From assembly GCA_965204785.1 (NCBI GenBank), contig OZ242015.1, positions 1,942,538-2,006,537 of the forward strand: DNA of 64,000 nucleotides. Direction: 5' to 3'. Position numbers and translations under genes: made by a program. Below the pieces are notes generated by a model. That model saw nothing but the letters and a program-made list of their open reading frames with translations, had not been told where the DNA came from and did not search any database. Positions 1-64,000 of the stretch are shown one piece after another. Each line of letters starts with the position of its first letter. Position 1 is the first letter of the stretch. The DNA is from Alphaproteobacteria bacterium (GTDB taxonomy: Bacteria; Pseudomonadota; Alphaproteobacteria; SP197).

Positions 1-645
1 GGTCGGCTGGGTTCGGCAATGGTGCTGGACGACGACGGCACCGTGCTGTTCACCTAGGAGAACGCCGAAATTGGCACCGATCTGCTGGAGGGCCTAACCG
101 GCTACGCGCTTCAGTAGATCGTGGTCGACATCTCGCAGAGAAAACGCACCGAACAGGAACTGGTCGCCGCAAATCTGAAGCTGGAGCACACAAACCAGGC
201 AAAATTCCGCTTCATGTCGAGCATGAGTCACGAACTGCGGACGCAACTCAACGCGATCATCGGTTTTTCGGAAACCATGCAGGCCGAGAGCCCGGATCCT
301 ATCGGCAACGACCGTTACAAGGAATACATCAACGACATCCATTTCAGCGGCAACTACCTGCTGGGGCTGATCAACGAAGTCCTGGATATCGCCAAGATCG
401 AACAGGGCGAGCTGCAGCTGACAGACGACGACGGCGACATCGGCGAAATGACCGCGGCGACCATCCGTCTGATGGATCCCATGGCGCAGAAGGGAGAAGT
501 CAATCTGGAGGAGAACCTGCCTATGCTGCACGCTGAAGAAAGATCGGTGCGTCAGGTTCTTTTCAATCTGCTTTCCAACGTGGTCAAGTTCACCGAACCG
601 GGAGGCACCGTCTCGACGCTCGCCAAGTACTCGGCGCCGAAGTAG
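1..645 (+). pseudogene. PAS-sensor histidine kinase remnant. Single reading frame with in-frame TAG at 55-57 and 115-117; HisKA H-box present; ATPase domain truncated at C-terminus.
   Basis: H-box 'FMSSMSHELRTQLNAIIGFSE' in 121..645 ORF. Same frame upstream reads '...MVLDDDGTVLFT*ENAEIGTDLLEGLTGYALQ*IVVDIS' (PAS-like). Protein stops at 'VKFTEPGGTVSTLAKYSAPK*' before a complete HATPase_c. Confidence 0.5.
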
Positions 646-719
646 TTGTCGATATATTCGTCCGTGCGCCCGAACCCCCTGTAATTGTCCAGAGGTGTGC
701 GGGCGCGGCCCCGGTTGCG

Positions 720-1127
720 TTGCTTGTGGAGGTTCTGGAACGGGTTGTCGAGCCCTGGCACGGTCGCCTGCAAGTGGTGGACGGTGACAGCCTGTATATG
801 ACCGGCCACAAGCCACAGGTGCGGCTTTGGGGCGTTGATGCACCAGAGCGCGGCGCGGCAGGTTATCAGCCTGCTACCGCGTTCCTGCGGTCGATTGCCG
901 AAGGCCAGAAGATCACATATCGTCAGATCGACCGCGACAAATACGGGCGCACGATTGCGCGGTGTTTCCTGCCTGACGGTCGAGAGATTAACCGCATAGG
1001 GGGCAGATATGGAAGAGTTGGCGTTTCAATATGCGACACTGAGCGAAAGCGACCGAGGGTTGGTGCTTTGGGTAATTACGGTGATAGGCGCGATTGTTGC
1101 CGCCTTCACAACCAGGTCAGCGTCTGA
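720..1127 (+). CDS. Thermonuclease (staphylococcal nuclease/SNase-like) family protein; start codon and C-terminus uncertain.
   Basis: 'VVDGDSLYMTGHKPQVRLWGVDAPE...DKYGRTIARCFLPDGREIN' matches the SNase fold signature (V-DGDT...IRL-GIDAPE...D+YGR). Lower-GC context. Confidence 0.5.
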   Translation: MLVEVLERVVEPWHGRLQVVDGDSLYMTGHKPQVRLWGVDAPERGAAGYQPATAFLRSIAEGQKITYRQIDRDKYGRTIARCFLPDGREINRIGGRYGRVGVSICDTERKRPRVGALGNYGDRRDCCRLHNQVSV

Positions 1128-1599
1128 ATTACAGCGTGCGGGTTACTTCGCCTTTTCGGGGATGCTTTTCCTGCTGATGATCTTTGTTTCTGTGGGAACG
1201 ATGACTTTCGCCTTTTCGGGGATGTTTTTTCTGCTGATGACCTTTATTTCTGTGGGAACGATGACTTTGCTGCTTGTTCAGGCGATTGTCGGAGGGTTCT
1301 CCTGGGTAATTGCCGGTCTAGAGATTCTCATCATTTTGGTTTTTGGGTTCTTCTTTGGTCGCGTTGCGATGGCTCGGTCACGCGATGCTTATGGGCATAG
1401 CGGTATGGCGGTTTTAGCGTTCGTGCCTCTGGCAAATCTATGGCTTTTGTTCACTCCATCGAAGAATAAGATTTCCGCAAACAGGGTGCCGACGATCCCG
1501 CTTCTAAGCGGTGGTTTGGGTGTGGTTTCTGGATTAGTGATGCTTATAGCAGGGCAGCTATTTCGGCCTATTATGAGATCGAAGCAGAGCGAGTTATAA
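1009..1599 (+). CDS. Integral membrane protein, possibly DUF805-like, carrying an in-frame 60-bp (20-aa) tandem duplication of one TM segment.
   Basis: Hydrophobic ORF with 'FAFSGMLFLLMIFVSVGTMT' immediately repeated as 'FAFSGMFFLLMTFISVGTMT'. Distal 'RVAMARSRDAYGHSGMAVLAFVPLANLWLLF' resembles the DUF805 C-terminal motif. AT-richer island. Confidence 0.4.
   Translation: MEELAFQYATLSESDRGLVLWVITVIGAIVAAFTTRSASELQRAGYFAFSGMLFLLMIFVSVGTMTFAFSGMFFLLMTFISVGTMTLLLVQAIVGGFSWVIAGLEILIILVFGFFFGRVAMARSRDAYGHSGMAVLAFVPLANLWLLFTPSKNKISANRVPTIPLLSGGLGVVSGLVMLIAGQLFRPIMRSKQSEL
1147..1266. repeat. Two tandem 60-bp units (56/60 identical) inside the membrane-protein ORF; in-frame.
   Basis: Direct reading of 1147-1206 against 1207-1266. 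Confidence 0.8.
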
Positions 1600-1691
1600 T
1601 AGAGTATTATGTTGAAGTAGAGCGAGCTATAGAGAAAGCCGTTGCAGAGGGCCGCTTCAACGAATGGTTTCTTGATCAGACATTGGAGCAA

Positions 1692-1970
1692 ATGGCCGCA
1701 GAACTCGCGACTCCCATGACTGTAGATGAAGTGACCACTTTGGTTCGCATGGAAACTGACGAACACACTTTACGGTACGTCTATGAGCTTTCTTCCAATC
1801 CTGATGGACTAAGCATTTCAATGCGCACGGGGCTGGTCAAGCAAAACTGCACCCATGAAGCTTTGAAGCCCGTAATCGAGGCGGGAGCAACAATCGAACA
1901 TCTTTATTTACGGAGCGATGGAACCGAGGTTGGCACGGTTACAGTCAAGCGTGAGATTTGCGGGTATTGA
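1692..1970 (+). CDS. Hypothetical small protein (~92 aa) in the AT-richer island.
   Basis: ORF with GGAG 4 nt upstream of ATG at 1692 (track starts it at TTG 1683). No recognisable motif. Confidence 0.3.
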   Translation: MAAELATPMTVDEVTTLVRMETDEHTLRYVYELSSNPDGLSISMRTGLVKQNCTHEALKPVIEAGATIEHLYLRSDGTEVGTVTVKREICGY

Positions 1971-2135
1971 CGGGTGAATGAAAAACCAGCTCAAACCCTT
2001 GCAAAACGGGGGTGAAACAATCCAAAAACCGCAACCCACCCCTTTCAGCCCATTTCCCAAGCTCAAATTCCAACACCCGCCACAAGCGCCGTCTTCGGAC
2101 CTTTCCACCGGGGACGAGGTGCAGGGGTTGAGTGA

Positions 2136-3269
2136 CTATCCGTCGAGCGCGTCGTGAACCATCTTGTGGAAGAAATGGATGACGTGTTCGCCTTCGCCAC
2201 TGCGCTCGGGATCGACCATGATGCGTCCCTGGTCGTACCCCTTGGAGTGCAGCCCGCGCTGGACGGACTCACAGAGGGCCATGTCCTCCTTGCCCAGGAT
2301 GTTCTCAATATAGTTGCGCCGTTCCGGTGAATCGGTAGCGCCGGCCGGCGCGAAGCGATGGTTGCGGAACGCCGTGCGCGCCGGGCCGTCGGGGATCACC
2401 TTTGTCACCATCAGGTCACCGTTGCCGGGCAGGACGTTGATCGTGGTCGTGGGCCAGAGATACCAGAACATCGAACGCGGCATGACCGCGTCTTCGGCGA
2501 ACTCGTAGGCGCTGTTCCGCGACCGGGTCTTCGGTCCAAGCTGGCAGGCCGTGATGCCGTCGATCGTGTGTTCGTAGGCGCCCAGTTCGATGAGGTCGGC
2601 AAAGGCCGGATGCGCGCCGGCGCAGTGGTAACACTCGACATAATTGTCGACCACGACTTTCCAGCCCGCTTCGATGGGCCGCCCGCCGAAGTCATAGACG
2701 TCGGTGAGTTCGAGATCGTCCCAGTACGGGACCCTGGAGCGCATATCGGCTTCCAGATTGGGCGCCTGGTCGGCCAGCGGCGTTGCGTCGTCGTCCAGAT
2801 TGACAAACACCAGACCGGCCAGCACCTCGACCCGGATGGGGTTCAAGGCGAAGTCGGCCTTGTCGAATCCCTTGATTTTCTCGCAGTTGCGCGCCGCGCG
2901 CAGTTCGCCGTCCAGACCATAGGCCCAGGCGTGATAGGGGCAGGTGACGGTCGCTTTGAGCGTGCCCGAGCCCTGCACCAGTTCGTGGGCGCGGTGCTGG
3001 CAGACATTGTGGAAACCGCGCAATTCGCCCTTGCGATCGCGCACGACGAACACCGGCTGACCCGCCACGTCGCCGGCGACATAGGCGCCCGGTTCGACGA
3101 GCTGGCTGACATGACAATGGAAGGTCCACGACCTGGCGAAGATTTTCTCCTTTTCCAGCTCAAAGAACGCAGGATCGGTGTAGTAGCGCGAGGGTAGCGT
3201 GTAGGAGCGCTCGGGATCGCTGCCGAGCGGTTTGGGAAACGCAACGTTCAGAACATTGCTGCTGGCCAT
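2136..3269 (-). CDS. Rieske [2Fe-2S] non-heme-iron oxygenase alpha subunit (GbcA/CntA/stachydrine-demethylase-like).
   Basis: Rieske motif 'CQHRAHEL...CPYHAWAY'. N-terminus 'MASSNVLNVAFPKPLG...YYTDPAFFELEKEKIF' is typical of quaternary-amine Rieske oxygenases. Start set at the internal ATG (3269). Confidence 0.8.
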   Translation of the reverse strand: MASSNVLNVAFPKPLGSDPERSYTLPSRYYTDPAFFELEKEKIFARSWTFHCHVSQLVEPGAYVAGDVAGQPVFVVRDRKGELRGFHNVCQHRAHELVQGSGTLKATVTCPYHAWAYGLDGELRAARNCEKIKGFDKADFALNPIRVEVLAGLVFVNLDDDATPLADQAPNLEADMRSRVPYWDDLELTDVYDFGGRPIEAGWKVVVDNYVECYHCAGAHPAFADLIELGAYEHTIDGITACQLGPKTRSRNSAYEFAEDAVMPRSMFWYLWPTTTINVLPGNGDLMVTKVIPDGPARTAFRNHRFAPAGATDSPERRNYIENILGKEDMALCESVQRGLHSKGYDQGRIMVDPERSGEGEHVIHFFHKMVHDALDG

Positions 3270-3913
3270 GACGAAAAACTCCGGCTTTGGCGTGTTGTTG
3301 AACCATCGTACAACTTCCGTACAAAGCCGCCAAGCTGAGCGCATTCGACGTCACATGAGATCTATTGTGCGCGTTTGGCAGAAATCCTCAAACGCACGTA
3401 ATCGGCGCTCCAGTTTCCCGAGCTGCCGCACAGGCTGCGATGCAGCAGGTCGAGCGCCTCGTCATGGGCGGCCCCCTGGCGTTCATCCGCCGGAAAGGCG
3501 TCGAAGAACAGCCCGGCAAACGTCTGGATGCAGCCCGACATGCTCGTGGGCAGCGGCATCGGACGGGGGATGAGCCCGATGCCCGTCACCTCGAAGCCGC
3601 CCTTTCCAGGCGTGCACGATAGGCCTCCGGCGTGGGATGGAACCACGGGTTGACAGCGGTCACATCCACACCGTACCGGCCCGGCACCGCGTCGAACCCG
3701 GTATCGAACGCGAGCGCGGTGGCATCCATGACATAGGCATCAAAACCGTGCGCGGATGAAGCAGCGCCAGAACGGGACGCCCCGGAACCGGGACGAATCC
3801 GGCGTGATCCCGATAACCCCTGGCGTTCCAGGAATGTTGCTCTGCCACGGCGGTCGCTCTCTCGGCAGGAGGCGGGTATTATCCGTGGCTGGGACCGACA
3901 AGAAGGAAACGTC

Positions 3914-5524
3914 ATGCCCAAGGGAATGATCACAGGTCCCCAGCCGGATGCCGTCGAAGCCGGGGCGGAGGTGTTGCGGGCGGGCGGCAATGCGGTCGAT
4001 GCGGCACTGGCCTGCGCCTTCGTCCAGACCGTGGTCGATCCCATGATGTGCGGCATCGCCGGTTTCGGCGCCATGCATGTGCTGCTGCCGGACAAAGGCG
4101 TCCACGAGATCATCGACTTTCATGGCTGCGTGCCCGCCGCCGCTACGCCCGACATGTGGAAAGACCTGATCCTGGGCGAAACCGAGGACGGCTTCGGCTT
4201 CATCCTGAAGGGTGCGGTCAACGATCTGGGCTATCAGGCGATCACGACGCCGGGAACCCTGAAGGCCTTCGCCCAGGCCAGCGAGCGCTACGGCAGCATG
4301 CCGTGGGGCGATCTTCTGGAACGGGCCATTCACTATGCACGCGATGGATATGTGCTGACGCCCGGGGTGCACGGCTACTGGACCGCACCGGATTCGCCGG
4401 GCCGGGTGCGCGTGCTGGACCGCCTGGGCTATTCCGCCGAGGGGCGCGCCGTCTACTTCAATGAAGACGGCAGCGTGCGCCAGATAGGCGAGACGATCCG
4501 CAATCCCGGCATGGCCTCATCGCTGGAACAGATCGCGGGAGAAGGACCGGACGTCTTCTATGCCGGCGCGATCGCCGAGAAGATCGATGCCGACATGAAG
4601 GCAGGCGGCGGCCTGCTCTCGGCCCGCGATCTCGCCCACTACGAAACCCGGACCGATGCGCCGCTGTGGGGCAGCTATCGCGGCCTGACGTTCTCGACCA
4701 ACCGGCCGCCCGGCGGCGGGATCATGCTGATCGAGATGCTGAACATCCTGGAGAACTTCGATCTGGCGGCCATGGGGCACAACACGTCCGACTACATCCG
4801 CACGGTTTCCGAAGCCATGAAGATCGCCACCGCCGACAAGGACGCGCATGTCGGCGATCCCCGTTTTGTCGACGTGCCGCTCGACCGGCTGATGGACAAG
4901 GCCTATGCCGTCGGCCACGCCGAGGCGATCGCACGCGGCGAGAAGGCCCATGTCAAGCGCCTGGGCGGGATCGAATCACCCGGGACCACCCATGTCGTCA
5001 CCGCCGACAGTCAGGGCAACATCGTCACCATGACCCACACGCTGGGCATGATGTCGGGTGTCATCACCGATGGGCTCGGCTTCATGTACAACGGCGCGAT
5101 GGCGGTCTTCGATCCCCGTCCGGGCAGGGCGGGCTCGCTGGCGCCGGGCAAATCGCGCTTCAGTTCGCTCTGCCCCACCATCGTCTTCGACGGCGAACGA
5201 CCCATCCTGGCGCTCGGCGCTCCCGGCGGCACCCAGATCGCGATGGGCGTGCTGCAGGTCATGATGAATGTCATCGATTTCGGCATGACGCCCCAGGAAG
5301 CCATCCTGGCGCCGCGTTTCTCTGCGACCAGCGATGCCATAACGGTCACCGCCCGCATCCCGCGCTATCTCTGCGCCGAGCTGGAAGAGAAGGGTTATAC
5401 CGTCCAGCGCAGCATCTACAGCTATGCCATCGCCTCGGTTCACGCGATCGGCTTCGACGCGGCAGGCAATCCCAGCGGCGGCGCCGACATTCCCTATGGC
5501 GACGGCATGGCGTTGGCCGTCTAG
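3914..5524 (+). CDS. ggt: Gamma-glutamyltranspeptidase.
   Basis: GGT family conservation throughout; catalytic Thr segment 'SPGTTHVVTADSQGNIVTMTHTLG'. Confidence 0.9.
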   Translation: MPKGMITGPQPDAVEAGAEVLRAGGNAVDAALACAFVQTVVDPMMCGIAGFGAMHVLLPDKGVHEIIDFHGCVPAAATPDMWKDLILGETEDGFGFILKGAVNDLGYQAITTPGTLKAFAQASERYGSMPWGDLLERAIHYARDGYVLTPGVHGYWTAPDSPGRVRVLDRLGYSAEGRAVYFNEDGSVRQIGETIRNPGMASSLEQIAGEGPDVFYAGAIAEKIDADMKAGGGLLSARDLAHYETRTDAPLWGSYRGLTFSTNRPPGGGIMLIEMLNILENFDLAAMGHNTSDYIRTVSEAMKIATADKDAHVGDPRFVDVPLDRLMDKAYAVGHAEAIARGEKAHVKRLGGIESPGTTHVVTADSQGNIVTMTHTLGMMSGVITDGLGFMYNGAMAVFDPRPGRAGSLAPGKSRFSSLCPTIVFDGERPILALGAPGGTQIAMGVLQVMMNVIDFGMTPQEAILAPRFSATSDAITVTARIPRYLCAELEEKGYTVQRSIYSYAIASVHAIGFDAAGNPSGGADIPYGDGMALAV

Positions 5525-5841
5525 AGCATCGTCACCGCGACAGGCGGATGTGGCCGGCTCCCCGCACGATCGCGCACAGCAGATCGAGGGCAACATCCAG
5601 CACCGTCGATCCGACGTTGAACCGCAGGCCCGAGTTGGCGGCGTCCCCGAACGCCACGGCATGGTCGGCACGAAATTCGGGTCCCCAATCAGAATCAGCG
5701 GACGCGGTTTGGGTACGCTCATCCAGTGCGACCGGATTCAGACCGACCCTGGCAACAGCCGGACCCGGCTTCTCGTCGTGTTGCCGGTTCTCCGTCATGC
5801 CGTCAAAGATGAGACGCATGACCTGGTCAAGAAATTCCCAG

Positions 5842-5879
5842 CCCTTCACTACTTCATGGCGGCCGCCGTGAAGTAGTGA
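5842..5879. promoter_or_regulatory. 38-bp near-perfect palindrome (13-bp arms CTTCACTACTTCA/TGAAGTAGTGAAG around palindromic GGCGGCCGCC) between ggt and the acyl-CoA dehydrogenase gene. Terminator-like hairpin or operator.
   Basis: Read directly; no U-tract follows. Confidence 0.4.
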
Positions 5880-6146
5880 AGGCGCATCGCCCTGCTCTGA
5901 TCCGGTGAGGCGCGATAGATCGAACCGGCCAGAAAGTCTGTGGGATACGGGCAGGGTGGACCGCAGGGCAGACCGGGAAAAGCCGCGGTGCGCACGGAAT
6001 CGATCTCGAAGCAGCACTGTTCATCGATCAGAAGACATCAACGGTTTTCACGCAGGCAACCCTGCGGGTATGTCGAAACCTCATTTCCCGGCCTGAGGGG
6101 CGACAGGGCCGGGCCAGCGCGGCTATGGTCGGCTCGGGAGGACGGT

Positions 6147-7322
6147 ATGACCCAGGCGCGCGCCGCAGGCGAACCCGACGATCACCGCGACATCCGCGAC
6201 GCCGTGCGGCGTCTTTGCGAAAGGTATGACGGCGCGTACTGGCGCGGGAAGGATGCAGAAGACGCCTATCCCGCCGAGTTCGTCTCTGCCCTGACCGAAG
6301 CCGGGCTGCTGGCAGCACTCATCCCCGAGGAATTCGGCGGCAGCGGCCTACCGCTTTCGGCCGGCTGCGCGATCCTGGAGGAAATCCAGCGGTCGGGCGG
6401 CAACGGCGGGGCCTGTCATGCCCAGATGTACACCATGGGTACGGTGCTGCGGCACGGCTCGGACGCGCAGAAACAGATCTATCTGCCCGCCATTGCGTCG
6501 GGCGAACTGCGCCTCCAGGCCTTCGGCGTTACCGAACCGACCAGCGGCACCGACACCACCGCACTGCGCACCACCGCGCGCCGCGACGGTGAGCGTTACA
6601 TCGTCAACGGACAGAAGGTCTGGACGTCGCGGGCCGAGCATTCCGATCTGATGCTCCTGCTGGCACGCACGACGCCAAACGAAGAGACCGTGAAAAAAAC
6701 CGACGGTCTTTCGGTCTTCCTGATCGACATGCGTGAGGTCCTGGGCAAGGGCCTCATTATCCGGCCGCTGCCCGCCATGCTGAACCACGCCACGACCGAA
6801 GTTTTCTTCGACGCCATGGTCATCCCCGCGTCCAGCCTGATCGGCGAGGAGGGCAAGGGCTTCCGCTACATCCTTTCGGGTATGAACGCCGAGCGCATCC
6901 TGATTGCGTCCGAATGCATCGGGGATGCCCGGTTCTTCATCGACCGCGCCACGGCCTATGCGGGCGAACGCCAGGTCTTCGGCCGGGCCATCGGGCAAAA
7001 CCAGGGCATTCAGTTTCCCATTGCCCAGGCTTATGCCCATACCGAGGCCGCGGCCCTGATGGTCGCCGATGCGGCACGGCGCTATGAGGCTGGTGAACAG
7101 CCCGGCGCGCAAGCCAACATGGCCAAGATGCTGGCCGCCGACGCCTCCTGGGAGGCGGCCGAAATGTGCCTCCAAACCCATGGCGGCTTCGGTTTCGCGC
7201 GCGAATACGACATCGAACGCAAGTGGCGCGAGGCACGTCTCTACCGCACCGCGCCGATCTCGACCAACCTGATCCTGGCCTACCTTGCCGAGCACGTGCT
7301 CGGCCTGCCGCGGTCCTACTGA
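6147..7322 (+). CDS. Acyl-CoA dehydrogenase.
   Basis: ACAD N-terminal, middle and C-terminal domain conservation ('GVTEPTSGTDTTALRTTARRDGERYIVNGQKVWTS', 'ARLYRTAPISTNLILAYLAEHVLG'). Confidence 0.85.
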   Translation: MTQARAAGEPDDHRDIRDAVRRLCERYDGAYWRGKDAEDAYPAEFVSALTEAGLLAALIPEEFGGSGLPLSAGCAILEEIQRSGGNGGACHAQMYTMGTVLRHGSDAQKQIYLPAIASGELRLQAFGVTEPTSGTDTTALRTTARRDGERYIVNGQKVWTSRAEHSDLMLLLARTTPNEETVKKTDGLSVFLIDMREVLGKGLIIRPLPAMLNHATTEVFFDAMVIPASSLIGEEGKGFRYILSGMNAERILIASECIGDARFFIDRATAYAGERQVFGRAIGQNQGIQFPIAQAYAHTEAAALMVADAARRYEAGEQPGAQANMAKMLAADASWEAAEMCLQTHGGFGFAREYDIERKWREARLYRTAPISTNLILAYLAEHVLGLPRSY

Positions 7323-8180
7323 TGACACTGCCGCTGGGGGGCTTCCGGTGGTCGCTATCGAGCAGGCCGTCGTGGGCCGGTCTGCACCTGCAGATCGACC
7401 GACACGGGCATGCGCGTGATCAGGATCGAGTGCGCAGAAGGCGACTTCGCGCGGAGCTGCGACAGCGTCGTGGAGGGCGAGAGCGCCTGTTTCGTCTGGC
7501 TCAACCGTGGCAAGGAGTCCGTGACGCTGGATCTGAAGTCGCCGACCGACCGCGATCTGGTGCCAGCCGTGATGAAGCGCTCCGACGTGCTGGTCGAAAA
7601 CCTGAAACCGGGATCGCTGAAACCGCGGGGGTCGCATGGGCCAACTAACAACGGCGTCGACGGCTTGTCCGGCCATGCCGATCTCAGGCAGATGGCCGTG
7701 GGAACGCTCCACGGCTCCGCGAGACTTTTCCACACCGGCCGCACGCCACGACGGCGCACACCGGCCCGGCCGCGGCGCAATCGGAGGCGCTGGCCTGGCT
7801 GTTCCTTGCAGTGTGCCGCCGGAGCCACCGTTTCGGACGGCATCCTGACCCTGGAAGGGGTGAACCCGGTAACCCTGGCCTTCACGAACCGCCCGCAGCG
7901 GATGGTCACGCACGTCGATACGCAGGCCTTTGCCGAGACGGTCTGGAGCGAAGGCGAGAACAGTTTCGCCGCCGGTCCTCCCAACGCGGTGATCGTTTAC
8001 CGCGAGGACTGCGAAACGAAATCGGCAGTGGTGGGACCTGCCGAACTGAGGATGGCCCAAGGCGGCATCCTGACCTGTGCGGTCAGCGTGTTCGACGGCG
8101 TTCTTCCTCCTGCCATGAAGCAGCCCGGGATCATCATCGGCAACACCGGGGGGCGATGGTGGAGGCGGCGCGGCGGGTGA
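7322..8180 (+). pseudogene. CoA-transferase family III (CaiB/BaiF-like) gene. ATG overlaps the ACAD stop; frameshift near 7400-7410 at a GGG run; distal part unrecognisable.
   Basis: Frame A 'MTLPLGGFRWSLSSRPSWAGLHLQIDRHG' resembles 'GIRVLDLSRVLAGP..LLADLGAEVIKIE'. It continues in frame B 'RVIRIECAEGD...ESACFVWLNRGKESVTLDLKSPTDRDLVPAVMKRSDVLVENLKPGSLKPRG', the family III N-terminal signature. Confidence 0.5.
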
Positions 8181-8222
8181 CCGGCGCTTTCTCACGACGG
8201 CCGGGACGCAGGTCCTCCATCG

Positions 8223-8825
8223 TCAGCCGACAGTCCAGTGGCCGAGCACCTCGTCAGTCGTGCCAATCTCGATCTGGTCTTCGAAGCATCGGTAGATATG
8301 GGCGAGCGTCGCCTCGTGCGAGGCCGGGTTCGAGCCGTGGCAGGCATCGCTCACCACGATCACGCGGTAGCCCCGGTCCATGGCGGTCATGACCGTGCCC
8401 AGCACGCAGACATTGGTCTCCACGCCCGTGCAGATCACCGTGGAGCAGTCGAGTTCGTCAATGATGGCGCGGAACCCGGGGCTTTCGAACGCCGAATAGG
8501 TCGGTTTGCTGGCGACACGCGCGGGCGGTACGAAGCCCTTCAGCTCATCCATGAGCTCGATCACGGCGGGATCCATCACGGCCGTCGTCACGCTCTGCCA
8601 GCGCCGGTAGTAGACCTTCCAGTGACCCAGCGCATCCTCCGCATGCTCCGGCGTCGTGAACTGGGTGAACACCGTGCGCGCGGGCGCATGTTCGGTCAGG
8701 CGCAGGATGTTGGGCAGGATTTCAGGAATGGACGGCGTGTGCCAGTCGGTCCTGTCGGCAAACAGTCGCTGCATATCGACGCAGACATGGACGGCATCGG
8801 GGCCGATGGGCTGGATTTCCTGCAT
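8223..8825 (-). CDS. Isochorismatase-family cysteine hydrolase (amidase-type).
   Basis: 'CTGVETNVCVLGTVMTAMDRGYRVIVVSDACHG' is the catalytic-Cys region of isochorismatase-like hydrolases. Confidence 0.8.
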   Translation of the reverse strand: MQEIQPIGPDAVHVCVDMQRLFADRTDWHTPSIPEILPNILRLTEHAPARTVFTQFTTPEHAEDALGHWKVYYRRWQSVTTAVMDPAVIELMDELKGFVPPARVASKPTYSAFESPGFRAIIDELDCSTVICTGVETNVCVLGTVMTAMDRGYRVIVVSDACHGSNPASHEATLAHIYRCFEDQIEIGTTDEVLGHWTVG

Positions 8826-9872
8826 TCAGCCCTCCATCACGACCGTGTGTTCGGGCAACCAGGTGATCGCAACTGCCTCACCTGCATCGAACATACGGTC
8901 ACCCGCGTTCTGCTGGAACGTGCGCATGGGCCCCGCGGCGGTCTCGACGATGTAGGTGACGCTGGTGCCCGAGAACACGCGCTGGGTCACCGTGCCCTCG
9001 ACGCGGTTGCCGTCTGAAATGTCGTCCTTTGCCGCCAGGCGCATCTTTTCAGGTCGCACCGCCAGCGTCGCGCGCGCGCCCGCCAGCGGTGATGTCGTCT
9101 TCAGGGCGCCCAGGCGCTCGACCGTGACGCGGTCGCCCTCGACCGTGCCTTCCATGAAGTTGGCATCGCCCAGGAAACCGGCGGCAAAGCGCGTTCGCGG
9201 ATGTTCGTAAACCTCACCCGGCGCACCGATCTGGATCAGCCTGCCCTCGTCGATGATCGCGATCTGGTCGGACAGCGTGAGCGCCTCTTCCTGATCATGC
9301 GTGACGAAGATCGCCGTGATTCCCACCGTACGCTGGATCTGTTTGAGCTCGATCTGCATCTCCTGGCGCAGACGCTTGTCGAGTGCACCCAGCGGCTCGT
9401 CGAGCAGCAGCACCCTGGGCTCGGTGACGAGCGCCCGGGCGAGCGCCACGCGCTGCTGCTGGCCGCCCGAAAGCTGCCTGGGCTTGCGCCGGTCCAGCCC
9501 CGAAAGACGTACGAGGTCGAGCAGTTCGCCGACTTTTTTGCGCGCGTCCGACTTCGAGACCCCGCGCACCGAAAGACCGAACGCAATGTTGTCGAACACG
9601 GTCATGTGCGGAAAAAGCGCATAGTTCTGGAAGACCATGCCGATATCGCGCTTGTGCGCGGGAATGTGGGCGACATCGACGCCGTCGATCAGGATCTCGC
9701 CCTCCTCGGGCTCGACGAACCCGGCGATGGAACGCAGCAAGGTCGTCTTGCCGCTGCCGCTGGGGCCCAGCAGGGCGAAAAACGAACCGTCGGGGAAATC
9801 GAGCGAGACGTTATCGAGCGCCTTGAGGTCGCCGTACCGCTTGGTGACGTTGCGTGCGGAGACTTCGCTCAT
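8826..9872 (-). CDS. ABC transporter ATP-binding protein (PotA/PotG-like, polyamine/opine type).
   Basis: Walker A 'GPSGSGKTT', signature 'LSGGQQQRVALARAL', Walker B 'LLLDEP'; C-terminal TOBE-like domain. Confidence 0.85.
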   Translation of the reverse strand: MSEVSARNVTKRYGDLKALDNVSLDFPDGSFFALLGPSGSGKTTLLRSIAGFVEPEEGEILIDGVDVAHIPAHKRDIGMVFQNYALFPHMTVFDNIAFGLSVRGVSKSDARKKVGELLDLVRLSGLDRRKPRQLSGGQQQRVALARALVTEPRVLLLDEPLGALDKRLRQEMQIELKQIQRTVGITAIFVTHDQEEALTLSDQIAIIDEGRLIQIGAPGEVYEHPRTRFAAGFLGDANFMEGTVEGDRVTVERLGALKTTSPLAGARATLAVRPEKMRLAAKDDISDGNRVEGTVTQRVFSGTSVTYIVETAAGPMRTFQQNAGDRMFDAGEAVAITWLPEHTVVMEG

Positions 9873-10669
9873 CGTTCGCCTCCGAACTTCGAAATACGCG
9901 CGAACACCAAGAACGCCGTCATGGAAACGACGATCATGATGGTGGAGATGGCGTTGACCTCCGGCGTGAATCCCTTGCGGATCGCCGAGAAGATCTCCAC
10001 CGGCAGGACCGAGATACCCGGAGCCGCCAGGAAATAGGAAATGACGAACTGATCAAACGAGACGGCAAAGGCAAAAAGCGAGGCGGCCACGATGCCCGGC
10101 GCCATGACCGGCACGGAAACGCGCAGGAACGTCTGCAGCGGCGGCGCACCCAGGCTGGCCGCGGCTTCCTCAAGCTCGGGCCCGAAGCTCGCCAGCCGCG
10201 CGCCCACGACGATCACGACATAGGGGAGCGAGAGCGCGACGTGGCCCAGCAGCATGGCATGCAGGCCCCGCCCCACGCCGGTCCAGAAGAACAGCACCAG
10301 CATCGAAACGCCGATGATCAGCCAGGGGATCGTGATGGGCGGCAACAGCAGAAGCTGCATCAGGTTGCGCCCGCGGAAGCGGAAGCGTGCGAAGGCATAG
10401 GCCGCCATGGTGCCCAGCGTGGTCGCAATCACCGTGTTGACGAGCGCGAGCAGCACCGAATTGACGCTTGCCGTCAGCAGCCGTTCGTTGCTTGCGAGAT
10501 CGACATACCAGCGCGTCGAAAACGCGAACGGCAATTGGTAGTGCATGGAATCGTTGAAGCTCATCAGAGCCAGAACGAAGATAGGCACGTAAAGGAAGAA
10601 CAGCACCAGGAAGAGGAAAAACCTCCCGAAGCCGTCGCCCATGCGGCACAGGATGCGGTGCGTGTTCAT
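9869..10669 (-). CDS. ABC transporter permease (PotC-like).
   Basis: Six-TM permease; EAA-type loop 'EEAAASLGAPPLQTFLRVSVP'. Confidence 0.8.
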   Translation of the reverse strand: MNTHRILCRMGDGFGRFFLFLVLFFLYVPIFVLALMSFNDSMHYQLPFAFSTRWYVDLASNERLLTASVNSVLLALVNTVIATTLGTMAAYAFARFRFRGRNLMQLLLLPPITIPWLIIGVSMLVLFFWTGVGRGLHAMLLGHVALSLPYVVIVVGARLASFGPELEEAAASLGAPPLQTFLRVSVPVMAPGIVAASLFAFAVSFDQFVISYFLAAPGISVLPVEIFSAIRKGFTPEVNAISTIMIVVSMTAFLVFARISKFGGER

Positions 10670-11529
10670 GCGTTGCGCATGTGCCGTTTCAGCAAGGGCG
10701 AGGATACGCCCAGGATCACCAGCACGATGGCCAGCAGAATGAACGAAAGCGCGCCGCCCAGCGGCCAGTTGGAGACCACGGTGAACTGCTCCTCGATCAC
10801 CGTGCCGATCATTGCACCCTGCGTGCCACCCAGCAGCCTAGGCTCGAAGAAGGAACCTATCACCGGCACGAAGATAAGCACCGCACCGGCCGCAATGCCC
10901 GCAATGGAGAGCGGCAGAACGATGCGCCACAGAATGGTATGTGCCCGCGCGCCCAGGCTGCGCGCCGCCTCGATCACCGAGTCGTCGATCGCTTGGAGCG
11001 AGAGGTAGCAGGTCAGGATCATGTAGGGCAGATAGGAGTGGGTGAGACCGATGATGATGGCCGTATAGGAATCGGTGAGATCGATGGGCGGAATACCGGG
11101 CAGCACGAGATGTACCGCCTTGTCGAGAAACCCTTCGGGGCGCAGCACGATGGTCCAGGAGAAGATGCGCACCAGCGCGTTCGACCAGAACGGCAGGACG
11201 ACCAGAAGGAACAGCGCCTCGCGCCAGCGCCCCTTGATCCGTTTGGCCAGCACATAGGCCGCGGGAAAGCCGATCAGCAGGCACAGGGCCGTGGTGTGAA
11301 AGCCCATCTCCAGCGAACGCCAGGTCAGCGCCTGGAGATAGTCCTTGTCCAGGAACGCTTCGTAGTGTTTCAGCGTGAATTCGCTTGTGTGTTTGCCGAA
11401 CGGGCCCTTCTTCTGGAAGCTGAAGTAGAGCATGGCCGAAAGCGGCAGGAAGATCGTGACGGTAAGCCAGATATAGGCCGGCCCCGTCAGCCCCGCGACC
11501 GCCCAGCGCCGTCTGGCTTCAACCCGCAT
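10666..11529 (-). CDS. ABC transporter permease (PotB-like).
   Basis: Permease with 'IEAARSLGARAHTILWRIVLPLS' EAA motif. Confidence 0.8.
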   Translation of the reverse strand: MRVEARRRWAVAGLTGPAYIWLTVTIFLPLSAMLYFSFQKKGPFGKHTSEFTLKHYEAFLDKDYLQALTWRSLEMGFHTTALCLLIGFPAAYVLAKRIKGRWREALFLLVVLPFWSNALVRIFSWTIVLRPEGFLDKAVHLVLPGIPPIDLTDSYTAIIIGLTHSYLPYMILTCYLSLQAIDDSVIEAARSLGARAHTILWRIVLPLSIAGIAAGAVLIFVPVIGSFFEPRLLGGTQGAMIGTVIEEQFTVVSNWPLGGALSFILLAIVLVILGVSSPLLKRHMRNA

Positions 11530-11605
11530 GGTCCTGTTGGCCCCGATACGAAACGGGCCTCTCTCTCGAAGGGAGAAAGAGGCCCGATTTCACGAAAACG
11601 TCCGA

Positions 11606-12661
11606 TTACTCGGCGAAATACGCCTTGGTCTCGGTCCAGATCTCCAGGAAGGTCTCACGCTGCTCGTCGGTGAGCGGCGCCATGAACTGGAGGTTGGCCG
11701 TGGCCTCGGGATCGCCCATCACGGCACGGTTGAAGAAGTCTTCCGGCAGCTGGTTGATCGCCTCGTTGTTGGCCGATGCCGGCGCGCCGACTTCCATGTC
11801 CCAGCGCACGTAATGCTCGGGACTTACCATGTAGTCGATGAACTTCCGGGCGCCGTCCGGATTGGGCGCATCGGCCGCGATGGAAAGACCGTCGAGCCAG
11901 GCGATGGCGCCCTCCTGCGGGATCATGAAGCCGACCGGCATGTCGAACGACTTGGCGCTGCGCGAGGCCGAACCCGACCAATAGGTCGAAACGTCGAAGG
12001 TGTCGGCGGTGAACTCCTTGTTCCATTCGTCTTCGGACGACCAATAGGTGCGAACCTGAGGCTTCAAGGCACGCAGCTTCTCGCGGATGGCGTCGAGATC
12101 GTGAGGATTGTTCATGTCCTGGCCGGTTGCCAGAGCGGCGAACGAGACGTTCTCGACCGAGTCGTCACGCAGCCCGACATTGCCGGCGTACTTGGGATCC
12201 CACAGAATCTCTACCGTGTTGCCCGGTTCCACCTCGTTCATGTCATAGGCGATGGAGGTCAGGCCCCAGGTCCACGCAATTCCGTAGAGATTGCCTTCAT
12301 AAGTGAACTCCACCGCGTCGCGCAGTCCCGGAGAAAGATCATCGAAGTTGGAAATGGCCTGCGGATCAATGGGCTGGATCAGCCCTTCTTCGGCAGCCTG
12401 GCCGGTGAACGCGCTGTTGATCAGCACGACGTCATAAGCGCCGGGACTGGTACGCAGCTTGGTGAGCATTTCCTGCTCGGAATTGAAGTTGTCGTGAACC
12501 ACCGTATAGCCGGTGGCGGCTTCGAACGCCTCCAGGGCCCAGGGCTCATCCGTACCGTAGCCCTGCCAGTTCAGCACCCGCACTTCGCCATCAGCGGCCG
12601 CCTGTCCGGCCACCAAGGCCAGAGCCAGGGCAACCGAAGCCAACAATCCTGTCTTGCACAT
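11606..12661 (-). CDS. Periplasmic substrate-binding protein of the PotD/PotF family; start at internal ATG (12661) with signal peptide.
   Basis: 'MCKTGLLASVALALALVAGQAAADG' signal peptide, then PotD-fold conservation. The long upstream ORF extension is antisense overlap. Confidence 0.8.
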   Translation of the reverse strand: MCKTGLLASVALALALVAGQAAADGEVRVLNWQGYGTDEPWALEAFEAATGYTVVHDNFNSEQEMLTKLRTSPGAYDVVLINSAFTGQAAEEGLIQPIDPQAISNFDDLSPGLRDAVEFTYEGNLYGIAWTWGLTSIAYDMNEVEPGNTVEILWDPKYAGNVGLRDDSVENVSFAALATGQDMNNPHDLDAIREKLRALKPQVRTYWSSEDEWNKEFTADTFDVSTYWSGSASRSAKSFDMPVGFMIPQEGAIAWLDGLSIAADAPNPDGARKFIDYMVSPEHYVRWDMEVGAPASANNEAINQLPEDFFNRAVMGDPEATANLQFMAPLTDEQRETFLEIWTETKAYFAE

Positions 12662-12820
12662 GAAGTCTTCCCCCGATTTGTCGCAATCCGGGCCGACGTT
12701 CTGCTGCTGTCTCCCGGTTGCCGTAACGCTTGCATGCGTCAGGAAACGAGTCAACACGAACAGCGGTTTCCCACCGCTTCGCCGCGCCGTACCATGGCTG
12801 GAAATGCGGGAAAAACGACC

Positions 12821-13606
12821 ATGACAAACCAGATGGCGGAACTGAGCTGGACGGGGCTGGAGGAACGCATCGCGGGTGGCGCGGTCGTGCTGCTCCCGGT
12901 CGGCGCGAACGAAAGCCACGGACCCCACCTGCCGTTGGGCACCGACCGCATCTGTGCCTGCGGTTTCGCCAAGGAGGTCGCCGGACGCATCGATGCCGTC
13001 ATTGCACCGGAAATCCCCTGGGGCTTCCGTTCCCAGATCAGGACGGGCGGCGGCAGCCACTGGGTAGGCAACATCGGGCTTGATGCCGAGGTTCTGGTCG
13101 GTCTGGTGCGCGCGACGGTCCGCGAGGTGGCGATCAAGGGCATGACGAAGATCGCCATCGTCAACGGCCATTACGAGAACGTCTGGTTTATCACCGAAGG
13201 CTGCGAGCTGGCCGTGCGCGATCTCAATGCGCAGCCCGGCGGCGAGCTCGTCATCCAGACTGCCTCCTGGTGGGACATGGTGGGCGACGACGATCTCTCG
13301 GCCATCTTCCCCAACCCGCCCGAAAGCATCGAATACGAACACGGCGCGCTGCTGGAAACCTCGATCATGATGGCGATGCGCCCGGACCTCGTCGCCACCG
13401 ACAGGTTCCCCCGGCACGGCTTCAAGGTGTTCCCGCCCTACGACGTGTTTCCGCAGGACCCGGCACGCGCCAACGAGACCGGCTCGCTTGCCACCTCCAA
13501 CGGCGCCAACGCGGAAGCGGGCGCGCAACTCATTGCCCTGATCGCCGACCGCATGGCCGAACACATCCGCACCGAACTCAACGCCGACCCGGCCCGTGGC
13601 GCTTGA
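12821..13606 (+). CDS. Creatininase-family amidohydrolase (creatinine amidohydrolase-like). An alternative ATG lies at 12794.
   Basis: 'LLPVGANESHGPHLPLGTDRI' matches the creatininase metal-binding motif (VGSxEQHGPHLPLxTD). Confidence 0.8.
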   Translation: MTNQMAELSWTGLEERIAGGAVVLLPVGANESHGPHLPLGTDRICACGFAKEVAGRIDAVIAPEIPWGFRSQIRTGGGSHWVGNIGLDAEVLVGLVRATVREVAIKGMTKIAIVNGHYENVWFITEGCELAVRDLNAQPGGELVIQTASWWDMVGDDDLSAIFPNPPESIEYEHGALLETSIMMAMRPDLVATDRFPRHGFKVFPPYDVFPQDPARANETGSLATSNGANAEAGAQLIALIADRMAEHIRTELNADPARGA

Positions 13607-13855
13607 GGGTCTGCATGGCGTTGTCACCGGCACGGCATCCGAACCTGGGCGTGGCACACGGTCCGGTCGATATCGGCGCGACCCCGCGAGCGCACGTGCC
13701 ATGGTGGCCGACGTCGTCCGTTTACCTGCCCGACGACAGCGGCCGCTGGATCAGCGGCACCTCCCTCAACGTGACGGGCGGGCTGTGGCGGGGGCAACCG
13801 GGACTCCCAAAAATTCGGGAATTATATACGATCGTGCCCAAGATGGAGGTTTGAA

Positions 13856-13990
13856 ATGGCGCAGAAAGCACCCGGAAAATCGCACCGCAAGGGCATAAGT
13901 CCGAAGAAACTGTTTCAAATGTTCCCCGACGACGCAATCTCTGAGAATCCGATTGCACCTGACGGATTGCCCAGCGGAGCGCGGTCATGA
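13856..13990 (+). pseudogene. 44-aa remnant of an IS1595-family transposase N-terminus (Zn_Tnp_IS1595-like); ATGA overlap with the downstream methyltransferase start.
   Basis: 'MAQKAPGKSHRKGISPKKLFQMFPDDAI...' resembles the 'APGK.YRKGISL.ELF.MFPD' N-termini of IS1595-family transposases (from memory). Strong RBS GGAGG 7 nt upstream. Confidence 0.4.
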
Positions 13991-14622
13991 GCCACAACGA
14001 CGCCGCAACCGGTCTATCCAGATTTCTCGGTTCTCAAAAGTTCTCAACGGTCATGGCCGATCCGCCATGGCGCTTTACCAACCGAACCGGGAAGATGGCA
14101 CCAGAGCACAAGCGGCTTGCCAGATACCCGACCATGACGCTTGAAGACATTTGCGCCCTTCCAGTCGCCGACTTCATGGAAGATCGTGCGCATTGTTATC
14201 TTTGGGTACCGAATGCGCTTCTTCCCGAAGGGTTGCGGGTCATGTCCGAATGGGGCTTCACATACAAATCAAACATCATTTGGCACAAGATAAGGAAAGA
14301 TGGCGGATCGGACGGGAGGGGCGTCGGGTTCTATTTCCGCAACGTCACGGAAGTTCTTCTGTTCGGAATACGCGGCAAGAATGTCAGAACGCTTCAACCG
14401 GGGCGGCGGCAGATCAACCTGTTTGGGACGCGAAAGCGGGAACATTCTCGCAAGCCCGACGAACAATATGACATCATCGAGAGTTGCAGTTGGGGGCCAT
14501 ATCTGGAACTGTTCGGGCGTGGTCGCCGGGACAACTGGACGGTCTGGGGAAACCAGGCGTCCGACGATTACAAACCAACCTGGGACACGTACAAGTACAA
14601 TTCTGCGGTGGCGGCAGAATGA
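13987..14622 (+). CDS. MT-A70 family DNA methyltransferase (N6-adenine/N4-cytosine), the M subunit of a type II R-M pair.
   Basis: 'VMADPPWRF' DPPW catalytic motif near the N-terminus; 'GFYFRNVTEVLLFG' distal. Confidence 0.8.
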   Translation: MSHNDAATGLSRFLGSQKFSTVMADPPWRFTNRTGKMAPEHKRLARYPTMTLEDICALPVADFMEDRAHCYLWVPNALLPEGLRVMSEWGFTYKSNIIWHKIRKDGGSDGRGVGFYFRNVTEVLLFGIRGKNVRTLQPGRRQINLFGTRKREHSRKPDEQYDIIESCSWGPYLELFGRGRRDNWTVWGNQASDDYKPTWDTYKYNSAVAAE

Positions 14623-14628
14623 ACGCGC

Positions 14629-15327
14629 ATGTCTGACAGTGAGATAAATCTGTTTTCTGAAAACATCAAGCGGAAGTTTGAGATTCACAGCTACCGGAAC
14701 GCGGCGTCCATTCTGGCCAACAGCTTTCCTAACCGGTTCTCGCATGTGGTTGGCGCCTTGGAGAGGTTCGAGATCACCACGGAGATGATCAGGCGGCCCG
14801 GCGGCAGCAAAGGCGAAATCGCCCGATACGTGGACACGCTGTTCCCGTCACCAAATTGGATTGAAACCCGGATTTCCGCCGATCTGATGGTTCGACTCGA
14901 ACATGCGAAGCAAAGCGGACACATCCTTCATGAATATGTCAGAAAAGGGTTTTTGGATGGTCACAGGATAGATTTCGTTTCTGGAAAAGTCGCGCTTGAT
15001 CTAGAGTGGAACAGCAAAGATCAAACATACGATCGGGACTTGTATGCGTTTTCGGCCTTCTACGACGCTGGCGCAATAGACGTTGGAATCATACTGACAC
15101 GTGGTTCATCCTTGGATAATGCGTTCTTTCAGAGTCTCGGGAAGGTTCTAAACAAAGACGGAACCGAAGGCACCGAAGAAGTGTACAAGAAGTTTGGGGC
15201 ATCAACCACATGGATGGGGAAATTGCTTTACAGGCTTGAGGCCGGGCGCAACGGCGGTTGCCCTGTGCTGGCGATTGGAATCACACCTGAGTGTATTGGA
15301 GGAAAAAATGGAAAAACGGAAATCTGA
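14629..15327 (+). CDS. Putative type II restriction endonuclease, BamHI/BglII/BstYI fold.
   Basis: 'RIDFVSGKVALDLEWNSKD...AIDVGIILTRG' parallels the BglII 'IDFGKRDTLVEVQFSN...VAIIITKG' and BamHI D...ExE active-site architecture (from memory; inference). It sits immediately 3' of the MTase. Confidence 0.5.
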   Translation: MSDSEINLFSENIKRKFEIHSYRNAASILANSFPNRFSHVVGALERFEITTEMIRRPGGSKGEIARYVDTLFPSPNWIETRISADLMVRLEHAKQSGHILHEYVRKGFLDGHRIDFVSGKVALDLEWNSKDQTYDRDLYAFSAFYDAGAIDVGIILTRGSSLDNAFFQSLGKVLNKDGTEGTEEVYKKFGASTTWMGKLLYRLEAGRNGGCPVLAIGITPECIGGKNGKTEI

Positions 15328-15417
15328 TTATTACACGAAAGTCACGGACCGGGGATACCAGCCCAACAAGAGAGTCCATACGATTGGGCACTATCGTATG
15401 TAATTCCCGAATTCTTC

Positions 15418-15450
15418 CCGTCATGGCCCGGCTTGACCGGGCCATGACGG
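15418..15450. terminator. Perfect 14-bp-stem hairpin (CCGTCATGGCCCGG-cttga-CCGGGCCATGACGG) immediately outside the right TIR, between convergent genes. No U-tract.
   Basis: Read directly. Confidence 0.4.
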
Positions 15451-15480
15451 AGTAAGAGAGATGTACCTCCCCTTACATCA

Positions 15481-17532
15481 TTACATCACATGCACCAGCC
15501 GCAGGGCGTCGTAGATGGAGGCGTGGATGTTGCGGCTTTCGACGGCATCACCCAGGCGGAAGAGTTGGAAGGCGCCGTCGGGGTGGGCGCGGATCTCCTG
15601 GGGCCGGTTCTCGATCAGCGCGTCGTAATCGACCCCGCCGCGGTTCACGGACTCTTCCTTGAGTTCAAAGTAGAGTTCATCCAGCGGCAGGGTGGCGTGT
15701 TCCACGACGACCTGATCGACCAGGCGCTCGTCATGGGCCGTCCCGGAGAAATCGCTGTAGAGCGTGACCCTGAGTTTGTTGCCTTCCCGCGCGATGCCGC
15801 TGACGCGGCTGAGAATGGTGATCGTCACGCCATGGGTCTGGAAGAACTCGGCGTAGGGCGCGTGGGTGAGCGCGCCCAGTTCCGGGGCGAAGGTCCGCTC
15901 GGGCGAGACGATCTCCACCTTCGCGCCCTTGTCGACGGCAAGCCACGCGGCCTGCATGCCGGGCTGGTGGCCGTTGTCGTCGAACACCAGCACATCCTCG
16001 GCAGGCGCGACCTCGCCCGAGAGGATATCCCAGGAGCTCACGGCAAGATCCGCGCCCTCCTCCACGATGTCCTTGTTGGGCAAGCCGCCGGTGCAGACCA
16101 GCACGATATCGGGATCGAGCGCGCGCACGTCGTCGGCCGCGGCATAGGTGTTGAGCCGGAGGTCGATGCCGAGCTTTTCCAGACGCGCGACGCGCCAGTC
16201 GACGACGCCGATGATATCCCTGCGATTGGGCGTTCGTGCCGCCAGGCGCACCTGGCCACCGGGCTGATCGGAGGCTTCGAACACCGTCACATCGTGCCCG
16301 CGTTCTCCAGCGACCCGCGCCGCCTCGAGACCTGCGGGGCCCGCACCGACGATGACGAACTTCCGCTTTTCCCCTGCGTTGTCGGCGACGATCTGGGGCA
16401 TGGTCGCCTCGCGTCCCGTGGAGGGGTTGTGCACGCACAGCGCGCCGGTGCCCGCATAGACGCTTTCCAGGCAATAGGTCGCGCCCACGCAGGGCCGGAT
16501 TTCCTCCTCGCGCCCCTCACGCACCTTTTTCACGATATGGGGATCGGCAATGTGGGCGCGCGTCATGCCGACCATGTCGAGCTTGCCCTCGGCGATGGCG
16601 TGCCGGGCGGTGGCGATATCGGCGATCCTGTTGGCGTGGAACACGGGGAACTTCGTCTCGGCACGCACCTCGCCGGCAAAGTCGAGATGGGGTGAGGCCT
16701 TCATGCCCGCGACGGGAATGATGTCGGTCAGCGCGCGGTCATGATCGATATGGCCCTTGATGACATTCAAGAAATCGACCTTGCCCGTGGCGATGAAACG
16801 CCGGGCGATTTCCACGCCTTCGTCACGGCCATAGCCCTTTTGCCAGGCTTCGTCGCAGGACATGCGGATGCCGACGATGAAGTCAGGGCCCACGTTTTCG
16901 CGCACGCTGTCGAGCACGCGCAGGGCAAAACGCATGCGGTTCTCCAGGCTGCCGCCGTAGTTGTCGCTGCGCCTGTTGGTGGCGGGCGACCAGAACTGGT
17001 CCATGAGATGGCCGTAGGCCTCGAACTCGATGCCGTCCATGCCCGCCTCTTTCATGCGGGCAGCCGCCGTGCCGTAATCCTTCACGACACGTTCGATGTC
17101 CCAGTCCTCCATTTCCTTCGGGAAGGCGCGGTGGGCAGGCTCGCGCACCATGGAAGGCGCCAGGACGGGCAGCCAGTGTTCCTTGTTCCAGTTGGTGCGG
17201 CGGCCCAGGTGCGTGAGCTGGATCATCACTGCCGTGCCTTCGTCGTGGCAGAGATCGGTCAGACGTTTGAGGCCGGGGATCACCTCGTCCTTCCAGGCCT
17301 GCATGTTCATGAACGCCTGGGCCGAATCCCTGGCGACCACGGTGGACCCGGCGATCATCGTCATGGCGATGCCGCCCTTGGCCTTCTCGTGGTGGTAGCG
17401 GATGTAACGGTCGCCCGCGAGGCCGTCCTCGGTATAGCCCGGCTCATGCGCGGTCGACATGATGCGGTTCTTCAGCGTGAGATGTATGAGCCGATAAGGC
17501 TGCAGAAGGGGATCGCCGTCGGGATCGTACAT
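15481..17532 (-). CDS. NADH:flavin oxidoreductase of the TMADH/DgcA/StcD family (OYE-like FMN barrel, 4Fe-4S site and FAD/NAD(P) domain).
   Basis: Cys cluster 'CVGATYCLESVYAGTGALCVHNP'; 'FVIVGAGPAGLEAA' dinucleotide fold; 683 aa as in DgcA, histamine and trimethylamine dehydrogenases. Confidence 0.8.
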   Translation of the reverse strand: MYDPDGDPLLQPYRLIHLTLKNRIMSTAHEPGYTEDGLAGDRYIRYHHEKAKGGIAMTMIAGSTVVARDSAQAFMNMQAWKDEVIPGLKRLTDLCHDEGTAVMIQLTHLGRRTNWNKEHWLPVLAPSMVREPAHRAFPKEMEDWDIERVVKDYGTAAARMKEAGMDGIEFEAYGHLMDQFWSPATNRRSDNYGGSLENRMRFALRVLDSVRENVGPDFIVGIRMSCDEAWQKGYGRDEGVEIARRFIATGKVDFLNVIKGHIDHDRALTDIIPVAGMKASPHLDFAGEVRAETKFPVFHANRIADIATARHAIAEGKLDMVGMTRAHIADPHIVKKVREGREEEIRPCVGATYCLESVYAGTGALCVHNPSTGREATMPQIVADNAGEKRKFVIVGAGPAGLEAARVAGERGHDVTVFEASDQPGGQVRLAARTPNRRDIIGVVDWRVARLEKLGIDLRLNTYAAADDVRALDPDIVLVCTGGLPNKDIVEEGADLAVSSWDILSGEVAPAEDVLVFDDNGHQPGMQAAWLAVDKGAKVEIVSPERTFAPELGALTHAPYAEFFQTHGVTITILSRVSGIAREGNKLRVTLYSDFSGTAHDERLVDQVVVEHATLPLDELYFELKEESVNRGGVDYDALIENRPQEIRAHPDGAFQLFRLGDAVESRNIHASIYDALRLVHVM

Positions 17533-17658
17533 CGCCTGGTGTCCTCGTCATCGTCGTCACCGCAGGCTTGCGCGCCATGCCCGCGATTGCAAGACGCGGG
17601 TGATGTCTCACCGGGCATCCTGTGCTAGGAAACGGCCATCAGCGACCGGGGCGGCGTC

Positions 17659-18987
17659 ATGTCCGAAACCATCAACGTCGAAATTCTTCCCAGCGACGAC
17701 AACACCAACGGGTGGAGCCGCATCCTGCCCCCGCGCATGCCCAAACCGCCGCTTGAGGGCGGGGTGCGCGCCGACTGGGTCGTGCTGGGTGCCGGCTGGG
17801 CCGGGCTGGCGGCCGCGCGCCGTCTCTCCGAGAACCGGCCCGACGACAGCATCGTTCTGGTCGACGCCGGTCAGGCCGGCGAGAACGCGTCGGGGCGCAA
17901 CAGCGGCTTTGCCATCGATCTTCCCCACAACATCGGCAGTTCCATGGAGGAGCTGGAGGGCAGCCACCGCTTCATGGCCCTGGCGCGCGCGGCCATCGAG
18001 CATCTCGAGGGTGCGGTGGACGAGCACGGCATCGCGTGCAACTGGAGCCGATGCGGCAAGTATCACGCCTCGCATTCGGCGCGCGGCAGGGGAGAGGTGC
18101 TCGAACCCTTCGCCAAGGAGCTCGAAGCGCTGGGCGAACCGTTCCGCTGGCTCGACAAGGAGGAACTCCGCGCCGAGATCGGCACGCCCTATTACCACGC
18201 CGCCATCCATACGCCGGGCTGCGTCCTGATGAACCCCGCCGCCCTGTGCCGCGGCCTCGCCGACAGTCTGCCTTCCAACGTCACGCTCTATGAGAACACG
18301 CCGGTGACGCGCCTGGAGCAGGGCAACGGCATCACGCTCGCCACGCCCCGGGGCAGCATCTTCGCACCGCGCATGATATTGACGACCAACGGCTTTGCCG
18401 AACAGTTCGGGTATTTCACCAACCGCCTCATCCCCATCGCCGCCTATGCCAGCCTGACCCGACCGCTGAGCGCCGAGCAACGCGCCGCGCTGGGCGGCCA
18501 TGACGACTGGGGCCTCACACCGGCCAACGCCATCGCGGGCGTGACCATGCGTTTTACCCGGGACCACCGCATCCTGATCCGCCAGGGGTTCCAGTACAAA
18601 CCCGGCTTCCGGGTATCCGATGCCGACAGGACGCAGGCCCGCGTCCGGCACATGCAGTGCTTCCGCGAGCGCTTTCCCATGCTGCCCGACGTCACCTTCG
18701 ACCACACCTGGACCGGCATCATCTGCCTGTCGCGCAACGACGCACCGGGCTTCGGCAAGGTTGCTTCGAACGTCTGGGCCAGCGTGTGCCAGAACGCCGT
18801 GGGCGTGACCAAGGGCACGATCGGCGGCATTCTCGCGGTCGACATGGCCTGCGAGCGCGACAACGAACTGATGGGGTTCATGGAGTCCCTGGGCGTGCCC
18901 GACCTTCTGCCCCACAAGGCCCTTCTGAAGCTGAGCATGCCCGCCCGGATCGCGTGGGACGTCTGGTCGAACCGCCACGAAAAGTAA
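17659..18987 (+). CDS. FAD-dependent oxidoreductase (DAO family, PuuB/OrdL-like gamma-glutamyl-amine oxidase).
   Basis: 'WVVLGAGWAGLAAARRL' FAD-binding fold; DAO-family conservation. Confidence 0.8.
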   Translation: MSETINVEILPSDDNTNGWSRILPPRMPKPPLEGGVRADWVVLGAGWAGLAAARRLSENRPDDSIVLVDAGQAGENASGRNSGFAIDLPHNIGSSMEELEGSHRFMALARAAIEHLEGAVDEHGIACNWSRCGKYHASHSARGRGEVLEPFAKELEALGEPFRWLDKEELRAEIGTPYYHAAIHTPGCVLMNPAALCRGLADSLPSNVTLYENTPVTRLEQGNGITLATPRGSIFAPRMILTTNGFAEQFGYFTNRLIPIAAYASLTRPLSAEQRAALGGHDDWGLTPANAIAGVTMRFTRDHRILIRQGFQYKPGFRVSDADRTQARVRHMQCFRERFPMLPDVTFDHTWTGIICLSRNDAPGFGKVASNVWASVCQNAVGVTKGTIGGILAVDMACERDNELMGFMESLGVPDLLPHKALLKLSMPARIAWDVWSNRHEK

Positions 18988-19000
18988 GGACCGCCGGACC

Positions 19001-19366
19001 ATGGCCCGCAAGTACGACTGCAGCAAATGTCCAGCCTATTGCTGCTCCTATACCCGCATCATCGTCGAGGATGCCGACATCGAACGGCTGTCCGACCATT
19101 TTGGCCTCAAGCCCAGGGAAACGCGCAAACGTTTCACCAGGAAAGGCGAGGAAAAAGGCGAACGCATCCTGCGTCACCAGAAGGACGAGCATTACACGAC
19201 GATCTGCCAGTTCATCGATCCCGGGACCCGCGGCTGCACGGTCTATGAGGCCCGCCCGGCGATCTGCCGCGAATTCCCCGGCGAGGGGCGCTGCGGCTAC
19301 TACGACTTCCTGACCTTCGAGCGCAACGCCCAGGAAGATCCGGACTGGGTCGCGACGACAGGCTAG
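19001..19366 (+). CDS. YkgJ-family Zn/Fe-chelating (CxxCxxCC) domain protein.
   Basis: 'CSKCPAYCCS...GCTVYEARPAICREFP'. Confidence 0.7.
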   Translation: MARKYDCSKCPAYCCSYTRIIVEDADIERLSDHFGLKPRETRKRFTRKGEEKGERILRHQKDEHYTTICQFIDPGTRGCTVYEARPAICREFPGEGRCGYYDFLTFERNAQEDPDWVATTG

Positions 19367-19587
19367 TCGGGACTGCGCGGTCCTAGCGAACGCGCAAGCG
19401 GGGATCCTGTCGCCAGCATCAGGCGCTCAGTGCGAGACAGGCGGCGACGATGCAGGGCCAGAGGTTCGCGGGTATACCGGTCCGGGCATCAGCGAATTGT
19501 AAAGCGGCCAGAGCATTCGGCAGCGCGCCTGCCGCCCCGCACAGGCCCTGGAGTGCGCGCCGCGCGGCGAGGCCATGGTTGCGGCTC

Positions 19588-20940
19588 TCAGGGCAGCGCT
19601 TCGATCAGTTCGCCGGCCTGCCGGTATTCGGCGCTGTCCTGCGCGAAGAGATCGCGCAGCGTGGTCCAACGCTCGCGCGCCGTGGCGTTGTCAACGCGCT
19701 GAGCCGCCGCCAGTCCCGTGAAATAGAGCGCTTCGGCATTGTCGGGCAGGACGGCCAGCACGCGCTCCATGTCCGTGACGGCCCAGTCGGGCACCATCGC
19801 TTCCCCCTGCACAGACCCGGCGACCGCATTGGAGAGCCCCGCCATCAGACCGGAATCTCCAGGTTCCAGGGTGAGCGCATGATCGTAGGCATCGCGCGCC
19901 AGACGCCAGTCGCCCAACACACCATAGGCCTGGGCCAGCCTCAACCAGCCTTCCAGGTTGTCCGGCTCGTCCTGGAGACGTTCGGCAAGGCCGTCGACCA
20001 TGCTGCGGATCATGGCCACCTGCCCGTCCTCGGTCATCTCCGCGGCAACCTCGATGTCCTCCTGCGTGGAACCTGAAAGGCCGTCCTCGTCCGACGTCAG
20101 TCCGGTGATGCTGCCGGTCATGGTTTCGGCGTCGGCGATATGGCGTTGCAACTGCGCGATCCAAGATGCATCGGGTGCTGAATCGGCAAGCAGTTCACGC
20201 CACACACGCAGCGCCCCGGTGATGTCCCCGTCCTGGGCACGCGCGACACCTTCGTAATAGCGTGCGACCGGCTCGGTGGGGTCGAACGCAAGCGCGCGGG
20301 CAAACGCCATGCGGGCCGCCGGCGTCACCACACCGCCGCGCGAGAGGGTCACGAATTCGCCCAGGGCCGAGAGCGTGCCGGCATCCTCGGGGTCAAGCGC
20401 CACCGCTTCGGCCATGGCATTGGCGGCATCGTCGTAGCGGTTGGCGAAGGCATAGGCGTTGGCCAGCAGCACCCAGCTTTCGCGGTCAAAGGGATCGTTC
20501 TGGGCACGCGCCTCGGCACGCGCGACCAGCGGCCGGAGTTCGACACCGTCTCCACCGTCCTGCGTCGGTCCCTCCAGACGCGCGGCCAGCGGTTGGTCCG
20601 GCAGGTACGGCGAGCCAAGAACGCCATAGACCAGGACCGCAAGTGCGACCACCGCCACACAGATGACCGCCACAAGGCCCGCACCGGATTTCCGCTGCCC
20701 CTCGCTCACCATGCGCCGGTGGGCATCCTCACGCAGCAGGCGGCGTTCGATCTCGCGCCGTGCGGCCGCTCCGGCCCCGGCGTCGATCAAGCCGGCCTCT
20801 ATGTCGCGTTCGAGCTCATCGAGCTGATCGCGGTAGACCTTGATGCCCGCATCCGCCCCCGAGCCGCCGCGTCGCGCGACCGGCAGCACCAGCAGCGCGA
20901 TGGTCAGAAGCGCCAGCAGACCCAGCACGACAAACGTCAT
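19588..20940 (-). CDS. ccmI: Cytochrome c-type biogenesis protein CcmI (CycH), TPR-containing.
   Basis: N-terminal TM '[20 protein letters not shown]', 'IKVYRDQLDELERDI', then TPR repeats. ATGA overlap with the ccmH stop. Confidence 0.8.
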   Translation of the reverse strand: MTFVVLGLLALLTIALLVLPVARRGGSGADAGIKVYRDQLDELERDIEAGLIDAGAGAAARREIERRLLREDAHRRMVSEGQRKSGAGLVAVICVAVVALAVLVYGVLGSPYLPDQPLAARLEGPTQDGGDGVELRPLVARAEARAQNDPFDRESWVLLANAYAFANRYDDAANAMAEAVALDPEDAGTLSALGEFVTLSRGGVVTPAARMAFARALAFDPTEPVARYYEGVARAQDGDITGALRVWRELLADSAPDASWIAQLQRHIADAETMTGSITGLTSDEDGLSGSTQEDIEVAAEMTEDGQVAMIRSMVDGLAERLQDEPDNLEGWLRLAQAYGVLGDWRLARDAYDHALTLEPGDSGLMAGLSNAVAGSVQGEAMVPDWAVTDMERVLAVLPDNAEALYFTGLAAAQRVDNATARERWTTLRDLFAQDSAEYRQAGELIEALP

Positions 20941-21398
20941 GACGGACGGTCCCGGGTAAGTTCCTGCAGGCGCGCCTTCTCTTCGGGCGTCAGGTTGACT
21001 TCCGCGCTCGCCGGTTCGCCGACCCGCCGCCGCATGACCATCCACACGATCACCGGCACGGCGAATGGAGCAACCCACAACAGCATTGTAGCCGCGTTAA
21101 ACGGTGGTTTCAGCAGCACGTAATCACCATAGCGTTCGACGATATAGGCAACCGCTTCCTCGTTGCCGTCGCCGGCCAGAAGACGCTCGCGCACCAGCAC
21201 GCGCAGATCGCGGGCAAGCGGGGCATCGGAATCGTCGATCGACTGGTTCTGGCAGACCAGGCAGCGCAGGTCCGCACTGATCGCGCGCGCACGGGCCTCC
21301 AGTTCCGGATCGGCAAGCATCTCGGCGGGCTGCACGGCAAACGCAGGCAGCGCAAGCCATCCGGTCAGCAGAGCCATGACGAGAAACCGCGGCATCAT
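20937..21398 (-). CDS. ccmH: Cytochrome c-type biogenesis protein CcmH (CycL).
   Basis: Signal peptide plus '[23 protein letters not shown]' (LRCxxCQ motif). Confidence 0.85.
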
Positions 21399-23379
21399 GC
21401 AGCCTGCGGCCGGGTTCCGGTGGGAATCCTGCGCCGCGACGGGATGGCAAGACGCAGGCGCCGGTCGGTCAGGCTCACCAGCCCGCCGAAGACCATCAGC
21501 AGGCAGCCGCCCCAGATCCAGGGTACGAGCGGATTGTAGTAGAGCCGCACAGCCCAGCCGCCATCGGCCGCCGGATCGCCCAGCACGACATAGAGATCGG
21601 CCAGCAGCGTCGTGCGGATGGCCGCTTCGGTGGTTTCCATCGTCTGGACGAAAAACTGCCGCTTCTCGGGCGTCATCAGGGCGATTTCCTCCCCATCGGC
21701 CAGCACCCGAAAGAGACCGCGCTCGTAGCTGTAGTTGGGCCCTTCACCCGGCACCACACTCTCGAAAACAAGCGTGTAACCGGCTATCTCCTGGCTGTCG
21801 CCGGGCGCCATGGCGCGGATGATCTCGGTCTGCCAGGCCGAAGAGGCCGTGACTCCCGCAACCAGCACCGCCACGCCCAGATGGGAGAGGCTCATGCCAT
21901 AGGCCGAACGCGGCAGGCCCGCCGCGCGACGCCGGCTCTGCCCCGGCGAAAGACGGAAGAGCTGGATGTGTTCGGCGAATTTCAGCACCACGCCCGCGGC
22001 GATCCAGGTTGCCAGCGCAATGCCGAAGGCCGGTATCGGCGAAAGATCGGTGGCGTACCACCACACCACACCACACAGGACGAGGCATGCAAGACCGATC
22101 GCCTTCATGCGCGAAAGCACGCCTTTCAGGTCACCCCGCTTCCAGGGCATCAGCGGCCCCGCCGCCATCGCCAGCAGCAGCGGCACCATGAGCGGCACGA
22201 AGGTCAGCTCGAAGAACGGCGGACCGACCGAGATCCTGCGCCCGCCCATGACATCGAGCAGCAGGGGATAGAGCGTGCCGATCAACACCGTGAAACAGGC
22301 CGTGGCGAGCAGCAGATTGTTCAGCACCAGCGCGCCTTCCCGGCTGATCGGCGCGAACAGGCCGTCGGCTTTCAGCGTCGGTGCGCGCCAGGCGTACAGC
22401 GCCAGCGAACCCCCAACCGCCACCACGAGCAGGAGCAGAATGAAGATGCCGCGCGTGGGATCGGTCGCGAAGGCATGGACGGACGTAAGCGCGCCCGAAC
22501 GTACCAGGAAAGTGCCCAGAAGACTGAGCGAAAAGGCGATGATCGCCAACAGCACGGTCCAGCTCTTGAGCGCTCCGCGCTTCTCCGTGACGATGGCCGA
22601 GTGCAGCAGTGCGGTGCCCGCCAGCCAGGGCATGAACGAGGCGTTCTCGACGGGATCCAGAACCACCAGCCGCCCCAGCCCAGCTCGTAATAGGCCCACC
22701 AGCTTCCCATGGCGATACCCAGGGTCAGGCTGGTCCAGGCGGCCAGCGTCCAGGGGCGCACCCAGCGTGCCCATGCAGCATCGACGCGGCCCTCCAACAG
22801 CGCGGCGACGGCAAAGGAGAATGCCATCGAGAAGCCGACATAACCCAGGTAGAGAAACGGCGGATGGAACGCCAGACCCGGGTCCTGCAGCAACGGATTG
22901 AGGTCGCGCCCGTCCAGAGGCGCCGGGTCGAGGCGCAGGAACGGATTGGAGGTGAAAAGCGAAAACGCCAGAAAGCCGGCGGCGATCAGGCCCTGGATCG
23001 CAAGCACCCGCGAACGCAGCGTCACCGGCAGGTTCGCACCCAAAAACGCTACGGCAAGCCCGAAGAGCGCCAGGATGAGCACCCATAGCAGCAGCGAACC
23101 CTCGTGGTTTCCCCACACGCCCGAAACCTTGTAGAGCATCGGTTTGAGGGAATGCGAGTTCTCGTAGACGTTCGCGACCGAAAAATCCGACACGACATAG
23201 GCATACGTCATCGCGAAAAACGCGATGGCGATCAGCACAGCCTGGCCGAGCGCCGCACCGGGAGCGAGCGCCATCATCGCGCCGTTGCCGCGCCATGCGC
23301 CCCAGAGCGGCAGCGTGCCCTGCACGAGGGCGACACAGAACGCCAGAATCAGGGCAAAATGACCGATTTCGGCGATCAA
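21395..23379 (-). CDS. ccmF: Cytochrome c heme lyase CcmF (CycK). Single -1 frameshift near 22651-22664 (a missing C in a CCC run), possibly a sequencing error.
   Basis: N-terminal part (23379→22372) '...[12 protein letters not shown]' and C-terminal part (frame of 23296→21395) '[20 protein letters not shown]' join exactly at the conserved '[14 protein letters not shown]' segment. Confidence 0.8.
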
Positions 23380-23432
23380 CGGCGTACTCCGGAAAGAACG
23401 GGGCCCTTCCTATCCGCGATCACACTGCAAGG

Positions 23433-25091
23433 CTAGATCGTGAACTGCAGATCGCCCAAACGCTTGGTCAATTTTCTGTTTTCCCGGTAATCGACCGGCA
23501 GCGCGATGATCGCGGGTCCTTCCTGGGAAAAGGCCTCCTCCAGCGCACCGGCAAGCTGGTCGGGTGCGGTCAGCGTGCATCCCCAGCCGCCGAACGAGCG
23601 CGCAAGCATCCCGAAATCGGGATTGTCGAAGGCAAGATCGCTGTGCCGGCCGTCGAACTGGTTCTCCTGCTTCCACTTAATCAGGCCGTATTCGCCATCC
23701 ATCCAGACGAGCGCGACGACGTTGAGCTTCTTGCGCACCGCGGTCTCGAAATCCTGCACGTTCATCATGAAGGCGGCATCGCCGCAGACCGCCAGAATAC
23801 GCCGGTCGGGACAGGCGTGTTTCGCACCCATGCCCGCGGGAAAGGCAAAACCCATGGAGCAGAAACCGTTGGAAATGAGGCAGGTGTTGGCCTCGTCGCA
23901 CTGGTAGTAGCGCGAGACCCACATCTTGTGGGCACCGACATCGGAAAGAAGAATGTCTTCTGGACCCATGAACTCCCGCACGACATGCAGAATTGTCTGG
24001 GGTTTCATCGGAAATCCGTCGTCGTCGTTTTCCGCGTTGAGATCGTCCAGAATGATCTGGCGCAGTTTCTGGCGCTCAGCGATATCGAACAGCGGCAGCC
24101 GGTCGCCGAACTCGTCGTTCAGGCGTTCGTTGATCTGCCAGAGCGCATCGGCGACATCGGAAACGACCTCGACCTTCACGTCATAGTCCTCATCGACCTC
24201 GGCCGGAGTGAAGTCGATATGAATGATCGTCTTGCCGCCCTTCCCGTTCCAATGCGAGGGCGCGTATTCGACCAGATCGTAACCCACGGCAATGACGAGA
24301 TCGGAGGCATCGAGCGCCATGTTCGCATAGTCGCGCTGCTGCAGGCCGATAGTGAACAGGCAATGTTCGAAATCGCGCGGCATCGCACCTTTGCCCATGA
24401 AGGTGTTGACGACGGGGATGCCGGTCTTGCGCGCCAGACGGCGGAGCTGCGCGGCCGCACGTTTGCGGATGGCGCCGTTGCCCGAAAGGATGATCGGCTT
24501 CCTGGCGGCGGCGATGAGATCCACGGCCTGCCGGACGGCCTTGTGGTCGGCTGCGGCCCGCCGGGTCCTGTGCGGATCGATCGGACTGTTGTCGACATTT
24601 TCCTTGGCAATATCCTCGGGCAGTTCCAGCACCGTCACGCCGGGCTTTTCCTGCTCGGCAAGCTTGAACGCCTTGCGCACCATCTCCGGGATCGCCGCGC
24701 CACGGTGGACCGAAAAGGCCCATTTGCTGATCGGCTGCAGCATGTCGATGGCGTTCATGTTCTGGTGGCTTTCCTTGTGCAGCCGCCGCGTGCTGCCCTG
24801 GCCCACGATCGCCACTACCGGCGAGCGGTCCATGTTGGCATCGGCCAGCCCGGTCACCAGATTGGTCGCGCCTGGTCCCAGCGTCGAGAGGCACACGCCA
24901 GCCTTGCCCGTGAGACGTCCATAGCCGTCGGCCATGAAGGCCGCAGCCTGTTCGTGCCGGCACAGCACGAATTCGATGTCGCTGTCCTGGAGCGACATCA
25001 TGAAATCGGCGTTTTCCTCGCCGGGCACGCCATAGATACGTTCGACGCCTTCGGCTTCGAGACAACGGACAAAAAGATCGGATGCTTTCAC
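23433..25091 (-). CDS. Thiamine-pyrophosphate enzyme, acetolactate-synthase large-subunit-like (catabolic AlsS/IlvB family).
   Basis: TPP N, middle and C domain conservation ('GVPGEENADFMMSL', 'GDAAFMMNVQDFETAVR'). Confidence 0.8.
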   Translation of the reverse strand: MKASDLFVRCLEAEGVERIYGVPGEENADFMMSLQDSDIEFVLCRHEQAAAFMADGYGRLTGKAGVCLSTLGPGATNLVTGLADANMDRSPVVAIVGQGSTRRLHKESHQNMNAIDMLQPISKWAFSVHRGAAIPEMVRKAFKLAEQEKPGVTVLELPEDIAKENVDNSPIDPHRTRRAAADHKAVRQAVDLIAAARKPIILSGNGAIRKRAAAQLRRLARKTGIPVVNTFMGKGAMPRDFEHCLFTIGLQQRDYANMALDASDLVIAVGYDLVEYAPSHWNGKGGKTIIHIDFTPAEVDEDYDVKVEVVSDVADALWQINERLNDEFGDRLPLFDIAERQKLRQIILDDLNAENDDDGFPMKPQTILHVVREFMGPEDILLSDVGAHKMWVSRYYQCDEANTCLISNGFCSMGFAFPAGMGAKHACPDRRILAVCGDAAFMMNVQDFETAVRKKLNVVALVWMDGEYGLIKWKQENQFDGRHSDLAFDNPDFGMLARSFGGWGCTLTAPDQLAGALEEAFSQEGPAIIALPVDYRENRKLTKRLGDLQFTI

Positions 25092-25127
25092 GGCGGATTT
25101 CCCGAGGTTTGAAACTGATGAACTTTT

Positions 25128-26489
25128 CTAAACGTGACCATAGGCCAACATGGCATCGGCGACCTTGACGAACCCGGCAATGTTGGCGCCGTCACGATAA
25201 TTCACCTTTCCGTCGCCGTCTTCGCCGCATGCCACGCAGCGCTCGTGAATGTCCCGCATCATCGTCTCGAGGCGCCCGGTCACGTGTTCGCTGTCCCAGC
25301 TCAGCCGGGCGCTGTTCTGGGCCATTTCCAACCCGGAGACTCCCACACCTCCGGCATTGACCGCCTTGGCGGGTCCAAACAGCACGCCGGCATCCATAAA
25401 TGCCTCGACGGCCTCCAGTTCACAGGGCATGTTCGCCCCTTCGGCGACCAGCCCAACGCCGCTCTCGATCAGATCCCTGGCGTCATCCAGGCCGATCTCG
25501 TTCTGGGTCGCACAGGGAAGCGCCAGATCGGCCTTGAGACCCCAGGGCGTCCTGCCCCTGTGAAAAACCACGCCGTCGTACCTCTCGGCTGCTTCGCTGA
25601 TGCGCCCGCCCTTTTCCATCTTGAGATGTTTGATCCAGGCAATCTGTTCGGCGTCGAACCCGCCGCGGCAGTGCACAAATCCATCCGAATCGGAAAGCGT
25701 GAGGACCTTTGCGTCAAGCTCGACCAGCTTTTCGGCGGCATGCATGGCGACATTGCCCGAGCCCGACACCAGAATCTTCTTGCCTTCCAGCGTCCGGTCG
25801 TAGCGCTCCAGCATGTTCTGCACGAAAAACACCGCGCCATAGCCCGTCGCCTCGGTGCGCATTTGCGAGCCGCCGAACGCGATCCCCTTACCGGTCAGGA
25901 CGCCGGCGAAGCGGTTGATGATGCGTTTGTACTGACCGAACATGTATCCGATTTCCCGCTCACCGACGCCGATATCGCCGGCGGGCACATCGGTGTCCTC
26001 ACCGATATAACGGTAGAGTTCGGTCATGTAGCTCTGGCAGAAGCGCATGATTTCCAGGTCGGACTTGCCCTTGGGGTTGAAGTTCGCGCCGCCTTTCGCA
26101 CCGCCCATGGAAAGCCCGGTCAGGCTGTTCTTGAAGGTCTGCTCGAAGGCCAGGAACTTCAGCACGCTCTGGTTGACCGACGGATGGAACCGGATGCCGC
26201 CCTTGTAGGGGCCGATGGCGCTGTTGCACTGCACGCGCCAACCCCGCTGTGTGCGGATGTTGCCGTCCGCATCCGTCCAGGGAACGCGAAAGGAGATCAC
26301 CCGCTCGGGCTCGGCCATGCGCTCGAGAATCTGCATTTCCCGATAGACTGGATTTTCCCGGATGAACGGAATGATCGAACCGGCGACCTCATGCACGGCC
26401 TGCACGAACTCGGTCTGGCCGGGATTGCGTTTCTCCAGTCCCTCCATGAATCGTTCGAGTGTCAGCTTTTTCGACGGGTACTTTGCCAT
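25128..26489 (-). CDS. gdhA: NADP-specific glutamate dehydrogenase.
   Basis: 'GPYKGGIRFHPSVNQSVLKFLAFEQTFKNSLTGLSMGGAKGG'. GAGGAG RBS 8 nt upstream of the internal ATG at 26489. Confidence 0.9.
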   Translation of the reverse strand: MAKYPSKKLTLERFMEGLEKRNPGQTEFVQAVHEVAGSIIPFIRENPVYREMQILERMAEPERVISFRVPWTDADGNIRTQRGWRVQCNSAIGPYKGGIRFHPSVNQSVLKFLAFEQTFKNSLTGLSMGGAKGGANFNPKGKSDLEIMRFCQSYMTELYRYIGEDTDVPAGDIGVGEREIGYMFGQYKRIINRFAGVLTGKGIAFGGSQMRTEATGYGAVFFVQNMLERYDRTLEGKKILVSGSGNVAMHAAEKLVELDAKVLTLSDSDGFVHCRGGFDAEQIAWIKHLKMEKGGRISEAAERYDGVVFHRGRTPWGLKADLALPCATQNEIGLDDARDLIESGVGLVAEGANMPCELEAVEAFMDAGVLFGPAKAVNAGGVGVSGLEMAQNSARLSWDSEHVTGRLETMMRDIHERCVACGEDGDGKVNYRDGANIAGFVKVADAMLAYGHV

Positions 26490-27311
26490 GCGCTCGGAAC
26501 CTCCTCGTTGATGCCGGATATGTAACCTGCCAAGTGCCGTGCCGATCCATAAACAGCCGAAATTTCGCGATCTTTTGACTTCTGCACATTTCTGCAAGGT
26601 ACATGGACGCAAACGCGATTGCACGTTAAGCTATACGTTCCATCGCCGCTGATGGATCGTTGCCTTTCATGTCGTCCTGAGTCTCCGTTTTCCGGCCGCA
26701 TCGTGTTTCCCGGTTGCGGTACGGTCGCCAGATGCGCCCTGCCGACGATCATGAAACTGACCGGGCTTGCCGCCGACCGCTACACCGTCAGCGACACACT
26801 CGACCGCCGCGAACGCCTTAAGGACGGGATCGCCCGGGGACTAACGTTCCTGCAGCGCCACATGCGCGCGATACCCTGAGACGGGCTCGCCCACGGCCAC
26901 AACGAAGGCCCCGCCGACGCCGTCGTGCGTGGCGTTGTGTCGCCCCGCTTCGTGGCATCAGAAGTTGGTGCCCGGATTTTGAGCAGGCAGTTCAATCGGA
27001 TCACTCGGGAAGAAACTATCGCTTTGCTTGAAAGGTCGTTCGTTGACCCCGAACCGATGGGTCACTTGCTCGAACCTGTGGGCGTAGAAAATGCAGGCAG
27101 GATCGTGTCCCGCCTGCATCTTCATCCTGTCTCGCCCGGATGGCGAGCCGGCGAAGAGGAAGAGGATTAGTCTTCGTCGTCGAAGCCGAGTTCGTCATCG
27201 TCCTCGATGTTGCCGAACTCCCCGCCCGTCGGCTCCGGTATGCGCCTTCTTAGTCGCCCTTCTTCGCGCGGTCTTCCGCGACGCCTTCTTCCGTTACGGC
27301 AGGGACTTAGA

Positions 27312-27518
27312 TCATCTTGGCGATGGCATGTACTTAATCCTCCGGGCGATCTCGTCCGCTTTCTCCTTCGTGTGGAAGTCGTATCGCTTGCCACTCCCGA
27401 CGCCCAGCCCGAGGGCGCGCAGACGAGGCCGGATCCAGGTTTTTGGGTCTTTGCCGAGCACCTTCGACAAGTACGCGGTACCGTACTCCGGTTCCCGCTT
27501 TATTGGCCTGTTTGGCAT
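27312..27518 (-). CDS. Hypothetical 68-aa basic protein, possibly a small AlpA/excisionase-like DNA-binding protein.
   Basis: Perfect AAGGAG RBS 7 nt before ATG at 27518. 'TAYLSKVLGKDPKTWIRPRLRALGLGV..GKRYDF' is HTH-like. Operator-like repeats lie immediately upstream. Confidence 0.35.
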   Translation of the reverse strand: MPNRPIKREPEYGTAYLSKVLGKDPKTWIRPRLRALGLGVGSGKRYDFHTKEKADEIARRIKYMPSPR

Positions 27519-27542
27519 CACTTGCTCCTTTGATAGGTTGAG

Positions 27543-27584
27543 TTGACGATAAGTTGAATTGACGTTATCTGGCGACGACGTCAA
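27543..27584. promoter_or_regulatory. Cluster of TTGACG half-sites: two direct (27543, 27559) and one inverted (27579), forming the palindrome TTGACGT-N12-ACGTCAA, 25–65 bp upstream of the small ORF.
   Basis: Read directly. Confidence 0.4.
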
Positions 27585-28014
27585 CATGTTCGGTTTGAGT
27601 GGTTTTTCAAGTTAATTTTCTCCTCTATAGATCCAAGCTCCTACTGCGCGTTGTTGACCGGATCGGTGCACACGCGGGACAGCCTGGTGGTACTGGATGT
27701 AGCCATACGGTAGTGACAGGAAGTACATATGACGGACTCGAAGTATTCGACGACACCGTTGAAGACCGTCGTGATCATCACGTCGCTGCGCGCCGGCAGT
27801 GCGCGGTCATCTGCATTCATGCGGTGTTCGGCCAAGGCACCTGCCTCGTAACGAAAGAGGTCGCGCCCGCCGTTCTTCGTCACGGTCGATGTACTGCACC
27901 GGCGTGTGGCCACTGCCATGGACAATCCGGGCTTCCACATTCCGATCGGCAATGGCGGCGGCAACGAACGCGGCCCTCGGGATCGTCGCCCGGCACCGTC
28001 AGGATCCCGATCTT

Positions 28015-28050
28015 ATCGTCGGGAGGGAAACAATCGTCGGGCGGGAAACA
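28015..28050. repeat. Two tandem 18-bp units (ATCGTCGGGAGGGAAACA / ATCGTCGGGCGGGAAACA) in a degenerate, unassignable region (27600-28450).
   Basis: Read directly. Confidence 0.8.
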
Positions 28051-28452
28051 CCGCCGCGCGTTTGACGCAAAGTCGAGCGGGATGCCGCCGGGACGGTACG
28101 CGCGGATATCGACACAGCGATCCACACCGCAGCCGCCCGCCGCCGTCACTCTCACCGTTCGACCTTGACGGGCGCTTCGACCCTGTCTGCCACGATTGTT
28201 TCACCATCTTATCAGACCGGCGCCGACCACCGCCCGTTGCTAAGGATCGGGCAGATCGCCGGCGTTGGCGGCATCGAGTCCGCTGCCGACCGGCACGCCA
28301 TCCGCGCCCCCGGTTTCCAGCGCGTCGGGATCGGCGAATGCCTTCCCGATCACAGGCGCCGGTCCCCGGCGAATTTGGACAGCCCGGAAGGGCCGGCAAA
28401 TGGATTACCCCGACGATCGCCCTCGCGGCGGGAAAATGCCCCCGATACGCAC

Positions 28453-29673
28453 TCATGCCTGGGCGACACCCCAGATTTCGACCGTGTTTTCGACCGAATG
28501 CATCTGCGGCTTGGCAACCAGCGTCGTGGGCGGCAGCGCGCCGCCGATGCAGCCGGCGACGGTGTCGAGAAACGTGCGGGTCGTGCGTTCGCCGTCCGGG
28601 CAGGTGAAGTAGCAGACCATCAGCTTCAGGTCGGCGGGCGTCCGGTTGAAGCCGCGCATGATGTCTTCGACATAGGACATCGTCATGCGCGTCTGGCCGA
28701 CCAGATCGCCCGGCAGCATGCGCGCGCGCGTGTTGGAAAACGGCTCGGACGGCACCTGACCGCCCAGCCAGATCATGTCGCGCAGCAGGATGCCCTGACG
28801 GTAGGGCAGCGGAATCGACCAGTCCCAGACGCGCTTGGGCCAGGAATCGCCGCGCGGAATGTATTTGTCGAAACCGTTCCATTCCTCGCGCATCGCCATC
28901 ACCTCGATCTTGGTCACCGCCCCTTCCGGGTCCAGACGCTGGCAGGGCACGACGGTGGCCGGCGGGCCGGGCTCCGCGAAATGGCTGGCGCGCGCCTGGG
29001 CAAGCGGCGCCCAGTGGTCATGGGTTGCGCCGAAGTAGTAACCCTCCATCTTCACGCTATCCTGGGTCGTCGCCCCGAGTTGGGCGAGCGTTTCCTCGTG
29101 GTAACCCATAATCGTGTGGCTCTGCGCGACGCCGTCGCCGGGATCGGCGATGTTGCCGTCGGCATCCTCTGCCGTGCGGCTCGCCACGGCGATGAATTCG
29201 CCGGCGCGCAGGCCGCCCGTCACCGCGCGCCCGTCGAACAGGTCGCGCCTGGCCGGGGGCACAGGGCACGTCGCCACCCGGTTGTCGCTGCCCTGGCGCC
29301 AGCGGCGCTGGGCAATCGCCTGAATCTGGATCACCTGCCCTTCGAAGGGCTGCAGGGGTTCGGGCACGACGCTGATTACAGGCATCGGCTCATCGGGAAA
29401 GTGCCGGGCGATGCGGGCAATGATTTCCCAGTTGTCCCGATCGGTCGTGTGGAACGCCTTCAGGCGCACGACATCGGCCAGCGAACAGCTTTCGGCCACC
29501 AGACCCTCGGAGATGTTCGCGACCGACCCCTCGACCTGAGCGTCGAGATCGCCGGGATTGCGGATCGCCCCCGCGCTGTCGAAATCTCCGCCGCCTCCGA
29601 CAAAGGTCAGCGGTCCCGCCGTACCGGAAATGTGATGCACATGCCCGATTGGCCAGCGCCAGGTGTCGTTCAT
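28453..29673 (-). CDS. RidA/YjgF-family protein with two tandem RidA-like domains.
   Basis: 'GTAGPLTFVGGGGDFD...SLADVVRLKAFHTT' and a second 'GILLRDMIWLGGQVP...' domain. The long + strand ORF opposite is Arg-rich antisense. Confidence 0.6.
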   Translation of the reverse strand: MNDTWRWPIGHVHHISGTAGPLTFVGGGGDFDSAGAIRNPGDLDAQVEGSVANISEGLVAESCSLADVVRLKAFHTTDRDNWEIIARIARHFPDEPMPVISVVPEPLQPFEGQVIQIQAIAQRRWRQGSDNRVATCPVPPARRDLFDGRAVTGGLRAGEFIAVASRTAEDADGNIADPGDGVAQSHTIMGYHEETLAQLGATTQDSVKMEGYYFGATHDHWAPLAQARASHFAEPGPPATVVPCQRLDPEGAVTKIEVMAMREEWNGFDKYIPRGDSWPKRVWDWSIPLPYRQGILLRDMIWLGGQVPSEPFSNTRARMLPGDLVGQTRMTMSYVEDIMRGFNRTPADLKLMVCYFTCPDGERTTRTFLDTVAGCIGGALPPTTLVAKPQMHSVENTVEIWGVAQA

Positions 29674-29923
29674 GGATGATCTCCCACAATTGGTCGCCGA
29701 GAGATTAACGGTCCATCGAGGCGCGCGCTACACCGCCATTGTTTCGCCGCCGCCGGGATGAGGCACTTGCCATGGGGTATCCGAGGGAGATGAACGGCGC
29801 AGAGCCGCCGGTCGTCCCGATGAACGTGACGACGCGCGACGACATTGTCGACGCGATCCATGCGGAAGCGGCCGGAACGGGCGAATCCTGCGCTTTCCCC
29901 GGTATCGGCCCAGCGCAACATGG

Positions 29924-31576
29924 TCAGGGACGCGATGCGGGGTCCCGGGTCTGGAACGCGAACGAAGCCTCGAAGGGTTCCAGTTGCGACTTGCCCAGGA
30001 TGTAATCGGCCGCGCGCGAGGCAATCATCTGGGTGGGTGCGTTGAGGTTGGCGCTGATCACGCGCGGCATGACCGAGGCGTCGACCACGCGCAGGCTTTC
30101 CATTCCATGGACGCGCAGTTCGGCATCGACCACCGCACCGCCGTCATGGCCCATGCGGCAGGTGCCGCAGGGATGGTAGTCGGTCGACATCGTGGCGCGC
30201 ACCAGTTCCTCGATCTCCTCGTCGGTTCCGGCATCGGCATGCTCGCCCAGTTCCCTGCCGTAGAGGCCTTCGAAGGCGGGCTGGGCGACGAGTTCACGGA
30301 TCTTCTTCACGCCCTCGACCAGTTCCTGGAGGTCGAACGGGTCCGACAGATACTGGAAGAACATCGCGGGTTTGTCGCCGGGGTCGGCGGACTTCAGCGC
30401 GATGTGCCCGCTGCTCCTGGGCCGGAGCTGATCCACTTGAATGGTGAAGGCCTGCAGCAGGGTGATCTTCTGGCCCTGGTAAGCGTAACCCGTGGGTCCG
30501 AAATGGTACTGCAGGTTGGGATAGTCGACCTGATCGTTGCCGCGGATGAGACCTCCGGCTTCCCAGATGTTCGAGGAGGCCGGGCCCGTGCGGTTCGCCA
30601 TCCACAGCATGCCTGCCATCAGCTTGTTGAACGGCTGGTTGACGCGGTGCATGGGAAACGACTTCCTGCAGGTGAACTGCATGTCGACCGAGGCATGGTC
30701 CTGCAGGTTCTGCCCCACGCCCGCCAGGTCGAGCCGCGTTTCAATGCCCATGGCGCGGAGGTGATCGGCGGGCCCGATCCCGGAAAGCATCAATACCTGG
30801 GGCGAGTTGATCGCCCCGCCCGAGAGGATCACCTCCTTCTCCGCTTCGACCGTATGGCGTTCACCGCGATGCTCGAAGACGATGCCCGAGGCGCGATTGC
30901 CGTCGACCACGACGTTCCGGACCATCGCGCCGGTCATGAGCGTCAGGTTGTCGCGCGACAAGGCGGGTTTGAGGTGGGCGACGGCGGCACTGCAGCGTCT
31001 GCCGTTCCTTTTGGTCGCATCCAGCCGTGTGACGCCTTCGGGCTGGTAGCCGTTGGGATCGTCCGTGCGCCCCTGGCCCGCCTGTTCGCCGGCTTCCAGA
31101 AAGGCGTCGTAAAGGGGGTTCTCGTAGCAGCCCCTGGTCACGCCCAGAGGGCCGTCGCCGCCGCGCCAGTCGTTGGGGCCACGATCGCTCGTTTCGCCAG
31201 CCTTGAAATAGGGCAGGCAGTTGGCGTAGCGCCAGTCGGTCAGGCCAAGCTCGTCGGCCCAACGGTCGTAATCCTGGGGTTGGCCGCGCATGTAGACCAT
31301 GGAGTTGATCGAGGACGATCCACCCACGACCTTACCGCGCGGCATGCCGACCTGACGGCCATGGAGTTCGCCCTCGGCCTCGGTCTCGTAATTCCAGTTG
31401 ATGCGCGGATTCTTGTGGGCGTGATAGACGCCGGCGGGCATATGGATCATGAGATGGCGATCCATCGGCCCGGCTTCGAGGATCAGAACCGAATTCCTAC
31501 CGTCGGCCGTCAGCCTGCCGGCAAGCACGCAGCCCGCCGAACCCGCCCCGACGATGACGTAATCGTACCGCTTCAC
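29924..31576 (-). CDS. GMC-family oxidoreductase, choline-dehydrogenase (BetA)-like.
   Basis: 'YDYVIVGAGSAGCVLAGRL' FAD fold, 'GGSSSINSMVYMRG'; C-terminal GMC active site 'HPCGTCRMG'. Confidence 0.85.
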   Translation of the reverse strand: MKRYDYVIVGAGSAGCVLAGRLTADGRNSVLILEAGPMDRHLMIHMPAGVYHAHKNPRINWNYETEAEGELHGRQVGMPRGKVVGGSSSINSMVYMRGQPQDYDRWADELGLTDWRYANCLPYFKAGETSDRGPNDWRGGDGPLGVTRGCYENPLYDAFLEAGEQAGQGRTDDPNGYQPEGVTRLDATKRNGRRCSAAVAHLKPALSRDNLTLMTGAMVRNVVVDGNRASGIVFEHRGERHTVEAEKEVILSGGAINSPQVLMLSGIGPADHLRAMGIETRLDLAGVGQNLQDHASVDMQFTCRKSFPMHRVNQPFNKLMAGMLWMANRTGPASSNIWEAGGLIRGNDQVDYPNLQYHFGPTGYAYQGQKITLLQAFTIQVDQLRPRSSGHIALKSADPGDKPAMFFQYLSDPFDLQELVEGVKKIRELVAQPAFEGLYGRELGEHADAGTDEEIEELVRATMSTDYHPCGTCRMGHDGGAVVDAELRVHGMESLRVVDASVMPRVISANLNAPTQMIASRAADYILGKSQLEPFEASFAFQTRDPASRP

Positions 31577-32691
31577 TGGCGCATGCCCTGCCGGTCAGCC
31601 CCGGGATCAGGCAAGCCAGAGCCACTCGGCGGCCTCTGCATGTAGCGGGAGTCACGGAACGCCGGCATGACTTCGTTGATGAAGAGGCGCAGCGACTCTT
31701 TCTGGTCCTTCCAGTCGAGCCCCGTGCAGCAGCGGTAGAGGAAGTTGTCGACGCCCAGCGCTTCATAGGGGCGCAACTTCCCGATCACCTCGTCGGGCGT
31801 GCCGAACACCAGGTTGTCGCGCAGCATCCTGGGATCGTATTCGGAGCGGTTTTCCAGCTCGTTCGATTCGGGGACCTCCACGAAACCGTTCCTGATCTCG
31901 CCAAGCTGCTTGAACAAGCTCTCGAACTGCAGGCCCGAGCGCTGCATGGCGTCGGTGAACGGCTTCCAGCCTTCCTCGGCATCGGCATAAACGGCGCTGT
32001 GACGCATGGTCAGGAAGCGCGGACGCTCCATGCCGGGCGAACGCTTCAGCGCCTCATCGAACTGTTCCTTGTATTTCACGACCTCGCTGAACGGACGGGT
32101 CAGCGCCCAGGACATGATGTTGCAGCCGTGCCTGAGCGCCCAGTCATAGGTCGAGGGATGGCGTGCCGCGACCCACAGCGGAGGATGCGGCTTCTGCAGC
32201 GGCTTCGGGCAGGCGGTCGAAGCGGGAAACTGCCAGAACTCACCGTCGTGTTCGTAGTCTCCCGCCCAGAGACCTTTGAGCACCGGCAGCATTTCCTGCA
32301 TGTAGGCAACGCCCTTGTGCTGGTCCATGCCGCCCATCATGCGGTCGAATTCGCGCTGATAGGCGCCGCGCCCGAGGCCCAGTTCGACACGTCCGCCCGA
32401 CATCAGGTCCAGCAGACCGGTCTCGCCCGCGACCTTGATGGGGTGCCAGTAGGGCGCCTGCACCACGGCGACGCCCAGGCGGATGTTGTCGGTGTTGCCG
32501 CCGAACCAGGCCAGAAGCTGGAACGGATTGGGCGCGATGGTCATTTCGATGGCGTGATGTTCGGCCGCCCAGACCATTTCGAAGCCGCCCTCGTCGGCCA
32601 TCTGCACCAGTTCCATGGTGTTGCGCGCGACTTCGCGCATGTCGATGGACGGATCGGCGCGCGTCAGGTCGATGGAAAGACTGAACTTCAT
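31573..32691 (-). CDS. LLM-class (luciferase-like) flavin-dependent monooxygenase.
   Basis: 'MKFSLSIDLTR...GFEMVWAAEHH...LGLGRGAYQREF'. Confidence 0.8.
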   Translation of the reverse strand: MKFSLSIDLTRADPSIDMREVARNTMELVQMADEGGFEMVWAAEHHAIEMTIAPNPFQLLAWFGGNTDNIRLGVAVVQAPYWHPIKVAGETGLLDLMSGGRVELGLGRGAYQREFDRMMGGMDQHKGVAYMQEMLPVLKGLWAGDYEHDGEFWQFPASTACPKPLQKPHPPLWVAARHPSTYDWALRHGCNIMSWALTRPFSEVVKYKEQFDEALKRSPGMERPRFLTMRHSAVYADAEEGWKPFTDAMQRSGLQFESLFKQLGEIRNGFVEVPESNELENRSEYDPRMLRDNLVFGTPDEVIGKLRPYEALGVDNFLYRCCTGLDWKDQKESLRLFINEVMPAFRDSRYMQRPPSGSGLPDPGADRQGMRQ

Positions 32692-32859
32692 CGGGAATCT
32701 CCAGGGAATGCCACGTCGGCCTATTAGCTGCCTGGCGGCGCGCACCGTAAAGCCGAAAAATTCTCACCCTCACGTAACAATCACATCACGCGAAACGGGA
32801 ACGGCCCCGCCGGATCGTCCCGGCGGGACCGTTCGATACGCCGTGTTGCCGATGTCCTT

Positions 32860-33732
32860 CTAGTTCAGGCCCAGCTTTTCGCGGGCTTCATCGGGGCCGA
32901 CCACGCGGCCGCCCATGCGCTCGATGATCTGGATCGCACGCTCGACCAGATCGCCGTTCGTGGCCAGCACGCCGCGATCGAGGTAGATGTTGTCTTCCAG
33001 ACCGACGCGGACGTTGCCGCCCAACAGCATGGCCTGGGCGACCATCGGCATCTGCATGCGGCTGATGCCGAATCCGGCCCAGTTGGCATCCCGGGGCAGG
33101 CCATCGGCCATCGCCATCATGGAGCGGGTATCGGCGCCGGCCCCCCAGGGAATGCCCAGGCAGACTTGGAACAGCGCCGGGTCTTCCAGCAGGCCTTCGT
33201 CGTACATGGCGCTCGCCAGACGCACCTGGCCCAGATCGAACACCTCGATCTCGGGCTTCACGCCCAGGTCCTTGATCTCGGCAGCCATCGCGCGGCACCA
33301 GGATGCGGGATTGATGTAGGTCTCGTTGCCGTTGCCGAAGTTGATCGAACCGCAGTCGAGCGTGCAGATCTCCGGCTCGATGCGGCGCACGTGCTCCAGC
33401 CGCTCCTTGGGCCCGATCAGGTCGCTGCCCGGTCCGGCCGTGCCGTCGTCAGCGGGGTTGAAGTCGCCGCCCATTCCCGCGGTCAGGTTCAGGACCACAT
33501 TCACGCCGTCCTGCCTGATCAGGTTGACGGTCTCTTCGAACAGGTCGGGATCGCGCGAACCCTTGCCGGTTTCGGGATCGCGCACGTGGATGTGGGTGAT
33601 GGCCGCGCCCGCATGGGCCGCCTCGATGGCGGCCCCGGCGATCTGGCGGGGTGTCACGGGCACCTTGTCGCTTTTTCCCGTGGTGTCGCCCGCGCCGGTC
33701 ACGGCGCAACTGATGATGACGTCGGTATTCAT
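32860..33732 (-). CDS. BKACE-family (3-keto-5-aminohexanoate cleavage enzyme, DUF849) beta-keto-acid cleavage enzyme, dehydrocarnitine-cleavage type.
   Basis: '[13 protein letters not shown]...[32 protein letters not shown]' is the BKACE TIM-barrel signature. GGAGAA RBS. Confidence 0.8.
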
Positions 33733-33769
33733 GGGGTCGTTCTCCGTAAAGAGCGTTCGGGTTGTGGGA

Positions 33770-34303
33770 TCAGGAAAATTCCCGGGCAATGTAGCGTCTG
33801 GCGAGCGGTAGCAACTGCGCCTGGGTCCAGGCGGTCACCGTCCTGTCGTGATCGGTCCAGGTGCGCGGCGCCGCCATGGTGCAGGGCTCCAGGATACCAT
33901 GGAGCTTGCCGTCCTCCAGCAGCGGCGCGTGGATCAATGCCAGATGCCTGAAGTTCTCAACCTCGAAGGGACCGTTCAGCACCTCGGGCGGCGCGTTCAG
34001 AACGTCGTCGATATAGAGCGCTTCGGGATTGACCATGGCCTCGGCGAACATGGGATCCTGCCCGGGCAGGTCGTCGGACATGACTTCCCAGGTTTTCATG
34101 TCATGCTCCATCGCCCATTCCGGCCTAGCCTGCCAAGCAGCGACACAACGCGACATCTTTTTCTCAGACTCATAGAGGAACAGCAGGCAACGGTCCGCAC
34201 TGACCGCCCCGCCATAGACGGGCATCAGCTTCTCGAACAGCGCCTCAGGATCGGACGTGTCCTCAAAAACCGCTTTCAGATCGGCAGGGATGGCGTCACT
34301 CAT
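33770..34303 (-). CDS. Hypothetical protein, GAF-domain-like.
   Basis: Fold-level resemblance only. Confidence 0.4.
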
Positions 34304-34726
34304 CGCTCTCTCCTCAGTCCGCCGCGCTTGTCGCCGGAACTTGGTCGGACGTCAAGAGTTGTCCCCGACCAGCGCGCGGGATCCTGGCGCGCGCCGGAAA
34401 GGCCGCCGGCTCTCCGTCCGGCTTCCTGTCGGTCCCGCTGACCGCCGGGGCCGAAAACGAACGCCCGTGCCGGAGACCCTGCGTCTCTGCACCGTCTTTT
34501 CGCTGATGAGTGCTACACTGTATTGTGTTAATCCGCACTGACCCGATTTAATCCGGACTCGACCGTCTGCCGATCCGAGTTTTTCCGACGCTGGTAGCGT
34601 TGCAACGCGAGGCCGATCCGCTTTATCCCAAATCCGACACGCGATCCGGGCGCCGCCGATCTTCGCGGACTGTTCGACGCGGCGGATCGCGTGTCGATGC
34701 CGGCGTCTGGTATGTCGGGAAGCGCA

Positions 34727-34948
34727 CTAACGGCCATGCGCCGCGTCGTGGCACGGCCGACACAGCACGATCAGGTTGTCGATATCGAAGGGTGCGCCGC
34801 CGGCGGCCAACGGCGTCTTGTGGTGGGCGGTGAGTTTGCCGGCCCGGTCGCAGCGTTCACACTGCCGCCCGGCGCGCTTGATGGCGCGGCGACGGGCGCG
34901 CCTGTAGCGGCGGTCCCGATAGATGTTTATGGTGCGCTTGGAGCGCAT
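34727..34948 (-). CDS. HNH endonuclease (73 aa).
   Basis: 'CERCDRAGKLTAHHKTPLAAGG...NLIVLCRPCHDAAH' gives the Cys4 Zn finger plus HNH catalytic His/Asn. Confidence 0.8.
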   Translation of the reverse strand: MRSKRTINIYRDRRYRRARRRAIKRAGRQCERCDRAGKLTAHHKTPLAAGGAPFDIDNLIVLCRPCHDAAHGR

Positions 34949-34958
34949 GGAACGGTGC

Positions 34959-34995
34959 GAGAAAAAGACGGGCGGCGCCCCGAAAGGCGCCGCCC
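34959..34995 (-). terminator. Rho-independent terminator on the minus strand: GGGCGGCGCC-cuuucg-GGCGCCGCCC, then GUCUUUUUCUC. It ends immediately 5' of the HNH start codon.
   Basis: 10-bp GC stem plus U-tract, read directly. Confidence 0.65.
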
Positions 34996-35366
34996 ATGTG
35001 CGAGTGCCTATGCCTCGCCGTCCCGCCGCGCCATTGAGCGCGCCGAGCGGCGTGACAGATAGTCGCCCACCTTGAAGGCATGTTGTGTGCCGGCCTTCGC
35101 CAGCATCAGGACGCCGGCCAGCTTGTCGTAGTCGTCCTTGCCTATCGGCTCGGAGAAGCTGGCATTGTCAATCGGGCACTCCGATGATCGCGCCGATGGT
35201 CCGCGTTTGGCAGGTCATGTCGATCACCCGGAGCATGTCGCCGGCCGACGGCGTGCGGCAGAAGTCCGCTGGGCCTTCCGGCGTGCGTGGCATGGTGTAG
35301 AGTATCATCGTCGTCTCTCCTAAGTGGTTTTAGGGGTTGCGATATGAGGGCGGCGGGATGTTTCGC

Positions 35367-37451
35367 TCATCCTGCCGCCCTCGCCTTTCCGAGGATCAGA
35401 TCGGCGTGCCGCCGCCATTCCTCCCTCGAAATCTCGTCGTCTTCGGCCTGCCTGGCGCGGCGCTCGGCCGGCGTGAACTCGAAGGCGGCCGCCACGGCCG
35501 CCATGTCGTCGCTGGGCTGGATCGGCCGCACGGCGTTCGCCGGCACCTGGGCATCCGCGGCGCTCGCGGCGGTCCTCGCCAGGGCCTCGCGAAGGTCCAC
35601 CGCATCGGTGTCGGCCCGCAGGGACCTGATGCCCGCGCGGGCCGTTGCGCGGCGCCGTGCGGCCTCCCGCGCACCCTCGGGATCAAGCGCGTCATAGGGC
35701 CGGTCCTCGGCCACCATGCAAAGCAGACGCCCGGCGGCGTCCATGACGGGGATCTCCGGAAGGTCGCCCCAGATCGGTACGCGCAGGTGAAGATACGACC
35801 CGGCCGGGAGCGCCTGTATCTCGGGCGCGGTATAGCGCCGGCCGTCATAGGAGAACCCGCCCTGGTGCACGGTGCGGGACTTGTCGCGGGCGAAGGCGGC
35901 CAGCAGGGCACCGCGCGTCACGTCCATGCGCCGCCAGCCGGCCGCCACCGCATCGGCGTATGCCTGGCGCGGCGAGCGGCCCTCCAGGGCGCCCGATTGC
36001 GGGTGCGTCTCGTAGGCGGCAACCGCGTTCGCGAGGTCCGCCAGGAACGCCGCCCTGCCATGCGGATAGGGCGCCGGCTCGCGGCCCACGTTGGCGGTCT
36101 TCTTGGTCATGCGGTCGCCGCCGATCCAGCCCGGAAGCATTGAGAAGACGCCCCGTTCAAGGACGCTGAACAACCCTTCAACCGCCTTTGCAGGGGCGTT
36201 GTAGGGCTGTGCCCTCACGATGGCGCCGCGGTGCGCCGTCAGCTCGTGGTGAACCGCCGGATCGTCCGACAGCAGGCGCGTCTCCGTGGCGAGCTGCAGC
36301 GCCCCGGACAACAGCTCCATGTGGCCGTACTCGTTGCCGTGGTCGAGGTAGAGCGTCTGGGGCAGGCCCCATTCGGGGTCCAGCGTCATCGCGATAAACG
36401 CCTCGGCAACATGCTCCTGGCGCACGTCCCGGCCCTTCTCCGGGAACACCGGATGAATGAAGACGCGATTGGCCGCCCAGTCCTGGAAGCAGACCAGGCG
36501 GGCCGTGAACGTGCCGCCATCGGCGCGCGGCAACAGCACGTCCATCGGATGCACGTCGCAGACGACGATCTCCATGGGAAGACGGCTGGCGCGGGTGCGC
36601 CGGATGCGCGGCATGTGCTTGTCGTGCCATTGCTTGGCGTCCTGGTCGTGGATCGCGACGGCGCGCCAGGCGCGGCCGCGCTCGACGAAGCGCTGACCCA
36701 GCTTGCAGATCTCGCGCAGCTCGCGGTCGCTGCCCTCGTAGCCCGCCGCGCGGGTGCGCTCCATAAGCTCGTCGGATGCCAGCCGCGCGATCCAGCGCCA
36801 GCCCGGCTCGGTCGTGGCGGCCCAGAGCGAGCGCACATGGCGATCCATGCCGGTCGCGATCTCCGCCATGGCGGCGGCGTCCAAGTGCGCCGTCATGGCG
36901 GCGTCCCAGGCGGCGCTGACATGGTGGCGGCGGCGGCCCGCGTCCGCTCGCCGCTTGCGGCCCACGGCACCGAGGCCGCCGGCCTCGTGAGCGGCTATCC
37001 ACTCATAGATCGTGCGTCTGGAGACACGGCCGCGCCGCCCGCTCGGGTGGAGGCGGACCTGCCGCGCGGCATCGTCAACGGCCAGGCGGCGCGCGGCGGA
37101 ACCAAGCGGATGTTGCAGGGCCGGGCGGATGATCTCCATGCGCCAGGCAATGACGGAACCCGCCGCCGCAAGGTCCGGCACCGACGGCGCAGCGGATGCC
37201 GGCGCCGGAAGCGCCGGGAGGGCTGCGGGCGAAGCGTCGGGAAGGCTGGACTGGTGGACCTCGAAGGCCCAGCCTGCCTTGCCGCCGGGCGAGGGGACCC
37301 GCCGGGCAAGCAGCGCACGGCCGCGCCAGGGCTTGCCGTCGAGGGCGCGGGAAAGGGCCTTGCGGGCATTTCGATGTGATATTCCGACAGCAGCGGCGAA
37401 GGCCGCCACAGGGAGCCAGCCTTCCACTCTTATGCCGCCGCGCAGCACCAT
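35367..37451 (-). CDS. Mu-type DDE transposase (MuA/TnsB-like: N-terminal winged-helix DNA binding, rve catalytic core, Mu-transposase C-terminal domain).
   Basis: DDE residues in 'VVCDVHPMDVL', 'YLDHGNEYG', 'AVEGLFSVLER'. C-terminal 'VHQGGFSYDGRRYTAPEIQALPAGSYLHLRVP' is the Mu_transposase_C beta-barrel. Confidence 0.8.
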   Translation of the reverse strand: MVLRGGIRVEGWLPVAAFAAAVGISHRNARKALSRALDGKPWRGRALLARRVPSPGGKAGWAFEVHQSSLPDASPAALPALPAPASAAPSVPDLAAAGSVIAWRMEIIRPALQHPLGSAARRLAVDDAARQVRLHPSGRRGRVSRRTIYEWIAAHEAGGLGAVGRKRRADAGRRRHHVSAAWDAAMTAHLDAAAMAEIATGMDRHVRSLWAATTEPGWRWIARLASDELMERTRAAGYEGSDRELREICKLGQRFVERGRAWRAVAIHDQDAKQWHDKHMPRIRRTRASRLPMEIVVCDVHPMDVLLPRADGGTFTARLVCFQDWAANRVFIHPVFPEKGRDVRQEHVAEAFIAMTLDPEWGLPQTLYLDHGNEYGHMELLSGALQLATETRLLSDDPAVHHELTAHRGAIVRAQPYNAPAKAVEGLFSVLERGVFSMLPGWIGGDRMTKKTANVGREPAPYPHGRAAFLADLANAVAAYETHPQSGALEGRSPRQAYADAVAAGWRRMDVTRGALLAAFARDKSRTVHQGGFSYDGRRYTAPEIQALPAGSYLHLRVPIWGDLPEIPVMDAAGRLLCMVAEDRPYDALDPEGAREAARRRATARAGIRSLRADTDAVDLREALARTAASAADAQVPANAVRPIQPSDDMAAVAAAFEFTPAERRARQAEDDEISREEWRRHADLILGKARAAG

Positions 37452-38097
37452 CTACAATCTGAGCCAGGAGACGCGCGAGGATCTGGACTTTCGTATCGTA
37501 GCCAGCGGGTTCGGCCGCTATGCGGACCATGCCGCCTGGCTTGCCGGACGGGGCCAGGCGGTAAGCGTGGCGGCCCTCCAGCGTTACGGCCGGAACTTGC
37601 GAAAGAGGGTCGACGCGGACGCCTCGCTACAGAGTGCAGCGACGGCGGCCGCCATCGCCCGCATCCGTCACAGCGCCGAGATGGCGCGTGCGCTGCGCCA
37701 GGCCTCCGGCGACGATCCCCTGGCCATTTCGGAACAGGCGGCCGAGGTCGTCATAGCACGGATTTACGAGATCGCGACCAGGGAAGACATCGACGCCAAG
37801 ACCCTCCAGGGCATCGTGCGCTCGCTCAACGACAGCCTGCGCGCCGTGGCGGCGATCCGTTCCGAAAAGGACGAAACGGCGCGCCAGCAGGCCCGGCATG
37901 AAGCGGAACGCAGGATGTCGGCTGACGGAAGGAAACACGGTGTCAGTGCCGTGGTCATCGACGCGTTCCGGCACGTCATAGAGGGCGGGCCAGAGCCGGC
38001 CGGCGAGGTCAAGGGCATCAGCGACGAGACTGACGCCGCGATCATGGACGTTCTTGCGCCCAAGCCAGAGCGCGCGCCGCCCGGCACCGCCAGTTGA
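37432..38097 (+). CDS. Mu gp27-like protein (DUF3486; putative small terminase/DNA-binding protein of Mu-like phages). Start overlaps the transposase start divergently.
   Basis: 'STIYNLSQETREDLDFRIVASGFGRYADHAAWLAGRGQAVSVAALQRYGRNLRKRV' matches the DUF3486 N-terminal pattern (from memory). Confidence 0.55.
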   Translation: MPPRSTIYNLSQETREDLDFRIVASGFGRYADHAAWLAGRGQAVSVAALQRYGRNLRKRVDADASLQSAATAAAIARIRHSAEMARALRQASGDDPLAISEQAAEVVIARIYEIATREDIDAKTLQGIVRSLNDSLRAVAAIRSEKDETARQQARHEAERRMSADGRKHGVSAVVIDAFRHVIEGGPEPAGEVKGISDETDAAIMDVLAPKPERAPPGTAS

Positions 38098-38420
38098 CGC
38101 ATCCCCGTTGCAACCTGAAGAAAGGCCGCGCAGCGGTGCCTGTGGCGGCCTGAAAGGGCGGTCGCGACGGCATCTCGTGCGTTGAGGGCGCCACAGGCTG
38201 CCTCTGGTGCGCCTGGTCGAGCTGGCGGACCGTCAACAGGCCGGCCGGGACTCCGAGGCCGCACCAAGCGCGCCCTGGCGGCGCGCTGGAGGGCATGTCG
38301 AGCTGGTGGCGGCCCCGGCCCGCGTCGGACTATCCTGTCTACGACATCCTCCGGGCGCATTCTGACACGTTGAACCGCCGTTGAAGGCGGCATAAACGGG
38401 CCTTTAAAGGGTCTTGCAGT

Positions 38421-38510
38421 GAGGGTCCGCAATAGGTCCTCAACAGGATCCGCAATCGCAAGCGGCCCGCCGTTAAGTGCGTGAATACACGACAAACACG
38501 ATTGCGGACT
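38421..38510. repeat. Three TCCGCAAT-containing sites within 90 bp (two direct, one inverted), resembling transposase/repressor binding sites at the edge of the Mu-like remnant.
   Basis: ggTCCGCAATagg, gaTCCGCAATcgc, and cgATTGCGGActc (inverted). Confidence 0.4.
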
Positions 38511-38764
38511 CACTGACCCACTTCATTTCGGACTGGAAACAGCTATCTGCCGGTTTTTACGCCACTATTCCCATGTGCCATAGATCCTCACTCAGTGCGA
38601 AATAGCGCGGGTCGCTCTAGTGCCTCCAGATACAAAGTGTTCAATTCCTTGTCGGTCGGGCCGAATGGCTGGTCTCTCCATCCTTCGCCGGCTGCCGTGT
38701 CCACACAACGGCGAACCGTCGAAGCAAGGTGAGCTGCTCTTCGTTGATTTCGCCGGCATTGGGC

Positions 38765-39334
38765 TTACCCGCCTCGACCTGTTCCCCTTGGTTTGGAGCC
38801 GCCTTGCCAAACACCGAATGTGTCCGCTCCTCCGATTGGACGGGAGTCGTCAACAGCGTTCGGCCCTGGGCTCGCCGATCTCCCGGATTGTTTTCCTCCC
38901 TTGAGAGACGTTGGAGAGAGGCGGAAGCGCCGATCAATGAGGCGGTCGGGCCAGAAACCGAAAAACGGATACCTCATGCTATTGACAAGCGTATGGAACT
39001 CGGAATCCGGTACGGCCAGAACAGCCGTGCAGGAGCAGCCGATCAAGTTTCTCCAAACCACGTCTTCCGCAGGCCAGAACGTGCGTGCGATGGCATGGAT
39101 GATGCCGGCGGTGATGTTCGCCTGTAAGCCATGATCGTCGAATGCCGCGATTGGCACCTTTACCGCAATCTCGGTCGGGCTCAGCCCTACGTACCGCGGC
39201 GTCGCCATATTCGAAGCGCAGCTCAAGTTCATAGTTTTGTCGGCGAACAGAGGATCCATGGGCCCCTCATAGGCTTCCAAACCTTTTCTGCTTATACATT
39301 CCGGGTAGACGGGCGCCCACCCGTAGGAGGTCAA
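38765..39334 (-). CDS. Hypothetical protein (≤189 aa; true start probably internal; C-terminal 50 aa low-complexity, possibly frameshifted) in an AT-richer segment.
   Basis: ORF only; no motif recognised. Confidence 0.3.
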   Translation of the reverse strand: MTSYGWAPVYPECISRKGLEAYEGPMDPLFADKTMNLSCASNMATPRYVGLSPTEIAVKVPIAAFDDHGLQANITAGIIHAIARTFWPAEDVVWRNLIGCSCTAVLAVPDSEFHTLVNSMRYPFFGFWPDRLIDRRFRLSPTSLKGGKQSGRSASPGPNAVDDSRPIGGADTFGVWQGGSKPRGTGRGG

Positions 39335-39659
39335 ACCCGCGCCCCCAGTACAGCGGCGCCCCCAGGATCATCAGGAGCATGAGCCAGAAAAGAGGTCCAC
39401 CTCTCATAGGTCGAAACCTCTGAGCCGTGCCGGATGCAGTATTGGGAGCGGCCGGCCGCTCGTGCAACGCCAAATCCGGGATGATCTGATTGTCCCATTT
39501 GTCTACCATGCGGCGTGTTTTGGGCGAGCCCGCGACCGGCGTGCGCCGGTCGCGGGTTACCGATTGCGCTTCCGCTCCAATTTCCGTGAGGTGTGGTGCC
39601 GGGTAAGATTGTCCGCATCGAGGCGAAAGCGTGATGGTTCGACGGCGATGGCCCCGCGA

Positions 39660-40436
39660 CTACCCTAGGTTCTCGTCCAAGAAGGCCGTGGTGCGCTGCC
39701 AGGCGAGCGCGGCGTCGGCTTCATCGTAGCGGGCGCTGGTCGGGTTGGCGAAGGCATGGTCGGCGTCGTACCAGAAGACGGTGACAGGCTTTTCGGCCTG
39801 CATCATGGCCGCGACGAAACCATCGACCATGGGTTCGTCAATCCACTGGTCGCGCGTCGCGAAGTGGCCCAGAACCGGGCCTTCGAGCGCTTCGAGTTGT
39901 TCAGGCGTGCGATCGACATTGCCGTAATAGACGACGGTGGCGTCCACGGAACGGACGAGCGAGGCGTCGAGCGACCAGCCGCCGCCGAAACACCAGCCGA
40001 CCGTGCCGGCGGCATCGGTCGTGTCGTCACGTGCCCGCAGCCAGTCGATCCAGGCGGCTAGGGTTTCCGACGCCTCCGCATTATCGACCTGATTCATGTA
40101 GGTGCGCGCGTCATCGGGATCGTCGGCGACCTTGCCACCGTACAGATCGACCGCGAGCGCGCCGTAACCTTGTTCGACAAAATCGGCCGCCACGGCCTTG
40201 ATGTTGTCGTTGAGGCCCCACCATTCGTGCACCAGCAGGACGCTGGGCGCGGGCGCAGATTGCGATGCTCCCCAGGCCGCCGAAACCTGGAGGCCCGACG
40301 CGGTGGTAATCTCAACCGTTTCGAGTGAGGATGCAACCGCACGTGCCGCCGCAGGGTCGGCCAGGATCGCAGCCAGGCTTCCGGCGGCAACAGGTGCAGT
40401 CATCAACTGTCCCAGAACCTCACGACGCCCGAACAT
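39660..40436 (-). CDS. Dienelactone hydrolase family protein with a Tat-like signal (RREVL).
   Basis: 'VLLVHEWWGLNDNIKAVAADFVEQGYGALAVDLYGG' and 'GWCFGGGWSL'. Confidence 0.8.
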   Translation of the reverse strand: MFGRREVLGQLMTAPVAAGSLAAILADPAAARAVASSLETVEITTASGLQVSAAWGASQSAPAPSVLLVHEWWGLNDNIKAVAADFVEQGYGALAVDLYGGKVADDPDDARTYMNQVDNAEASETLAAWIDWLRARDDTTDAAGTVGWCFGGGWSLDASLVRSVDATVVYYGNVDRTPEQLEALEGPVLGHFATRDQWIDEPMVDGFVAAMMQAEKPVTVFWYDADHAFANPTSARYDEADAALAWQRTTAFLDENLG

Positions 40437-40497
40437 GGCACTTACCTTTCATGCATTTCTGACTGCGGTCAGGCTACCCCAGCGCTCGGCGATCACA

Positions 40498-41490
40498 ATG
40501 CCGGCGCTTTTCAACTTGCCGTGTGTCCTGCTGCTGGCAGCAGCGTTGCTGACCGGCTGCAACACCTACACGCGCGAGACCGGCGTGGAGGACGTCACCC
40601 GGGTCGACATCGATCCGCGCCATCCCGGCGAGGTCGTAATCGGCGAACTGCAGTTCGTCACGGGCTACAAGCTGGAATACGGCGCGCGGTTCTTCGGCGG
40701 GCTCTCAGGACTCATCATCTCCGAGGACGGTAGGGACCTGACCGCCATCACCGACCACGGCGACTGGGTCGATGCCAGCATGAGCCACGACTTACAAGGC
40801 CGCTTGACCGGGATCAGCGGCATTTCCATTCACCCGCTGATCGGGTTGGAGGCCGACGATATCGACACCATCCTGGAACCCAAGGAGCGCGACGCCGAAG
40901 CGATGACGGTGATGCCCGGCGGACGCGTGATGGTGGCGTTCGAGCGCCGCCACCGGGTCTGGGTCTATGACGACCTCGCCACGCGCGACAATCCGCTGGA
41001 ACTCGATGTGCCCGAGAACATCGTGCGCCTGGCCAGCAACGGCGGCATCGAAGCCCTGGAATTTCTGCCCGATGGGCGCCTACTGATGATCGCCGAGGAG
41101 CCAGTCGGAACCGGCAGGATCATCGATGCCTGGATTCTGGAAGACAATATGGAGTGGCGCTGGATCGGCTACCAGATGAACGACGGTTTCAGCGTGGTCG
41201 ACGCCACCGCGTTGCCCGACGGCCGCGTCATTGTACTGGAACGCTGGTTCGCCGCACCGATCTCCCTGCGCATCCGCTTGCGCGAACTCACGCCCGAGAT
41301 GCTCGACGGCGGCGGCCCGCTGGACGGCACACCTATTTCGCTGCTGAAGCAGAACCTCGTGATCGACAACTTCGAGGGTCTGGACCACCGCATCGGTCCC
41401 AACGGCGAGATTTATCTCTACATGGTCTCCGACGACAACTTCAACGATCTCCAGGCGACCTATCTCTACCAGTTCCTCCTGCTCCCATGA
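40498..41490 (+). CDS. Esterase-like activity of phytase family lipoprotein (PF13449-like).
   Basis: Lipobox 'LLTGC'; 'FGGLSGLIISEDGRDLTAITDHG' and C-terminal 'YLYMVSDDNFN'. Confidence 0.65.
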   Translation: MPALFNLPCVLLLAAALLTGCNTYTRETGVEDVTRVDIDPRHPGEVVIGELQFVTGYKLEYGARFFGGLSGLIISEDGRDLTAITDHGDWVDASMSHDLQGRLTGISGISIHPLIGLEADDIDTILEPKERDAEAMTVMPGGRVMVAFERRHRVWVYDDLATRDNPLELDVPENIVRLASNGGIEALEFLPDGRLLMIAEEPVGTGRIIDAWILEDNMEWRWIGYQMNDGFSVVDATALPDGRVIVLERWFAAPISLRIRLRELTPEMLDGGGPLDGTPISLLKQNLVIDNFEGLDHRIGPNGEIYLYMVSDDNFNDLQATYLYQFLLLP

Positions 41491-42190
41491 GTGGCGCCCG
41501 CGCCACGCTCAATCTGCGTGCTGTCAGGCCGGAGGATCTCAACGCCTATTTCGTACTCTTCCGGGAGGTCCAGGCGCTGCACGTCGCCGAACGGCCCGAC
41601 CTCTTCCAGCCGCCGGAGAAGTCGGAGGCATTCGAGCGCCATTTCGCCGACGCCGTGGCCGCACAAGGAGATCATCATCGCCTGGCTGGGCGGGAACGCG
41701 GTCGGCGCGGTGCATTACAAAGTCACCGGACCCCACCGGGATCTACCTGATCGACCGGCCGATGATCTGGATCGAGTCGATCGCCGTGGCTTCGCACATG
41801 CGCCACAAAGGCATCGCTACCGCGCTGATCTCCCTGGTGCGCCAGGTCGCCGCGCAACAGGGCATCGCCGATCTGGGCCTGGAGGTCTGGTCGTTCAACG
41901 AGGGTGCCGCAATGGCGTTCGAGGCCGCCGGCTTCACCGCGCGCACGCCAGAACCATGCTGGACGCTGTCTGATCAAGGGTGTCGCCTCGCGGTTTATGT
42001 TTGTTCCTTCAGACGCCGAGCGTTCGCCCCGCTCACTTGGCCTCCGTCACAGGGGCGCCGCCGGTACGGTCGCACCGGTCGGCGGCCGCTTCGCTCGCGC
42101 CGCCGAACGTCATCACAACCATCTCAGGCGTGTCATCCCGGCCTTGAGCCGGGATTTCGTTCCGCAGACTGCTTCGGAAACGCGTCATGA
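41488..42190 (+). pseudogene. GNAT N-acetyltransferase split over three frames (shifts near 41655 and near 41740 at a CCCC run). C-terminus runs into a repeat element.
   Basis: 'MSGARATLNLRAVRPEDLNAYFVLFREVQ' then 'HKEIIIAWLGGNAVGAVHYKV' then 'MIWIESIAVASHMRHKGIATALISLV...AFEAAGF'. Confidence 0.55.
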
Positions 42191-42240
42191 CAAGATCCCG
42201 GATAACCGCTCTGCGGTTTCCGGGATGACACCCGGTGGGG
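42030..42240. repeat. Copy A of a mosaic MITE/RIME-like intergenic repeat (modules shared with 53990-54270 and 57434-57760). Internal TIR GTCATCCCGG...CCGGGATGAC.
   Basis: Shared blocks 'GCCGCCGAACG.CATCA..ACCA.CTCA.G.GTGTCATCCCGGCC' and 'GAAACGCGTCATGAC..GATC..GGATAAC.GC...GGTTTCCGGGATGA'. Confidence 0.7.
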
Positions 42241-42243
42241 AAC

Positions 42244-42843
42244 TCAGCCTTGCGGATTTTTCGCGAAAAACTGCGGTGCGAAGAAGCCCATGAGCAGGCG
42301 GTAGGGGAAGAGAAGACTCAGGGCCGTCACCGCCTTCACGCCATAATCGCCTAGGGCGTACTGGACCCAATTGAGGCCCCATTCGGGAAAGAACACGCCG
42401 AAGAGGAGGTAGAAGAAGATCACCGTATCGATGACCGAGGCGACGGCCGAGGAGACCAGCGGCGCCTTCCACCACGCGCCCCTGCGCAGGCGCTGGAAGA
42501 TCGCGATGTCGAGAAGCTGGCCCGACAGGAACGCGCTGCCCGAGGCAACGGCCGTCAAGATAGCGACCGGAGAGAGGACGTTGGGCGCTTCAAAGGGCAC
42601 CCAGTCGGAGAACACCGCCGACATCAGGATGCCGACAACAAACCCGACAAACACAACCTTGGCCGCCCCAGCCGGCCCGAAGGCGCGGTTGGAAAGGTCG
42701 GTCACCAGAAAAGCGAAGGGAAACGTGAACGCACCCCAGGTCAGCCAGTCCCCGATGGGGAAACGAACCAGAATGTTGGAGGCCACGACGACGAACGACA
42801 TGGCGGCAATGGGCAAGGCAAGCGTCAGACGGCCGGTGCTCAT
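42244..42843 (-). CDS. Queuosine-precursor transporter (YhhQ/DUF165, VUT family).
   Basis: Six-TM protein with family-typical 'WGAFTFPFAFLVTDL' and 'YALGDYGVK'. Confidence 0.75.
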   Translation of the reverse strand: MSTGRLTLALPIAAMSFVVVASNILVRFPIGDWLTWGAFTFPFAFLVTDLSNRAFGPAGAAKVVFVGFVVGILMSAVFSDWVPFEAPNVLSPVAILTAVASGSAFLSGQLLDIAIFQRLRRGAWWKAPLVSSAVASVIDTVIFFYLLFGVFFPEWGLNWVQYALGDYGVKAVTALSLLFPYRLLMGFFAPQFFAKNPQG

Positions 42844-42884
42844 GGCCCGTCAGCTCCCGTCAGCGATGTGGAGACGGCCTGGAT

Positions 42885-43187
42885 TCAGGCTTCCCGGGCG
42901 GCCTTGCGAGCGGCGGCCTTCTCCACGCGGCGCTTCAGGCACAGGGCGCCCTCGGGCAGGCGGTTGTCGCGCGAGGACATCAGGTAGGCGTCGATGCCAC
43001 CGCGCTTTTCCACCGTGCGCAGGCCGCTGGCCGACACGCGCAGGCGCACCGTCTGGCCCAAGGTCTCCGAAAAGAGGCTGGTCTGGATCAGATTCGGGCG
43101 GAAAACACGCTTGGACTTGTTCTCGGCGTGGCTCCGGTTGTTGCCGGACATGACTGTCTTGCCTGTCAGTTCGCAGGTGCGCGACAT
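42885..43187 (-). CDS. rpmB: 50S ribosomal protein L28.
   Basis: 'MSRTCELTGKTVMSGNNRSHAENKSKRVFRPNL'. Confidence 0.9.
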   Translation of the reverse strand: MSRTCELTGKTVMSGNNRSHAENKSKRVFRPNLIQTSLFSETLGQTVRLRVSASGLRTVEKRGGIDAYLMSSRDNRLPEGALCLKRRVEKAAARKAAREA

Positions 43188-43279
43188 GGGATGCTCCTAA
43201 GAAAAACATCATGTGGCGCAGCCGTTCCCAGCGCACCACGCGAATCCGGCGGTTTCTATACGCTCGACCCCTTCCGGGG

Positions 43280-43642
43280 TCAACTGTTGGAAGGCTCGGG
43301 AACCAGCGCCACTAGTTTCTTCGGCGCGGTCATACGGTAGCTGCGCTTCACAATGAACGCGACCTCGTTCCAGTCGACATCGCCGTCCAGCCACATCCCC
43401 ACCCAGCCCTTGGGCCCGACATAAGGCGGCGAGAAAAACCGATCAGGGTCTGCGCCGATCAGGATGGTCTGGCTGCCCGGCGGGGCCTTGCAGGAGACCG
43501 CGATGCGGCCGTCCTCTTCCCAAAAAATGGCAAAAATCTTGTCGCGCACACGGAAGTTCGGTCTTTCCCAAGTTTCACGCTCTTCCGCCTCGGGCAGTGC
43601 AAGACAGATGCCGCGCAGTTGATCCAGCGTATCGTCGCGCAT
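43280..43642 (-). CDS. MmcQ/YjbR-family DNA-binding protein; start at internal ATG.
   Basis: 'MRDDTLDQLRGICLALPEAEERETWERPNFRVRDKIFAIF'. Confidence 0.7.
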   Translation of the reverse strand: MRDDTLDQLRGICLALPEAEERETWERPNFRVRDKIFAIFWEEDGRIAVSCKAPPGSQTILIGADPDRFFSPPYVGPKGWVGMWLDGDVDWNEVAFIVKRSYRMTAPKKLVALVPEPSNS

Positions 43643-43646
43643 GGCC

Positions 43647-44597
43647 TCACCCACCGTCCAGGGCGCACCGCGCCGCGTTGCGCAGGGAGAGGTTTCCCGC
43701 CGCGACCTCGCTCTCCAAGAGTTTGAGCAGGGCCTTGCGTTCGGGGTCGGCGCGCAGCCGTGCGGTGGCCAGACGAATGACCTCCTCCCGCAGCGCGGAG
43801 ACGGCCTGGGCCTCACGTTTTCCGGGCAAATGATCCGATGCGGCCTCGAAATAGGCATCCACGGTCGACCACACCGCGTCCACGCCCGCGCCGGTCAGCG
43901 CCGAACAGGCTTCGACCCTCGGCTGCCAGAAAGGTTCATGGGACCGTACTAGGGAAAGGGCGGCGCGGTGGTCTGACACGACATGGCGCGCGGTGTCGGC
44001 CAGCGCGCCGTCGGCCTTGTTGACCAGGATCAGGTCGGCCAGCTCCATGATGCCGCGTTTGACGCCCTGCAGGCTATCTCCGGCGCCGGGTGCGAGCAGC
44101 AGTAGGAACATGTCGGTCAGCGCGGCAACGGCGGTTTCCGACTGGCCCACACCAACGGTCTCGACGATGACCAGATCGTATCCTGCCGCCTCGACCAGCG
44201 TGACGACATCGCGCGTGCACCGCGCCACCCCACCCAGTTCGCCGCCCGAAGGCGAAGGCCGGATGAAGGCCCTGGCGTCGTGCGACAGGCGCTCCATGCG
44301 GGTCTTGTCACCCAGGATCGAGCCCCCGCCCAGGCTGGAGGAAGGATCGACCGCCAGCACAGCGACCTTTTTTCCCTTTTTCAGCGCGTGGAGCCCGAAG
44401 GCCTCGACAAAGGTCGATTTGCCCACGCCGGGCGCGCCGGAGATGCCTAGGCGCCAGCTCTGTTTACTCGACTTGCCCAGCGCCTCGATTAACGATGCGG
44501 CTTTTTTCTCATCTTGCGCACGCGAGGACTCGACCAGCGTGATCGCACGGGCAAGAGCACGCCGGTCGCCGGAACGGATCGCTGCGATGTCGGTCAT
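43647..44597 (-). CDS. meaB: Methylmalonyl-CoA mutase-associated GTPase MeaB (ArgK).
   Basis: 'GISGAPGVGKSTF', 'LVIVETVGVGQSE', 'LILVNKADG'. Confidence 0.85.
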   Translation of the reverse strand: MTDIAAIRSGDRRALARAITLVESSRAQDEKKAASLIEALGKSSKQSWRLGISGAPGVGKSTFVEAFGLHALKKGKKVAVLAVDPSSSLGGGSILGDKTRMERLSHDARAFIRPSPSGGELGGVARCTRDVVTLVEAAGYDLVIVETVGVGQSETAVAALTDMFLLLLAPGAGDSLQGVKRGIMELADLILVNKADGALADTARHVVSDHRAALSLVRSHEPFWQPRVEACSALTGAGVDAVWSTVDAYFEAASDHLPGKREAQAVSALREEVIRLATARLRADPERKALLKLLESEVAAGNLSLRNAARCALDGG

Positions 44598-44605
44598 GGC
44601 GAGTG

Positions 44606-46753
44606 TCAGGCGGCCTGCCGCCCATCCTCCAGAATGCCGATGATCTCGGCTGCGGCCTGGGGGATGTTGGTGCCGGGGCCATAGACCGCCGCAACGCCGA
44701 CCTTTTTCAGCATGGCATAATCCTGGGGTGGCACGACGCCGCCGACGACAACCTCAATATCCTGCGCGCCCTGATCGGCGAGCGCGGCGATCAGTTGGGG
44801 CACCAGCGTCTTGTGGCCGGCTGCCTGGGTCGATACGCCGATGATGTGAACATCGTTTTCGATCGCCTGGCGCGCGGCCTCCTCGGGCGTCTGGAAGAGC
44901 GGGCCGACATCGACATCGAAACCGATGTCGGCGAAAGCGGTGGCGATCACCTTGGCGCCGCGGTCGTGGCCGTCCTGGCCCAGTTTGACCACTAGCATGC
45001 GCGGGCGTCGCCCGTTCCGCTCGGCGAACCCATCGACTTTGCCGCGGATCGTCTCAAACGCCTCGTTACCTTCCCAGGCCGCGCCATAGACTCCCGAGAT
45101 CGAGCGGTTGACGGCGCGGTGGCGGGTAAAGACGCTTTCCATGGCATTGGTAATCTCGCCCACCGTGGCGCGCACCCGTGCCGCCTCGATGGAGAGTGCG
45201 AGCAGGTTTCCGTCGCCCTTCGCGCCTTCGGTGAGCGCCCGCAGCGCCTTCCGGCAGGCATCCTCGTCGCGTTCAGAGCGGACACGCTTCAATCTAGCGA
45301 TCTGGGCTTCGCGCACGGCGGAATTGTCGATATCGCGCACATCGACCTGCTGGAGATCGTCGGCGACGTATTTGTTGACGCCCACGATCACCTCCTCGCC
45401 CCGGTCGATGCGGGCCTGGCGGCGCGCCGCGCTTTCCTCGATGCGCAGTTTCGGCATGCCGGCTTCGATAGCCCGGGTCATGCCGCCCATGCCCTCGACC
45501 TCGTCGATCAGCGCCTGGGCTTCCTCGACCAGCGCATCAGTCAGGGATTCGATGTAGTAGCTGCCGCCCAGCGGATCGACGACATTCGCGATGCCGGTCT
45601 CCTCGGAGAGGATGAACTGGGTATTGCGCGCGATGCGTGCGGCAAAATCGCTGGGCAGGGCCAGCGCCTCATCGAAGCTGTTGGTGTGGAGACTCTGCGT
45701 GCCGCCCAGCACCGCGGCCATCGCCTCGTAGGCCGTGCGCACGATGTTATTGTAGGGATCCTGCTCGGTCAGCGACACGCCCGACGTCTGGCAGTGCGTG
45801 CGCAGCATGGAAGACTGCGGATTCTTCGGCCCGAACGGCTCCATCAGGCGCGCCCACAACACACGCGCAGCGCGCAGCTTGGCGACCTCCATGAAGAAGT
45901 TCATGCCGATGGCGAAGAAAAACGAGAGACGTGGCGCGAACTGGTCGGCATCCAGGCCACGCGATGTCGCCGCGCGGACATAATCGACGCCATCGGCGAT
46001 CGTGAAGGCCAGTTCCTGCACCGCCGTCGCACCGGCTTCCTGCATGTGATAGCCGCTGATCGAGATGCTGTTGAAGCTCGGCATGTATCCGGCCATGTGC
46101 GCGATCACGTCGGCCACGATGCGCATGCTGGGCTCTGGCGGATATATATAGGTGTTGCGCACCATGAATTCTTTAAGGATGTCGTTCTGGATGGTGCCCG
46201 AAAGCCGATCCTGGCCCACGCCCTGTTCCTCGCCCGCGACCACGAACATGGCCAGCACGGGCAACACGGCCCCGTTCATGGTCATAGAGACCGACATCTT
46301 GTCGAGCGGGATGGCATCGAAGAGGATCTTCATGTCCTCCACGCTGTCGATCGCGACACCGGCCTTGCCGACATCGCCCACAACCCGTTCATGGTCGCTG
46401 TCGTAGCCGCGGTGGGTGGCCAGATCGAAGGCGACGGAAAGACCCTTCTGCCCTCCGGCCAGCGCCTGACGGTAGAACGCGTTGGACTCCTCGGCCGTGG
46501 AGAACCCGGCATACTGGCGGATGGTCCAGGGCCGGTTGGCATACATCGTCGCGCGCACGCCGCGCCTGTAGGGCGCGATACCGGGCAACGTATAGGCCTC
46601 GTCGACCTGCGCGAGGTCTTCCTGCGTATAGAGCGGGTTGATCGCCAGACCCTCGGGCGTCTGCCAGACGAGATCGTCCAGCGGCTTATCCTTTAGCTCT
46701 TTCTGCGCCAGGGCGCGCCAGGATTCCGGCGCTTTATCGGAAAATCCGCTCAT
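44606..46753 (-). CDS. Methylmalonyl-CoA mutase, single-chain large form (715 aa).
   Basis: '[44 protein letters not shown]'; C-terminal B12-binding '[27 protein letters not shown]'. Confidence 0.9.
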
Positions 46754-46813
46754 CGGCTTTTAACCATCCATCTCGCAAGTGCGAAATGAGTATGGGATCG
46801 CCCCCGTGGACCG

Positions 46814-47373
46814 TCAATCCGTCGAACGCGCCCGCGGCACTTCGAGCGACACGTCGCGGGGCGAGTCGTCGCCGCCATTTGTCGGATAGACATTGTCGGG
46901 ATAGGCCGAAAACACCATCAGACAGGGAATCAGCGCCTTCACTTGAACGTAACTGCCCGGCGGACGACCGGACGCACATAGTCGATCGCCTTGCCGTGCT
47001 GACCGGGGCCAGCATGAAGTAGGTTCCAGGTCGCCGGCGTGAAGGAGCAGGACCTGCCCTCCCCGGCCAGGGCATGGGCCAGATTGTCCGAGCAGTTGGC
47101 GTGCCCGGCGTCCGCACCGGCCCGTTCGTACATGCCCGGACTGCAGGCGGCGATCAGCGTGTCGCCGGGATCGAAGGTGATTTTCTGGAGCACCTCGCGG
47201 CGGTGCTCCATCGAAAGCAGATCGTCCTTGCCGTCGTCTGCGAACGCCCAGGTATCGACGAACTGCGTGCCGTGTGTGTTGACGATGCGCAGGCAATCGC
47301 CCCGACGGAGGCGTACCGCGCGCCCATGAGCGCCCGGCAAGCGAAGACGGGTTTCGGGCTCAGCCATCGCCAT
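46814..47373 (-). CDS. DUF1989 (urea-carboxylase-associated) family protein with one frameshift near 46975-47000.
   Basis: 'GRAVRLRRGDCLRIVNTHGTQFVDTWAF...HANCSDNL' in one frame continues as 'GSYVQVKALIPCLMVFSAYPDNVYPTNGG' in the -1 frame. Confidence 0.5.
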
Positions 47374-48280
47374 AGTCCGGGTTCCGGCTGATCCAATTTG
47401 CAACCTTCGCGTCGATCACAACCGCAAGGTCAGGCGCCAGGCGGGCAAGCTCGTCATGGATGAACTTTGAACGCGCGCGGATTTCCGGGCTGCCGTCGAT
47501 CTCGGCCGACAAACCGGCCCAGAACATGGCGGCCGCGGCAATGCGTTCGGCGAGACTGCCGTCGTCCCGCTCGGCGATCGAAGACAGCAGCTGGGCGAGC
47601 ATCGCCGCCGCGCGCACCTCTCCGCCCTCAAAGGCAATCCTGAGGTAGGTGTTGGCCTTCGCCGGACCGAACTCCCTGCCGTTGTTCGCATTCTTGTAAT
47701 CAAGGCCCACAAGCATGGCCGCAAAGGCGTGCCCGCCATCGGCGGCCGCAGCCAGCCAGTAGTTCGCCTTTTCCAGATCTTACTCCGTACCGACCCTGCG
47801 CTGACACCAGTCCGCCACGGTGTCCATCGCCTCAATGTCGCCCGCCTCAGCACCACGTTTTGAACTGGGCCTCGGCAATACCGGCTCACCGGCCTCGCGA
47901 TAATAGTCGCAACCCCGAACCGTGTTGGCGTTCACGTCTTCGCCATTGGTATACATGTCACCCAACACCATCGCGGCGCGGGCGTCACCCTGCGCAAGGG
48001 CCGTGGTCAGCGTCGCCAGTGCAAGACCGTAGCCCCTCTCGCGCGCGGCGGTCCCAAGATCGTAGCTATCCGAAGCCGGCGCCGGCGCCGTCCCCAGAAG
48101 CCGGCGCCGTCCCCAGAAGAAATACCAGGATCAGGTTTTTACCAACGGCCATTAGATTTAGCCGTGGAGCCATGCGTTCGCTCACCATACCTGTCTCCAC
48201 GCTATTCCGCGGTGACAGCATGGCGTCAGATCCGTCCGGGTTCAAATTCCCACGGTGACGGCACGGCACATTCCAGCTCG
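47360..48280 (-). pseudogene. Secreted Sel1-repeat protein disrupted by a 19-bp tandem duplication (48082-48119) and an in-frame TAA (47780-47782).
   Basis: Signal peptide 'MAPRLNLMAVGKNLILVFLLGTAPASG'; Sel1 motifs 'LGDMYTNGEDVNANTVRGCDYYREAGE' and 'MLVGLDYKNANNGREFGPAKANTYLRIAFEGG' lie in a frame +1 from the signal peptide. Confidence 0.6.
48082..48119. repeat. Exact 19-bp tandem duplication (CCGGCGCCGTCCCCAGAAG ×2) causing a frameshift in the Sel1-repeat gene.
   Basis: Read directly. Confidence 0.85.
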
Positions 48281-48428
48281 GACTTCTCGTCAGAACGACG
48301 GCCTGCGTCTGTCTTGGGGCATTCGTTCCGCCAGTAAAGGCCGCGAAAGCGATACCCGCGCATCGGCGAACGGGCTTGACGCCGCGGACAGGCACCCTAG
48401 AACGACTCGAAGAGCGTCTTGTTCCGGG

Positions 48429-48920
48429 CTAGAGGACGTTCCAGGCGGCAGTGAATCCGGTCAGCGAGAGCGGCAGCGTCGCGGGCTGTCCCACGGTGTC
48501 GTAGATCGTGATCATGGCCTGGTTGCCGGCCTTCATGCTGCCCACGACATCATCGGTCAGCGTGACCTGGGTCATGCATCCGTCGACAAAGCAGGTAAGG
48601 AAACCGATTGTTCCCAGATCTTCCTGGTCCACAACCATGTTGAGACCGTTGGGCAGAAAAATGCCCAGTGGAACGGTGATGCGCAGAAGAGGTTCGACAC
48701 CAGTAGGCTTGGCCGCCACGGCCGTCATGACCCGTTCGCCGTTGGCCTGCATGTCGACGGCCTGAAACATGAAACACTCCTGCGCGCCGACCTGACCGGT
48801 CGTGCAGTGGATCTGCCAGTCGCCATGCGTCTCGCGCAAGGTATCGGCCAGCTCCTGGGCCACAGCAGGAAAAGACGCAAACAAACTCGCGGCAAAGAGA
48901 CCAAAAACAGTTAGGCGCAT
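48429..48920 (-). CDS. Invasion-associated locus B (IalB) family protein with signal peptide.
   Basis: 'MRLTVFGLFAASLFASFPAVAQE' then IalB-family conservation ('GDWQIHC...CFMFQ...GFLTCFVDGC'). Confidence 0.8.
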   Translation of the reverse strand: MRLTVFGLFAASLFASFPAVAQELADTLRETHGDWQIHCTTGQVGAQECFMFQAVDMQANGERVMTAVAAKPTGVEPLLRITVPLGIFLPNGLNMVVDQEDLGTIGFLTCFVDGCMTQVTLTDDVVGSMKAGNQAMITIYDTVGQPATLPLSLTGFTAAWNVL

Positions 48921-49093
48921 GGTGATTTCCCGTTTGGACACGTATTGAATGGGAGAGAAACAATCGTTGCGGCCGTTCTAAGGCATAAATGGGACGCGGC
49001 GCGAACACCGACAAGACCGCAGGCAGGCCTATTCCTGCCGTGGTCCGTCATGCTAGGTTGCCCGTCTGCCCCGCGCACGACCATTCTGAGGAT

Positions 49094-50437
49094 ATGATCA
49101 TGGATGACAACGGTATCAACTACCCCGAACGGCCGAACGATCTGGAATCGTTCTGGATGCCCTTCACCACCAACAAGGGCTACAAGCAGTCCCCGCGTCT
49201 GCTCTCGGGCGCCAAGGACATGCACTACGAAACGCCCGATGGCCGCAAGATCCTCGACGGCACCGCCGGATTGTGGTGCTGCAACGCGGGCCACGGACGC
49301 GAAAAGATCGCCCAGGCAATCAAGGCGCAGGCCGAGAAGATGGACTTCGCGCCCACCTTCAACATGGGGCATCCGGCCGCCTTTGAATTCGCCAACCGGC
49401 TGGTCGAGATCATGCCGGGCAACCTGGATCACGTGTTTTTCACCAATTCGGGCTCTGAGTCGGCCGATACGGCGCTCAAGATCGCTCTGGGATACCATTA
49501 CGTGCGCGGCAGGGGCTCCAAGACACGCCTGATCGGGCGTGAGCGCGGTTATCACGGCACCAATTTCGGCGGCACCTCGGTGGGCGGCATCGTCAAGAAC
49601 CGGCAATTCTACGGCTCGCTGCTTTCGGGCATCGACCACATCCGCCACACCCACGACATTGAGCACAATGCCTTCTCGAATGGTCAACCCGAGTGGGGTG
49701 CGCATCTTGCCGATGACCTGGAGCGCCTGGTCCAGCTCCATGACGCCTCGACCATCGCTGCGGTGATGGTCGAGCCGGTCGCGGGCTCGACCGGCGTGCT
49801 GGTGCCGCCCAAGGGCTATCTGCAGCGCCTGCGCGAGATCTGCACGAAACACGACATTCTGCTGATCTTCGATGAGGTCATCACCGGCTTTGGCCGCCTG
49901 GGATCGAGTTTCGCCGTGGAGCATTTCGGTGTCGAACCCGACATCGTCACTACGGCCAAGGGCCTGACCAACGCCACGGTCCCTATGGGTGCGGTATTCT
50001 GCCAGAAGAAGATCTATGACGCCTTCATAGAGAACACCAAGGCCGGCATCGAGCTCTTCCACGGCTACACCTATTCGGGCCACCCGCTGGCCAGCGTGGC
50101 CGGCATTGCCACGCTCGACATCTACAAGGAAGAAGGCCTGTTCGAACGGGCCGCGGAACTGTCGAGCTACTGGGAGGACTGCCTGTGGTCGCTCAAGGGC
50201 GGTAACCACGTGATCGACCTGCGCAATTTGGGCATCATCGCGGGCATCGAACTGGAGCCGCGCCCCGATGCGCCGACGGCACGCGCCATGGAGGCGTTCC
50301 ACGAGTGCTTCGACGATGGCCTGCTCGTGCGCGTGACAGGCGATATCATCGCGCTGTCGCCGCCGCTGATCGTAGAAAAGACGCATATCGACCAGATCTT
50401 CGACACCATCGGCAATGTGCTGAAGTCCATTGACTGA
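49094..50437 (+). CDS. Class III (omega) aminotransferase, beta-alanine/omega-amino acid:pyruvate type.
   Basis: 'FTNSGSESADTALKIAL', 'DEVITGFGRLG', PLP-lysine region 'VTTAKGLTNATVPMGAV'. Confidence 0.85.
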   Translation: MIMDDNGINYPERPNDLESFWMPFTTNKGYKQSPRLLSGAKDMHYETPDGRKILDGTAGLWCCNAGHGREKIAQAIKAQAEKMDFAPTFNMGHPAAFEFANRLVEIMPGNLDHVFFTNSGSESADTALKIALGYHYVRGRGSKTRLIGRERGYHGTNFGGTSVGGIVKNRQFYGSLLSGIDHIRHTHDIEHNAFSNGQPEWGAHLADDLERLVQLHDASTIAAVMVEPVAGSTGVLVPPKGYLQRLREICTKHDILLIFDEVITGFGRLGSSFAVEHFGVEPDIVTTAKGLTNATVPMGAVFCQKKIYDAFIENTKAGIELFHGYTYSGHPLASVAGIATLDIYKEEGLFERAAELSSYWEDCLWSLKGGNHVIDLRNLGIIAGIELEPRPDAPTARAMEAFHECFDDGLLVRVTGDIIALSPPLIVEKTHIDQIFDTIGNVLKSID

Positions 50438-50442
50438 ACGGG

Positions 50443-51658
50443 TTGCCCGGTGAGACCGCTTATCGCTCGCCGGGCCCCGACTTGTATCAGAGGAGACGCC
50501 CAATGGCCGGGTCATGGTTCCGGGCGCCGTTGAACGCAATCGTGCTGCTTTGGGGCGTGTTGCTCATCACGTCATGCGATGACGCCGCGACGCCGATGCC
50601 AACCGCGACGCCACCACTCACGCTGATGGTCGTGACCGTCAGCGAACGCGAGATCGTTGGCGAGGCCTAATTACGTCGGTCGCGTCGAGGCGGTGGCCGA
50701 TGTCGAGTTGCGTGCACGGGTCACCGGTTTCATCGAGGAAATCCTGGTCACCGGCGGCCAGGACGTGAAGGAAGGTGATCTTCTTTTCCTGATCGAGTGC
50801 GCACCGTTCCAAGCCAGCGTCGATCTAGCCCGCGCCAACGTCGCCAACGCGCAGACCAATGTGAACATGACCGGATTGCAACTCCAGCGCAGCCAAACCC
50901 TTTACGACGGCGGCGATCTGACCAAGGCCAGGCTGGAACAGGACCGCTCGGCATAAAGGCAGGCGACCGCCCAACTCCAGGCCGAACAGACGCAGTTGCG
51001 TCAGGCCGAGATCGAATTTGGCTATACCTTGATCATCGCGCCCATTGCAGACCATGTCGGCGCGACCGCCTACAGCGTGGGCGTCCTTGTCGACGCCTCC
51101 AGCAATCTCTTGACGGACATCATTAGCCTCGATCCCATATACGTGACCTTCTCGGTCAACGAAAACATCATGTTCCAGGTCAAACGCGTCCGCATCGAAC
51201 TGGGTCTGGACGCAACGTTCGAGGCAACCGACGGGATCGAGACCCTGGTCATCCCCGGCTGTGCTTGTCCGACGGCAGCGGCGTCATCGACTTCATCAAA
51301 AGCACGGTAGACCTTCGCACGGGCGCGATAGACGTCCGCGGTGTTTCCCAACCCGGATCAGTTTCTTTCGCCGGGCCAGTTCGTGACCGTGGTGGTCAGC
51401 GAGGAAGCACCGCAAAGCGCCATCACGATCCCCCAGACCGCGGTGCAGAGTGACAAGGCCGGCACCTTTGTCCTAGTGGTCGATGCCCAGAACCAAGTCT
51501 CGCAACGGCGCATCACGACCGCGAGGACCGACGGCACCGACTATGTGGTCAACAGTGGTCTCGTCCAGGGCAACACAGTGATCGTCCAGGGCATCCTGAA
51601 GGTGTGGCCCGGCGCGCCGGTCAACCCGGTCTACGATACCAGCGGCGCCGGCGGCTGA
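50443..51658 (+). pseudogene. RND efflux membrane-fusion (AcrA-like) protein gene, fragmented over ≥4 frames.
   Basis: Pieces: lipoprotein signal 'LLITSCDD'; 'YVGRVEAVADVELRARVTGFIEEILVTGGQDVKEGDLLFLIE'; 'QAEIEFGYTLIIAPI'; 'GQFVTVVVSEEAPQSAITIPQTAVQSDKAGTFVLVV'. First break is a missing C in 'gaggcc(c)taat' at 50664-50672. Confidence 0.7.
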
Positions 51659-51665
51659 GCAGACC

Positions 51666-53060
51666 ATGGCAGACTTTTTCATCGAGCGGCCGAAGTTCGC
51701 GTTCGTCATCTCGATCCTGATTACCCTGGGCGGGCTCATCTCACTCAGCGTCCTACCAGTCTCCGAGTTTCCCGACATTTCACCCCCGCAGGTCTCGATA
51801 TCCGCCAGTTATCCCGGCACCAATGTCGAAGTCATCGAGGACACGGTAGCCGGCCGATCGAGTCCCAGGTCAACGGCGTCGACGGCATGAGCTCGACCAG
51901 TTCATCTTCGGGAAGCTAAAACCTCACCGTTACCTTCGATCTGGGGATCGATTCCGACCTTGCCGCGGTCAACATCCAGAACCGTGTCGCGGTTGCCGAA
52001 AACTCATTGCCCGAGGAAGTCTGGCGCGGCGGCGTAACCGTCAAGAAGGCCTCGCCCAGCATGTTGATGGTGATCAACGTGTTTTCACCGCAGGGCACCT
52101 ATGACAGCGTGTTCCTCAGCAACTACACCAGCATCAATCTGCGCGACGCCATCCAGCGCGTGCCAGGGGTCGGTGACGCTTCGCTTCTGGGCACGCAGGA
52201 CTACGGCATGCGTGTCTGGCTCGACCCTGACCGCATGGCTTCGCTTGTCCTGACGGCGAGCGATATCGTCAACGCCATCCGCGCGCATAACATCCAGGCC
52301 ACCGCGGGCCAGATCGGCGCCGCGCCAATCGGCGAGGGCCAGCAGTTCCAGTATTCGATCAGAGCGCAGGGTCGCCTGAGTTCGCCCAAGGAATTCGGCG
52401 ACATCGTCGTCATCTCCTATCCCGAAGGCGGGGATCCGCGCCTGCGCGACATCGCGCGTATCGAACTGGACTCGGCAGCATATGGCTCCTACGGACAACT
52501 GAACGGACAGGCTCCGGCGGCGCTCGCCATCTATCAGGCGCCGGGTGTCAACGCGCTCGTCATGGCCGAAGTCGTGATGAACGATGTCGAGGAAATCCTG
52601 ATGACACGGGCGGCGTCGCCGACGTCATGGTCATTCCGGGCTTCAACCTGCTGGGCGGCGCGATCTCGAACGGCGGCATGGTCATCGTGGTGCTAGACCC
52701 CCGGGAAGAGCGCACGACCCGTCGCTCGACATCAACGTGATCATGGGCAAAGCCCAGGACCAGATTCTGGCAATCAGCCAGGCCAACGCATTCGCGCCGC
52801 CGGTTCCGGGACCAGGCACGACCGGCGGCTTCGATTTCAAGGCCCAGGACGTTTCGGGCCGGACGCTCCAGAATCTCGCCCAGGCGATCGGCGCTATGAT
52901 GTACAACGCCAACCAGGACTCCATGCTTTCGGGCGTTTTCAGCACTTTCCGCGCCAACGTGCCGCAGCTCTTCCTGGAGGTCGACCGCGAGAAGGCCGAG
53001 ACGCTGGGCATTCCGCTAGTCGTCATCCATCCCGCGCCGCGCCGGGCGGTCACGACATAA
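51666..53060 (+). pseudogene. RND efflux permease (AcrB-like) gene. Only ~the first 450 of ~1040 codons remain, with frameshifts and an in-frame TAA (51917-51919).
   Basis: 'MADFFIERPKFAFVISILITLGGL...PPQVSISASYPGTNVEVIEDTV' and 'NIQNRVAVAENSLPEEVWRGGVTVKKASPSMLMVINVFSPQGTY' in different frames. Homology ends ~53040, where a minus-strand TM-protein remnant (53016-53311) begins. Confidence 0.7.
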
Positions 53061-53313
53061 CCGGCGGTAAAGAGGGCAATGGCCGGTATGGCGAGCAGCG
53101 TTCCCAGCGCTGCCTCCGCAGCGAACGCCGGACCGTATTCGACGGCCAGGAATACCGAGACGGGGCCGGTGGTGAGAGGCAGGCCCAAGAGCCGGCCTCG
53201 GGCAGCCGCACCCCAGCACGAACAACCATACGGCCGCCGCAATGATGAACGATGGTGCAACCAACTTGAAAAAGAGCAGCGACACGGCGAACCGTCACAC
53301 GCGCCGGACACGT

Positions 53314-53925
53314 TCAGCCGCGCTTGGCGATGTCGTTGAGTTGTTTCTGGAGCGCGTCGATCTGGCCCTTGAGGGCGTCGAGACTGGCGCCACTGCCTTC
53401 TGCGGGCACATCGGACTCGGCCTTGCCGTTGCCGGTCGCAGCGGAGCCTGGATAGAACATCTCCATGGTGCGTTGGAACATCGCCATGTTGTTCTTGACC
53501 ATGTCCTCCATGGCCCCGCCGGCTTCCTGTCCGCCGAAGGGAAATATCTGGCCGAAGGTCTGAGACATCATGTCGCGCACCTGCTCCTGATTTTTCGTCA
53601 GGTTCTCCATGCTCATTTCGAGATAACGCGGCACGAAGGTCTGCAGGCTATCGCCATAAAAGCCAATCAGTTGGCGAAGAAAGCTGATGGGCAGAAGGTT
53701 GGCGCCCTTGGACTCCTCTTCGACGATGATCTGTGTGAGCACCGACCGCGTGATGTCGTCGCCCGATTTGGCGTCGAACACGGCGAACTCCACGCCGTCC
53801 TTCACCATCTGGGCGAGGTGGTCCAGCGTGACGTAACTGCTGGTCGCCGTGTTGTAGAGACGGCGGTTGGCGTATTTCTTGATGACGACAGCACCGTCGT
53901 CCTGCTTTTCCTGTTCGCGCGCCAT
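53314..53925 (-). CDS. phaR: Polyhydroxyalkanoate synthesis repressor PhaR.
   Basis: 'VVIKKYANRRLYNTATSSYVTLDHLAQMVKDGVEFAVFDAKSGDDITRSVLTQII' (PHB_acc_N). Confidence 0.85.
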   Translation of the reverse strand: MAREQEKQDDGAVVIKKYANRRLYNTATSSYVTLDHLAQMVKDGVEFAVFDAKSGDDITRSVLTQIIVEEESKGANLLPISFLRQLIGFYGDSLQTFVPRYLEMSMENLTKNQEQVRDMMSQTFGQIFPFGGQEAGGAMEDMVKNNMAMFQRTMEMFYPGSAATGNGKAESDVPAEGSGASLDALKGQIDALQKQLNDIAKRG

Positions 53926-53989
53926 TATGGGTGCACCCGTCTCTGCTTTGACGCCCATTATGACGCCTATGCTGCAATGCGAACAGGTT

Positions 53990-54270
53990 TTGTTGCAACG
54001 CGGGATATCCCAGACGGATTTTGTTTTAGCCTCAGTCGCCGGCACTCGCTCCGCTCGCCTGACTTCCGCGCCTATCGGCGCGCCAGTGCGATCGCACCGG
54101 CCGGCGCCCGCTCCGCTCTTGCCGCCGAACGGCATCATGACCACCTCAAGTTTGTAGGCGGGAGGCCCTTTATGGGGCCGACAGGGACGCGACCGCGTAT
54201 GCGGCGTGAGCCAAGTGAGCGGAGCGAGCAAAACACCCAAGCCGAACCCAATTCCGCGCGTTATACTATC
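53990..54270. repeat. Copy B of the mosaic intergenic repeat family, in the phaR–phaC-like intergenic region. Has ~14-bp terminal inverted repeats CACTCGCTCCGCTCGC…GCGAGCGGAGCGAG.
   Basis: Shares 'GCCGCCGAACGGCATCATGACCACCTCAAGT' and 'GGAGGCCCTTTATGGGGCCGACAGGG…AAGCCAAGTGAGCGGAGCGA' modules with copies A and C. Confidence 0.7.
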
Positions 54271-54274
54271 GCCA

Positions 54275-55636
54275 TGACCAAGCGCGACGAACGCGACGAA
54301 CTTGCCAGTCTTGCCAGGGACTTCATGGACCTGTGGCAGGAGCACGTGGCCCAGCAGGCGGCCGACCCGACGCTGGCGCGCTGGGCGCAGACCTGGCTTG
54401 CCAACATGCCGACGGGGGTGACCGGGGATGGAAGCACACAGGACGGGGCCGCGCCCCTTGGCCCTGCATCTCGCAACATCGGCAAGCGTCTGGATGAGTT
54501 CGCTCGCCGCCTTGGGGCCTGCGAGGAGCGGCTTGATAAGCTGGAGCAAAAACCTGCCCGCAAAACAGCGCGAAAGTCTGGGCCCGATCCAGACCGCGAT
54601 CGCGGCAGCCGACGCTGAAGGGCTGGCCCGCGAAGTCACCGCCGAAGCGACGCGCCGCCTTTCCGAATTCGTCGCCGGCATCCGTGCCTATCGTGACCAC
54701 CCCTACCGCCGTCCCGCGACACAGGCTGGGCCGATCTGGCAGGACGGCTCCTCGCGGTTGCTGGACTACGGCGGCACGGGCCGTCCGCTGCTTCTCGTTC
54801 CGTCCCTTATCAACCGCGCGGAAATCCTCGACCTGCGGCCGGGTGCGAGCTTCTGCGCCTGGCTCCGCGACCATGGGCATCGTCCCCTACTGCTCGACTG
54901 GGGTGCGCCGGGCGAGGCGGAGACCAATTTCAACCTCGACACATACATCAACCGGCGCCTGGGCGTTGCGCTCGATGCGGCCAACAGACTGGCGGACGGA
55001 TCGGTCCCCATGGTCGGCTATTGCATGGGCGGTTTGCTGGCTCTCGCCTCGGAGTTCGCCAACTCCGGCAAGGTTTCAAGCCTCGCTCTGCTTGCCACGC
55101 CCTGGGATTTCCATGCCGACCGCAGCGGCCAAACCGGCATGCTCGCCACAGCCGCGGCACTGCCTAGCGCGCCGGACACCCCGCCGCTCCCGGTCGATCT
55201 GATCCAGGCGCTGTTTGCCTCCCTGCAGCCCAACCTGATCCAGGCGAAGTTCCGCCGCTTCGCCACGATGGACCCGGCCGCCCCGGAAACAGAGGCCTTT
55301 GTCGCACTGGAGGATTGGCTGAACGACGGCGTCGCACTCGCAGCACCGGCTGCGCGTGATTGCCTGATCGGCTGGTACCGCAACAACACCCCGGCCGAAG
55401 GCCGCTGGATGGTGAACGATGTGCCCATCGACCCCGGCAAGCTTACCTGCCCCGCCTTCGTCGCACTCTCCACCCGTGACCGCATCGTGCCGCCTGCCTC
55501 GGCGAGCGCACTGGCCCAGGCTCTGCCTGACCCCACAGTCATCGAACCGCGCACCGGCCACATCGGCATGATGGTCGGCAGCCGCGCCGAATCAGCGCTG
55601 TGGTGGCCATTGGCGGAGTGGCTGGAGTCCCACTAA
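54275..55636 (+). CDS. PHA-synthase (PhaC)-like alpha/beta hydrolase, short form; one frameshift at an A5 run near 54547-54554.
   Basis: Lipase box 'VGYCMGGLL'; 'RPLLLVPSLINRAEILDLRPGASFCAWLRDHGHRPLLLDW' parallels the PhaC 'PLLIVPPWINKYYILDL' region. N-terminal 54275 frame joins the 54428 frame at 'LDKLEQ|KNLPAKQ'. Confidence 0.6.
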
Positions 55637-56260
55637 GATTTCACGCGGCAAGGAGCGACGACCTGCATCACAAAGATCAAGATCTGGACGCGATCTGGGC
55701 ATCCTCTTGAGACATGTTTCCGCCACGGTACACCTCAGAGCAGTCGGTCGAGACCATCAAATCGATTGAATGATGCAGTGTGATTTCCGATGATCGATTT
55801 CTTGGAGAAGCACTTTTACCGGCTCTTCATCCTGGCGATCTGGGCGCCCAGCCTTTTTCTTCCGTTGGCCAAAAGCTACGCATCGGCATGACGCCTGTTC
55901 GCCTGTTGATTCCTTGGCGTACTGATTTTCCTTTCTGTGGTTGGAAATATCATTTTCGTCCTTTTGGTCTATGTCCTAAGCAGTCCCGTGATCGTGTTCA
56001 GCCTGCTTGGCGCCGATATCATCAACAAATCGCGTGTTTATCGGATCTACAGACCTTACCTCCTGATCTTTCGTTTCGCTGTGCCGATACTTGGTCTACT
56101 CCTTGCAGTGTGGTTGGCACAGGTGCTCAAGTTCATTGCCCGCCTTGGTCTGACCTGACATTCAGGCCTTCGCACCTGCACACAGAATTTTGCACCTGCG
56201 AAATGGGGATTCATGCCCTATATTGAAGGTAATACGTTCAGACCAGATCAGGAGATCATC

Positions 56261-57433
56261 ATGACCGCGATCGTCATCGCCAGTGCGACGCGTACGCCCG
56301 TGGGGAGTTTCAACGGAGCGCTTTCCAGCCAGCCAGCCCATGAACTGGGCCGGGTCGCCATTGAGGGCGCGATGGCGCGCGCCGGGGTCGAGGCCGGAGA
56401 GATCGACGAGGTCATCATGGGCCAAATCCTGCAGGCCGGCGAAGGCCAGAACCCGGCCCGTCAAGCCTCCATCGGCGCGGGCATTTCCGTCGAAGCGCCC
56501 GCATGGAGCCTGAACCAGCTTTGCGGTTCGGGTCTGCGCGCAGTCGCCGTGGGTTACCAGCAGATTCTGAATGGCGACGCCGGCATCGTCGTCGCCGGCG
56601 GCCAGGAGAGCATGAGCCAGGCGCCCCACTGCATGCATCTGAGGAACGGTGTCAAGATGGGCCCGGCCGAGATGGTCGACACCATGATCAAGGACGGCCT
56701 GTGGGACGCGTTCAACGGCTATCACATGGGCAACACGGCCGAGAACGTCGCGCGCCAGTGGCAGATCACCCGTGAAGACCAAGACAATTTCGCCGTCACC
56801 AGTCAGAACCGCGCTGAGGCAGCACAGAAGGCCGGCAAGTTCAAGGACGAGATCGTTCCCGTAACGATCAAGACCTGCAAGGGCGAGACGGTCGTGGAGA
56901 ACGACGAATACATCCGCCACGGCGTCGAATACGAACCGCTCGCCAAGCTGCGCCCTGCCTTCGAGAAGGACGGCACGGTCACGGCCGGCAACGCATCAGG
57001 CATCAACGACGGTGCCGCCGCCGTGGTCCTGATGACGGCAGAGGAAGCCAACCGCCGTGACATCGCACCCATGGCGCGCATTGCAAGCTGGGCGCACGCC
57101 GGCGTCGAACCCGCGATCATGGGTTCGGGTCCCATCCCCGCCAGCCGCAAAGCACTGGAGAAGGCCGGATGGGACATCGGCGATCTCGATCTCATCGAAG
57201 CCAACGAGGCGTTCGCCGCCCAAGCCTGCGCGGTCAACAAGGAGCTTGGTCTCGACGCCGACAAGGTGAACGTGAACGGCGGGGCCATCGCCATCGGTCA
57301 TCCCATCGGCGCATCGGGTGCACGCGTGCTGAACACCCTGCTCTTCGAAATGCAAAAACGCGATGTCAAGAAGGGTCTCGTCACGCTTTGCATCGGCGGC
57401 GGCATGGGCGTCGCCCTCTGCGTCGAGCGGTAG
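56261..57433 (+). CDS. phaA: Acetyl-CoA C-acetyltransferase (beta-ketothiolase).
   Basis: Thiolase active sites '[11 protein letters not shown]', '[19 protein letters not shown]', '[10 protein letters not shown]'. Confidence 0.9.
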
Positions 57434-57760
57434 GAACACCTCAAGTGTGTCATCCCGGCCAAGCGAAGTGCGAGCCGGAATCACGGTCCGCACGTTGCTT
57501 CAGGAACGCGTCATGACGGGATCACGGATAACTGCGGAGTTTACCCTCGACCTGATCGAGGGCGGTTTCCGGGATGATACCCTGTTGGGATGGTGAGTAA
57601 TCGGGATGCCCACATTGAGCCGGCAGGGACGCCGCTGCGTCCCTGCCGCGCATGCGCGTAAGCCAAGTGAGTAGAGCGAATGCTCAACGTTTGAGGGAGT
57701 ACCATAAACCCGGAGGCCCTTTATGGGACGACAGGGCCCCGGCCGCGTCCGGCGCGGAGC
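57434..57760. repeat. Copy C (composite) of the mosaic intergenic repeat family, filling most of the phaA–phaB spacer.
   Basis: Contains the GTCATCCCGG…CCGGGATGA module (as in copy A) followed by the 'AAGCCAAGTGAGTAGAGCGA … GGAGGCCCTTTATGGGACGACAGGG' module (as in copy B). Confidence 0.7.
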
Positions 57761-57929
57761 GGATTTGAGACCTAATCGGCTAAAAAGACCGCCCGATTTG
57801 TCGCAATCAGCGTGGACTCCGGCGGACTGAGCCGTTACATCCGCGTCTCCACCTTGAGAGATAGTTGTGGCATTGAGCCGTTCATATCGGGCGGCCTCTG
57901 GATTTGACGGACGATCGGGAGATCAGACC

Positions 57930-58652
57930 ATGGGTCGTGTTGCCCTTGTGACCGGAGGCAGCCGCGGGATCGGCGCTGCCATTTCCACCGCGCTGAAGGA
58001 AGCCGGCTATGCCGTTGCGGCAAACTATGCCAGCAACGACGATGCCGCCCGTTCGTTCACCACCGAGACGGGCATTGCCGCATTCAAGTGGGACGTCAGC
58101 GACCACGACGCCTGCGCGGCCGGTGTCGCCCAGGTCGAGGAACAGGTCGGGTCGGTCGAAGTGCTGATTAACAACGCGGGCATCAGCCGCGACAGCTTCC
58201 TGCACAAGATGTCGGAAGAAAACTGGCAGACCGTCATCGATGTCGATCTTTCATCCTGCTACCACATGAGCCATGCGGTGCTGAACGGCATGCGCGGGCG
58301 CGGCTTCGGGCGCATTGTCAACATCAGCTCGATCAACGGCCAGGCCGGCATGATGGGCGTGGTGAACTATGCCGCCGCCAAGGCCGGCATGATGGGCTTC
58401 ACCAAGGCGCTGGCCCTGGAGAACGCGGGCAAGGGCATCACGGTCAACGCCATCTGCCCAGGCTATGTGAAGACCGACCTCATCAAACATGTCAGCGAAG
58501 AGGTCATGGGCGCGATCGTCAAGCGCATCCCCGTAGGCCGCATCGGCGAGCCCGAAGAAATCGCCCGCTGCGTCACCTTCCTGACCGACGACAACTCCGG
58601 CTTCATCACCGGCTCCATCCTCTCGGTCAACGGCGGCGCCTATATGGCGTAG
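57930..58652 (+). CDS. phaB: Acetoacetyl-CoA reductase (SDR).
   Basis: 'VALVTGGSRGIGAAIS', 'NAGI', 'YAAAKAG' catalytic YxxxK. Confidence 0.9.
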   Translation: MGRVALVTGGSRGIGAAISTALKEAGYAVAANYASNDDAARSFTTETGIAAFKWDVSDHDACAAGVAQVEEQVGSVEVLINNAGISRDSFLHKMSEENWQTVIDVDLSSCYHMSHAVLNGMRGRGFGRIVNISSINGQAGMMGVVNYAAAKAGMMGFTKALALENAGKGITVNAICPGYVKTDLIKHVSEEVMGAIVKRIPVGRIGEPEEIARCVTFLTDDNSGFITGSILSVNGGAYMA

Positions 58653-58659
58653 GGCCGGA

Positions 58660-58952
58660 TCAGGCGGCGAGCGGCTTGATGCACCGGATCTCGCTGCCAC
58701 TGCGGTCCCCGGCGCAATCGAGTTCGTAACGCGCCTGCAAGTTGAGCCAAACCTCCGGTGTCGTGCCGAAGAACTGTGCAAGCCGCAGAGCTGTGTCGCC
58801 GCTGACACCACGCCGTCCACGAACAGTTCGCTGATGCGATTGGCCGGAACCTCTAGCGCCCGCGCCAAGGCACTGGCCGTCAGACCATTGGGCTTCAGGA
58901 ATTCCTCTTGCAGAACTTCGCCGGGATAGACCGGCGGCAGACGTATTGTCAT
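58660..58952 (-). CDS. higA: HigA antitoxin (HTH-XRE) with an apparent +1 frameshift near 58805-58825.
   Basis: 'MTIRLPPVYPGEVLQEEFLKPNGLTASALARALEVPANRISEL' then, shifted one frame, 'RGVSGDTALRLAQFFGTTPEVWLNLQARYELD'. Confidence 0.6.
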
Positions 58953-58992
58953 GGCAATCTTCCTAGTCATGATAATCGACAATCTCGACGTC

Positions 58993-59247
58993 CTAGGCGT
59001 CCCCATCCAGCCAGCGGAAACACATCCGCCATTGCCGGTTGATCCGGATGGAGTGCTGGCCAGCCCTGTCGCCCTTCAGGGCTTCGAGCCAGTTACCGGA
59101 CGGGGTCCGCAGATCATCATCCAGCCGCATGGTCGAATCGAGATAACGTAATTTAATCAATGCAGCCCGCTCGAACGCGTGGAACCTGTGCACGGCCTCG
59201 CGATCGGCAAGCCTCCGGGAGTCTTTGTCCGCAAAGGTCCGGATCAT
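58993..59247 (-). CDS. higB: HigB toxin (plasmid-maintenance killer protein, RelE/ParE superfamily).
   Basis: 'MIRTFADKDSRRLADREAVHRF...LDDDLRTPSGNWLEALKGDRAGQHSIRINRQWRMCFRW'. Confidence 0.75.
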   Translation of the reverse strand: MIRTFADKDSRRLADREAVHRFHAFERAALIKLRYLDSTMRLDDDLRTPSGNWLEALKGDRAGQHSIRINRQWRMCFRWLDGDA

Positions 59248-59260
59248 GGTTCATATGCAA

Positions 59261-59273
59261 TACGTAGTACGTA
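59261..59273. promoter_or_regulatory. 6-N1-6 palindrome TACGTA-g-TACGTA 14 bp upstream of the higB start; candidate HigA operator.
   Basis: Read directly. Confidence 0.4.
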
Positions 59274-59331
59274 ACTCATCAAGATATCTCGGCTTGCCAA
59301 TCCGCCCGGTTTTGCATCTGCTGCCGGGGTT

Positions 59332-60477
59332 ATGAGCGACGACCTGTTTGATCCCACGCATTATGCCGCGGTGCGCCGACCGGTGCTGGAGGCTTCGACC
59401 CTGCCGGCGTGGTGCTACACGTCGCCGGAGTTTTTCCGGCGCGAGTGCGAACGTGTGTTCTCGCGGGGCTGGCAGTTTGTCGGCCGGGTCGAAGAGGTGC
59501 CCGAAAGCGGATACCGCAATGTCGAGACGGTCGGCGGGCCCGTCCTGCTGGTCCGGGACGGCAGGGGGACGCTGCGCGCCTTTGCCAACACCTGCCGGCA
59601 TCGCGGCGCCAAGCTGGCCGAGGGTTCGGACACCTGCGCGCGCCTCGTCTGCCCCTACCATGCCTGGAGCTACCGCCTGAACGGCAGCCTGACAAGCGCA
59701 CCCGGCATGGAAAAAACCATAGCCTTCGATACCGCCGACCATGCGCTCACACCGGTGCGCATGGAGGTCTGGGCCGGCTTCATCATCGTGTGTTACGACG
59801 AAGCCACCCCGGCACTTCAGACCTATTTCGGCGATCTGACCCAACGGCTCGCCAGTCACCGTTTCGAGGATTTTGTCTGCGTGCGTCGCCGGGAATACGA
59901 CGTTGCGGCGAACTGGAAGCTGATCGCCGAGAACGCCATGGAGGCCTACCACACCGGCTCGGTGCATGGCGCTTCCCTAGGCCAGCAGGCCGCGCGAGAT
60001 CTGGAGACCAGCGGGCACTGGGACGCTATCCAGGTGCTGGGCGAAGAGTCCATCGCCGTCCTGCCTGGCGAAGCGATTCCGTTCGCGCCCGTAACAGGCC
60101 TTTCGGACGAGGCCGCGGCGGGGACCTACTTCACGACGCTCCATCCCAACACGCAGTTTGCCTGTGTGCAGGACAGCATGTGGTGGATGACCTACCGACC
60201 GATAGCCGCCGACCGCACGATCCTGCATGTCGGCCAGTGTTTCCCGCGCAAAACCGTGGAGCGCGAGGATTTCGACCGGGGTGCGGCACCCTATTTCAAG
60301 CGCTGGGATACCGGCATCGCCGAGGACAACGCGATCTGCGAAGCCCAACAGGCGGGCATCTCGTCCCTGCTGCACCGCCAGGGCCGTCTTTCGGAGAACG
60401 AAACCCGCGTGCATCGCCTCAACAACTGGATTCTCGATCAGGTTCTCGACGATGACCGCGCCTGCCGCCGTATCTGA
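59332..60477 (+). CDS. Rieske [2Fe-2S] oxygenase alpha subunit (second copy; GbcA/CntA-like).
   Basis: 'CRHRGAKLAEGSDTCARLVCPYHAWSY'; mononuclear-iron region 'NAMEAYHTGSVHGAS'. Confidence 0.8.
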   Translation: MSDDLFDPTHYAAVRRPVLEASTLPAWCYTSPEFFRRECERVFSRGWQFVGRVEEVPESGYRNVETVGGPVLLVRDGRGTLRAFANTCRHRGAKLAEGSDTCARLVCPYHAWSYRLNGSLTSAPGMEKTIAFDTADHALTPVRMEVWAGFIIVCYDEATPALQTYFGDLTQRLASHRFEDFVCVRRREYDVAANWKLIAENAMEAYHTGSVHGASLGQQAARDLETSGHWDAIQVLGEESIAVLPGEAIPFAPVTGLSDEAAAGTYFTTLHPNTQFACVQDSMWWMTYRPIAADRTILHVGQCFPRKTVEREDFDRGAAPYFKRWDTGIAEDNAICEAQQAGISSLLHRQGRLSENETRVHRLNNWILDQVLDDDRACRRI

Positions 60478-61129
60478 CGTTCGCCCCCGCCTGCTGGATA
60501 CCCTGGTCGGCCTGGGCGCCGTGCTGATCTGGTCGGCGGGCGGCCCCATTTACACCTTCGTCAGCGAAGTCCCCCCGCTCCAGATGATCGCCATGACCTT
60601 TGTCTAGTTCATCCTGGTCATGCTTGTAGTGTGGCGTTGGCGCGGCGAGCCCATCCGGGAAAAGTTCAAGTTGCCCGCCAAGGTCTGGTTCATCGGCATC
60701 CTGGGCCCGTGGAGCTAAACCATCTGTTTCTTTGTCTCCTACCGCCTGATTGCGCCGGTGGACGCCAGCCTTCTGCTGCTCTCCTGGCCGATCCTGCTGC
60801 TGGTTGCCAACGCCGCCCTGCTCGGACGGCGTATCCGCTGGTGGCACGCGCTGGGCACCATTGCCGGATTCTTCGGTGCGGCCATCCTGGTGCTGGGCCT
60901 TCTCAACACCGCCGCGACCCTCTTTACCTGGGACTACGCCGTCAAACACAGGCATGTGCGGGTTCCGGTCTCGCTGAGCTACCTCATCCCGCTCTTCACC
61001 GCGCTGATCCTGATCGGCATCGGTGCGAGCGCCTTTACCACCGCTGTCGGCATAGCCTGCACCCTCATCGTCACCAGCGCCTTTGTCAGCTCCCGCAAAC
61101 TCTTCATGAAGAAAGAAGCAGCGGTCTGA
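60452..61129 (+). pseudogene. DMT/EamA-family transporter gene with two in-frame nonsense codons (TAG 60605-60607, TAA 60716-60718) in a single frame.
   Basis: Continuous hydrophobic frame '...IWSAGGPIYTFVSEVPPLQMIAMTFV*FILVMLVVWRW...ILGPWS*TICFFVSYRLIAPVDASLLLLSWPILLLV...'. Confidence 0.6.
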
Positions 61130-61139
61130 CCCGGAAGTT

Positions 61140-61796
61140 TCAGCGCGAACCCAGAAACGCCTGCATGTGGAATTCCGCCTGTTCGGGGACATAGGTCAAG
61201 CCCGTTCCGACCGGACAGGCACGCCTCGCCCGGCAGCCCAGTTCCATGCAGCCCCGACCGGCAGACACGCGCAGATGGTCCGCGCAGGACGGGACGTCAT
61301 AACCCTCACTGCTGAAGGCGCCGACGGGACAGGTCGTGAGGCAGGGCTTCTCCGCGCAGCGTTCACAGGGTGAGGCGATCGCTTCGCGCGGCGGCAGATC
61401 TTCCACCGCCTCGGAAAAGACCAGAACGCCGCGGTAAGCGTGCCAGAGGCCGTAACGGGGATGAATCAGCATGCCGATGGGCGAGGGAAAGACCGGCTCG
61501 GCACGCTGCGCCCAGCGCTGGAACGGAAACCACGGCGGACCGTCGAACGGATAGACTGCCGCAGCGCCCAGATCGGAGGCTACCGCATCCAGCGTGCGCC
61601 GGGTCCAGCGGTTCATGGCGTCGGGTTCGTTCCGTCGCTCACGCGCAAAAACATGCCATAGGGCCAGACCCGCGTTGCCCACCATCACCGCGTTCACCGC
61701 TCCGTCGTGCAGTCCGTCCCCGGATTCGGGCCCAAAGCCGCCCCGGGCGATCAGGCCATGGGGGGCAAGCGCCTGGATGATCGTCTGGTAACGCAC
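61140..61796 (-). CDS. 4Fe-4S ferredoxin-type domain protein (function unknown).
   Basis: 'CERCAEKPCLTTCPVGAF' and 'CMELGCRARRACPVG' Cys clusters. Confidence 0.55.
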   Translation of the reverse strand: MRYQTIIQALAPHGLIARGGFGPESGDGLHDGAVNAVMVGNAGLALWHVFARERRNEPDAMNRWTRRTLDAVASDLGAAAVYPFDGPPWFPFQRWAQRAEPVFPSPIGMLIHPRYGLWHAYRGVLVFSEAVEDLPPREAIASPCERCAEKPCLTTCPVGAFSSEGYDVPSCADHLRVSAGRGCMELGCRARRACPVGTGLTYVPEQAEFHMQAFLGSR

Positions 61797-61802
61797 GCCA
61801 CC

Positions 61803-62402
61803 TCAGCCCGGCGGGGCCGTGCCGACCATGGAGGGGCGCTTGGCGAAGGTCTCGTACCAGGCCGCCAGCTTCGGGTGGCTTTCACGCCATTTCATGTCGC
61901 CCAGGCGGAAATCGACATACCCCAGCGCCGCGGCGACACTGATGGTGGAAAGATCGATGGTCTCACCTAGGGCATCTGCCTCGCCCTCGAGTACATGGAT
62001 GGCGCGTTCGATCTTGCCGCGCTGACGGTTGATGGCGTCGATCCAGATCTTTTCGTCGGGCCGGCGCGTTTCCATGACGCTTGCCACACCCGCCTCCATG
62101 ATGCCGTCGGCCAGCGCATGGCGGCGCAGGACGGTGGTACGCACGGCATGATCGACGGGGATCATCTGCGGGCCTGAGCCGAGGCCGTCGAGGTAGCTGA
62201 CGATCACCAGGCTGTCATAGAGCACCGTGCCGTCACCGAACACCATGGCCGGCACCTTCTCCAAGGGATTGTCCTTGCGCAGCTCGCCGTTTGCCATGGT
62301 CTCCGCGCCGGTCAGCGCGATTTGGTCGGCCAGCCCGCGCTCGTGGGCGGCGATCAGAACCTTGCGCACGAAGGGCGAGGTGGGACTGTTGTGGAGTTGC
62401 AT
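61803..62402 (-). CDS. Glutathione S-transferase. Start at the internal ATG; ±1 bp uncertainty in my coordinate reading here.
   Basis: 'MQLHNSPTSPFVRKVLIAAHERGL...VPAMVFGDGTVLYDSLVIVSYLD' GST N-terminal thioredoxin fold. Confidence 0.8.
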   Translation of the reverse strand: MQLHNSPTSPFVRKVLIAAHERGLADQIALTGAETMANGELRKDNPLEKVPAMVFGDGTVLYDSLVIVSYLDGLGSGPQMIPVDHAVRTTVLRRHALADGIMEAGVASVMETRRPDEKIWIDAINRQRGKIERAIHVLEGEADALGETIDLSTISVAAALGYVDFRLGDMKWRESHPKLAAWYETFAKRPSMVGTAPPG

Positions 62403-62470
62403 GGTGTGCTTGTTCTCCCGAAACTCGGGGCCCTGACGGTCCCGCCGAATCACATGGTAGAGTACCTGCG

Positions 62471-63274
62471 ATGTATCAGGATGTCGCCGATCTCAATGCG
62501 TTTTATCACGCGCCGCTAGGCCAGGTCGCGCGCCGGCTGATGCTGGCGCGGTTTCGCGCCCTGTGGCCCGACATCACCGGCGCGCGGCTGATGGGGCTGG
62601 GTTACACCACACCCTATCTGCGCGTCTTCCAGGAAGAAGCGATCCGAGTGACGGCCTTTGCGCCGGCCGCGCAGGGCGTGATCCGCTGGCCTCAGGACGG
62701 TATGGCGCAGGTCTGCCTGACCGACGAGGATGTGCTGCCGCTTGCCGATGAATCCATGAACCGCATTCTGATGGTCCACGCCCTAGAACACAGCGAGGCA
62801 CGCTCGGCGATGATGCGCGAGGTCTGGCGTGTCATGGCACCGGGCGGGCGGCTGCTGGTCGCCGTCGCCAACCGGCGCGGCATCTGGTCGCGTGCCGACC
62901 ACACGCCGTTCGGCCACGGCTCGCCGTTCAACGAAACCCAGATCGACCGTCTGCTGCGCGATTGCATGTTCACGCCGCTGGCGTCGGAGTTCGCGCTCTA
63001 TGTGCCGCCCAGCCAGCGGGGCCTGTCGCTGTGGTCGGCCCCGGCATGGGAACGCCTGGGGCGCCAATGGGGTCTGCCGCTGCCCGGCGTCGTGCTGGTC
63101 GAGGCGACCAAGCAGATATACGGCGCGATTCCGGCGAGACGGCGGCGCAGCCTGCGCCAGCGCATCCTTATCCCCGCGCCTTCCCCCGCCGCTTCTTGCG
63201 TACCTCCGGCCGGAAGAGCTCGAACACGGCCTGTTCGGAAAATAGGTTCGACTGGCCCTCGAAGTTCGGCTTGA
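62471..63274 (+). CDS. Class I SAM-dependent methyltransferase-like protein; 3' end uncertain (overlaps convergent metW).
   Basis: 'LMGLGYTTPYL...RILMVHALEHSEARSAMMREVWRVMAPGGRLLVAV' methyltransferase fold. Confidence 0.6.
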   Translation: MYQDVADLNAFYHAPLGQVARRLMLARFRALWPDITGARLMGLGYTTPYLRVFQEEAIRVTAFAPAAQGVIRWPQDGMAQVCLTDEDVLPLADESMNRILMVHALEHSEARSAMMREVWRVMAPGGRLLVAVANRRGIWSRADHTPFGHGSPFNETQIDRLLRDCMFTPLASEFALYVPPSQRGLSLWSAPAWERLGRQWGLPLPGVVLVEATKQIYGAIPARRRRSLRQRILIPAPSPAASCVPPAGRARTRPVRKIGSTGPRSSA

Positions 63275-63863
63275 TGACCGTCACCTCGCGTCCCTTGGAG
63301 ATGCCATAGGCTCGCCCCACGCGGATGCCCTGGATGCGCGTGAGGTCCAGAAAATCGCGCACCGTGCAGGGGCGGATATTCGCGGTCTCGAACCAAGGCG
63401 TGGAAAGCGTGCGGGTGTGGGGCATGCGTCCGCGTGTCATCATGGACATGCGCGCACACCAGTGGCCGTAGTTCAGGATCGAGACGATCGCCGTATCGGC
63501 GATGCGCAGCAGTTGGGAGAGCACGTCTCGGGGATGGCGCACCGCCTGCAGGGTGTGACTCAGGATGACGTAATCGAAGCTGTCGTCTGGATAGTCGACC
63601 AGGTGGCGGTCCGCATCGCCTTGGACGACAGGCAGGCCGCGCGCGACGCAGGCGTTCACGCCGGTCTGGCTGATTTCCATGCCGCGGCCGTCGCAATCCT
63701 GTTCCTTGACCAGGTATTCCAGCAGCGCACCGTCGCCGCAGCCCACATCCAGCAAGCGTGATTCCGACTCAATCATGCTTGCGACCAGCCCCAAGTCGGG
63801 ACGCAGGCCGTAGGCATTCTCGCCCAGAATGAAGCGGTCGCGTGCGCCGCTGAGAAGACTCAT
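63168..63863 (-). CDS. metW: Methionine biosynthesis protein MetW.
   Basis: 'LDVGCGDGALLEYL...VILSHTLQAVRHPRDVL'. Confidence 0.85.
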   Translation of the reverse strand: MSLLSGARDRFILGENAYGLRPDLGLVASMIESESRLLDVGCGDGALLEYLVKEQDCDGRGMEISQTGVNACVARGLPVVQGDADRHLVDYPDDSFDYVILSHTLQAVRHPRDVLSQLLRIADTAIVSILNYGHWCARMSMMTRGRMPHTRTLSTPWFETANIRPCTVRDFLDLTRIQGIRVGRAYGISKGREVTVIKPNFEGQSNLFSEQAVFELFRPEVRKKRRGKARG

Positions 63864-63866
63864 CGC

Positions 63867-64000
63867 TCAGACCCCCGCTTCGCGCGCGACGCTGTCGATA
63901 AAGCCGCTTGCGGTCGCGAAGAGATCGGGCTCATCCAGTAGAAAGGCGTCGTGGCCCTTGTCGCTCTTGATCTCGACGAAGCTGACATTGGCACCCGCGC
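63867..64000 (-). CDS. metX: Homoserine O-acetyltransferase MetX, C-terminal fragment (continues beyond the window).
   Basis: '...[13 protein letters not shown]...' C-terminus directly upstream of metW, the canonical metXW arrangement. Confidence 0.7.

Follow-up and report, generated by a model that had tools for sequence, protein, structure and literature searches.

In the classical view, ordinary bacterial pseudogene formation is gene loss under a deletional bias, and it falls on dispensable or accessory genes. The stretch of DNA analyzed here, which we call the window, comprises 64 kb of a 3.75-Mb contig from an uncultured marine alphaproteobacterium related to "Rhodospirillaceae" MAGs. 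It resembles ordinary erosion in that single genes carry multiple independent lesions, deletions lie between short repeats, remnants stand beside loci that are wholly missing in relatives, and amino acid change in remnants is accelerated. It is unlike ordinary erosion in free-living marine plankton in its extent: about 20% of the genes in 64 kb are affected, a fraction more typical of recently host-restricted bacteria.

A second described source of broken genes is technical. Homopolymer indels and the spurious pseudogenes that they create are well documented for long-read or low-coverage assemblies (PMC9262707, PMC11017572, PMC13087279), and many reported pseudogenes are artefacts (PMC11017572). 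The contig studied here is probably a long-read assembly; the sequencing technology behind one of the comparison datasets, SRR23871864, is likewise an inference.

With a probability of about 75%, we favor the reading that 11 genes of the window are genuine pseudogenes or remnants (PAS histidine kinase, caiB-like, GNAT, DUF1989, Sel1, AcrA, AcrB, a 264-aa membrane protein, higB, higA, and EamA), that a 12th case, ccmF, is most likely a consensus error, that a phaC-like gene is intact, and that the process at work is ordinary gene loss. The phenomenon would thus be known, ordinary biology, with no new system involved. An earlier note on this DNA had proposed a mixture of indel error and real decay. 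That general idea holds, but its gene-by-gene assignment was mostly wrong; among the 12 disrupted genes that it listed, 11 are indeed disrupted and the phaC-like gene is not.

Number, distribution, and kinds of lesions

Lesions were cataloged from Pfam coordinates in each separate reading frame and from alignments to syntenic relatives. The comparison with orthologues in related genomes, which the earlier note had recommended, revealed the disabling lesions against intact counterparts. In total, about 35 lesions disrupt 12 of the ~54 genes in the window; at a base rate of 3%, 11 or more disrupted genes would be found with a probability of 5e-7. Clumping is strong, as random placement would strike ~25 genes and fewer than 15 were never struck in 1e5 simulations, while ~42 kb of neighboring genes are free of lesions. 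Most affected genes carry several lesions apiece, of kinds foreign to read error: nonsense substitutions, an exact 19-bp tandem duplication, 3' truncations, and deletions of 5, 15, 69, and 237 nt, ~600 nt, ~840 nt, and ~1.5 kb.

These observations bear on the proposal that the genes are in fact intact and that all or most of their apparent breaks were introduced by assembly or sequencing error in a noisy long-read MAG. Such noise does affect public relatives (the MCM gene of L002 is split into at least six ORFs), the closely related assembly L081 has C-run deletions at four coding sites within 14.7 kb, and artefactual pseudogenes are common among those reported (PMC11017572). Yet the lesions here are clumped rather than scattered, with ~42 kb of clean neighbors, and eight nonsense substitutions, deletions of 5 to 1,500 nt, and a 19-bp duplication are not read noise. 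The AcrA and AcrB remnants show a lineage-specific acceleration, and the higB, higA, and EamA lesions recur identically in a dataset obtained independently from another strain. These three are the pseudogenes that independent assemblies cover (L084 and L085), and all three were reproduced. A wholesale artefact is thereby largely refuted, and we consider it very improbable, although part of the 1-base indels within the multi-lesion pseudogenes may be errors.

Under the reading that we prefer, the genes would have been inactivated by ordinary mutations, namely single-base changes to stop codons, indels from replication slippage, one tandem duplication, and the deletion of DNA lying between short repeats; the remnants would afterwards have been eroded by further deletions, as in normal bacterial gene loss in progress. 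Most of the pseudogenes occupy loci that vary among relatives or are missing from them, and can therefore be regarded as accessory genes.

The acrAB locus

The pseudogene for an AcrA-like membrane fusion protein (50503 to 51658, plus strand) was delimited by tblastn with AcrA of L078 and L007 and by nucleotide alignment. The previously reported frameshift near 50668 is present as a +1 shift at ~50668 to 50671. Further lesions there had escaped notice, namely a TAT-to-TAA change at 50954 to 50956 and losses of 1 nt at ~51256, 15 nt at ~51279, and 2 nt at ~51340.

The AcrB-like RND pump pseudogene follows (51666 to 53036, plus strand), traced by Pfam ACR_tran fragments and by blastn and tblastn against L078, L003, and L002. 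A frameshift near 51855, a TAA at 51917, and a reduction to ~45% of full length had been described; we find a −1 shift at ~51852, a TAC-to-TAA change at 51917 to 51919, and ~46% of the length ending at 53036, with truncation at residue 764 of ~1,058 by a deletion of ~1.47 kb. Two 9-nt deletions are also present. An internal loss of residues 336 to 616 (281 aa) at ~52600 and a second frameshift at ~52714 had not been reported before.

In L078 and L003, a gene for a 264-aa membrane protein lies between acrB and phaR. In the window, its 5' remnant (residues 32 to 107; 52988 to 53215, minus strand), recognized from the ORF maps of L078 and L003 and by tblastn, has been fused by the 1.47-kb deletion to what is left of acrB. 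This remnant, which the earlier note had overlooked, is 59% identical to the L078 protein over 76 aa (tblastn), and profile searches gave no family match for it. The whole acrAB locus is missing from L001 and from L004 to L006.

Pairwise dN/dS values were uninformative, with dS saturated. In a relative-rate test with L078 as the sister and L003 as the outgroup, unique changes in the window versus L078 numbered 52 versus 10 for AcrB (p = 6e-8) and 47 versus 19 for AcrA (p = 8e-4). The flanking genes gave 6 versus 7 (aminotransferase), 7 versus 8 (PhaR), and 7 versus 7 (PhaC), none of these differences being significant. The AcrA and AcrB remnants are thus evolving 2.5 to 5 times faster than in the sister lineage, and their neighbors are not, which points to relaxed constraint on the two remnants.

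Other genes with several lesions

Like AcrA and AcrB, the caiB-like, GNAT, and DUF1989 genes had been listed as possible sequencing artefacts, but alignments to orthologues identify each of the five as a genuine pseudogene with multiple lesions. The caiB-like gene (CoA-transferase family III; 7322 to 7770, plus strand) was examined by Pfam, direct reading, and tblastn with the intact L086 orthologue. Its frame is broken, as had been claimed, but in place of a single slip in a GGG run at ~7405 it has two −1 slips, at ~7348 (GGG to GG) and ~7373, an internal deletion of ~600 nt (residues 180 to 378 of the orthologue), another frameshift at ~7730, and a lost 3' end; only positions 15 to 98 of the 366-position Pfam profile are matched.

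A GNAT acetyltransferase pseudogene (41487 to 41973, plus strand) was read by tblastn in three frames and by nucleotide alignment with the intact genes of L001, L004, and L005. It is disrupted, as stated before, though not by one slip in a CCCC run near 41740: 5 nt are deleted at ~41660 (between GCC repeats), another 5 nt at ~41727, and a CG-repeat expansion adds 2 nt at ~41940. Its amino acid changes show no excess relative to L001 (12 versus 10), and the inactivation would therefore be recent. Judged by the type of lesion (5 nt lost twice and 2 nt gained once), GNAT qualifies as a real pseudogene.

The DUF1989 gene (46800 to 47367, minus strand) matches only profile positions 3 to 64 of 168. 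Aligned with the intact genes of L004 to L007, it shows frameshifts around the position reported earlier (~46990), namely +1 at ~47020, −1 at ~46997, and −1 at ~46966, and the native stop is lost. An in-frame 69-nt deletion at 47164/47165 had been overlooked. In L001, a C-terminal remnant is all that is left of this gene.

Two lesions attributed to the adjoining Sel1-repeat gene (47360 to 48152, minus strand; translations, TRF, and a weak Sel1 Pfam hit) were borne out: a TAA in frame at 47780 to 47782 and an exact 19-bp tandem duplication (48081 to 48099 and 48100 to 48118; 2.1 copies at 100% identity by TRF), which shifts the frame within the signal peptide. Homologues in L001 and L003 are short or partial.

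At the edge of the window, a PAS histidine kinase remnant (1 to 645, plus strand) was delimited by three-frame translation, Pfam, and direct reading of its stops. Both TAG codons reported for it are in frame, at 55 to 57 and 115 to 117, and the PAS domain is reduced to ~20 aa between them. HisKA is intact (positions 2 to 66 of 66); HATPase_c is not matched, the gene being cut at ~642, where low-GC DNA begins, and six-frame searches across 640 to 2140 found no HATPase remainder. The internal PAS deletion and the 3' truncation are additions to the earlier description.

Lesions repeated in a second strain

An EamA/DMT transporter pseudogene (60452 to 61129, plus strand) was analyzed by translation, Pfam, and comparison with P0144 and L085. 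The two stops claimed for it were read at 60605 to 60607 (CAG to TAG) and 60716 to 60718 (TAY to TAA). The Pfam EamA match (positions 5 to 134 of 135) continues across both, and at these two positions P0144, an intact homologue of 304 aa, carries Q and Y. In addition, an in-frame deletion of 79 aa (237 nt) at ~60893 is flanked by AILV-G repeats; it had not been noticed previously. All three lesions are identical in L085 (SRR23871864), which differs by five substitutions per 1.1 kb. The gene is absent from all related loci.

The higBA module has the toxin-first order, with a HigB-like toxin gene directly upstream of a HigA HTH antitoxin gene and an overlap of a few bases, and it is missing from L001 and L005. 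The earlier note had placed a frameshift in higA (58660 to 58970, minus strand; translations and L084) near 58815, and a −1 shift is indeed found at ~58824/58825, between GAACT and GTTCG. Repaired, HigA scores 101 bits against TIGR02607 (cutoff, 47.7), and HTH_3 spans the junction. The toxin gene higB (58963 to 59247, minus strand) was assessed by Pfam, homologue length, and L084. It carries a premature TAG at 58993 to 58995, an additional lesion, which lies nine codons ahead of the native stop and strips the ending DVEIVDYHD. HigB-like_toxin (PF05015) is matched over positions 3 to 83 of 91 in the truncated product and 3 to 91 of 91 on readthrough; full-length homologues have ~93 aa. Both the higA frameshift and the higB TAG recur in L084, an independent contig from SRR23871864 that represents a slightly different strain (99.78% identical).

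The D-Y-H tail of HigB is essential for activity (PMC5027501). It had been suggested that a real higA frameshift would leave the toxin unopposed, but this fails because higB has lost that conserved catalytic tail; with higA frameshifted as well, the locus is a dead module. An intact module has both genes whole and keeps the C-terminal Asp-Tyr-His, and the window's higBA has neither property. In its toxin-first order, its Pfam HigB-like and TIGR02607 HigA matches, and its status as an insertion absent in relatives, the locus resembles degenerate chromosomal type II toxin-antitoxin loci; it is unlike higBA toxin-antitoxin loci in that both partners are inactivated.

The ccmF frameshift

The ccmF gene (21395 to 23379, minus strand) lacks one C, which breaks the frame at the junction between WWFW and DPVENAS. 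The lesion is a single −1 at 22658/22659 (CCC to CC on the plus strand), as located previously (~22657). Pfam finds Cytochrom_C_asm 1 to 155 in one frame and 146 to 206, together with CcmF_C 1 to 323, in the other, whereas every CcmF orthologue is a protein of ~660 aa encoded in one frame. With the frame repaired, the product matches P0001 at 100% identity over 661 aa; P0001 is the intact CcmF encoded by L081 (ERZ25068762), where the extra C is present. The two assemblies are 99.6% identical over 14.7 kb, with 39 substitutions, and in ccmF the missing C is the sole nucleotide difference between them. All five coding 1-base indels between them are C/G-run deletions in the broken copy, one in ccmF of the window, three in ccmI of L081, and one in a DAO gene of L081. 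The ccmI and DAO genes are intact in the window, as is ccmH; both ccmH and ccmI adjoin ccmF.

The frameshift is most likely a homopolymer consensus error of the assembly, a reading that draws on the loss of just one C from a CCC run and on the intact CcmF in an independent, 99.6%-identical assembly with C-run deletions of its own in ccmI and DAO. As in described spurious pseudogenes (Sereika et al. 2022, PMC9262707; Cooley & Wright 2024, PMC11017572; the nanoMDBG paper, PMC13087279), a C run is one base short in a gene otherwise perfectly conserved, and the lesion is absent from an independent assembly that carries reciprocal errors of the same kind. Unlike in those reports, such error accounts for only 1 of 12 disrupted genes, and the case is made by sequence comparison. 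L081 represents a slightly different strain, and it provides strong evidence for an artefact, short of proof.

Alternatively, all lesions may be real, including that in ccmF, and System I cytochrome c maturation would then have been lost within a broader wave of inactivation. Natural indels also favor homopolymers, pseudogenes are dense in the window, and the sister assembly represents another strain (39 substitutions in 14.7 kb). With 0.2 to 0.5% divergence between the window and the comparison strains, the frameshift could be real, very recent, and strain specific. Where other assemblies overlap the window (16.7 kb), no further homopolymer error is detectable, so the error rate of the window is low. 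Against this stand the nucleotide identity of ccmF to the intact L081 copy, with no second lesion and no amino acid change, and the intact ccmH and ccmI beside it. Moreover, C-run deletions break other essential-looking genes in L081, and the alternative would then require two separate losses of cytochrome c maturation, one per strain and each through a different gene. We regard this alternative as unlikely.

Stop codons and the phaC-like gene

The premature stops number eight, and none is TGA, whereas the 42 intact genes end mostly in TGA (64%), with 10 in TAG and 5 in TAA. The earlier observation that all nonsense codons are TAG or TAA thus stands, but the bias is what codon usage predicts: the expected TGA share is 17 to 24%, giving P of ~0.17 for 0 of 8, which is not significant. 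Taken at face value, the contrast might suggest that in-frame TAG and TAA codons and frameshifts are decoded, by reassignment, suppression, or programmed frameshifting, and that the genes are functional. This is hardly credible, given that TAG or TAA serves as the terminator of 15 of the 42 intact genes, that in-frame stops are confined to genes also bearing deletions, truncations, or frameshifts, a distribution that speaks against reassignment, that no tRNA gene, tmRNA gene, or Rfam element was found in the window, and that CcmF orthologues are uniformly encoded in one frame.

The class III-like PhaC gene (54428 to 55636, plus strand; TIGR01836 and Abhydrolase_1) is intact. A frameshift at ~54550 had been reported, but 54428 to 55636 reads through in a single frame that is collinear with L001 (72% identity over 432 aa) and L007, and the source genome annotates a 402-aa product. 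The frameshift reading was caused by an overlapping upstream ORF (54274 to 54618), which is found in relatives too.

Distribution and nature of the lesions

An earlier note on this DNA, made from the sequence only, had described the window as a mixture of sequencing errors and decaying genes. The observation proved largely real, although several of its details had to be corrected, and the interpretation was partly right. Coding open reading frames (ORFs) were chosen by codon-usage score and then annotated with Pfam, with X substituted for stop codons in the translations used for family searches. Lesions were tested by looking for consecutive parts of one Pfam profile in different frames or by alignment against intact syntenic orthologues. 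Four lines of evidence were brought to bear on them: lesion type, the number of lesions per gene, assemblies of near-identical strains, and relative-rate tests against syntenic relatives.

Disruptions affect about 12 of the 54 genes, and the probability of finding 11 or more at a 3% base rate is 5e-7. All of the ~35 lesions fall within these 12 genes; scatter in proportion to length would be expected to touch ~25 genes, and across 100,000 simulations the number touched never fell below 15. Three or more lesions occur in seven genes, where ~2 such genes would be expected (p = 9e-5). This clumping is beyond what random sequencing error can generate, and so are the nonsense substitutions, the multi-base deletions, and the duplication. 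Most of the broken genes occupy flexible loci, in which accessory DNA would be inactivated first and deleted afterwards. We regard the window as probably an instance of a known phenomenon, namely ordinary pseudogenes in accessory loci within a MAG, together with a probable homopolymer error in ccmF.

The eight premature stops are TAG (four) or TAA (four), while the stops of intact genes are TGA in 27 cases, TAG in 10, and TAA in 5. The absence of TGA among the premature stops, to which the earlier note had drawn attention, is thus borne out but is not unusual: when single substitutions are modelled on the codon usage of the window itself, TGA makes up 17 to 24% of nonsense mutations, under which 0 of 8 has p ~0.17. 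Codon usage thus accounts for the missing TGA, recoding need not be invoked, and stop-codon reassignment and programmed frameshifting were rejected.

The ccmF frameshift

The ccmF gene carries exactly one lesion, a C missing at 22658/22659. In a protein search, the repaired CcmF was 100% identical over all 661 residues to a protein encoded on ENA contig ERZ25068762:ctg135194_6x_l, and this contig (here L081, with L082) matches window positions 18721-34517 at 99.6% identity. Between the window and the L081 assembly there are 39 substitutions and a few indels, with ccmF otherwise identical. All five one-base indels in genes are C/G-run deletions in whichever copy is broken: the window is broken and L081 intact at 22659 (ccmF), and L081 is broken and the window intact at 19840, 19930, and 20860 (ccmI) and at 18798 (DAO). 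On L081, a 6x-coverage contig, ccmI is consequently cut into three ORFs and the DAO gene is also broken (L081 12441-13793 and 14395-14658).

Taken at face value, these breaks would mean that both near-identical strains had lost cytochrome c maturation, each through different genes. The simplest explanation of the ccmF frameshift is probably a homopolymer consensus error, a class of error that is well documented (PMC9262707, PMC11017572, PMC13087279), and we think it unlikely that the lesion is real. The cytochrome c maturation defect suggested in the earlier note is accordingly unlikely, in view of the lone C-run deletion, the intact CcmF of L081, and the reciprocal C-run breaks. To call ccmF a pseudogene, and hence the organism one without c-type cytochromes, would probably be wrong.

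A more far-reaching reading of the whole window is that a free-living-type marine lineage is in early, active genome reduction, with a pseudogene load near 20% genome-wide. We consider this very improbable; if it were true and the ccmF frameshift real, the process would extend to cytochrome c maturation, lost recently by this strain.

Relaxed constraint on the acrAB remnants

Heavily damaged genes are found at the acrAB locus. In the AcrA-like gene, the codon TAT at 50954-50956 has become TAA, and there are four indels (+1, −1, −15, and −2). The AcrB-like gene has two frameshifts, the first a −1 indel, and two 9-nt deletions, and it has lost residues 336-616. Its in-frame TAA (51917-51919, from TAC) and its truncation were both found as previously described, the latter being a deletion of ~1.47 kb that cuts the product at residue 764 and fuses the remnant to the 5′ stub of an opposite-strand gene for a 264-amino-acid (aa) membrane protein. 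Together with this gene, acrAB is present at five of the related loci (L002, L003, L078, L007, and L008) and absent from L001 and L004 to L006.

Pairwise dN/dS (Nei-Gojobori), the check proposed in the earlier note, was set aside as uninformative because dS is saturated (0.7 to 3) and most of the divergence is older than the inactivation. Tajima relative-rate tests were used instead, counting unique amino acid changes with locus L078 as sister and L003 as outgroup. The AcrB remnants had 52 changes in the window versus 10 in L078 (p = 6e-8) and the AcrA remnants 47 versus 19 (p = 8e-4), while the flanking genes showed no significant difference (aminotransferase, 6 versus 7; PhaR, 7 versus 8; PhaC, 7 versus 7).

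Lesions shared between strains: higBA and the EamA transporter

The frameshift reported in higA is present as a −1 at ~58825; the repaired HigA scores 101 bits against TIGR02607. The first reading had missed a premature TAG in higB (58993-58995), nine codons ahead of the native stop, by which the C-terminal ...DVEIVDYHD is lost. In Proteus vulgaris HigB, a conserved C-terminal Asp-Tyr-His is needed for toxicity and mRNA cleavage (PMC5027501). Since the stop cuts off these residues, the unopposed HigB toxin that had been envisaged does not arise; to judge from the sequence, the HigB and HigA halves of the module are both dead. The module is an insertion, and loci L001 and L005 lack it. Neither the acrAB nor the higBA locus should be counted as functional.

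Relative to an intact 304-aa homologue (P0144), the EamA transporter gene has both of the stops noted earlier (CAG to TAG at 60605-60607 and TAY to TAA at 60716-60718) and an in-frame deletion of 79 residues; no counterpart was found at any related locus.

Two Logan contigs of SRR23871864, from a slightly different strain, cover these genes. One (L084) spans 58530-59433 at 99.78% identity, with the higA frameshift and the higB TAG both identical, and the other (L085) spans 60341-61459 at 99.46% identity with five substitutions, with both EamA stops and the deletion identical. The identical lesions indicate that these are real and common to different strains. Each contig has also lost one C from a C-run, L084 at the equivalent of window position 59239 (CC), where it breaks the higB N terminus, and L085 at the equivalent of 60571 (C6), where it adds an EamA frameshift. 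The error-like signature seen in L081 recurs here and suggests that SRR23871864 is also long-read or low-coverage data. Further independent assemblies were sought by exact look-up of pseudogene fragments; five matched, and only to the source contig. Exact look-up of the window's proteins likewise led to one contig, of 3,752,649 nt, at NCBI and ENA.

Other pseudogenes

Both TAG stops described in the histidine kinase gene (1-645) are present, at 55-57 and 115-117; its PAS domain has collapsed to ~20 residues, and HATPase_c ends abruptly at ~642. Directly after it, 640-2140 is low in GC (0.54). Two ORFs lie here, one SNase-like (720-1127) and one hydrophobic (1009-1599), and within the latter a 60-nt unit is tandemly repeated in two copies (1147-1268).

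The caiB-like gene is indeed frameshifted, by two −1 slips near its start, and it carries more lesions than the single ggg slip first seen. Pfam recognizes only profile positions 15-98 of 366, and comparison with the intact orthologue on metagenome contig Ga0233427_10006380 (L086) shows an internal deletion of ~600 nt (aa 180-378), a frameshift at ~7730, and loss of the 3′ end. A downstream 752-aa gene is also lost. Between the GGT and acyl-CoA dehydrogenase genes the window lacks ~1.6 kb of L086, including a TauD-like gene; the differences are located at 5522-6162 and 7770-8235. No recognizable homologue was found for the ORF tail at 7770-8180, and a PDB sequence search with it gave no match.

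The GNAT gene is disrupted, as stated before, but none of its three indels (−5, −5, and +2 nt) is a homopolymer slip. It shows no acceleration in the Tajima test (12 versus 10 unique changes), so its inactivation would be recent, and lesion type is the one argument for its reality. The DUF1989 frameshifts are present (+1, −1, and −1), alongside an in-frame 69-nt deletion; at L001, DUF1989 is only a C-terminal stub fused to a short Sel1 gene. The window's Sel1 gene has the TAA attributed to it (47780-47782), and it also carries the exact 19-bp tandem duplication (at 48081-48118).

The phaC-like gene is intact

No frameshift exists in the phaC-like gene, contrary to the earlier claim. It is a single unbroken frame (54428-55636) that aligns with the L001 and L007 orthologues, and its 402-aa product matches class-III PhaC models and is already among the recorded gene calls of the source genome. 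The apparent frameshift arose because a 114-aa ORF (54274-54618) covers, in another frame, ~190 nt at the 5′ end of the gene. This arrangement is likewise open in L001 and L007. The ORF has no Pfam or NCBIfam match; it could encode a small partner of PHA synthase, or could simply be open by chance in DNA of high GC content.

Genomic context and a prophage remnant

The gene set is typical of an alphaproteobacterial chromosome, with a ccmFHI operon, genes for methylmalonyl-CoA mutase, MeaB, ribosomal protein L28, glutamate dehydrogenase, an ABC transporter, and several oxidoreductases, and phaR, phaC-like, phaA, and phaB genes. Scans of the window detected no tRNA genes or Rfam elements. Queried against species-representative genomes, the class-III aminotransferase (49094-50437) retrieved marine "Rhodospirillaceae"/alphaproteobacterial MAGs at 84 to 94% protein identity, and between 39.6 and 63.5 kb relatives keep gene order at 70 to 84% nucleotide identity. 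The closest relative by DNA, L002 (CALSLK010000023.1, MAG A_MB180), is a GTDB species-representative MAG; we rejected it as a clean reference, as it is itself full of frameshifts (for example, at its positions 6484-8653 the methylmalonyl-CoA mutase gene is broken up into six or more ORFs). Gene calls from this MAG are probably not reliable.

A Mu-like prophage remnant occupies 34518-39660, comprising an HNH endonuclease (~34.7-34.96 kb, minus strand), a MuA-type transposase (35367-37451, minus strand; phrog_310), and a Mu Gp27/small terminase gene (37435-38097, plus strand) followed by ~1.5 kb with no family match. The element lies exactly where collinearity with ctg135194 stops (34517) and thus marks a point of insertion or rearrangement between strains. 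Six-frame Pfam scans of 640-2140, 34340-35380, and 38090-39680 returned the SNase-like and HNH ORFs only, without any additional gene remnant.

The value of these results is mainly practical, as a caution for annotation and a worked example of how, in a MAG, real pseudogenes can be told from artefactual ones when reads are not at hand; their intrinsic interest is low. They also put on record ordinary erosion of accessory genes, together with a prophage remnant and a dead toxin-antitoxin module, in a marine lineage about which little is known.

Window G+C is ~63%, with islands of lower GC at 1-2 kb and 14-16 kb. Between 26630 and 28450 lies a gene-poor 1.8 kb (GC 0.59) with small ORFs only, no Rfam match, and no Pfam match among the sister contig's gene calls; within it, an AT-rich indel hotspot (27614-27626) differs between strains. 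The second low-GC island holds an apparently intact restriction-modification pair (13987-15327), an MT-A70 family methyltransferase (13987-14622) and a BglII-like endonuclease (14629-15327).

Follow-up and report, generated by a model that had tools for sequence, protein, structure and literature searches.

The 17-kb stretch at positions 2136–19366 of the window (the whole 64,000-nucleotide stretch of contig OZ242015.1 that was analysed) raises the question of whether its amine-related genes make up one catabolic pathway. We consider it probable that they do not and that five or more separate units make up the stretch, an accessory block specific to its lineage on a marine Rhodospirillales-type alphaproteobacterial chromosome, because the modules dissociate outside close relatives, the creatininase gene is variable, and decay and insertion have occurred in the window. 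The modules are independent, partly decayed and common only to close marine relatives, and the region is a fairly ordinary accessory one. The identities of the genes, their motifs, the pattern of synteny, and the decay events are observed; the substrates and the coupling within the importer/hydrolase and OYE/DAO units are inferred. ORF analysis and Pfam/NCBIfam matches confirmed all genes listed in an earlier, sequence-only reading, at or near the positions proposed there; a restriction-modification (R-M) pair (13987–15327), a methyltransferase remnant (3374–3839), and an SDR remnant (13596–13791) had been overlooked. Amine/N-methyl-amine catabolism, the general theme of that reading, is upheld by the group V Rieske oxygenase, the HpbA/StcD-type enzyme, and the PotD-like residues of the binding protein, and it was correct in cautioning that this exact gene set matches no described pathway. 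The block adjoins the ccmFHI genes, and no regulator gene was seen within it.

A neighbourhood conserved in no relative had been named as one refuting outcome; close relatives do conserve it, and beyond them it breaks up. Among approximately 175 related loci, most of which are metagenome contigs, the block was syntenic in close relatives only (marine Rhodospirillales with an OYE/Fe-S/FAD enzyme at least 82% identical) and was broken up in the next-closest genomes (76–79%). The order Rieske-GGT-acyl-CoA dehydrogenase-hydrolase/ABC-OYE-DAO recurs as a whole in locus L173, with protein identities of 71–84%, and in part in L172, L090, and L001. In L004/L005, where the creatininase and the OYE enzyme are both 79% identical to those of the window, the OYE/DAO pair still adjoins ccm, but the creatininase gene stands alone at a distance of approximately 230 kb from the pair. 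L174 carries the ABC, hydrolase, and acyl-CoA dehydrogenase genes without those for OYE, DAO, GGT, and Rieske proteins; the ABC and hydrolase genes are accompanied by a GH63-like gene in L176, by the Rieske gene in L177, and by a GH63-like gene, at 42–59% identity and without creatininase, in Rhizobium L168. A functional link among the modules is conceivable; the Rieske-to-DAO order is kept in L173 and partly in L172 and L090.

The 683-aa OYE/Fe-S/FAD enzyme (15481..17532, minus strand; Oxidored_FMN and Pyr_redox_2 domains) is a putative N-methyl-amino-acid demethylase of the HpbA/StcD type (2-enoate-reductase 'cluster 2'). It is 58–60% identical to proteins named HpbA by PGAP, and its Fe-S motif is C348-x2-A351-x2-C354-x11-C366. 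The CxxAxxC form of this motif is the hallmark of the HpbA/StcD-type cluster (PMC11759058), and demethylation of N-methyl amino acids is an activity of the OYE family (PMC3950512, PMC11759058). The previous label, "DgcA/TMADH-like" demethylase, was right in pointing to an N-methyl demethylase and wrong as to the TMADH/HADH type, which we rejected on the basis of the CxxAxxC motif and scores of only 162–172 bits with TMADH and HADH. [quoted passage not shown] However, neither a ProU-type betaine transporter gene nor genes for a TetR/LysR regulator or a clade Vb Rieske demethylase adjoin its gene; instead, in a narrow clade only, the partner genes encode a YkgJ-type protein and a DAO oxidase. 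Homologues with 57–65% identity occur in carnitine, proline-betaine, and MttB contexts, so that sequence identity by itself does not reveal the substrate.

The gene of the DAO-family FAD oxidoreductase (442 aa; 17659..18987, plus strand; Pfam DAO, 168 bits) diverges from the OYE gene across a 126-bp spacer. The enzyme has no NCBIfam equivalog and no PDB match at 1e-8, and at 25% identity and 78 bits to Escherichia coli PuuB the label "PuuB-like" is too loose. The pairing with OYE is confined to the clade in which the OYE enzyme is at least 79% identical (none of the 74 loci with an OYE identity of 68% or less carries the DAO gene), and DAO homologues at 55–56% identity adjoin genes for an EutQ-type cupin and a TRAP transporter. 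Located 13 bp 3' of the DAO gene is the gene of a CxxCxxCC (YkgJ-type) Fe/Zn protein (121 aa; 19001..19366, plus strand; Pfam CxxCxxCC, 46.6 bits), and the same succession was found in L001, L089, L090, and L172. We presume that the flavin/Fe-S N-demethylase and its divergent partners, the DAO-type amine oxidase and the YkgJ-type metalloprotein, may jointly carry out oxidative dealkylation, followed by oxidation, of an N-methylated amino acid.

At the other end of the block lies the gene of a Rieske non-haem-iron oxygenase alpha subunit (377 aa; 2136..3269, minus strand; Pfam Rieske and Ring_hydroxyl_A), whose true start at 3269 was set by alignment to the 72%-identical L173 orthologue. Its best PDB match is the carnitine monooxygenase CntA of Acinetobacter baumannii (6Y8J; 285 bits, full length). 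The Rieske and mononuclear iron ligands, the bridging E205, the cysteine pair C206/C209, Y203 (pi-cation), Y225, and N270 are all kept, confirming that the protein is of the "quaternary-amine type", namely a group V (quaternary-ammonium) oxygenase, here of the CntA-like group Va. In contrast, four residues of the carnitine pocket are changed (F258S, Y295H, Y315I, and F319L), and no reductase gene of the CntB or any other type adjoins the Rieske gene. The most likely substrate of this orphan oxygenase, to be cleaved or oxidised, is a quaternary-ammonium compound that is not carnitine; the enzyme would need a reductase encoded elsewhere. Unlike cntA, the Rieske gene in relatives is co-transcribed with a SAM-dependent methyltransferase gene (L173) or lies 3' of the importer/hydrolase operon (L177); its position directly 3' of the hydrolase gene in L177 hints that the Rieske and importer units may share a compound. 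In the window the methyltransferase gene is a frameshifted pseudogene with an internal deletion (3374..3839, minus strand), of which tblastn found only residues 4–33, 148–175, and 175–248 of the 256-aa L173 protein, in differing frames; it is intact between the GGT and Rieske genes in L173, L172, and L090.

In the window and in L173 the Rieske and OYE genes share one syntenic block (with a Rieske fragment in L172), which raises the possibility of demethylation of the stachydrine/hydroxyproline-betaine type. An N-alkyl group of a betaine-like substrate supplied by the importer would first be removed or cleaved by the Rieske oxygenase, and a methyl group would next be removed by the HpbA-like enzyme. 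Such Rieske-plus-flavoenzyme logic is established for HpbB/HpbA (PMC3950512), and the arrangement in L177 and an OYE homologue (64% identity) adjoining an MttB-family methyltransferase gene in L049 are in line with it. We nevertheless regard this route as unlikely. Tyr203 is the mark of clade Va (C-N cleavage, carnitine/choline type), whereas the demethylase clade Vb (GbcA and Stc2) has asparagine; a reductase gene is absent; and approximately 12 kb of unrelated operons and pseudogenes separates the Rieske and OYE genes. In addition, L001 keeps the OYE, DAO, and importer genes without a Rieske gene within 10 kb, L005 keeps OYE and DAO without Rieske, and the binding protein of the importer is of the PotD type, not the ProX/OpuA type.

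The tightest unit of the block, predicted to be the only tightly coupled one, is a five-gene operon on the minus strand, encoding an importer and a cysteine hydrolase. It comprises genes for a PotD-like periplasmic binding protein with a signal peptide (SBP; 351 aa; 11606..12661; SBP_bac_8), two permeases (10666..11529 and 9869..10669; both Pfam BPD_transp_1), a PotA-type ATPase (8826..9872; ABC_tran and TOBE_2), and an isochorismatase-family hydrolase (200 aa; 8223..8825; Pfam Isochorismatase, 126 bits). A hairpin with a 14-bp stem (11554–11586) lies 3' of the SBP gene, ABC genes overlap by 4 bp, and the hydrolase gene starts with an ATG immediately 3' of the ATPase stop codon. The claim of a Pot-type importer holds: the four-component layout is that of E. 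coli PotABCD, the ATPase exceeds the potA subfamily cut-off (TIGR01187, 373 against 355.6 bits), and the best PDB matches of the SBP are putrescine/spermidine-binding proteins. Of the polyamine-binding residues of PotD, three of the four acidic and four of the five aromatic ones are retained; W34, Y37, S83, D168, E171, W229, W255, and D257 are kept, and the differences are T35Q, E36G, Y85F, and Y293A. The SBP nevertheless falls far below the PotD (147 against 582 bits) and PotF equivalog cut-offs. It is 77–81% conserved across L172–L177, and the permeases are 54–59% identical to those of Rhizobium L168. Unlike Pot systems, operons of this type always end in the hydrolase gene, which directly follows the ATPase gene in L001, L172, L173, L174, L176, L177, and L168. 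In the last six the operon recurs without creatininase. Its neighbour there is the Rieske orthologue or a gene for a GH63-like glycosidase, which often flanks the hydrolase gene on one side or the other, is foreign to Pot systems, and has left no trace in the window.

The hydrolase shares its fold family and its Asp-Lys-Cys triad (D17/K107/C140) with N-carbamoylsarcosine amidase, biuret hydrolase BiuH, guanylurea hydrolase GuuH, and nicotinamidase. However, it scores at most 36 bits against any solved structure and at most 45 bits, far below the cut-offs, against NCBIfam equivalogs (BiuH), and its orthologue group (44–100% identity) is set apart by fusion to the PotD-type ABC operon. The importer would take up a cationic amine-type compound, from which the translationally coupled cysteine amidohydrolase may then strip an amide or carbamoyl group.

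Divergent from this operon, across a 159-bp spacer, is the gene of a creatininase-family binuclear-metal amidohydrolase (261 aa; 12821..13606, plus strand). In five related contigs the two have this 159-bp divergent promoter region in common, which counts against wholly separate modules. The protein exceeds the TIGR04448 equivalog cut-off (248.4 against 235 bits), is approximately 41% identical over its full length to Pseudomonas putida creatininase CrnA (PDB 1J2T/1V7Z/3A6x), and keeps all of the metal ligands (E34, H36, D45, H120, and E183) as well as H178, Y121, E122, and W154. It differs in that the substrate-lid residue W174 is isoleucine and in belonging to a separate sub-clade with NIGL, SWWD, and PPxSIEYEH motifs; moreover, genes for creatinase and sarcosine oxidase are missing from its vicinity, and its partner SDR gene is decayed. 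This SDR gene, which lies 3' of creatininase in relatives and is intact in L001, L003, and L090, is reduced to remnants (13596..13791, plus strand) matching only residues 1–21, 48–57, and 218–240 of the 241-aa L001 SDR. The creatininase gene is the variable insert of the block: it is present in L001, L088, L090, and L091, whereas in L172 and L173 the same backbone lacks it. A ring-opening amidohydrolase of this family may thus have been inserted beside the ABC operon in one sub-clade.

The sequence-only reading had combined the creatininase, the hydrolase, and the demethylase into a creatinine→sarcosine→glycine route. As first proposed, this route blends two distinct known pathways; an adjusted version would start from creatinine or a cyclic analogue (N-methylhydantoin or glycocyamidine), with ABC import, ring opening by the creatininase, removal of the amidino or carbamoyl group by the cysteine hydrolase to give sarcosine, and demethylation to glycine by the HpbA-like enzyme, the DAO enzyme, or both. 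The intact catalytic site and equivalog score of the creatininase, the activity of the OYE family described above, and the divergent adjacency of the creatininase gene and the operon in the window, L001, L088, and L091 favour it. Distant creatininase homologues also lie by other isochorismatase-family genes in five of 80 genomes (adjacent in L010, L013, L020, and L027 and in proximity in L022), but these isochorismatases are only 27–34% identical to the window hydrolase; in L006 a gene for an M20 peptidase-family hydrolase takes the neighbouring position. We judge even the adjusted version improbable. None of the defining genes (creatinase, creatinine deaminase, and N-methylhydantoinase) turned up in the window or in those close relatives that were examined, the hydrolase is encoded in an ABC operon that lacks creatininase in six other genomes and is remote from the solved members of its family, and the sister loci L172 and L173 retain the block without creatininase. 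The lid replacement also speaks against the route, as does the polyamine-like SBP pocket, creatinine not being a strong cation.

The separate-units reading also accommodates the genes between the Rieske gene and the operon, which appear to be relics of two small operons: a GGT gene lacking the TauD partner, and a gene for an acyl-CoA dehydrogenase accompanied by a dead CoA-transferase gene. The GGT-family Ntn-hydrolase (536 aa; 3914..5524, plus strand; Pfam G_glu_transpept, 396 bits; TIGR00066, 363.7 against 357.85 bits) carries the GTTH processing motif, and its N-terminus, MPKGMITGPQPDAVEAG, lacks a hydrophobic leader and hence an obvious signal peptide. Its L173 counterpart is 82% identical and is followed by a TauD-family gene; this pairing with a TauD-family dioxygenase is seen in relatives, and no trace of TauD was found in the window. 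The proposed gamma-glutamylated-amine route of the Puu type, with polyamine import by the Pot system, handling of gamma-glutamyl intermediates by GGT, and a DAO enzyme acting as gamma-glutamyl-amine oxidase, is very improbable despite the presence of all three gene families and of an ammonium-transporter gene beside the OYE gene in L005 and L093 (followed by a glutamine-synthetase-like gene in L005), given the distance of the DAO enzyme from PuuB, the absence of PuuA-, PuuC-, and PuuD-like genes from the block, the known absence of GGT from the Puu pathway, the missing signal peptide and TauD association of GGT, and the 12 kb between the GGT and DAO genes, which dissociate in relatives.

The acyl-CoA dehydrogenase (391 aa; 6147..7322, plus strand) has three ACAD Pfam domains and no NCBIfam equivalog at its cut-off. 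It is 84% identical in L173 and 72% identical in L049, where it belongs to a CoA-transferase/PrpD/ACAD operon beside genes for an HpcH-family lyase and a LysR regulator. The following family III CoA-transferase pseudogene (7377..7616, plus strand) is truncated: only residues 40–119 of the 405-aa L049 protein align (54% identity), and NCBIfam matches span approximately 70 residues. The "caiA/caiB-like pair" thus stands as a dehydrogenase with a decayed CoA-transferase, but the dehydrogenase is no closer to CaiA (161 bits) than to several other acyl-CoA dehydrogenases (221 bits with the acryloyl-CoA reductase model).

Between the creatininase and OYE genes, in a patch of low GC content (0.556 against approximately 0.64), lies a type II R-M pair consisting of an MT-A70 methyltransferase (13987..14622, plus strand; Pfam MT-A70, 98 bits; PADLOC MTase_II, 294 bits) and a BglII-like endonuclease (14629..15327, plus strand; Pfam Endonuc-BglII, 136 bits). 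The pair is absent at the same site in L001, L088, L090, L091, L172, and L173. It was probably gained horizontally, beside the SDR remnant; relatives of its methyltransferase are plasmid-borne in unrelated taxa.

ORF listing together with Pfam and NCBIfam scans bore out all the genes that the sequence-only reading had named between 2136 and 19366, and added three features: a restriction-modification (R-M) pair and the remnants of a SAM-dependent methyltransferase gene and of an SDR gene. We lean towards regarding this region as a mosaic of independent units rather than as one pathway. In such a mosaic, the Rieske oxygenase (2136–3269, minus strand; its start was set by a 72%-identical orthologue) would be an orphan quaternary-amine oxygenase of group Va. 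The GGT-family protein (3914–5524, plus), the acyl-CoA dehydrogenase (ACAD; 6147–7322, plus) and a fragment of a family III CoA-transferase (7377–7616, plus; residues 40–119 alone survive) would be what remains of two operons, one of the GGT/TauD type and one for acyl-CoA. A PotD-type importer would be translationally coupled to a cysteine amidohydrolase, with a creatininase-family gene (12821–13606, plus) inserted divergently in one sub-clade, and the R-M pair would be a mobile unit. The last unit would comprise an HpbA-type demethylase, which is the 683-residue OYE/Fe-S/FAD enzyme (15481–17532, minus), with a divergent DAO-family oxidase (17659–18987, plus; 126-bp spacer) and, 13 bp further on, a CxxCxxCC (YkgJ-type) protein (19001–19366, plus). 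Beyond the last of these genes, ccmI/H/F lie on the minus strand. An identical copy of the 683-residue protein is encoded on a 3.75-Mb contig; close homologues come from MAGs labeled Rhodospirillaceae or Rhodospirillales, some clusters having a Tara source tag, and the host is therefore an alphaproteobacterium of this group, probably marine.

The neighborhood was compared with 80 genome loci around creatininase homologs, 80 metagenome loci around OYE homologs, long contigs with orthologs, and annotated plasmids. The order is kept in the locus L173, in which the genes run DAO, OYE, two unrelated genes, the binding protein, two permeases, ATPase and hydrolase, ACAD, TauD-GGT, and methyltransferase-Rieske, as in the window (identities: OYE 82%, GGT 82%, ACAD 84%, binding protein 81%, hydrolase 71%, and Rieske 72%). 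In this locus, the TauD and methyltransferase genes are intact and there is no creatininase gene. The backbone recurs in L172, where GGT and Rieske are decayed and the creatininase gene is again absent. In L001, L088, and L091 (OYE 91–92%), the order is hydrolase/ABC, creatininase-SDR, OYE, DAO-YkgJ, and ccm, and L001 carries a GH63-like glycosidase gene in place of ACAD, GGT, and Rieske. L090 (OYE 86%) lacks the four ABC genes and retains the hydrolase, a GH63 remnant, ACAD, a DUF427 gene, TauD, and GGT. In L004 and L005 (79% for both proteins), the creatininase gene stands by itself, some 230 kb away from the OYE/DAO pair, which is still beside ccm and followed by ammonium-transporter and glutamine-synthetase-like genes, and in L174, from a genome with a 76%-identical OYE, only the ABC, hydrolase, and ACAD genes are together. 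The block is thus inherited within a narrow clade. Conservation of the neighborhood, which had been proposed as a check, held for the gene order in close relatives and failed in the next-closest genomes, where the block is broken. The creatininase gene, missing from L172 and L173 despite the shared backbone, is the most variable element of the block.

Decay is visible throughout the region. The methyltransferase remnants (3374–3839) are frameshifted and internally deleted; in L173 the gene is intact and immediately precedes the Rieske gene, with which it shares a strand. The SDR remnants (13596–13791) match residues 1–21, 48–57, and 218–240 of the L001 protein, whose gene follows that of the creatininase in L001, L003, and L090; the R-M insertion adjoins this decayed copy. 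A TauD-family gene follows GGT in L173 and L090, and no trace of it, nor of GH63, was found in the window. Compared with L173, L001, and L090, the window lacks TauD and GH63 and most of the methyltransferase and SDR genes, and it carries the CoA-transferase fragment and the R-M pair, which none of the three has at that site. The pair, predicted from family matches to be a type II system lying between the creatininase and OYE genes (13987–15327), consists of an MT-A70 methyltransferase (13987–14622, plus; PADLOC MTase_II, 294 bits) and a BglII-like endonuclease (14629–15327, plus; Pfam Endonuc-BglII, 136 bits), encoded on the same strand with a 6-bp gap. It sits in the sole low-GC patch of the region (GC 0.556), it was found at that site in none of the relatives examined, and its methyltransferase has plasmid-borne relatives in unrelated phyla. 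These absences, remnants, and acquisitions led us to conclude that the region is subject to turnover rather than being a polished set of operons. In the window, AGATCT is not depleted (15 sites vs 9.6 expected), and RGATCY is mildly low (53 vs 73 ± 8.6). A 44-residue ORF at 13857–13990, which we had taken to resemble the N-terminus of an IS1595-family transposase, had neither a Pfam match nor a plasmid tblastn match, and this assignment was dropped.

Only the five-gene operon behaves as a unit across a long evolutionary distance. It encodes, on the minus strand, a PotD-like substrate-binding protein (SBP; 11606–12661), two permeases (10666–11529 and 9869–10669), an ATPase with a PotA-type TOBE domain (8826–9872), and an isochorismatase-family cysteine hydrolase (8223–8825). 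The ATPase exceeds the TIGR01187 cut-off (373 vs 355.6 bits), whereas the SBP falls far below that of the PotD model (147 vs 582 bits). Eight of the 12 aligned ligand residues of PotD are retained in the SBP (W34, Y37, S83, D168, E171, W229, W255, and D257) and four are lost (T35, E36, Y85, and Y293), a pattern suggesting that the ligand is a cationic amine other than spermidine itself. The hydrolase has the triad D17, K107, and C140, which is a family-level feature only. None of its 17 matches to solved structures was named N-carbamoylsarcosine amidase (CSHase) (best ≤36 bits), and it matched no NCBIfam-defined member at a meaningful level. The operon is followed by a GH63/MGH1-like glycosidase gene with a 4-bp overlap in L176 (6156–12858), and by an ortholog of the window Rieske gene (64%) 69 bp downstream in L177 (6190–11823). 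On the pSym plasmid of Rhizobium ruizarguesonis (L168, 2594–9600), the SBP is 46%, the permeases 54% and 59%, the ATPase 54%, and the hydrolase 44% identical, and upstream of them is a trehalase/GH63-family glycosidase gene, whose product shares 42% identity with the L001 enzyme. Conservation of the operon thus reaches from marine Rhodospirillales to symbiosis plasmids of Rhizobium, and its varied glycosidase and Rieske neighbors suggest a common substrate class. Our literature search found no description of it. The uncharacterized operon with its GH63 or Rieske partners is the item most worth following, and its substrate is testable. A strong hairpin at 11554–11586, between the SBP and first permease genes, has a 14-bp stem with nine GC pairs, beyond which the sequence is T-rich for a short distance. 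Partial intra-operon terminators are common after binding-protein genes, and the hairpin is compatible with one; it was the only noteworthy match in promoter and terminator scans, which gave no more matches than shuffled sequence did.

There is a small chance that these five conserved genes are central to a catabolic system, not yet described, whose substrate is a cationic marine metabolite bearing an amide. The swapped neighbors, be it the GH63-like glycosidase, the Rieske oxygenase of group Va, or the ring-opening hydrolase of the creatininase family, would then supply lineage-specific accessory steps, and in this clade the HpbA-like demethylase and the DAO enzyme would carry out the final steps on an N-methylated amino acid so produced. 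In one variant, creatininase-family and isochorismatase-family enzymes would convert a cyclic guanidine or ureide to sarcosine independently of ATP. Were the block one pathway, marine bacteria would have a new way of handling nitrogen from creatinine-like compounds or quaternary amines.

A second reading, in which the Rieske and OYE enzymes act in a stachydrine-like demethylation route, is favored by the arrangements in L173 and L177. In the OYE enzyme, the Oxidored_FMN domain spans residues 9–343 and Pyr_redox_2 begins at residue 388; the Fe-S motif between them, C348-V-G-A351-T-Y-C354-x11-C366, has alanine at the second cysteine position, whereas trimethylamine and histamine dehydrogenases (TMADH and HADH) keep all four cysteines. 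This substitution defines cluster 2 of the 2-enoate-reductase OYEs, whose member OYEBi demethylates N-methylproline (PMC11759058), and HpbA has been genetically validated in P. denitrificans (PMC3950512). The protein is 58–60% identical to the products of PGAP-named hpbA genes, and it scored 788–901 bits with the HpbA/StcD-type homologs listed, 229–260 bits with FadH and NCR, 166–172 bits with HADH, and 162 bits with TMADH. Because of the alanine motif, the hpbA identity, and the lower TMADH and HADH scores, we assign it as an HpbA/StcD-type enzyme and a predicted N-methyl-amino-acid demethylase; Ala351 and the low bit scores set it apart from the trimethylamine and histamine dehydrogenases (cluster 3).

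The N-methylproline context, a betaine transporter and a clade Vb Rieske demethylase, is absent around the enzyme. Homologs at 57–65% identity occur in several different amine contexts, namely ProU-type transporters (the named hpbA of Paracoccus), carnitine genes (Sinorhizobium), and an MttB-family methyltransferase (L049), and this spread rules out naming the substrate. The full length of the Rieske oxygenase aligns with CntA (285 bits), with the CQHRAH...CPYHAW and DNYVECYHCAGAHP motifs and D323 retained. The Rieske and Fe ligands, the bridging E205, the C206/C209 pair, and Tyr203 are all present. Tyr203 is the mark of clade Va (C–N cleavage) and not of clade Vb, the demethylases, and of the carnitine-pocket residues listed in the same study (PMC7948474), Y225 and N270 are retained and four differ (F258S, Y295H, Y315I, and F319L). 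No reductase gene, CntB-type or other, flanks 2136–3269 or adjoins the orthologs in L173 and L177. The Va-type residue, the missing reductase, and the 12 kb separating the two genes make a joint demethylation route improbable, and the mosaic reading accommodates the two enzymes as separate units.

As for side observations on the OYE gene, in L049 (1198–5120) the homolog (64%) comes directly after genes for the MttB-family (non-pyrrolysine type) methyltransferase and an enoyl-CoA hydratase, and within 13 kb on the same contig are genes for a creatininase-family protein (34% identity) and an ACAD (72%). An ammonium-transporter gene comes after the OYE gene (79%) in L005 (12330–15053) and L093 (12317–13741), followed in L005 by the glutamine-synthetase-like gene; in L093, DAO and OYE are separated by two inserted genes, one for an SDR and one for a Fic-domain protein. 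The DAO gene was found at none of the 74 loci with a 56–68%-identical OYE, many of which are on short contigs, and DAO homologs at 55–56% keep company with an EutQ-type cupin, a TRAP transporter, and TetR. The pairing of an HpbA-type CxxAxxC demethylase with DAO and YkgJ-type proteins is a clean natural example that could help in finding the electron route of a class of enzymes that is still poorly understood.

The creatininase-family protein passed the TIGR04448 (EC 3.5.2.10) equivalog cut-off narrowly (248.4 vs 235 bits). In an alignment to 3A6E and 22 homologs, the metal ligands E34, H36, D45, H120, and E183 and the catalytic H178 are all kept, as are Y121, E122, and W154. Of the two substrate-stacking residues of the P. 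putida enzyme, W154 is retained and the lid residue W174 is replaced with isoleucine; W174 is likewise missing in other creatininase-named proteins such as the P. corrugata type. The protein belongs to a separate sub-clade with ≤45% identity to characterized enzymes, and in this sub-clade its gene is divergent from the importer/hydrolase operon at a distance of 159 bp. The sequence-only reading had proposed conversion of creatinine to glycine via sarcosine, and a route from importer to creatininase to hydrolase to sarcosine would agree with the adjacency of the creatininase gene and the operon in five contigs and with the side-by-side creatininase- and isochorismatase-family genes in a few distant genomes. 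However, the annotation of the window region, L001, L004, and L090 includes no creatinase or sarcosine oxidase gene, no creatinine deaminase or N-methylhydantoinase (HyuA/B) gene was found in the region, and the hydrolase is clearly allied to the ABC operon; we thus regard the creatinine route as unlikely. The nearest outgroup of the creatininase clade, at 55% identity, is in L006 (7449–10771), preceded by genes for an M20-family peptidase/amidohydrolase and an NMT1/THI5-type binding protein; the importer/hydrolase/GH63 operon of L176 belongs to the same genome, about 1.2 Mb away. One paper mentions, without explanation, that an archaeal MAG has a biuH-like gene close to a creatininase-like one.

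The gamma-glutamylated-amine route, also proposed from the sequence, is highly improbable, since all the defining genes of a Puu-like pathway are missing: no PuuA-, PuuC-, or PuuD-type gene (glutamine-synthetase-like, aldehyde dehydrogenase, or GATase-type hydrolase) lies in 2136–19366, and the DAO enzyme is only 25% identical to E. coli PuuB (78 bits). The GGT-family protein scored barely above the TIGR00066 cut-off (363.7 vs 357.85 bits), has the GTTH motif, and showed no evident signal peptide by inspection. Elsewhere, an ACAD homolog at 72% identity belongs to a CoA-transferase/PrpD/ACAD operon beside genes for an HpcH-family lyase and LysR.

Judged by their sequences, the components of the block all come from known families, and public annotation already names several of them, including creatininase and N-methylproline demethylase. 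As an accessory catabolic block, the region is one more case of something already known, and a mosaic of known families is a caution against inferring a pathway from co-location alone.

Synteny with L173 stops at the Rieske gene, and for this reason the low-GC sequence at 1–2000 (GC 0.537), with a truncated HisKA-domain ORF (121–645) and other ORFs without a family match, looks like a further junction or insertion point. Other genes of an amine or osmolyte theme lie at 28453–33789 and 59332–60477 in the window; they encode a BKACE-family beta-keto-acid cleavage enzyme, a GMC oxidoreductase, a luciferase-like monooxygenase, a RidA-domain protein, and a second Rieske oxygenase, which is 37% identical to the L173 ortholog of the first.

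Follow-up and report, generated by a model that had tools for sequence, protein, structure and literature searches.

The locus lies in a 64-kb stretch of alphaproteobacterial DNA (hereafter, the window) and consists of a low-GC element at 13817-15408 (1,592 bp), bounded on both sides by 25-bp terminal inverted repeats. On the plus strand it holds, in order, a 44-aa mini-ORF (13856..13990), a 211-aa MT-A70 family DNA N6-adenine methyltransferase (13987..14622, hereafter M), a 232-aa BglII/BstYI-family type II restriction endonuclease (14629..15327, hereafter R) and a truncated fourth ORF of 31 codons, orf4 (15308..15403), which was absent from the earlier note, a first reading of this DNA from its letters alone. 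GC content is 0.46-0.57 along the element and 0.60-0.69 in the flanks, which bears out the AT-richer interior described there; overall, it averages 0.523 in the element and 0.636 in the remainder of the window, a deficit of 11 points relative to the host.

The assignment of the two large genes stood up well. M covers the full MT-A70 profile (Pfam E 6e-28), with the DPPW motif at residues 25-28, and matches MT-A70 chains of the PDB at E 2e-18; its start overlaps the end of the 44-aa ORF by ATGA, also as first described. R had been credited with a BamHI/BglII-like core, and it covers the Endonuc-BglII profile (PF09195) in full at E 8.9e-40. A phmmer search of R against the PDB gave no matches; a profile search gave a match to BstYI (1SDO), and the structure prediction proposed in the earlier note yielded an AF2 model (pLDDT 84) whose top Foldseek matches are BstYI (E 1e-6, TM 0.52-0.65). 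Residues D115, E126 and N128 are invariant in 21-30 homologues and align to the D...E-V-Q motif of BstYI. The locus thus encodes a PD-(D/E)XK endonuclease of a known family and, next to it, a methyltransferase with catalytic and SAM-binding motifs, as expected by sequence of a type II restriction-modification (R-M) system. With dN/dS values of 0.04-0.05 for M and 0.06-0.12 for R, both genes are intact and, judged by their codons, evolving under purifying selection. Each protein was seen on one contig only, the host's 3.75-Mb contig in a clustered protein collection; look-ups of the exact sequences of M, R, the oxidoreductase and the 44-aa ORF returned no recorded contig. The pairing of M with R persists across more than 100 loci, even where endonuclease identity has fallen to 40%. 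Since BstYI, the structural relative of R, cuts RGATCY, and since a sister element has a Dam-type methyltransferase, R probably recognises a site with a GATC core whose cleavage would be blocked by adenine methylation. Palindrome counts in the window showed no clear avoidance of GATC-core hexamers and were of no help in predicting the recognition site. With the cassette as query, blastn matched plasmids only at distant MT-A70 genes.

The 30-bp inverted repeats first reported for this locus were confirmed, with 13812-13841 matching the opposite strand of 15384-15413 at 28/30 positions (2 mismatches). A repeat finder lengthened them to 33 nt at 91% identity (13809-13841 / 15384-15416). That they might be a common genomic repeat, which had been named as a point against the reading, is not what we found: no further match with up to 3 mismatches occurs in the 64-kb window, and 0 matches are expected by chance (100 shuffles). 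Comparison with 16 full-length relatives places the true ends, GGG...CCC, at 13817 and 15408. The terminal repeat proper is therefore 25 bp long, with the left arm (IRL, 13817..13841, plus strand) reading GGGAATTATATACGATCGTGCCCAA and the right arm (IRR, 15384..15408) reading GGGAATTACATACGATAGTGCCCAA on the minus strand. By the same comparison the outer AATTC belongs to flanking DNA, on the left within AAAAATTC (13809..13816), where an 8-bp target duplication would be expected, and on the right within GAATTCTT (15409..15416), and we rejected it as part of the terminal repeat. The 25-bp termini match the IRL and IRR of L001-L007, L088-L096 and L177, which marks the element as an IS1595-family derivative, and the ends GGGAATTAT fit ggnnatTAT, the terminal consensus of the ISNwi1 group in ISfinder.

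The proposal that the repeats are IS1595-type ends, and that full-length copies with the same ends would be found among relatives, was borne out by the 16 transposase-bearing copies. The closest homologues of R (82-91% identity) sit in elements of 2.6-2.8 kb with the same ends, in the gene order tnp (324-325 aa, IS1595 family)-M-R-orf4: one at 91% (P0001), one at 88% (P0002), present at 9 loci in a single assembly, and one at 84% in 6 loci (P0005). Two such full-length elements span 2316-5109 of L089 and 3303-5879 of L004. Their transposases, with Zn ribbon and DDE domain, score 176-184 bits against the IS1595-family model NF033547 (cut-off 75), and the M start overlaps the transposase stop by ATGA. 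Terminal repeats GGG(G/A)ATTATATACGATnGTGCCC flank these elements, and their promoter, TTGACn-17/18-TGATTCAAY, lies between two ...GTGCCCAA repeats. The parent copies are flanked by 8-bp duplications where checked. These are AT-rich (CAACGTAA, TTCTATTT, TTTTTTTA, AATGTTTT, ATCGAAAA and TTTACTTT/TTTACCTT), perfect at five insertions (L004, L007, L088, L089 and L091) and matching at 7/8 positions in L001; at two further target sites the two copies of the duplication lie on different loci. As in transporter IS, the transposase and passenger genes of the parents lie together within one pair of terminal repeats and transpose as a unit, to judge by nine contexts in assembly ERZ25067590 and six loci with four target sites in ERZ18545485. 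The elements have about 52% GC, against 59-64% in their hosts. In L181/L182 a Dam-type methyltransferase takes the place of the MT-A70 protein. Related transposases are very abundant in Alphaproteobacteria, in clusters of up to 202 member sequences. For M-R homologues at 66-76% identity, screening of the flanks revealed neither a transposase nor IS ends. An 18-nt repeat around one locus (L103) looks like a REP-type repeat.

Alignment with the full-length relatives maps three internal deletions in the window copy. The first, of ~45-65 bp directly behind IRL, took the conserved promoter and joined IRL to the inner subterminal repeat; a promoter scan of the window copy returned one weak site, no more than expected by chance. 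The second removed 283 codons of tnp in frame (junction ~13944-13949), and the third most of orf4 (53-57 aa in the relatives; junction ~15370/15371). The 44-aa ORF had been read as a transposase N-terminus. This is correct for its first part, which aligns with transposase residues 1-29 (74% identity, E 2e-12), but incomplete, as residues 1-29/30 are joined in frame to the last 12 of the protein (residues 313-324, 11/12 identical, E 1e-5). As the earlier note had held, no catalytic domain is left: of the Zn ribbon and DDE domain that characterise an autonomous IS1595 element (PF12760 and PF12762, or NF033547), the window copy retains only what lies in residues 1-29 and 313-324. No other transposase homologue occurs in the 64-kb window. 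The mini-ORF has no Pfam match, gave no tblastn matches in the PLSDB plasmids, and matches nothing else in a collection of about 15 billion proteins, being seen on one contig only. It retains its own Shine-Dalgarno sequence (GGAGG), the one serving M (GGAG), and the ATGA overlap. Other stages of decay are found elsewhere: a transposase frameshift in L001, a transposase in fragments in L177, a mere trace of the tnp 5′ end in L178-180 and an endonuclease fragment in L183.

The element had been placed between a creatininase and an oxidoreductase gene. The right neighbour is indeed the oxidoreductase gene, but the left one is a pseudogene rather than the creatininase gene: blastn identified N-terminal, middle and C-terminal pieces of an SDR gene at 13596..13800 on the plus strand, outside the element and with the stop codon lost. 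This SDR gene is intact in three syntenic relatives (L008, L009 and L010), which have the order creatininase-SDR-oxidoreductase without the insert. An arrangement conserved at equal GC content, named as a sign against insertion, is not observed in these three genomes, which lack the insert, and the insert lies 11 points below its host. The comparison with relatives for an empty site succeeded only in part: relatives without the insert were found, but the exact empty site was not recovered among those available (about 82-84% nucleotide identity), and there is no clean 8-bp duplication at the window copy, where AAAAATTC and GAATTCTT agree at 3/8 positions. In L008, ~10 bp separate the SDR and oxidoreductase stop codons; in L009 and L010 they are ~185-195 bp apart, with unrelated palindromic repeats in between. 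Because this spacer differs completely among the available relatives, we infer the insertion point. An imperfect 6-bp repeat abuts both ends (AAATTC as the last 6 nt on the left, GAATTC as the first 6 on the right, 5/6 identical). The perfect 14-bp hairpin reported outside the right repeat is present at 15418-15431 / 15437-15450 (15418..15450, minus strand). With its flanks it folds at -42 kcal/mol (z -5.8), and it is unique in the window. We considered it as part of the element and rejected this, since it lies outside the ends set by the relatives, is absent from them, and follows the oxidoreductase stop codon by 30 nt. It is host DNA and probably the terminator stem of the oxidoreductase gene.

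Taken together, the evidence makes it very probable that the segment 13817-15408 arose by internal deletion from a transporter IS of the IS1595 family and is no longer autonomous; most likely it decayed in place. The earlier designation as a mobile insertion cassette holds for its structure, with IS-type ends, unrelated passenger genes and no transposase, but not for the signs of mobility as a cassette (several copies, duplications, mobilisation in trans), as there is a single copy in the 64-kb window, no clean 8-bp duplication, and a 44-aa ORF that is unique. For these reasons, decay of an autonomous element in place is more likely than movement as a cassette. Transposition to this site in the present short form, driven in trans by a related transposase of the IS1595 family from another part of the genome, would agree with ends as well preserved as those of active copies (2 arm mismatches, compared with 2-4 in L004 and L089), with deletions that leave the ends, the two R-M genes and their ribosome-binding sites untouched, and with the abundance of related transposases in Alphaproteobacteria. 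We nevertheless regard it as unlikely: the fusion ORF occurs nowhere else in the protein collection, the window offers neither a second copy, nor a duplication, nor a transposase homologue, and three separate deletions, together with the parallel decay series elsewhere, fit slow erosion in place. None of the best 120 transposase homologues lies on the host's 3.75-Mb contig either, which is a weak argument in the same direction.

The missing duplication could in principle reflect homologous recombination between two former copies, leaving flanks that stem from different insertion sites. Chimeric flanks of this kind are seen among three target sites in ERZ18545485 (L002, L003, L005 and L006). 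However, the flanks of the window copy have the same order and orientation as in the element-free relatives (creatininase-SDR on the left, oxidoreductase on the right), so that no rearrangement beyond the short spacer is possible, and the AATTC present at each junction points to one target site that has suffered slight damage, making such an exchange very improbable. That the R-M pair is an old resident of the locus and the repeats a matter of chance or a regulatory palindrome, for which one could cite the missing duplication and the M-R homologues at 66-76% identity without transposase or terminal repeats, is effectively refuted by the repeat statistics (0 chance matches expected), by the homology of the 25-bp repeats to the ends of 16 transposase-bearing copies, by the transposase remnant between IRL and M, and by syntenic relatives that lack the insert, besides its low GC content relative to the host.

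The element so understood belongs to known kinds of mobile DNA, namely transporter IS, mobile insertion cassettes and transposon-like R-M units. Transporter IS (tIS) were described in the IS1595 family (Siguier, Gagnevin & Chandler 2009, summarised in PMC3129680 and PMC11891212). The parent elements resemble them in having a single Zn-ribbon/DDE transposase of the IS1595 family, short terminal repeats, 8-bp duplications and passenger genes downstream of tnp within the repeats. The tIS passengers listed in these two summaries are regulators, methyltransferases and resistance genes; a full type II R-M pair in which M is translationally coupled to tnp is not among them. The window copy differs further in having no transposase. 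Mobile insertion cassettes such as MIC231 of Bacillus cereus (De Palmenaer et al. 2004, cited in PMC3129680) share with the window copy IS-type repeats that bracket passengers without a transposase, so that mobilisation in trans is possible in principle. In contrast to MIC231, the window copy is single in the window, lacks a clean duplication and carries an obvious transposase remnant, so that it resembles a tIS in decay more than a cassette family that has become established. MIC231 is reportedly present in several copies that have target duplications, and mobilisation of MIC231 in trans is said to have been shown experimentally.

Transposon-like R-M units with inverted repeats and an 8-bp duplication were reported in X. 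oryzae and N. gonorrhoeae (Furuta, Abe & Kobayashi 2010, PMC2853133). As here, R-M genes lie within imperfect terminal repeats and have been added at a site that is empty elsewhere. In N. gonorrhoeae the unit also includes a transposase-like gene (COG3677) that seems to have been inactivated, and the genome has many copies of IS1016, a member of the IS1595 family. No autonomous parent was identified in that study, and its authors did not decide whether insertion is the work of the R-M proteins themselves, whereas in our case the parent is identified, with an intact transposase and in multiple copies. The R-M type also differs, being MT-A70 plus BglII/BstYI family here. With the type IIP endonucleases BstYI and BglII (PDB 1SDO, 1VRR and 2P0J), R shares the Pfam family PF09195, the predicted fold of BstYI and an aligned catalytic D...E-x-(Q/N) motif, but only 16-17% identity, and its partner is an MT-A70 protein (Dam-type in the sister element).

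On the preferred reading of decay in place, the element would have inserted, most likely at full length, into an A/T tract beside the terminator hairpin of the oxidoreductase gene, and then decayed where it stood. The R-M pair may have been retained for its value in defence, or because cells that lose it pay a price (post-segregational killing). Since the element's own promoter is deleted, M and R would depend for transcription either on read-through of the creatininase/SDR-pseudogene transcript that lies upstream or on a promoter inside the element, and translation of M would still be coupled to the 44-codon remnant ORF, both ribosome-binding sites having been kept. A further-reaching view, which we offer tentatively as possible though doubtful, is that the parent is an IS with an addiction module as cargo. 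The transposase would spread the R-M genes from site to site in a genome and from one genome to another (one assembly has at least 9 copies) and the R-M pair would penalise loss of the last copy, so that lineages would end with a transposase-less, selectively maintained R-M cassette. The remnant would then have been kept in frame because, as a coupling leader, it keeps methyltransferase synthesis ahead of that of the endonuclease. If true, this would provide a defined and experimentally tractable route from a selfish mobile R-M system to a fixed chromosomal defence pair.

How R-M systems move is often unclear, and many of those found in chromosomes have no visible vehicle. Here the vehicle is identified: a complete type II system travels in an IS1595-family element, which attains high copy number and swaps its methyltransferase module. 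Graded decay products link it to R-M pairs without a transposase and, eventually, without repeats, the window copy being an intermediate. Gene-centred annotation would give two defence genes and a hypothetical 44-aa protein, missing this history. The findings leave existing concepts unchanged and add a clean example both for the view of R-M systems as selfish mobile elements and for the annotation of IS derivatives. The insert in the window is a clear example of a known route by which defence genes spread and then become fixed in the chromosome.

The inverted repeat, both gene families and the AT-richness described in the earlier note were all recovered. Positions 13812-13841 are the reverse complement of 15384-15413 with two mismatches; the repeat grew to 33 nt at 91% with a repeat finder, and no further match at three or fewer mismatches was found in the 64-kb window, nor any in 100 shuffles. 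By comparison with relatives, the ends of the element were placed at 13817 and 15408 (1,592 bp). GC content is 0.46-0.57 within the insert versus 0.60-0.69 outside (0.523 over the whole element, 0.636 over the remaining window). The genes are a 44-aa ORF that represents a transposase remnant (13856-13990), an MT-A70 methyltransferase of 211 aa (M; 13987-14622, E 6e-28) overlapping it by ATGA, and a 232-aa endonuclease (R; 14629-15327) that covers the whole Endonuc-BglII profile (E 8.9e-40). Just inside the right terminal repeat (15377-15400), a small ATACGAT...ATCGTAT inverted repeat surrounds TGGGCACT; it is also found in the related locus L001 and is absent from another, L004.

Homologues of R number in the thousands, and we traced the closest ones to their contigs. 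P0005 (84% identity to R) occurs at six loci within one metagenome assembly, and P0002 (88%) at nine loci in another, with a different gene neighbourhood at each. At all these loci the gene ahead of M encodes a protein of 324-325 aa in which the domains Zn_ribbon_IS1595 and DDE_Tnp_IS1595 are present, and its stop overlaps the start of M by 4 nt; this transposase scores 176-184 bits against the IS1595-family model NF033547 of NCBIfam, for which the cut-off is 75. R is followed by orf4, a short conserved ORF (53-57 aa). The termini of these units are the same sequence as the window repeats (left GGGGATTATATACGATAGTGCCCAA and right GGGAATTATATACGATAGTGCCCAG in L004; GGGAATTATATACGATGGTGCCCG / GGGATTTATATACGATAGTGCCCA in the L089 type), and AT-rich 8-bp direct repeats border them: CAACGTAA in L004, TTCTATTT in L007, TTTTTTTA in L089, AATGTTTT in L091 and ATCGAAAA in L088, the 8-bp flanks of L001 being TTTACTTT / TTTACCTT. 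The shared ends, the transposase and the 8-bp repeats identify the parent as an IS1595-family element of 2.6-2.8 kb, with a complete R-M pair for its passenger, that is transposing now or was until recently.

Several features of these relatives are recorded here in their own right. In orf4 (L004 and L001, 5680-5850; L089, 4674-4835; L177, 4674-4844), which overlaps the R stop codon, the conserved sequence is M..RKSDYY.KVMDR.YQPNK.D.NKD..VPV.PERLAQAVMKGGA; it had no Pfam or NCBIfam match, and is perhaps a regulator. The flanks of L002, L003, L005 and L006 (assembly ERZ18545485) pair the 8-bp targets TATCAATT, TTCTATTT and TTTTCGAA chimerically, reflecting either recombination between element copies of strains that co-exist or an assembly that is ambiguous across the 2.6-kb repeat. 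L089 and L095 (flanks ~2308-2315 and ~5110-5117) occupy the same poly-A/T target within IS630-like (DDE_3) copies, in both orientations, suggesting that the element strongly prefers A/T runs and nests inside other IS. The transposase belongs to a very large clade, in which single clusters number 202, 177 and 91 sequences (hits include P0127, P0128, P0130 and P0165); a member of 506 aa may be a fusion protein.

Three internal deletions were mapped by aligning the window copy with L004 and with its closest relative, L001, to which its M and R genes are 88% identical at the nucleotide level. The first removed the stretch of ~45-65 bp that separates the terminal repeat from an inner ...GTGCCCAA repeat, so that the two GTGCCCAA repeats are directly joined; in L004, L089, L001 and L177 this segment holds a conserved promoter-like TTGACn-17/18-TGATTCAAY. 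The second took 283 codons out of the transposase gene in frame, with its junction at ~13944-13949. Two parts of the transposase are recognisable in the 44-aa ORF, residues 3-29 (74% identity, E 2e-12) and 313-324 (11/12 identical, E 1e-5), and the remnant retains its own ribosome-binding site and start codon, the ATGA overlap with M, and the M ribosome-binding site (GGAG) 7 nt ahead of the ATG. The third reduced orf4 to 31 codons (15308-15403; junction ~15370/15371). No transposase homologue was found elsewhere in the 64-kb window.

The locus was also compared in the closest relatives identified by way of the oxidoreductase, three MAGs of uncultured alphaproteobacteria (L008 and L009, 91% aa identity; L010, 87%). 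In all three, the DNA on either side is collinear with that of the window (creatininase-SDR-oxidoreductase), and neither R-M genes nor IS ends were found at the syntenic locus in any of them; judged from this synteny, the window segment is an insertion. The short-chain dehydrogenase (SDR) gene, intact in the relatives (~240 aa), is a remnant at 13596-13800, in three short pieces with two internal deletions and its stop codon lost. The SDR-oxidoreductase stop-codon spacer differs entirely in each relative, so no exact empty site is recoverable. In L009 (~8052-8235) and L010 (~5704-5898), unrelated long palindromic (REP-like) sequences fill the spacer after the oxidoreductase gene, which marks it as a hotspot for small insertions. 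The perfect 14-bp hairpin of the earlier note is present at 15418-15450, outside the element ends, which rules it out as part of the element. On the minus strand it follows the stop codon of the oxidoreductase gene by 30 nt; it is very stable (z -5.8) and unique in the window, and we read it as the terminator stem of that gene. The IS would have landed in the A/T tract adjoining it, which fits the AT-rich targets seen at other loci.

No 8-bp duplication borders the window copy: its flanks AAAAATTC and GAATTCTT agree at 3/8 positions, and only AAATTC/GAATTC (5/6) abuts both ends. We favour the arrival of an autonomous element that then eroded where it had inserted, because the short form occurs on a single contig and a decay series exists elsewhere. 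A single contig of 3.75 Mb accounts for every occurrence of the 44-aa ORF, of M and of R; a collection of about 15 billion proteins gave no second match to the 44-aa ORF and, as weak evidence, the top 120 transposase homologues include none attributed to that contig. Other lineages have decayed independently, and the other stages they show include a frameshifted transposase gene (L001), a transposase split in three fragments with a shortened M (L177), a transposase trace of only 20 nt without repeats (L178-L180) and a fragment of R (L183). The earlier note's mobile cassette stands as regards IS ends and passenger genes without a transposase; its movement in short form, mobilised in trans, is a minority alternative, to which ends as intact as those of active copies lend support, but the single-contig occurrence and the parallel decay point to erosion in place. 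Recombination between two element copies, which would have removed the duplication, is unlikely since both flanks retain the ancestral order.

The R-M pair looks functional from its sequence: both ORFs are full length, and in comparisons with three relatives dN/dS was 0.04-0.05 (M) and 0.06-0.12 (R). M matches MT-A70 chains in the PDB (E 2e-18). The proposed BamHI/BglII-like nature of R was borne out by a profile of 21 homologues that matches BstYI (1SDO, E 8e-4), the invariant D115...E126-x-N128 aligning to its D...E-V-Q segment, and by an AlphaFold2 model (pLDDT 84, pTM 0.81) whose only significant PDB matches were three BstYI structures (E 1e-6 to 6e-5, TM 0.52-0.65). BstYI recognises RGATCY and BglII AGATCT. 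A sister element (L181 967-3320, L182 1088-3441) has the same backbone (transposase, R at 82% identity, orf4), a Dam-type methyltransferase (PF05869) instead of MT-A70, and different, duplicated end sequences (GGGAATTATATCCCAAAG). The kinship of R to BstYI/BglII and this Dam-type enzyme beside an 82%-identical R point to a probable GATC-core target blocked by adenine methylation; counts of GATC-core hexamers in the window were uninformative on specificity.

The MT-A70/BglII-family pairing is old and widespread: over 100 loci have it, with R identity as low as 40% and 30 IMG/VR viral contigs among them, and the genes are ordered M-R, R-M or convergent. On the 30 predicted viral/prophage contigs (L184-L213) the pair has 40-76% identity, and none carries an IS1595 transposase. 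Around one M-R homologue without transposase (L103), an 18-nt inverted repeat (TGGTGGAGGGGCACGCGC; 2851-2868 and 4609-4626) looks like a REP-type context rather than transposon ends. The IS1595 transposase is linked only to the R clade at ≥82% identity, and homologues at 66-76% have neither transposase nor IS ends, which indicates that the IS captured the pair once, fairly recently.

Both IS with passenger genes (tIS; Siguier et al, 2009) and transposase-less cassettes with IS ends (MICs) are established categories (PMC3129680, PMC11891212), and the parent, with transposase and R-M passenger in one IS, matches the tIS sense given there. Furuta et al (2010; PMC2853133) described R-M units that lie between imperfect inverted repeats and show 8-bp duplications; in N. 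gonorrhoeae, one such unit contains a degenerate transposase-like gene. Which activity mobilises the units was left open by these authors. No account of the present element was found in the literature searched, ISfinder and REBASE lying outside the search. The element belongs to these known categories, and what is added to them is an identified autonomous parent.

Follow-up and report, generated by a model that had tools for sequence, protein, structure and literature searches.

A probable genomic fossil of a Mu-like transposable element, with spared ends and a rearranged interior, in an alphaproteobacterial genome

We analyzed a locus within a 64-kb stretch of alphaproteobacterial DNA, referred to below as the window. 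Its transposase gene, A (35367..37451, minus strand), encodes a 694-residue DDE transposase of the MuA/TnsB type. The initial annotation had described this open reading frame as Mu-type and had suggested profile searches against MuA and TnsB. Indeed, the protein matches PHROG 310 ('transposase', 1e-41), and a profile of its family finds both TnsB (8e-12) and MuA (PDB 4FCY, 3e-7); the profile is required here, as phmmer with the single A protein returns no match in the PDB. In Pfam, A reaches a sub-threshold match to Mu-transpos_C (PF09299; E 0.01), scoring 16.3 bits where 21.7 are required, and has no rve match. The same domain is matched by 22 of 34 A-family members (E<=0.001), and the family profile aligns with MuA through the C-terminal (β-barrel) domain. 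Residues D299, D370 and E425 are invariant in 34 homologues and correspond to the catalytic triad D269/D336/E392 in the RNase-H-like core of MuA; when the family profile is aligned to 4FCY, they coincide with the 'GD', 'IDN' and 'AKPVE' motifs. A has 157 homologues, the closest of which (77% identity) is carried by contig L007. Searches with tblastn gave no match among 50,697 phage genomes and, among plasmids, only relatives of 32-35% identity beside an AAA ATPase; viral contigs hold only relatives of 34-38% identity, in the ordinary order of A followed by B. The dN/dS ratio is 0.35-0.46 for every A pair in the family and is uninformative as a test of decay.

Reading away from A lies a full-length gene (37432..38097, plus strand) for a 221-residue Mu gp27/DUF3486 protein, which is small-terminase-like. 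Its match to PF11985 (1.8e-12) scores 48.4 bits, with a gathering threshold of 28, and spans positions 1-171 of the 173 in the profile. The protein also matches PHROG 426 'terminase small subunit' (2.5e-16) and is 55-62% identical to the gp27 proteins of relatives, aligned from residue 1. The match to PF11985 confirms the earlier naming of a gp27/DUF3486-like gene, with its start at 37432 rather than 37433. The two genes had also been described as a divergent pair with overlapping starts. The overlap exists and measures 20 nt, but the arrangement is not native, the first ~11 codons of A having been replaced at the junction. Homology of A to its relatives extends from 35370 to about 37418, beginning at a WL motif near the N terminus, and at the nucleotide level homology to L007 stops at 37400; codons 1-11 (37419-37451) are foreign. 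In turn, gp27 aligns with its relatives from the ATG at 37432, and the 40 nt upstream do not. The ~13 nt between the body of A and gp27 match neither family. The first 11 codons of A are the antisense of gp27, which identifies the stretch from the body of A to the start codon of gp27 (37419..37431) as a rearrangement junction. No sigma-70-like promoter is found in the region, and neither of the fused starts of A and gp27 is preceded by a Shine-Dalgarno-like sequence.

On the far side of A, an open reading frame on the minus strand (35168..35308) contains the N-terminal 45 codons of MuB followed by a stop (35174..35308). In tblastn searches, it is 44-56% identical to the MuB proteins of six relatives over residues 1-45 (E 1e-6 to 1e-13), with no MuB similarity past residue 45. 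The initial annotation had listed a 46-residue frame here and had concluded that a MuB-like ATPase is absent, which has to be revised; its observation that the element contains no repressor gene holds. A MuB-type AAA+ gene lies directly downstream of A in every relative examined, with an AAA_22 match in all and a Phage-MuB_C match in most, and the stub in the window, located where such a gene is expected, preserves this feature as ancestry, not as function. Next to the stub, a frame of 54 codons (35011..35173, minus strand) stays open to a stop just before a terminator. Its codon-position G+C of 0.65/0.46/0.81 is the coding pattern of this genome, and searches found no homologue and no family match; its open frame and codon G+C suggest that it is probably the 3' end of a gene left by an internal deletion.

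A terminator scan recovered the strong rho-independent terminator that had been annotated, at 34968..34997 (minus strand), with a 13-bp stem of 10 G-C pairs and a T-run. It separates the gene remnant from a 73-residue HNH endonuclease gene (34727..34948, minus strand; PF01844 1.7e-10, PHROG 589 5.9e-17), likewise as annotated, whose CxxC...HH...N...CxxCH motif is intact. The HNH gene does not occur in related loci, and among 5.8 billion proteins, a word-based search found none but the HNH protein itself. The joint presence of HNH and a small-terminase-like protein had been read as a packaging module. The two genes are ~2.5 kb apart on opposite strands, with A between them and no large terminase, and this reading, together with any comparison to the HNH-terminase module of cos phages, is rejected; the HNH gene is cargo inside the element.

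The ends of elements in this family share only short sites and were hence located by comparing left boundaries across loci; blastn-short found no terminal inverted repeats in the relatives. The L-type end (34514..34641, plus strand) starts at terminus 34514 (TACACTGTATTGTGT) and carries two putative transposase-binding sites of the TAATCCGS type 20 nt apart, TAATCCGC at 34529-34536 and TAATCCGG at 34549-34556. An L-end profile built without the window and without L007 matches 34514-34558 (E 2.5e-5), its best match in 64 kb. The same terminus and two-site layout are found at the ends of L004, L010, L013 and L008, and 34529-34641 shares 80% identity with the final 113 nt of L007, the contig that carries the closest transposase. 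The R-type end (38410..38618, plus strand; terminus 38618) has a ~200-bp architecture, conserved in a three-way alignment of R-type ends. It consists of two direct GTCCGCAAT-type repeats (38426-38433 and 38449-38456), an inverted copy (38501-38508), a site-like segment in direct orientation (38511-38540) and a terminal inverted site (38592-38604, reverse complement TATTTCGCACTGA). A profile built from L008 and L016 only matches 38433-38622 with an E of 4.5e-13, and the L-end profile matches the terminal part of the R-type end weakly and in inverted orientation. Profiles made from relatives only recognize both ends of the locus, which are inverted relative to each other and each carry several short putative sites. 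The three TCCGCAAT sites annotated near the right side are present at 38426 (+), 38449 (+) and 38501 (-); the motif has 5 copies in 64 kb (3.3 expected), and three of the five fall within 83 bp. The end motifs are most likely binding sites for the transposase and possibly also for the repressor. Right ends of L004, L010 and L013 were not found.

The initial annotation had framed the block by imperfect direct repeats of ~60 bp, whose alignment score proves to be no better than chance. As written, the repeats contain a 27-nt core of 78% identity (73% with gaps), and by local-alignment score against the left copy the right one ranks 16th to 85th of about 1,268 window chunks under four scoring schemes. 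The left copy is part of the Mu-type end, and the right copy, which is the segment at 38511-38540, lies inside the right-end architecture, 80-110 nt from the true terminus, and is also seen in relatives. Their resemblance probably reflects similar transposase-site motifs.

Directly outside the two termini we read the same pentamer, AGTGC, at 34509..34513 and at 38619..38623. This target-site duplication is perfect (5/5) and located exactly as predicted from L008, which shows the same geometry with its own 5-bp duplication, ACCGA, on both sides; at fixed positions, all five bases would agree by chance with a probability of ~0.001. Because both family-type ends are present and a 5-bp duplication brackets them, we infer a Mu-type insertion with boundaries 34514/38618, that is, a complete transposition unit of 4,105 bp. 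The termini set by the duplication are 5'-TACAC...GCTCT-3' (TA...CT) and not the TG...CA of Mu; the elements of relatives likewise begin with TAG or TAC. The TGTATTGTG once compared to the Mu end is there, and with it a TG, but it is found 5 nt further in than the terminus that the duplication defines. The boundaries may alternatively be drawn with a 4-bp duplication and TA...TA termini.

The element has a G+C content of 68.5% (71.8% for the A gene), compared with about 64-65% for the flanks. Genes for a GAF-domain protein and a dienelactone hydrolase border the non-coding DNA in which it sits, and joining the flanks in silico restored no convincing reading frame of an interrupted host gene. 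In the nearest host relative, L011, whose GAF protein is 84% identical, synteny exists only on the left and ends at 34363, just left of the element; right of the element position, its sequence differs from the window. A tblastx comparison for the insertion boundaries gave noise only. The empty site, reconstructed as CGCTGATG-AGTGC-CTCCAGATAC, had no match in metagenome contigs, nor did the right flank, and no empty site was found in any relative. An Rfam search of 33.5-40.5 kb gave no match. No head, tail, large terminase or lysis gene lies within 34514-38618, which leads us to reject the status of a transposable prophage (virus) for the element. Mu-like late genes are also missing among 20 profiled neighboring reading frames (31.6-33.8 kb, 39.7-54.7 kb), a 189-residue frame to the right (38765-39334) has no family match, and the A, B, GemA, gp27, capsid and protease proteins of relatives, used as tblastn queries, found nothing else significant in the 64-kb window.

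We compared the locus to its relatives, and it belongs to an uncultured, mainly alphaproteobacterial and poorly known clade of compact Mu-like elements. Eight of 12 distinct related elements examined (L001, L004/5, L008, L009/10, L013, L015/16, L027 and L028) share one gene order, in which a repressor gene faces away from A, MuB, (a small gene), GemA, a gp26-like gene and gp27, all read in the other direction; in L027, the protein encoded where gp27 is expected does not match PF11985. A gp27 sequence divergent from A is found, among the related loci examined, only in the window and in L006, where a repressor gene separates the two and gp27 is reduced to a fragment of 58 codons. In the window, L007 and L028, A is directed at the L-type end; in the window, L008 and L016, gp27 is directed at the R-type end. 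Locus L008 is a complete unit of 7,012 bp (634-7645) with both end types; none of its eight genes has a virion-type match, and two (176 and 197 residues) have no PHROG match at all. L028 contains the repressor, A, B, GemA, gp26-like and gp27 genes, a gene for a 619-residue Phage_capsid_4 protein and two small genes; host genes come next. In L004/5, L009/10 and L013, the seven-gene block is directly followed by non-phage genes. Tail genes (tape measure, DUF6631) are present in L007 and L016, and a GpJ-like gene in L001. Annotation pipelines label the proteins of this clade 'hypothetical' or 'HTH domain protein'.

Measured against this gene order, the window copy has lost from its interior the repressor, GemA, the gp26-like gene and nearly all of MuB. 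The block formed by A and the MuB stub is flipped with respect to gp27. A, lacking ~11 of its N-terminal codons, adjoins gp27 in a head-to-head fusion, and neither a promoter nor a ribosome-binding region lies between the two genes. The element probably inserted by MuA-type DDE transposition, duplicating the 5 bp AGTGC. In the simplest history, one inversion would have broken the sequence near codon 12 of A and immediately upstream of the gp27 ATG, and one deletion would have followed, reaching from inside a left-hand gene to codon 45 of MuB. These changes may have taken place at this site, or in a precursor that later transposed as a natural mini-Mu. This history is not unique, and the order of its events is inferred. 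A recombinant of two differently organized elements would also fit, with A directed toward the L-type end as in L007 and L028, and gp27 toward the R-type end as in L008 and L016.

We consider it probable, and hold with good confidence, that the locus is a defective Mu-like element, a broken and internally rearranged copy that represents an ordinary genomic fossil. The earlier proposal of an eroded Mu-like element with surviving ends and protein-binding sites is borne out by the two family-type ends and the 5-bp duplication, with the sites being putative ones. Very probably, the element cannot move on its own now. It could be mobilized in trans, which is conceivable because its ends are intact. 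Against a reading as an eroded element counts that A has an open frame of 694 residues with an intact DDE triad, and that gp27 and HNH are also intact; on account of these frames, the element may have been damaged recently or may be partly maintained.

It is possible, if short of likely, that the ancestor was a compact (~7-8 kb) Mu-like element, either a satellite or a plain transposon, rather than a full transposable prophage, and that the window holds its eroded version. This refines the explanation as a defective Mu-like element and differs from it only in what was lost. Such an ancestor would have carried the repressor, A, B, GemA, gp26-like and gp27 genes and sometimes a capsid gene, with no terminase large subunit, portal or tail. 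The complete L008 unit, the L028 block with its capsid protein ahead of host genes, and the blocks of L004/5, L009/10 and L013 that end at non-phage genes all point in this direction, as does the distance of only ~520 nt from gp27 to the right terminus in the window, as though little had ever lain there. On the other hand, the tail genes of L007 and L016 and the GpJ-like gene of L001 place full phage-like members near the lineage of the window, and the compact loci other than L008 have no detectable second end and could be truncated prophages. We offer only tentatively, as a rather unlikely extension, that the compact alphaproteobacterial elements form an undescribed group of transposing satellites that redirect the packaging of a helper Mu-like phage, and that the window holds a decayed member still mobilizable and packageable in trans as a natural mini-Mu; L008, complete at 7.0 kb and with no recognizable virion genes, hints at such Mu-type satellites. 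We know of no prior description of satellites of transposable phages, and no relevant publication emerged from literature searches for DUF3486 and for Mu-like satellites.

That the locus is a working minimal transposon appears improbable to us. Here, A and gp27 would be expressed divergently from promoters inside each other's 5' ends, with gp27 as an accessory DNA-binding protein and HNH as cargo, in line with the intact A, gp27 and HNH frames and with the intact ends and duplication. The N terminus of A has, however, been replaced by antisense gp27 sequence, MuB is a stub that ends in a stop, promoter-like and ribosome-binding sequences are missing before both starts, and the only related locus with gp27 divergent from A, L006, has a repressor gene in between and a fragmentary gp27. 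It is hardly credible that the ~60-bp sequences are att-like direct repeats bounding an integrase-type genomic island or a dispersed repeat, since the 27-nt core and the further short shared blocks on the two sides stay within the window background, the two copies belong to the Mu-type end architectures and have no other copy in the window, and the locus contains no tRNA gene and no integrase reading frame.

Phage Mu, its defective and mini-Mu derivatives, and Mu-like prophage remnants in bacterial genomes are among the nearest known counterparts. The similarities to Mu include the transposase, which can be aligned to the core and the C-terminal domain of MuA and retains the triad. In the relatives, a gene for a MuB-type AAA+ partner directly follows A, homologues of GemA and gp27 are encoded, and the repressor gene is divergent. 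Each end has several short sites, inverted between the two ends, with one site inside the right end being reversed, and the target duplication is 5 bp long. Like a mini-Mu, the window copy keeps its ends and has no virion genes. Unlike in Mu, the A protein of the window falls below every Pfam threshold, the termini are TA...CT, the TAATCCGS site motif is unrelated to that of Mu, gp27 directly follows the early genes in relatives, and the window copy is scrambled, with A inverted relative to gp27 and MuB truncated. The best solved-structure match of the A-family profile (E 8e-12) is TnsB of Tn7-like/CAST elements (PDB 7SVW, 8RDU, 8AA5), with which the family has in common an N-terminal HTH region and C-terminal barrel, a 5-bp duplication and site arrays at both ends. 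Despite this match, a Tn7-like transposon is rejected: the ATPase of relatives matches Phage-MuB_C, its neighbors are GemA and gp27 in a Mu-like context, and no TnsA, TniQ or CRISPR components were seen in the relatives' neighborhoods examined.

In BcepMu-type Mu-like phages, the early region is inverted relative to Mu, and among the relatives described here, too, the gene block occurs in either orientation with respect to the two end types. The inversion in the window differs in that it splits the early/middle block between A-MuB and gp27 and destroys the A N terminus, and it represents damage rather than an alternative architecture. By analogy, and for the relatives only, there is a likeness to cf-PICI and other satellites in a replication and mobility module of their own, a small-terminase-like protein, sometimes a capsid protein (L028, L006) and no tail genes. 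In contrast to cf-PICI, the mobility of the relatives is by Mu-type transposition and not by an integrase, and the window copy is defective.

For this genome, the locus would be the fossil of one past Mu-type insertion. It illustrates a route of decay by internal inversion and deletion in which the ends were spared. The ends, site motifs and 5-bp duplication are now defined for a MuA-like clade that has no match among 50,697 sequenced phages. These definitions can be used to delimit such elements in other genomes, and they also permit testing whether the compact relatives without virion genes are satellites of transposable phages.

We compared the window with loci of related elements (handles between L001 and L028). 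Homology among the left boundaries of L004, L010 and L013, which are found in three different genomic settings, has a sharp onset at TAGTGTGTACCGCGG; next come TAATCCGG, 12 nt and a second TAATCCGG. L008 has the same layout. The window carries this L-type end (a terminus and two short sites) at 34514-34564, reading TACACTGTATTGTGT, TAATCCGC, 12 nt and TAATCCGG. Its left end is the best match in 64 kb (E 2.5e-5) to an L-end profile built without the window or L007, and 34529-34641 shares 80% identity with the final 113 nt of the L007 contig and has the same orientation with respect to the transposase. The TCCGCAAT cluster is part of a ~200-bp right-end (R-type) architecture common to L008 (7435-7645) and L016 (15845-16062). 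Two direct GTYCGCMAAT repeats make up this end together with a conserved CTAA...TTGAAA spacer, an inverted ATTGCGGACTC, a direct-orientation site-like segment, and a terminal inverted site with the terminus. A profile made from L008 and L016 alone locates this end at 38433-38622 (E 4.5e-13). The TCCGCAAT motif shows no over-representation across the window (5 copies, 3.3 expected), but three of the five copies fall within 83 bp. In L004 (9110-9159 and 9172-9223), and likewise in L005, an inverted copy of the L-type end, with terminus and two sites, directly adjoins the L-type end of the element itself, ~11-12 nt lying between the two termini. The arrangement resembles a back-to-back pair of ends, or a solo end next to the element.

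In L008, ACCGA is found directly before the left terminus (629-633) and directly after the right terminus (7646-7650). The window has AGTGC at the positions that correspond to these (34509-34513 and 38619-38623). The chance of a 5/5 match at positions fixed in advance is ~0.001, and it occurred twice independently. The window element is thus a single transposition unit spanning 34514-38618 (4,105 bp), and its 5-bp duplication is of Mu type. Strictly, the duplication could also be of 4 bp, which would make the termini TA...TA; under either count the termini differ from the TG...CA of phage Mu. The ~60-bp imperfect direct repeats by which the initial annotation had framed the block do resemble each other (27-nt core, 78% identity), but their score does not rise above window background: when the left end was aligned to each 200-nt chunk across the window, the right copy ranked 16th to 85th of ~1,268. 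This copy (38511-38540) corresponds to the direct-orientation site-like segment of the right end, also present in L016 and L008, and the actual element boundary lies 80-110 nt outside it. Likeness among putative binding-site-type motifs explains the resemblance better than att-like repeats would.

Joining the flanks restores no convincing gene, and the target was thus non-coding. Between the element and a dienelactone-hydrolase gene lies ~1 kb with low coding signal (38624-39660), which contains a 189-aa ORF (38765-39334, minus strand) without Pfam or PHROG (phage protein family) match; this segment and 34364-34513 are both missing from the nearest host relative, L011. Further along, a run of short ORFs at 50443-53060 (plus strand) holds fragments of one RND efflux operon, with membrane-fusion-protein pieces of 99 and 105 aa and AcrB pieces of 74, 229 and 107 aa spanning profile positions 1-62, 117-306 and 637-734 of 1021. 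It is a heavily fragmented pseudogene operon, which suggests gene decay in the genome or indel errors in the assembly. At 53314-54681 (minus strand) we found an unusually long PhaR-like regulator (PHB_acc_N and PHB_acc; 455 aa), with known domains only from residue 266.

All ORFs listed initially for the block are present in the sequence. The 694-aa MuA/TnsB-type transposase (A; 35367..37451, minus strand) matches the transposase family of transposable phages (PHROG 310, 1e-41), with only sub-threshold Pfam matches (Mu-transpos_C, E 0.01, and several HTH models) and none to an rve domain. The gp27-like ORF on the plus strand starts at 37432, one base before the coordinate first implied; it scores 48.4 bits against PF11985 (DUF3486; cut-off 28) and also matches the 'terminase small subunit' family PHROG 426. 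The 73-aa HNH protein (34727..34948, minus strand; Pfam/PHROG match) retains its zinc-finger HNH motif and lies within the element, 3' of a terminator with a 13-bp stem detected by terminator scan (34968-34997, minus strand), where relatives have the repressor gene. No close homologue exists in the protein collection searched, and we found no support for the link to gp27 that had been claimed; the protein is best called cargo. The block is richer in G+C (element 68.5%, A 71.8%) than its surroundings (64-65%), and contains no tRNA genes or Rfam families.

A search of 5.8 billion proteins yielded 157 homologues of A. The closest, P0001 from L007, is 77% identical, and all others are at or below 60%. 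Asp-299, Asp-370 and Glu-425 (numbered as in the window A) do not vary across 34 aligned homologues and coincide with the MuA catalytic motifs in the profile alignment. The profile of these homologues matched TnsB structures at 8e-12 and the MuA structures 4FCY and 1BCM at 3e-7 and 2e-4; Mu-transpos_C is recognized in 22 of the 34 members and the Mu DDE_2 model in two. A tblastn search of 50,697 phage genomes with the window A gave zero matches, and a plasmid search returned only 32-35% relatives, adjoining an AAA ATPase. Within the MuA/TnsB superfamily, the A family is an uncultured and divergent branch.

Whether this branch is Mu-like or Tn7-like is settled by gene neighbourhoods, for which we examined 12 distinct elements (L001, L004/5, L006-L008, L009/10, L013, L015/16, L027, L028 and two short contigs). 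Eight of the 12 share one gene order. Leftward are one or two repressor-like genes with an N-terminal HTH (PHROG 638, weak), and rightward A, a MuB-type ATPase (AAA_22, Phage-MuB_C), a small ORF, GemA, a gp26-like protein of ~105 aa (PHROG 436), gp27 and, frequently, a DnaA_C-like protein. L027 has at the gp27 position a product without PF11985 match. Neither TniQ nor TnsA was recorded in the relatives' neighbourhoods. This gene context is Mu-like. Tail or capsid genes are present in L007, L016, L001, L006 and L028, and in other relatives ordinary bacterial genes directly follow the gene block.

We searched the window for remnants of these genes by tblastn with the relatives' proteins. The 46-aa ORF (35168..35308, minus strand) corresponds to MuB residues 1-45 (E down to 1e-13), and nothing of MuB past residue 45 is found in the window; the MuB-like ATPase reported as missing had thus been listed, as its N-terminal stub. 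GemA, gp26-like, repressor and DnaA_C-like genes are absent by the same search, and gp27 is full length from its ATG. A 54-codon open frame between the MuB stub and the terminator has the genome's coding pattern (G+C by codon position 0.65/0.46/0.81) and no homologue was found for it; it resembles the 3' remainder of a gene truncated by the deletion. A and gp27 lie on opposite strands, whereas they are co-directional and ~2 kb apart in the eight common-order relatives. Nucleotide homology to L007 (81.6% over 2.2 kb) ends at 37400, and protein homology of A to all relatives begins at residue 12, with a conserved 'WL' motif. Codons 1-11 of the window A (MVLRGGIRVEG) are antisense of gp27 codons 1-7, and 5' of the gp27 ATG, A sequence stands in place of the relatives' conserved sequence. 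The foreign A codons and the replaced gp27 upstream region mark the overlapping divergent starts as a rearrangement junction (37419-37431), and a regulatory design was rejected on account of these homology breaks. No Shine-Dalgarno-like sequence precedes the A or gp27 start, and no sigma-70-like promoter is found in the start region.

The first ~25 nt of gp27 (ATGCCGCCSCGMAGCAC...TCTACA; window 37432-37460) are near-identical in L001, L004, L010, L013 and L015, despite gp27 proteins only 47-60% identical to that of the window. In L006, gp27 sequence is also divergent from A, with a repressor gene between them and gp27 reduced to 58 codons. The gp27 start codon is the exact breakpoint in the two rearranged copies, window and L006, and the conserved gp27 start may be a cis-acting or fragile site.

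L008 (634-7645) is a complete 7,012-bp unit, flanked by a perfect 5-bp duplication and bearing an end of each type; it encodes only a repressor-like protein (rep), A, MuB, a 97-aa ORF, GemA, a gp26-gp27 fusion and two ORFs of 176 and 197 aa without PHROG match; no virion genes were recognized in it. The compact relative L028 (8213-16749) adds to the L008 set only a capsid-like protein, a 619-aa Phage_capsid_4 product directly after gp27, and L006 (396-3136) has Mu-like gpT and protease genes beside its gp27 fragment and repressor gene. Both carry capsid genes without terminase large subunit, portal or tail. Compact A-B-GemA-gp26-gp27 units of this sort could be Mu-type satellites or plain transposons, a reading to which we give a low probability; nothing on such units turned up in the searchable literature, which is weak evidence for novelty. 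L004 (14977-20608) and L013 (11141-20648) hold elements 86% identical from the L-type end to ~30 nt before the DnaA_C-like stop. Past this point L004 encodes an MmeI-type restriction-modification enzyme, HipA and DUF3037, and L013 peptidase S8, Toprim, AAA_25 and an rve/AAA_22 transposon; a common 180-nt segment (92% identity) lies 5-9 kb beyond the divergence. The differing genes may be variable cargo inside larger elements, for which no second end was found.

The ends of the family occur in two configurations. In the first (L008, L016), the L-type end adjoins rep/A and the TCCGCAAT-array R-type end is at the far side; an L-type end also adjoins rep/A in L004, L010 and L013, whose second end was not found. 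In the second (L027, L028), the R-type end adjoins rep/A, and a far-side L-type end is present in L028 and in L007, the latter without the sequence beside rep/A (ends at L027 6278-6401; L028 7897-8058 and 16834-16863; L007 10308-10420). The window A points toward the L-type end as in the second configuration, and gp27 toward the R-type end as in the first. In the simplest account, the two breakpoints of an inversion fell near codon 12 of A and immediately 5' of the gp27 ATG, and a deletion later removed the stretch from within a left-hand gene to MuB codon 45. Alternatively, the window copy could be a recombinant of two differently organised elements, transposed afterwards. dN/dS gives no date for the damage.

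The initial observation is confirmed in part. The core reading as a decayed Mu-like element was right, with several details in error. The object is a defective element of Mu-like type and as such of a known kind; its sequence (without phage match), end motifs, gene order and termini set it apart from phage Mu, and its interior is scrambled. Both ends and the A frame are intact; A has lost its native N-terminus, promoter and ribosome-binding site, and MuB and the repressor are gone. The window element is most likely an inert remnant, which a related transposase might still mobilise in trans. End orientations do not track how similar the transposases are, suggesting that inversion or swapping of ends has happened repeatedly in the family.
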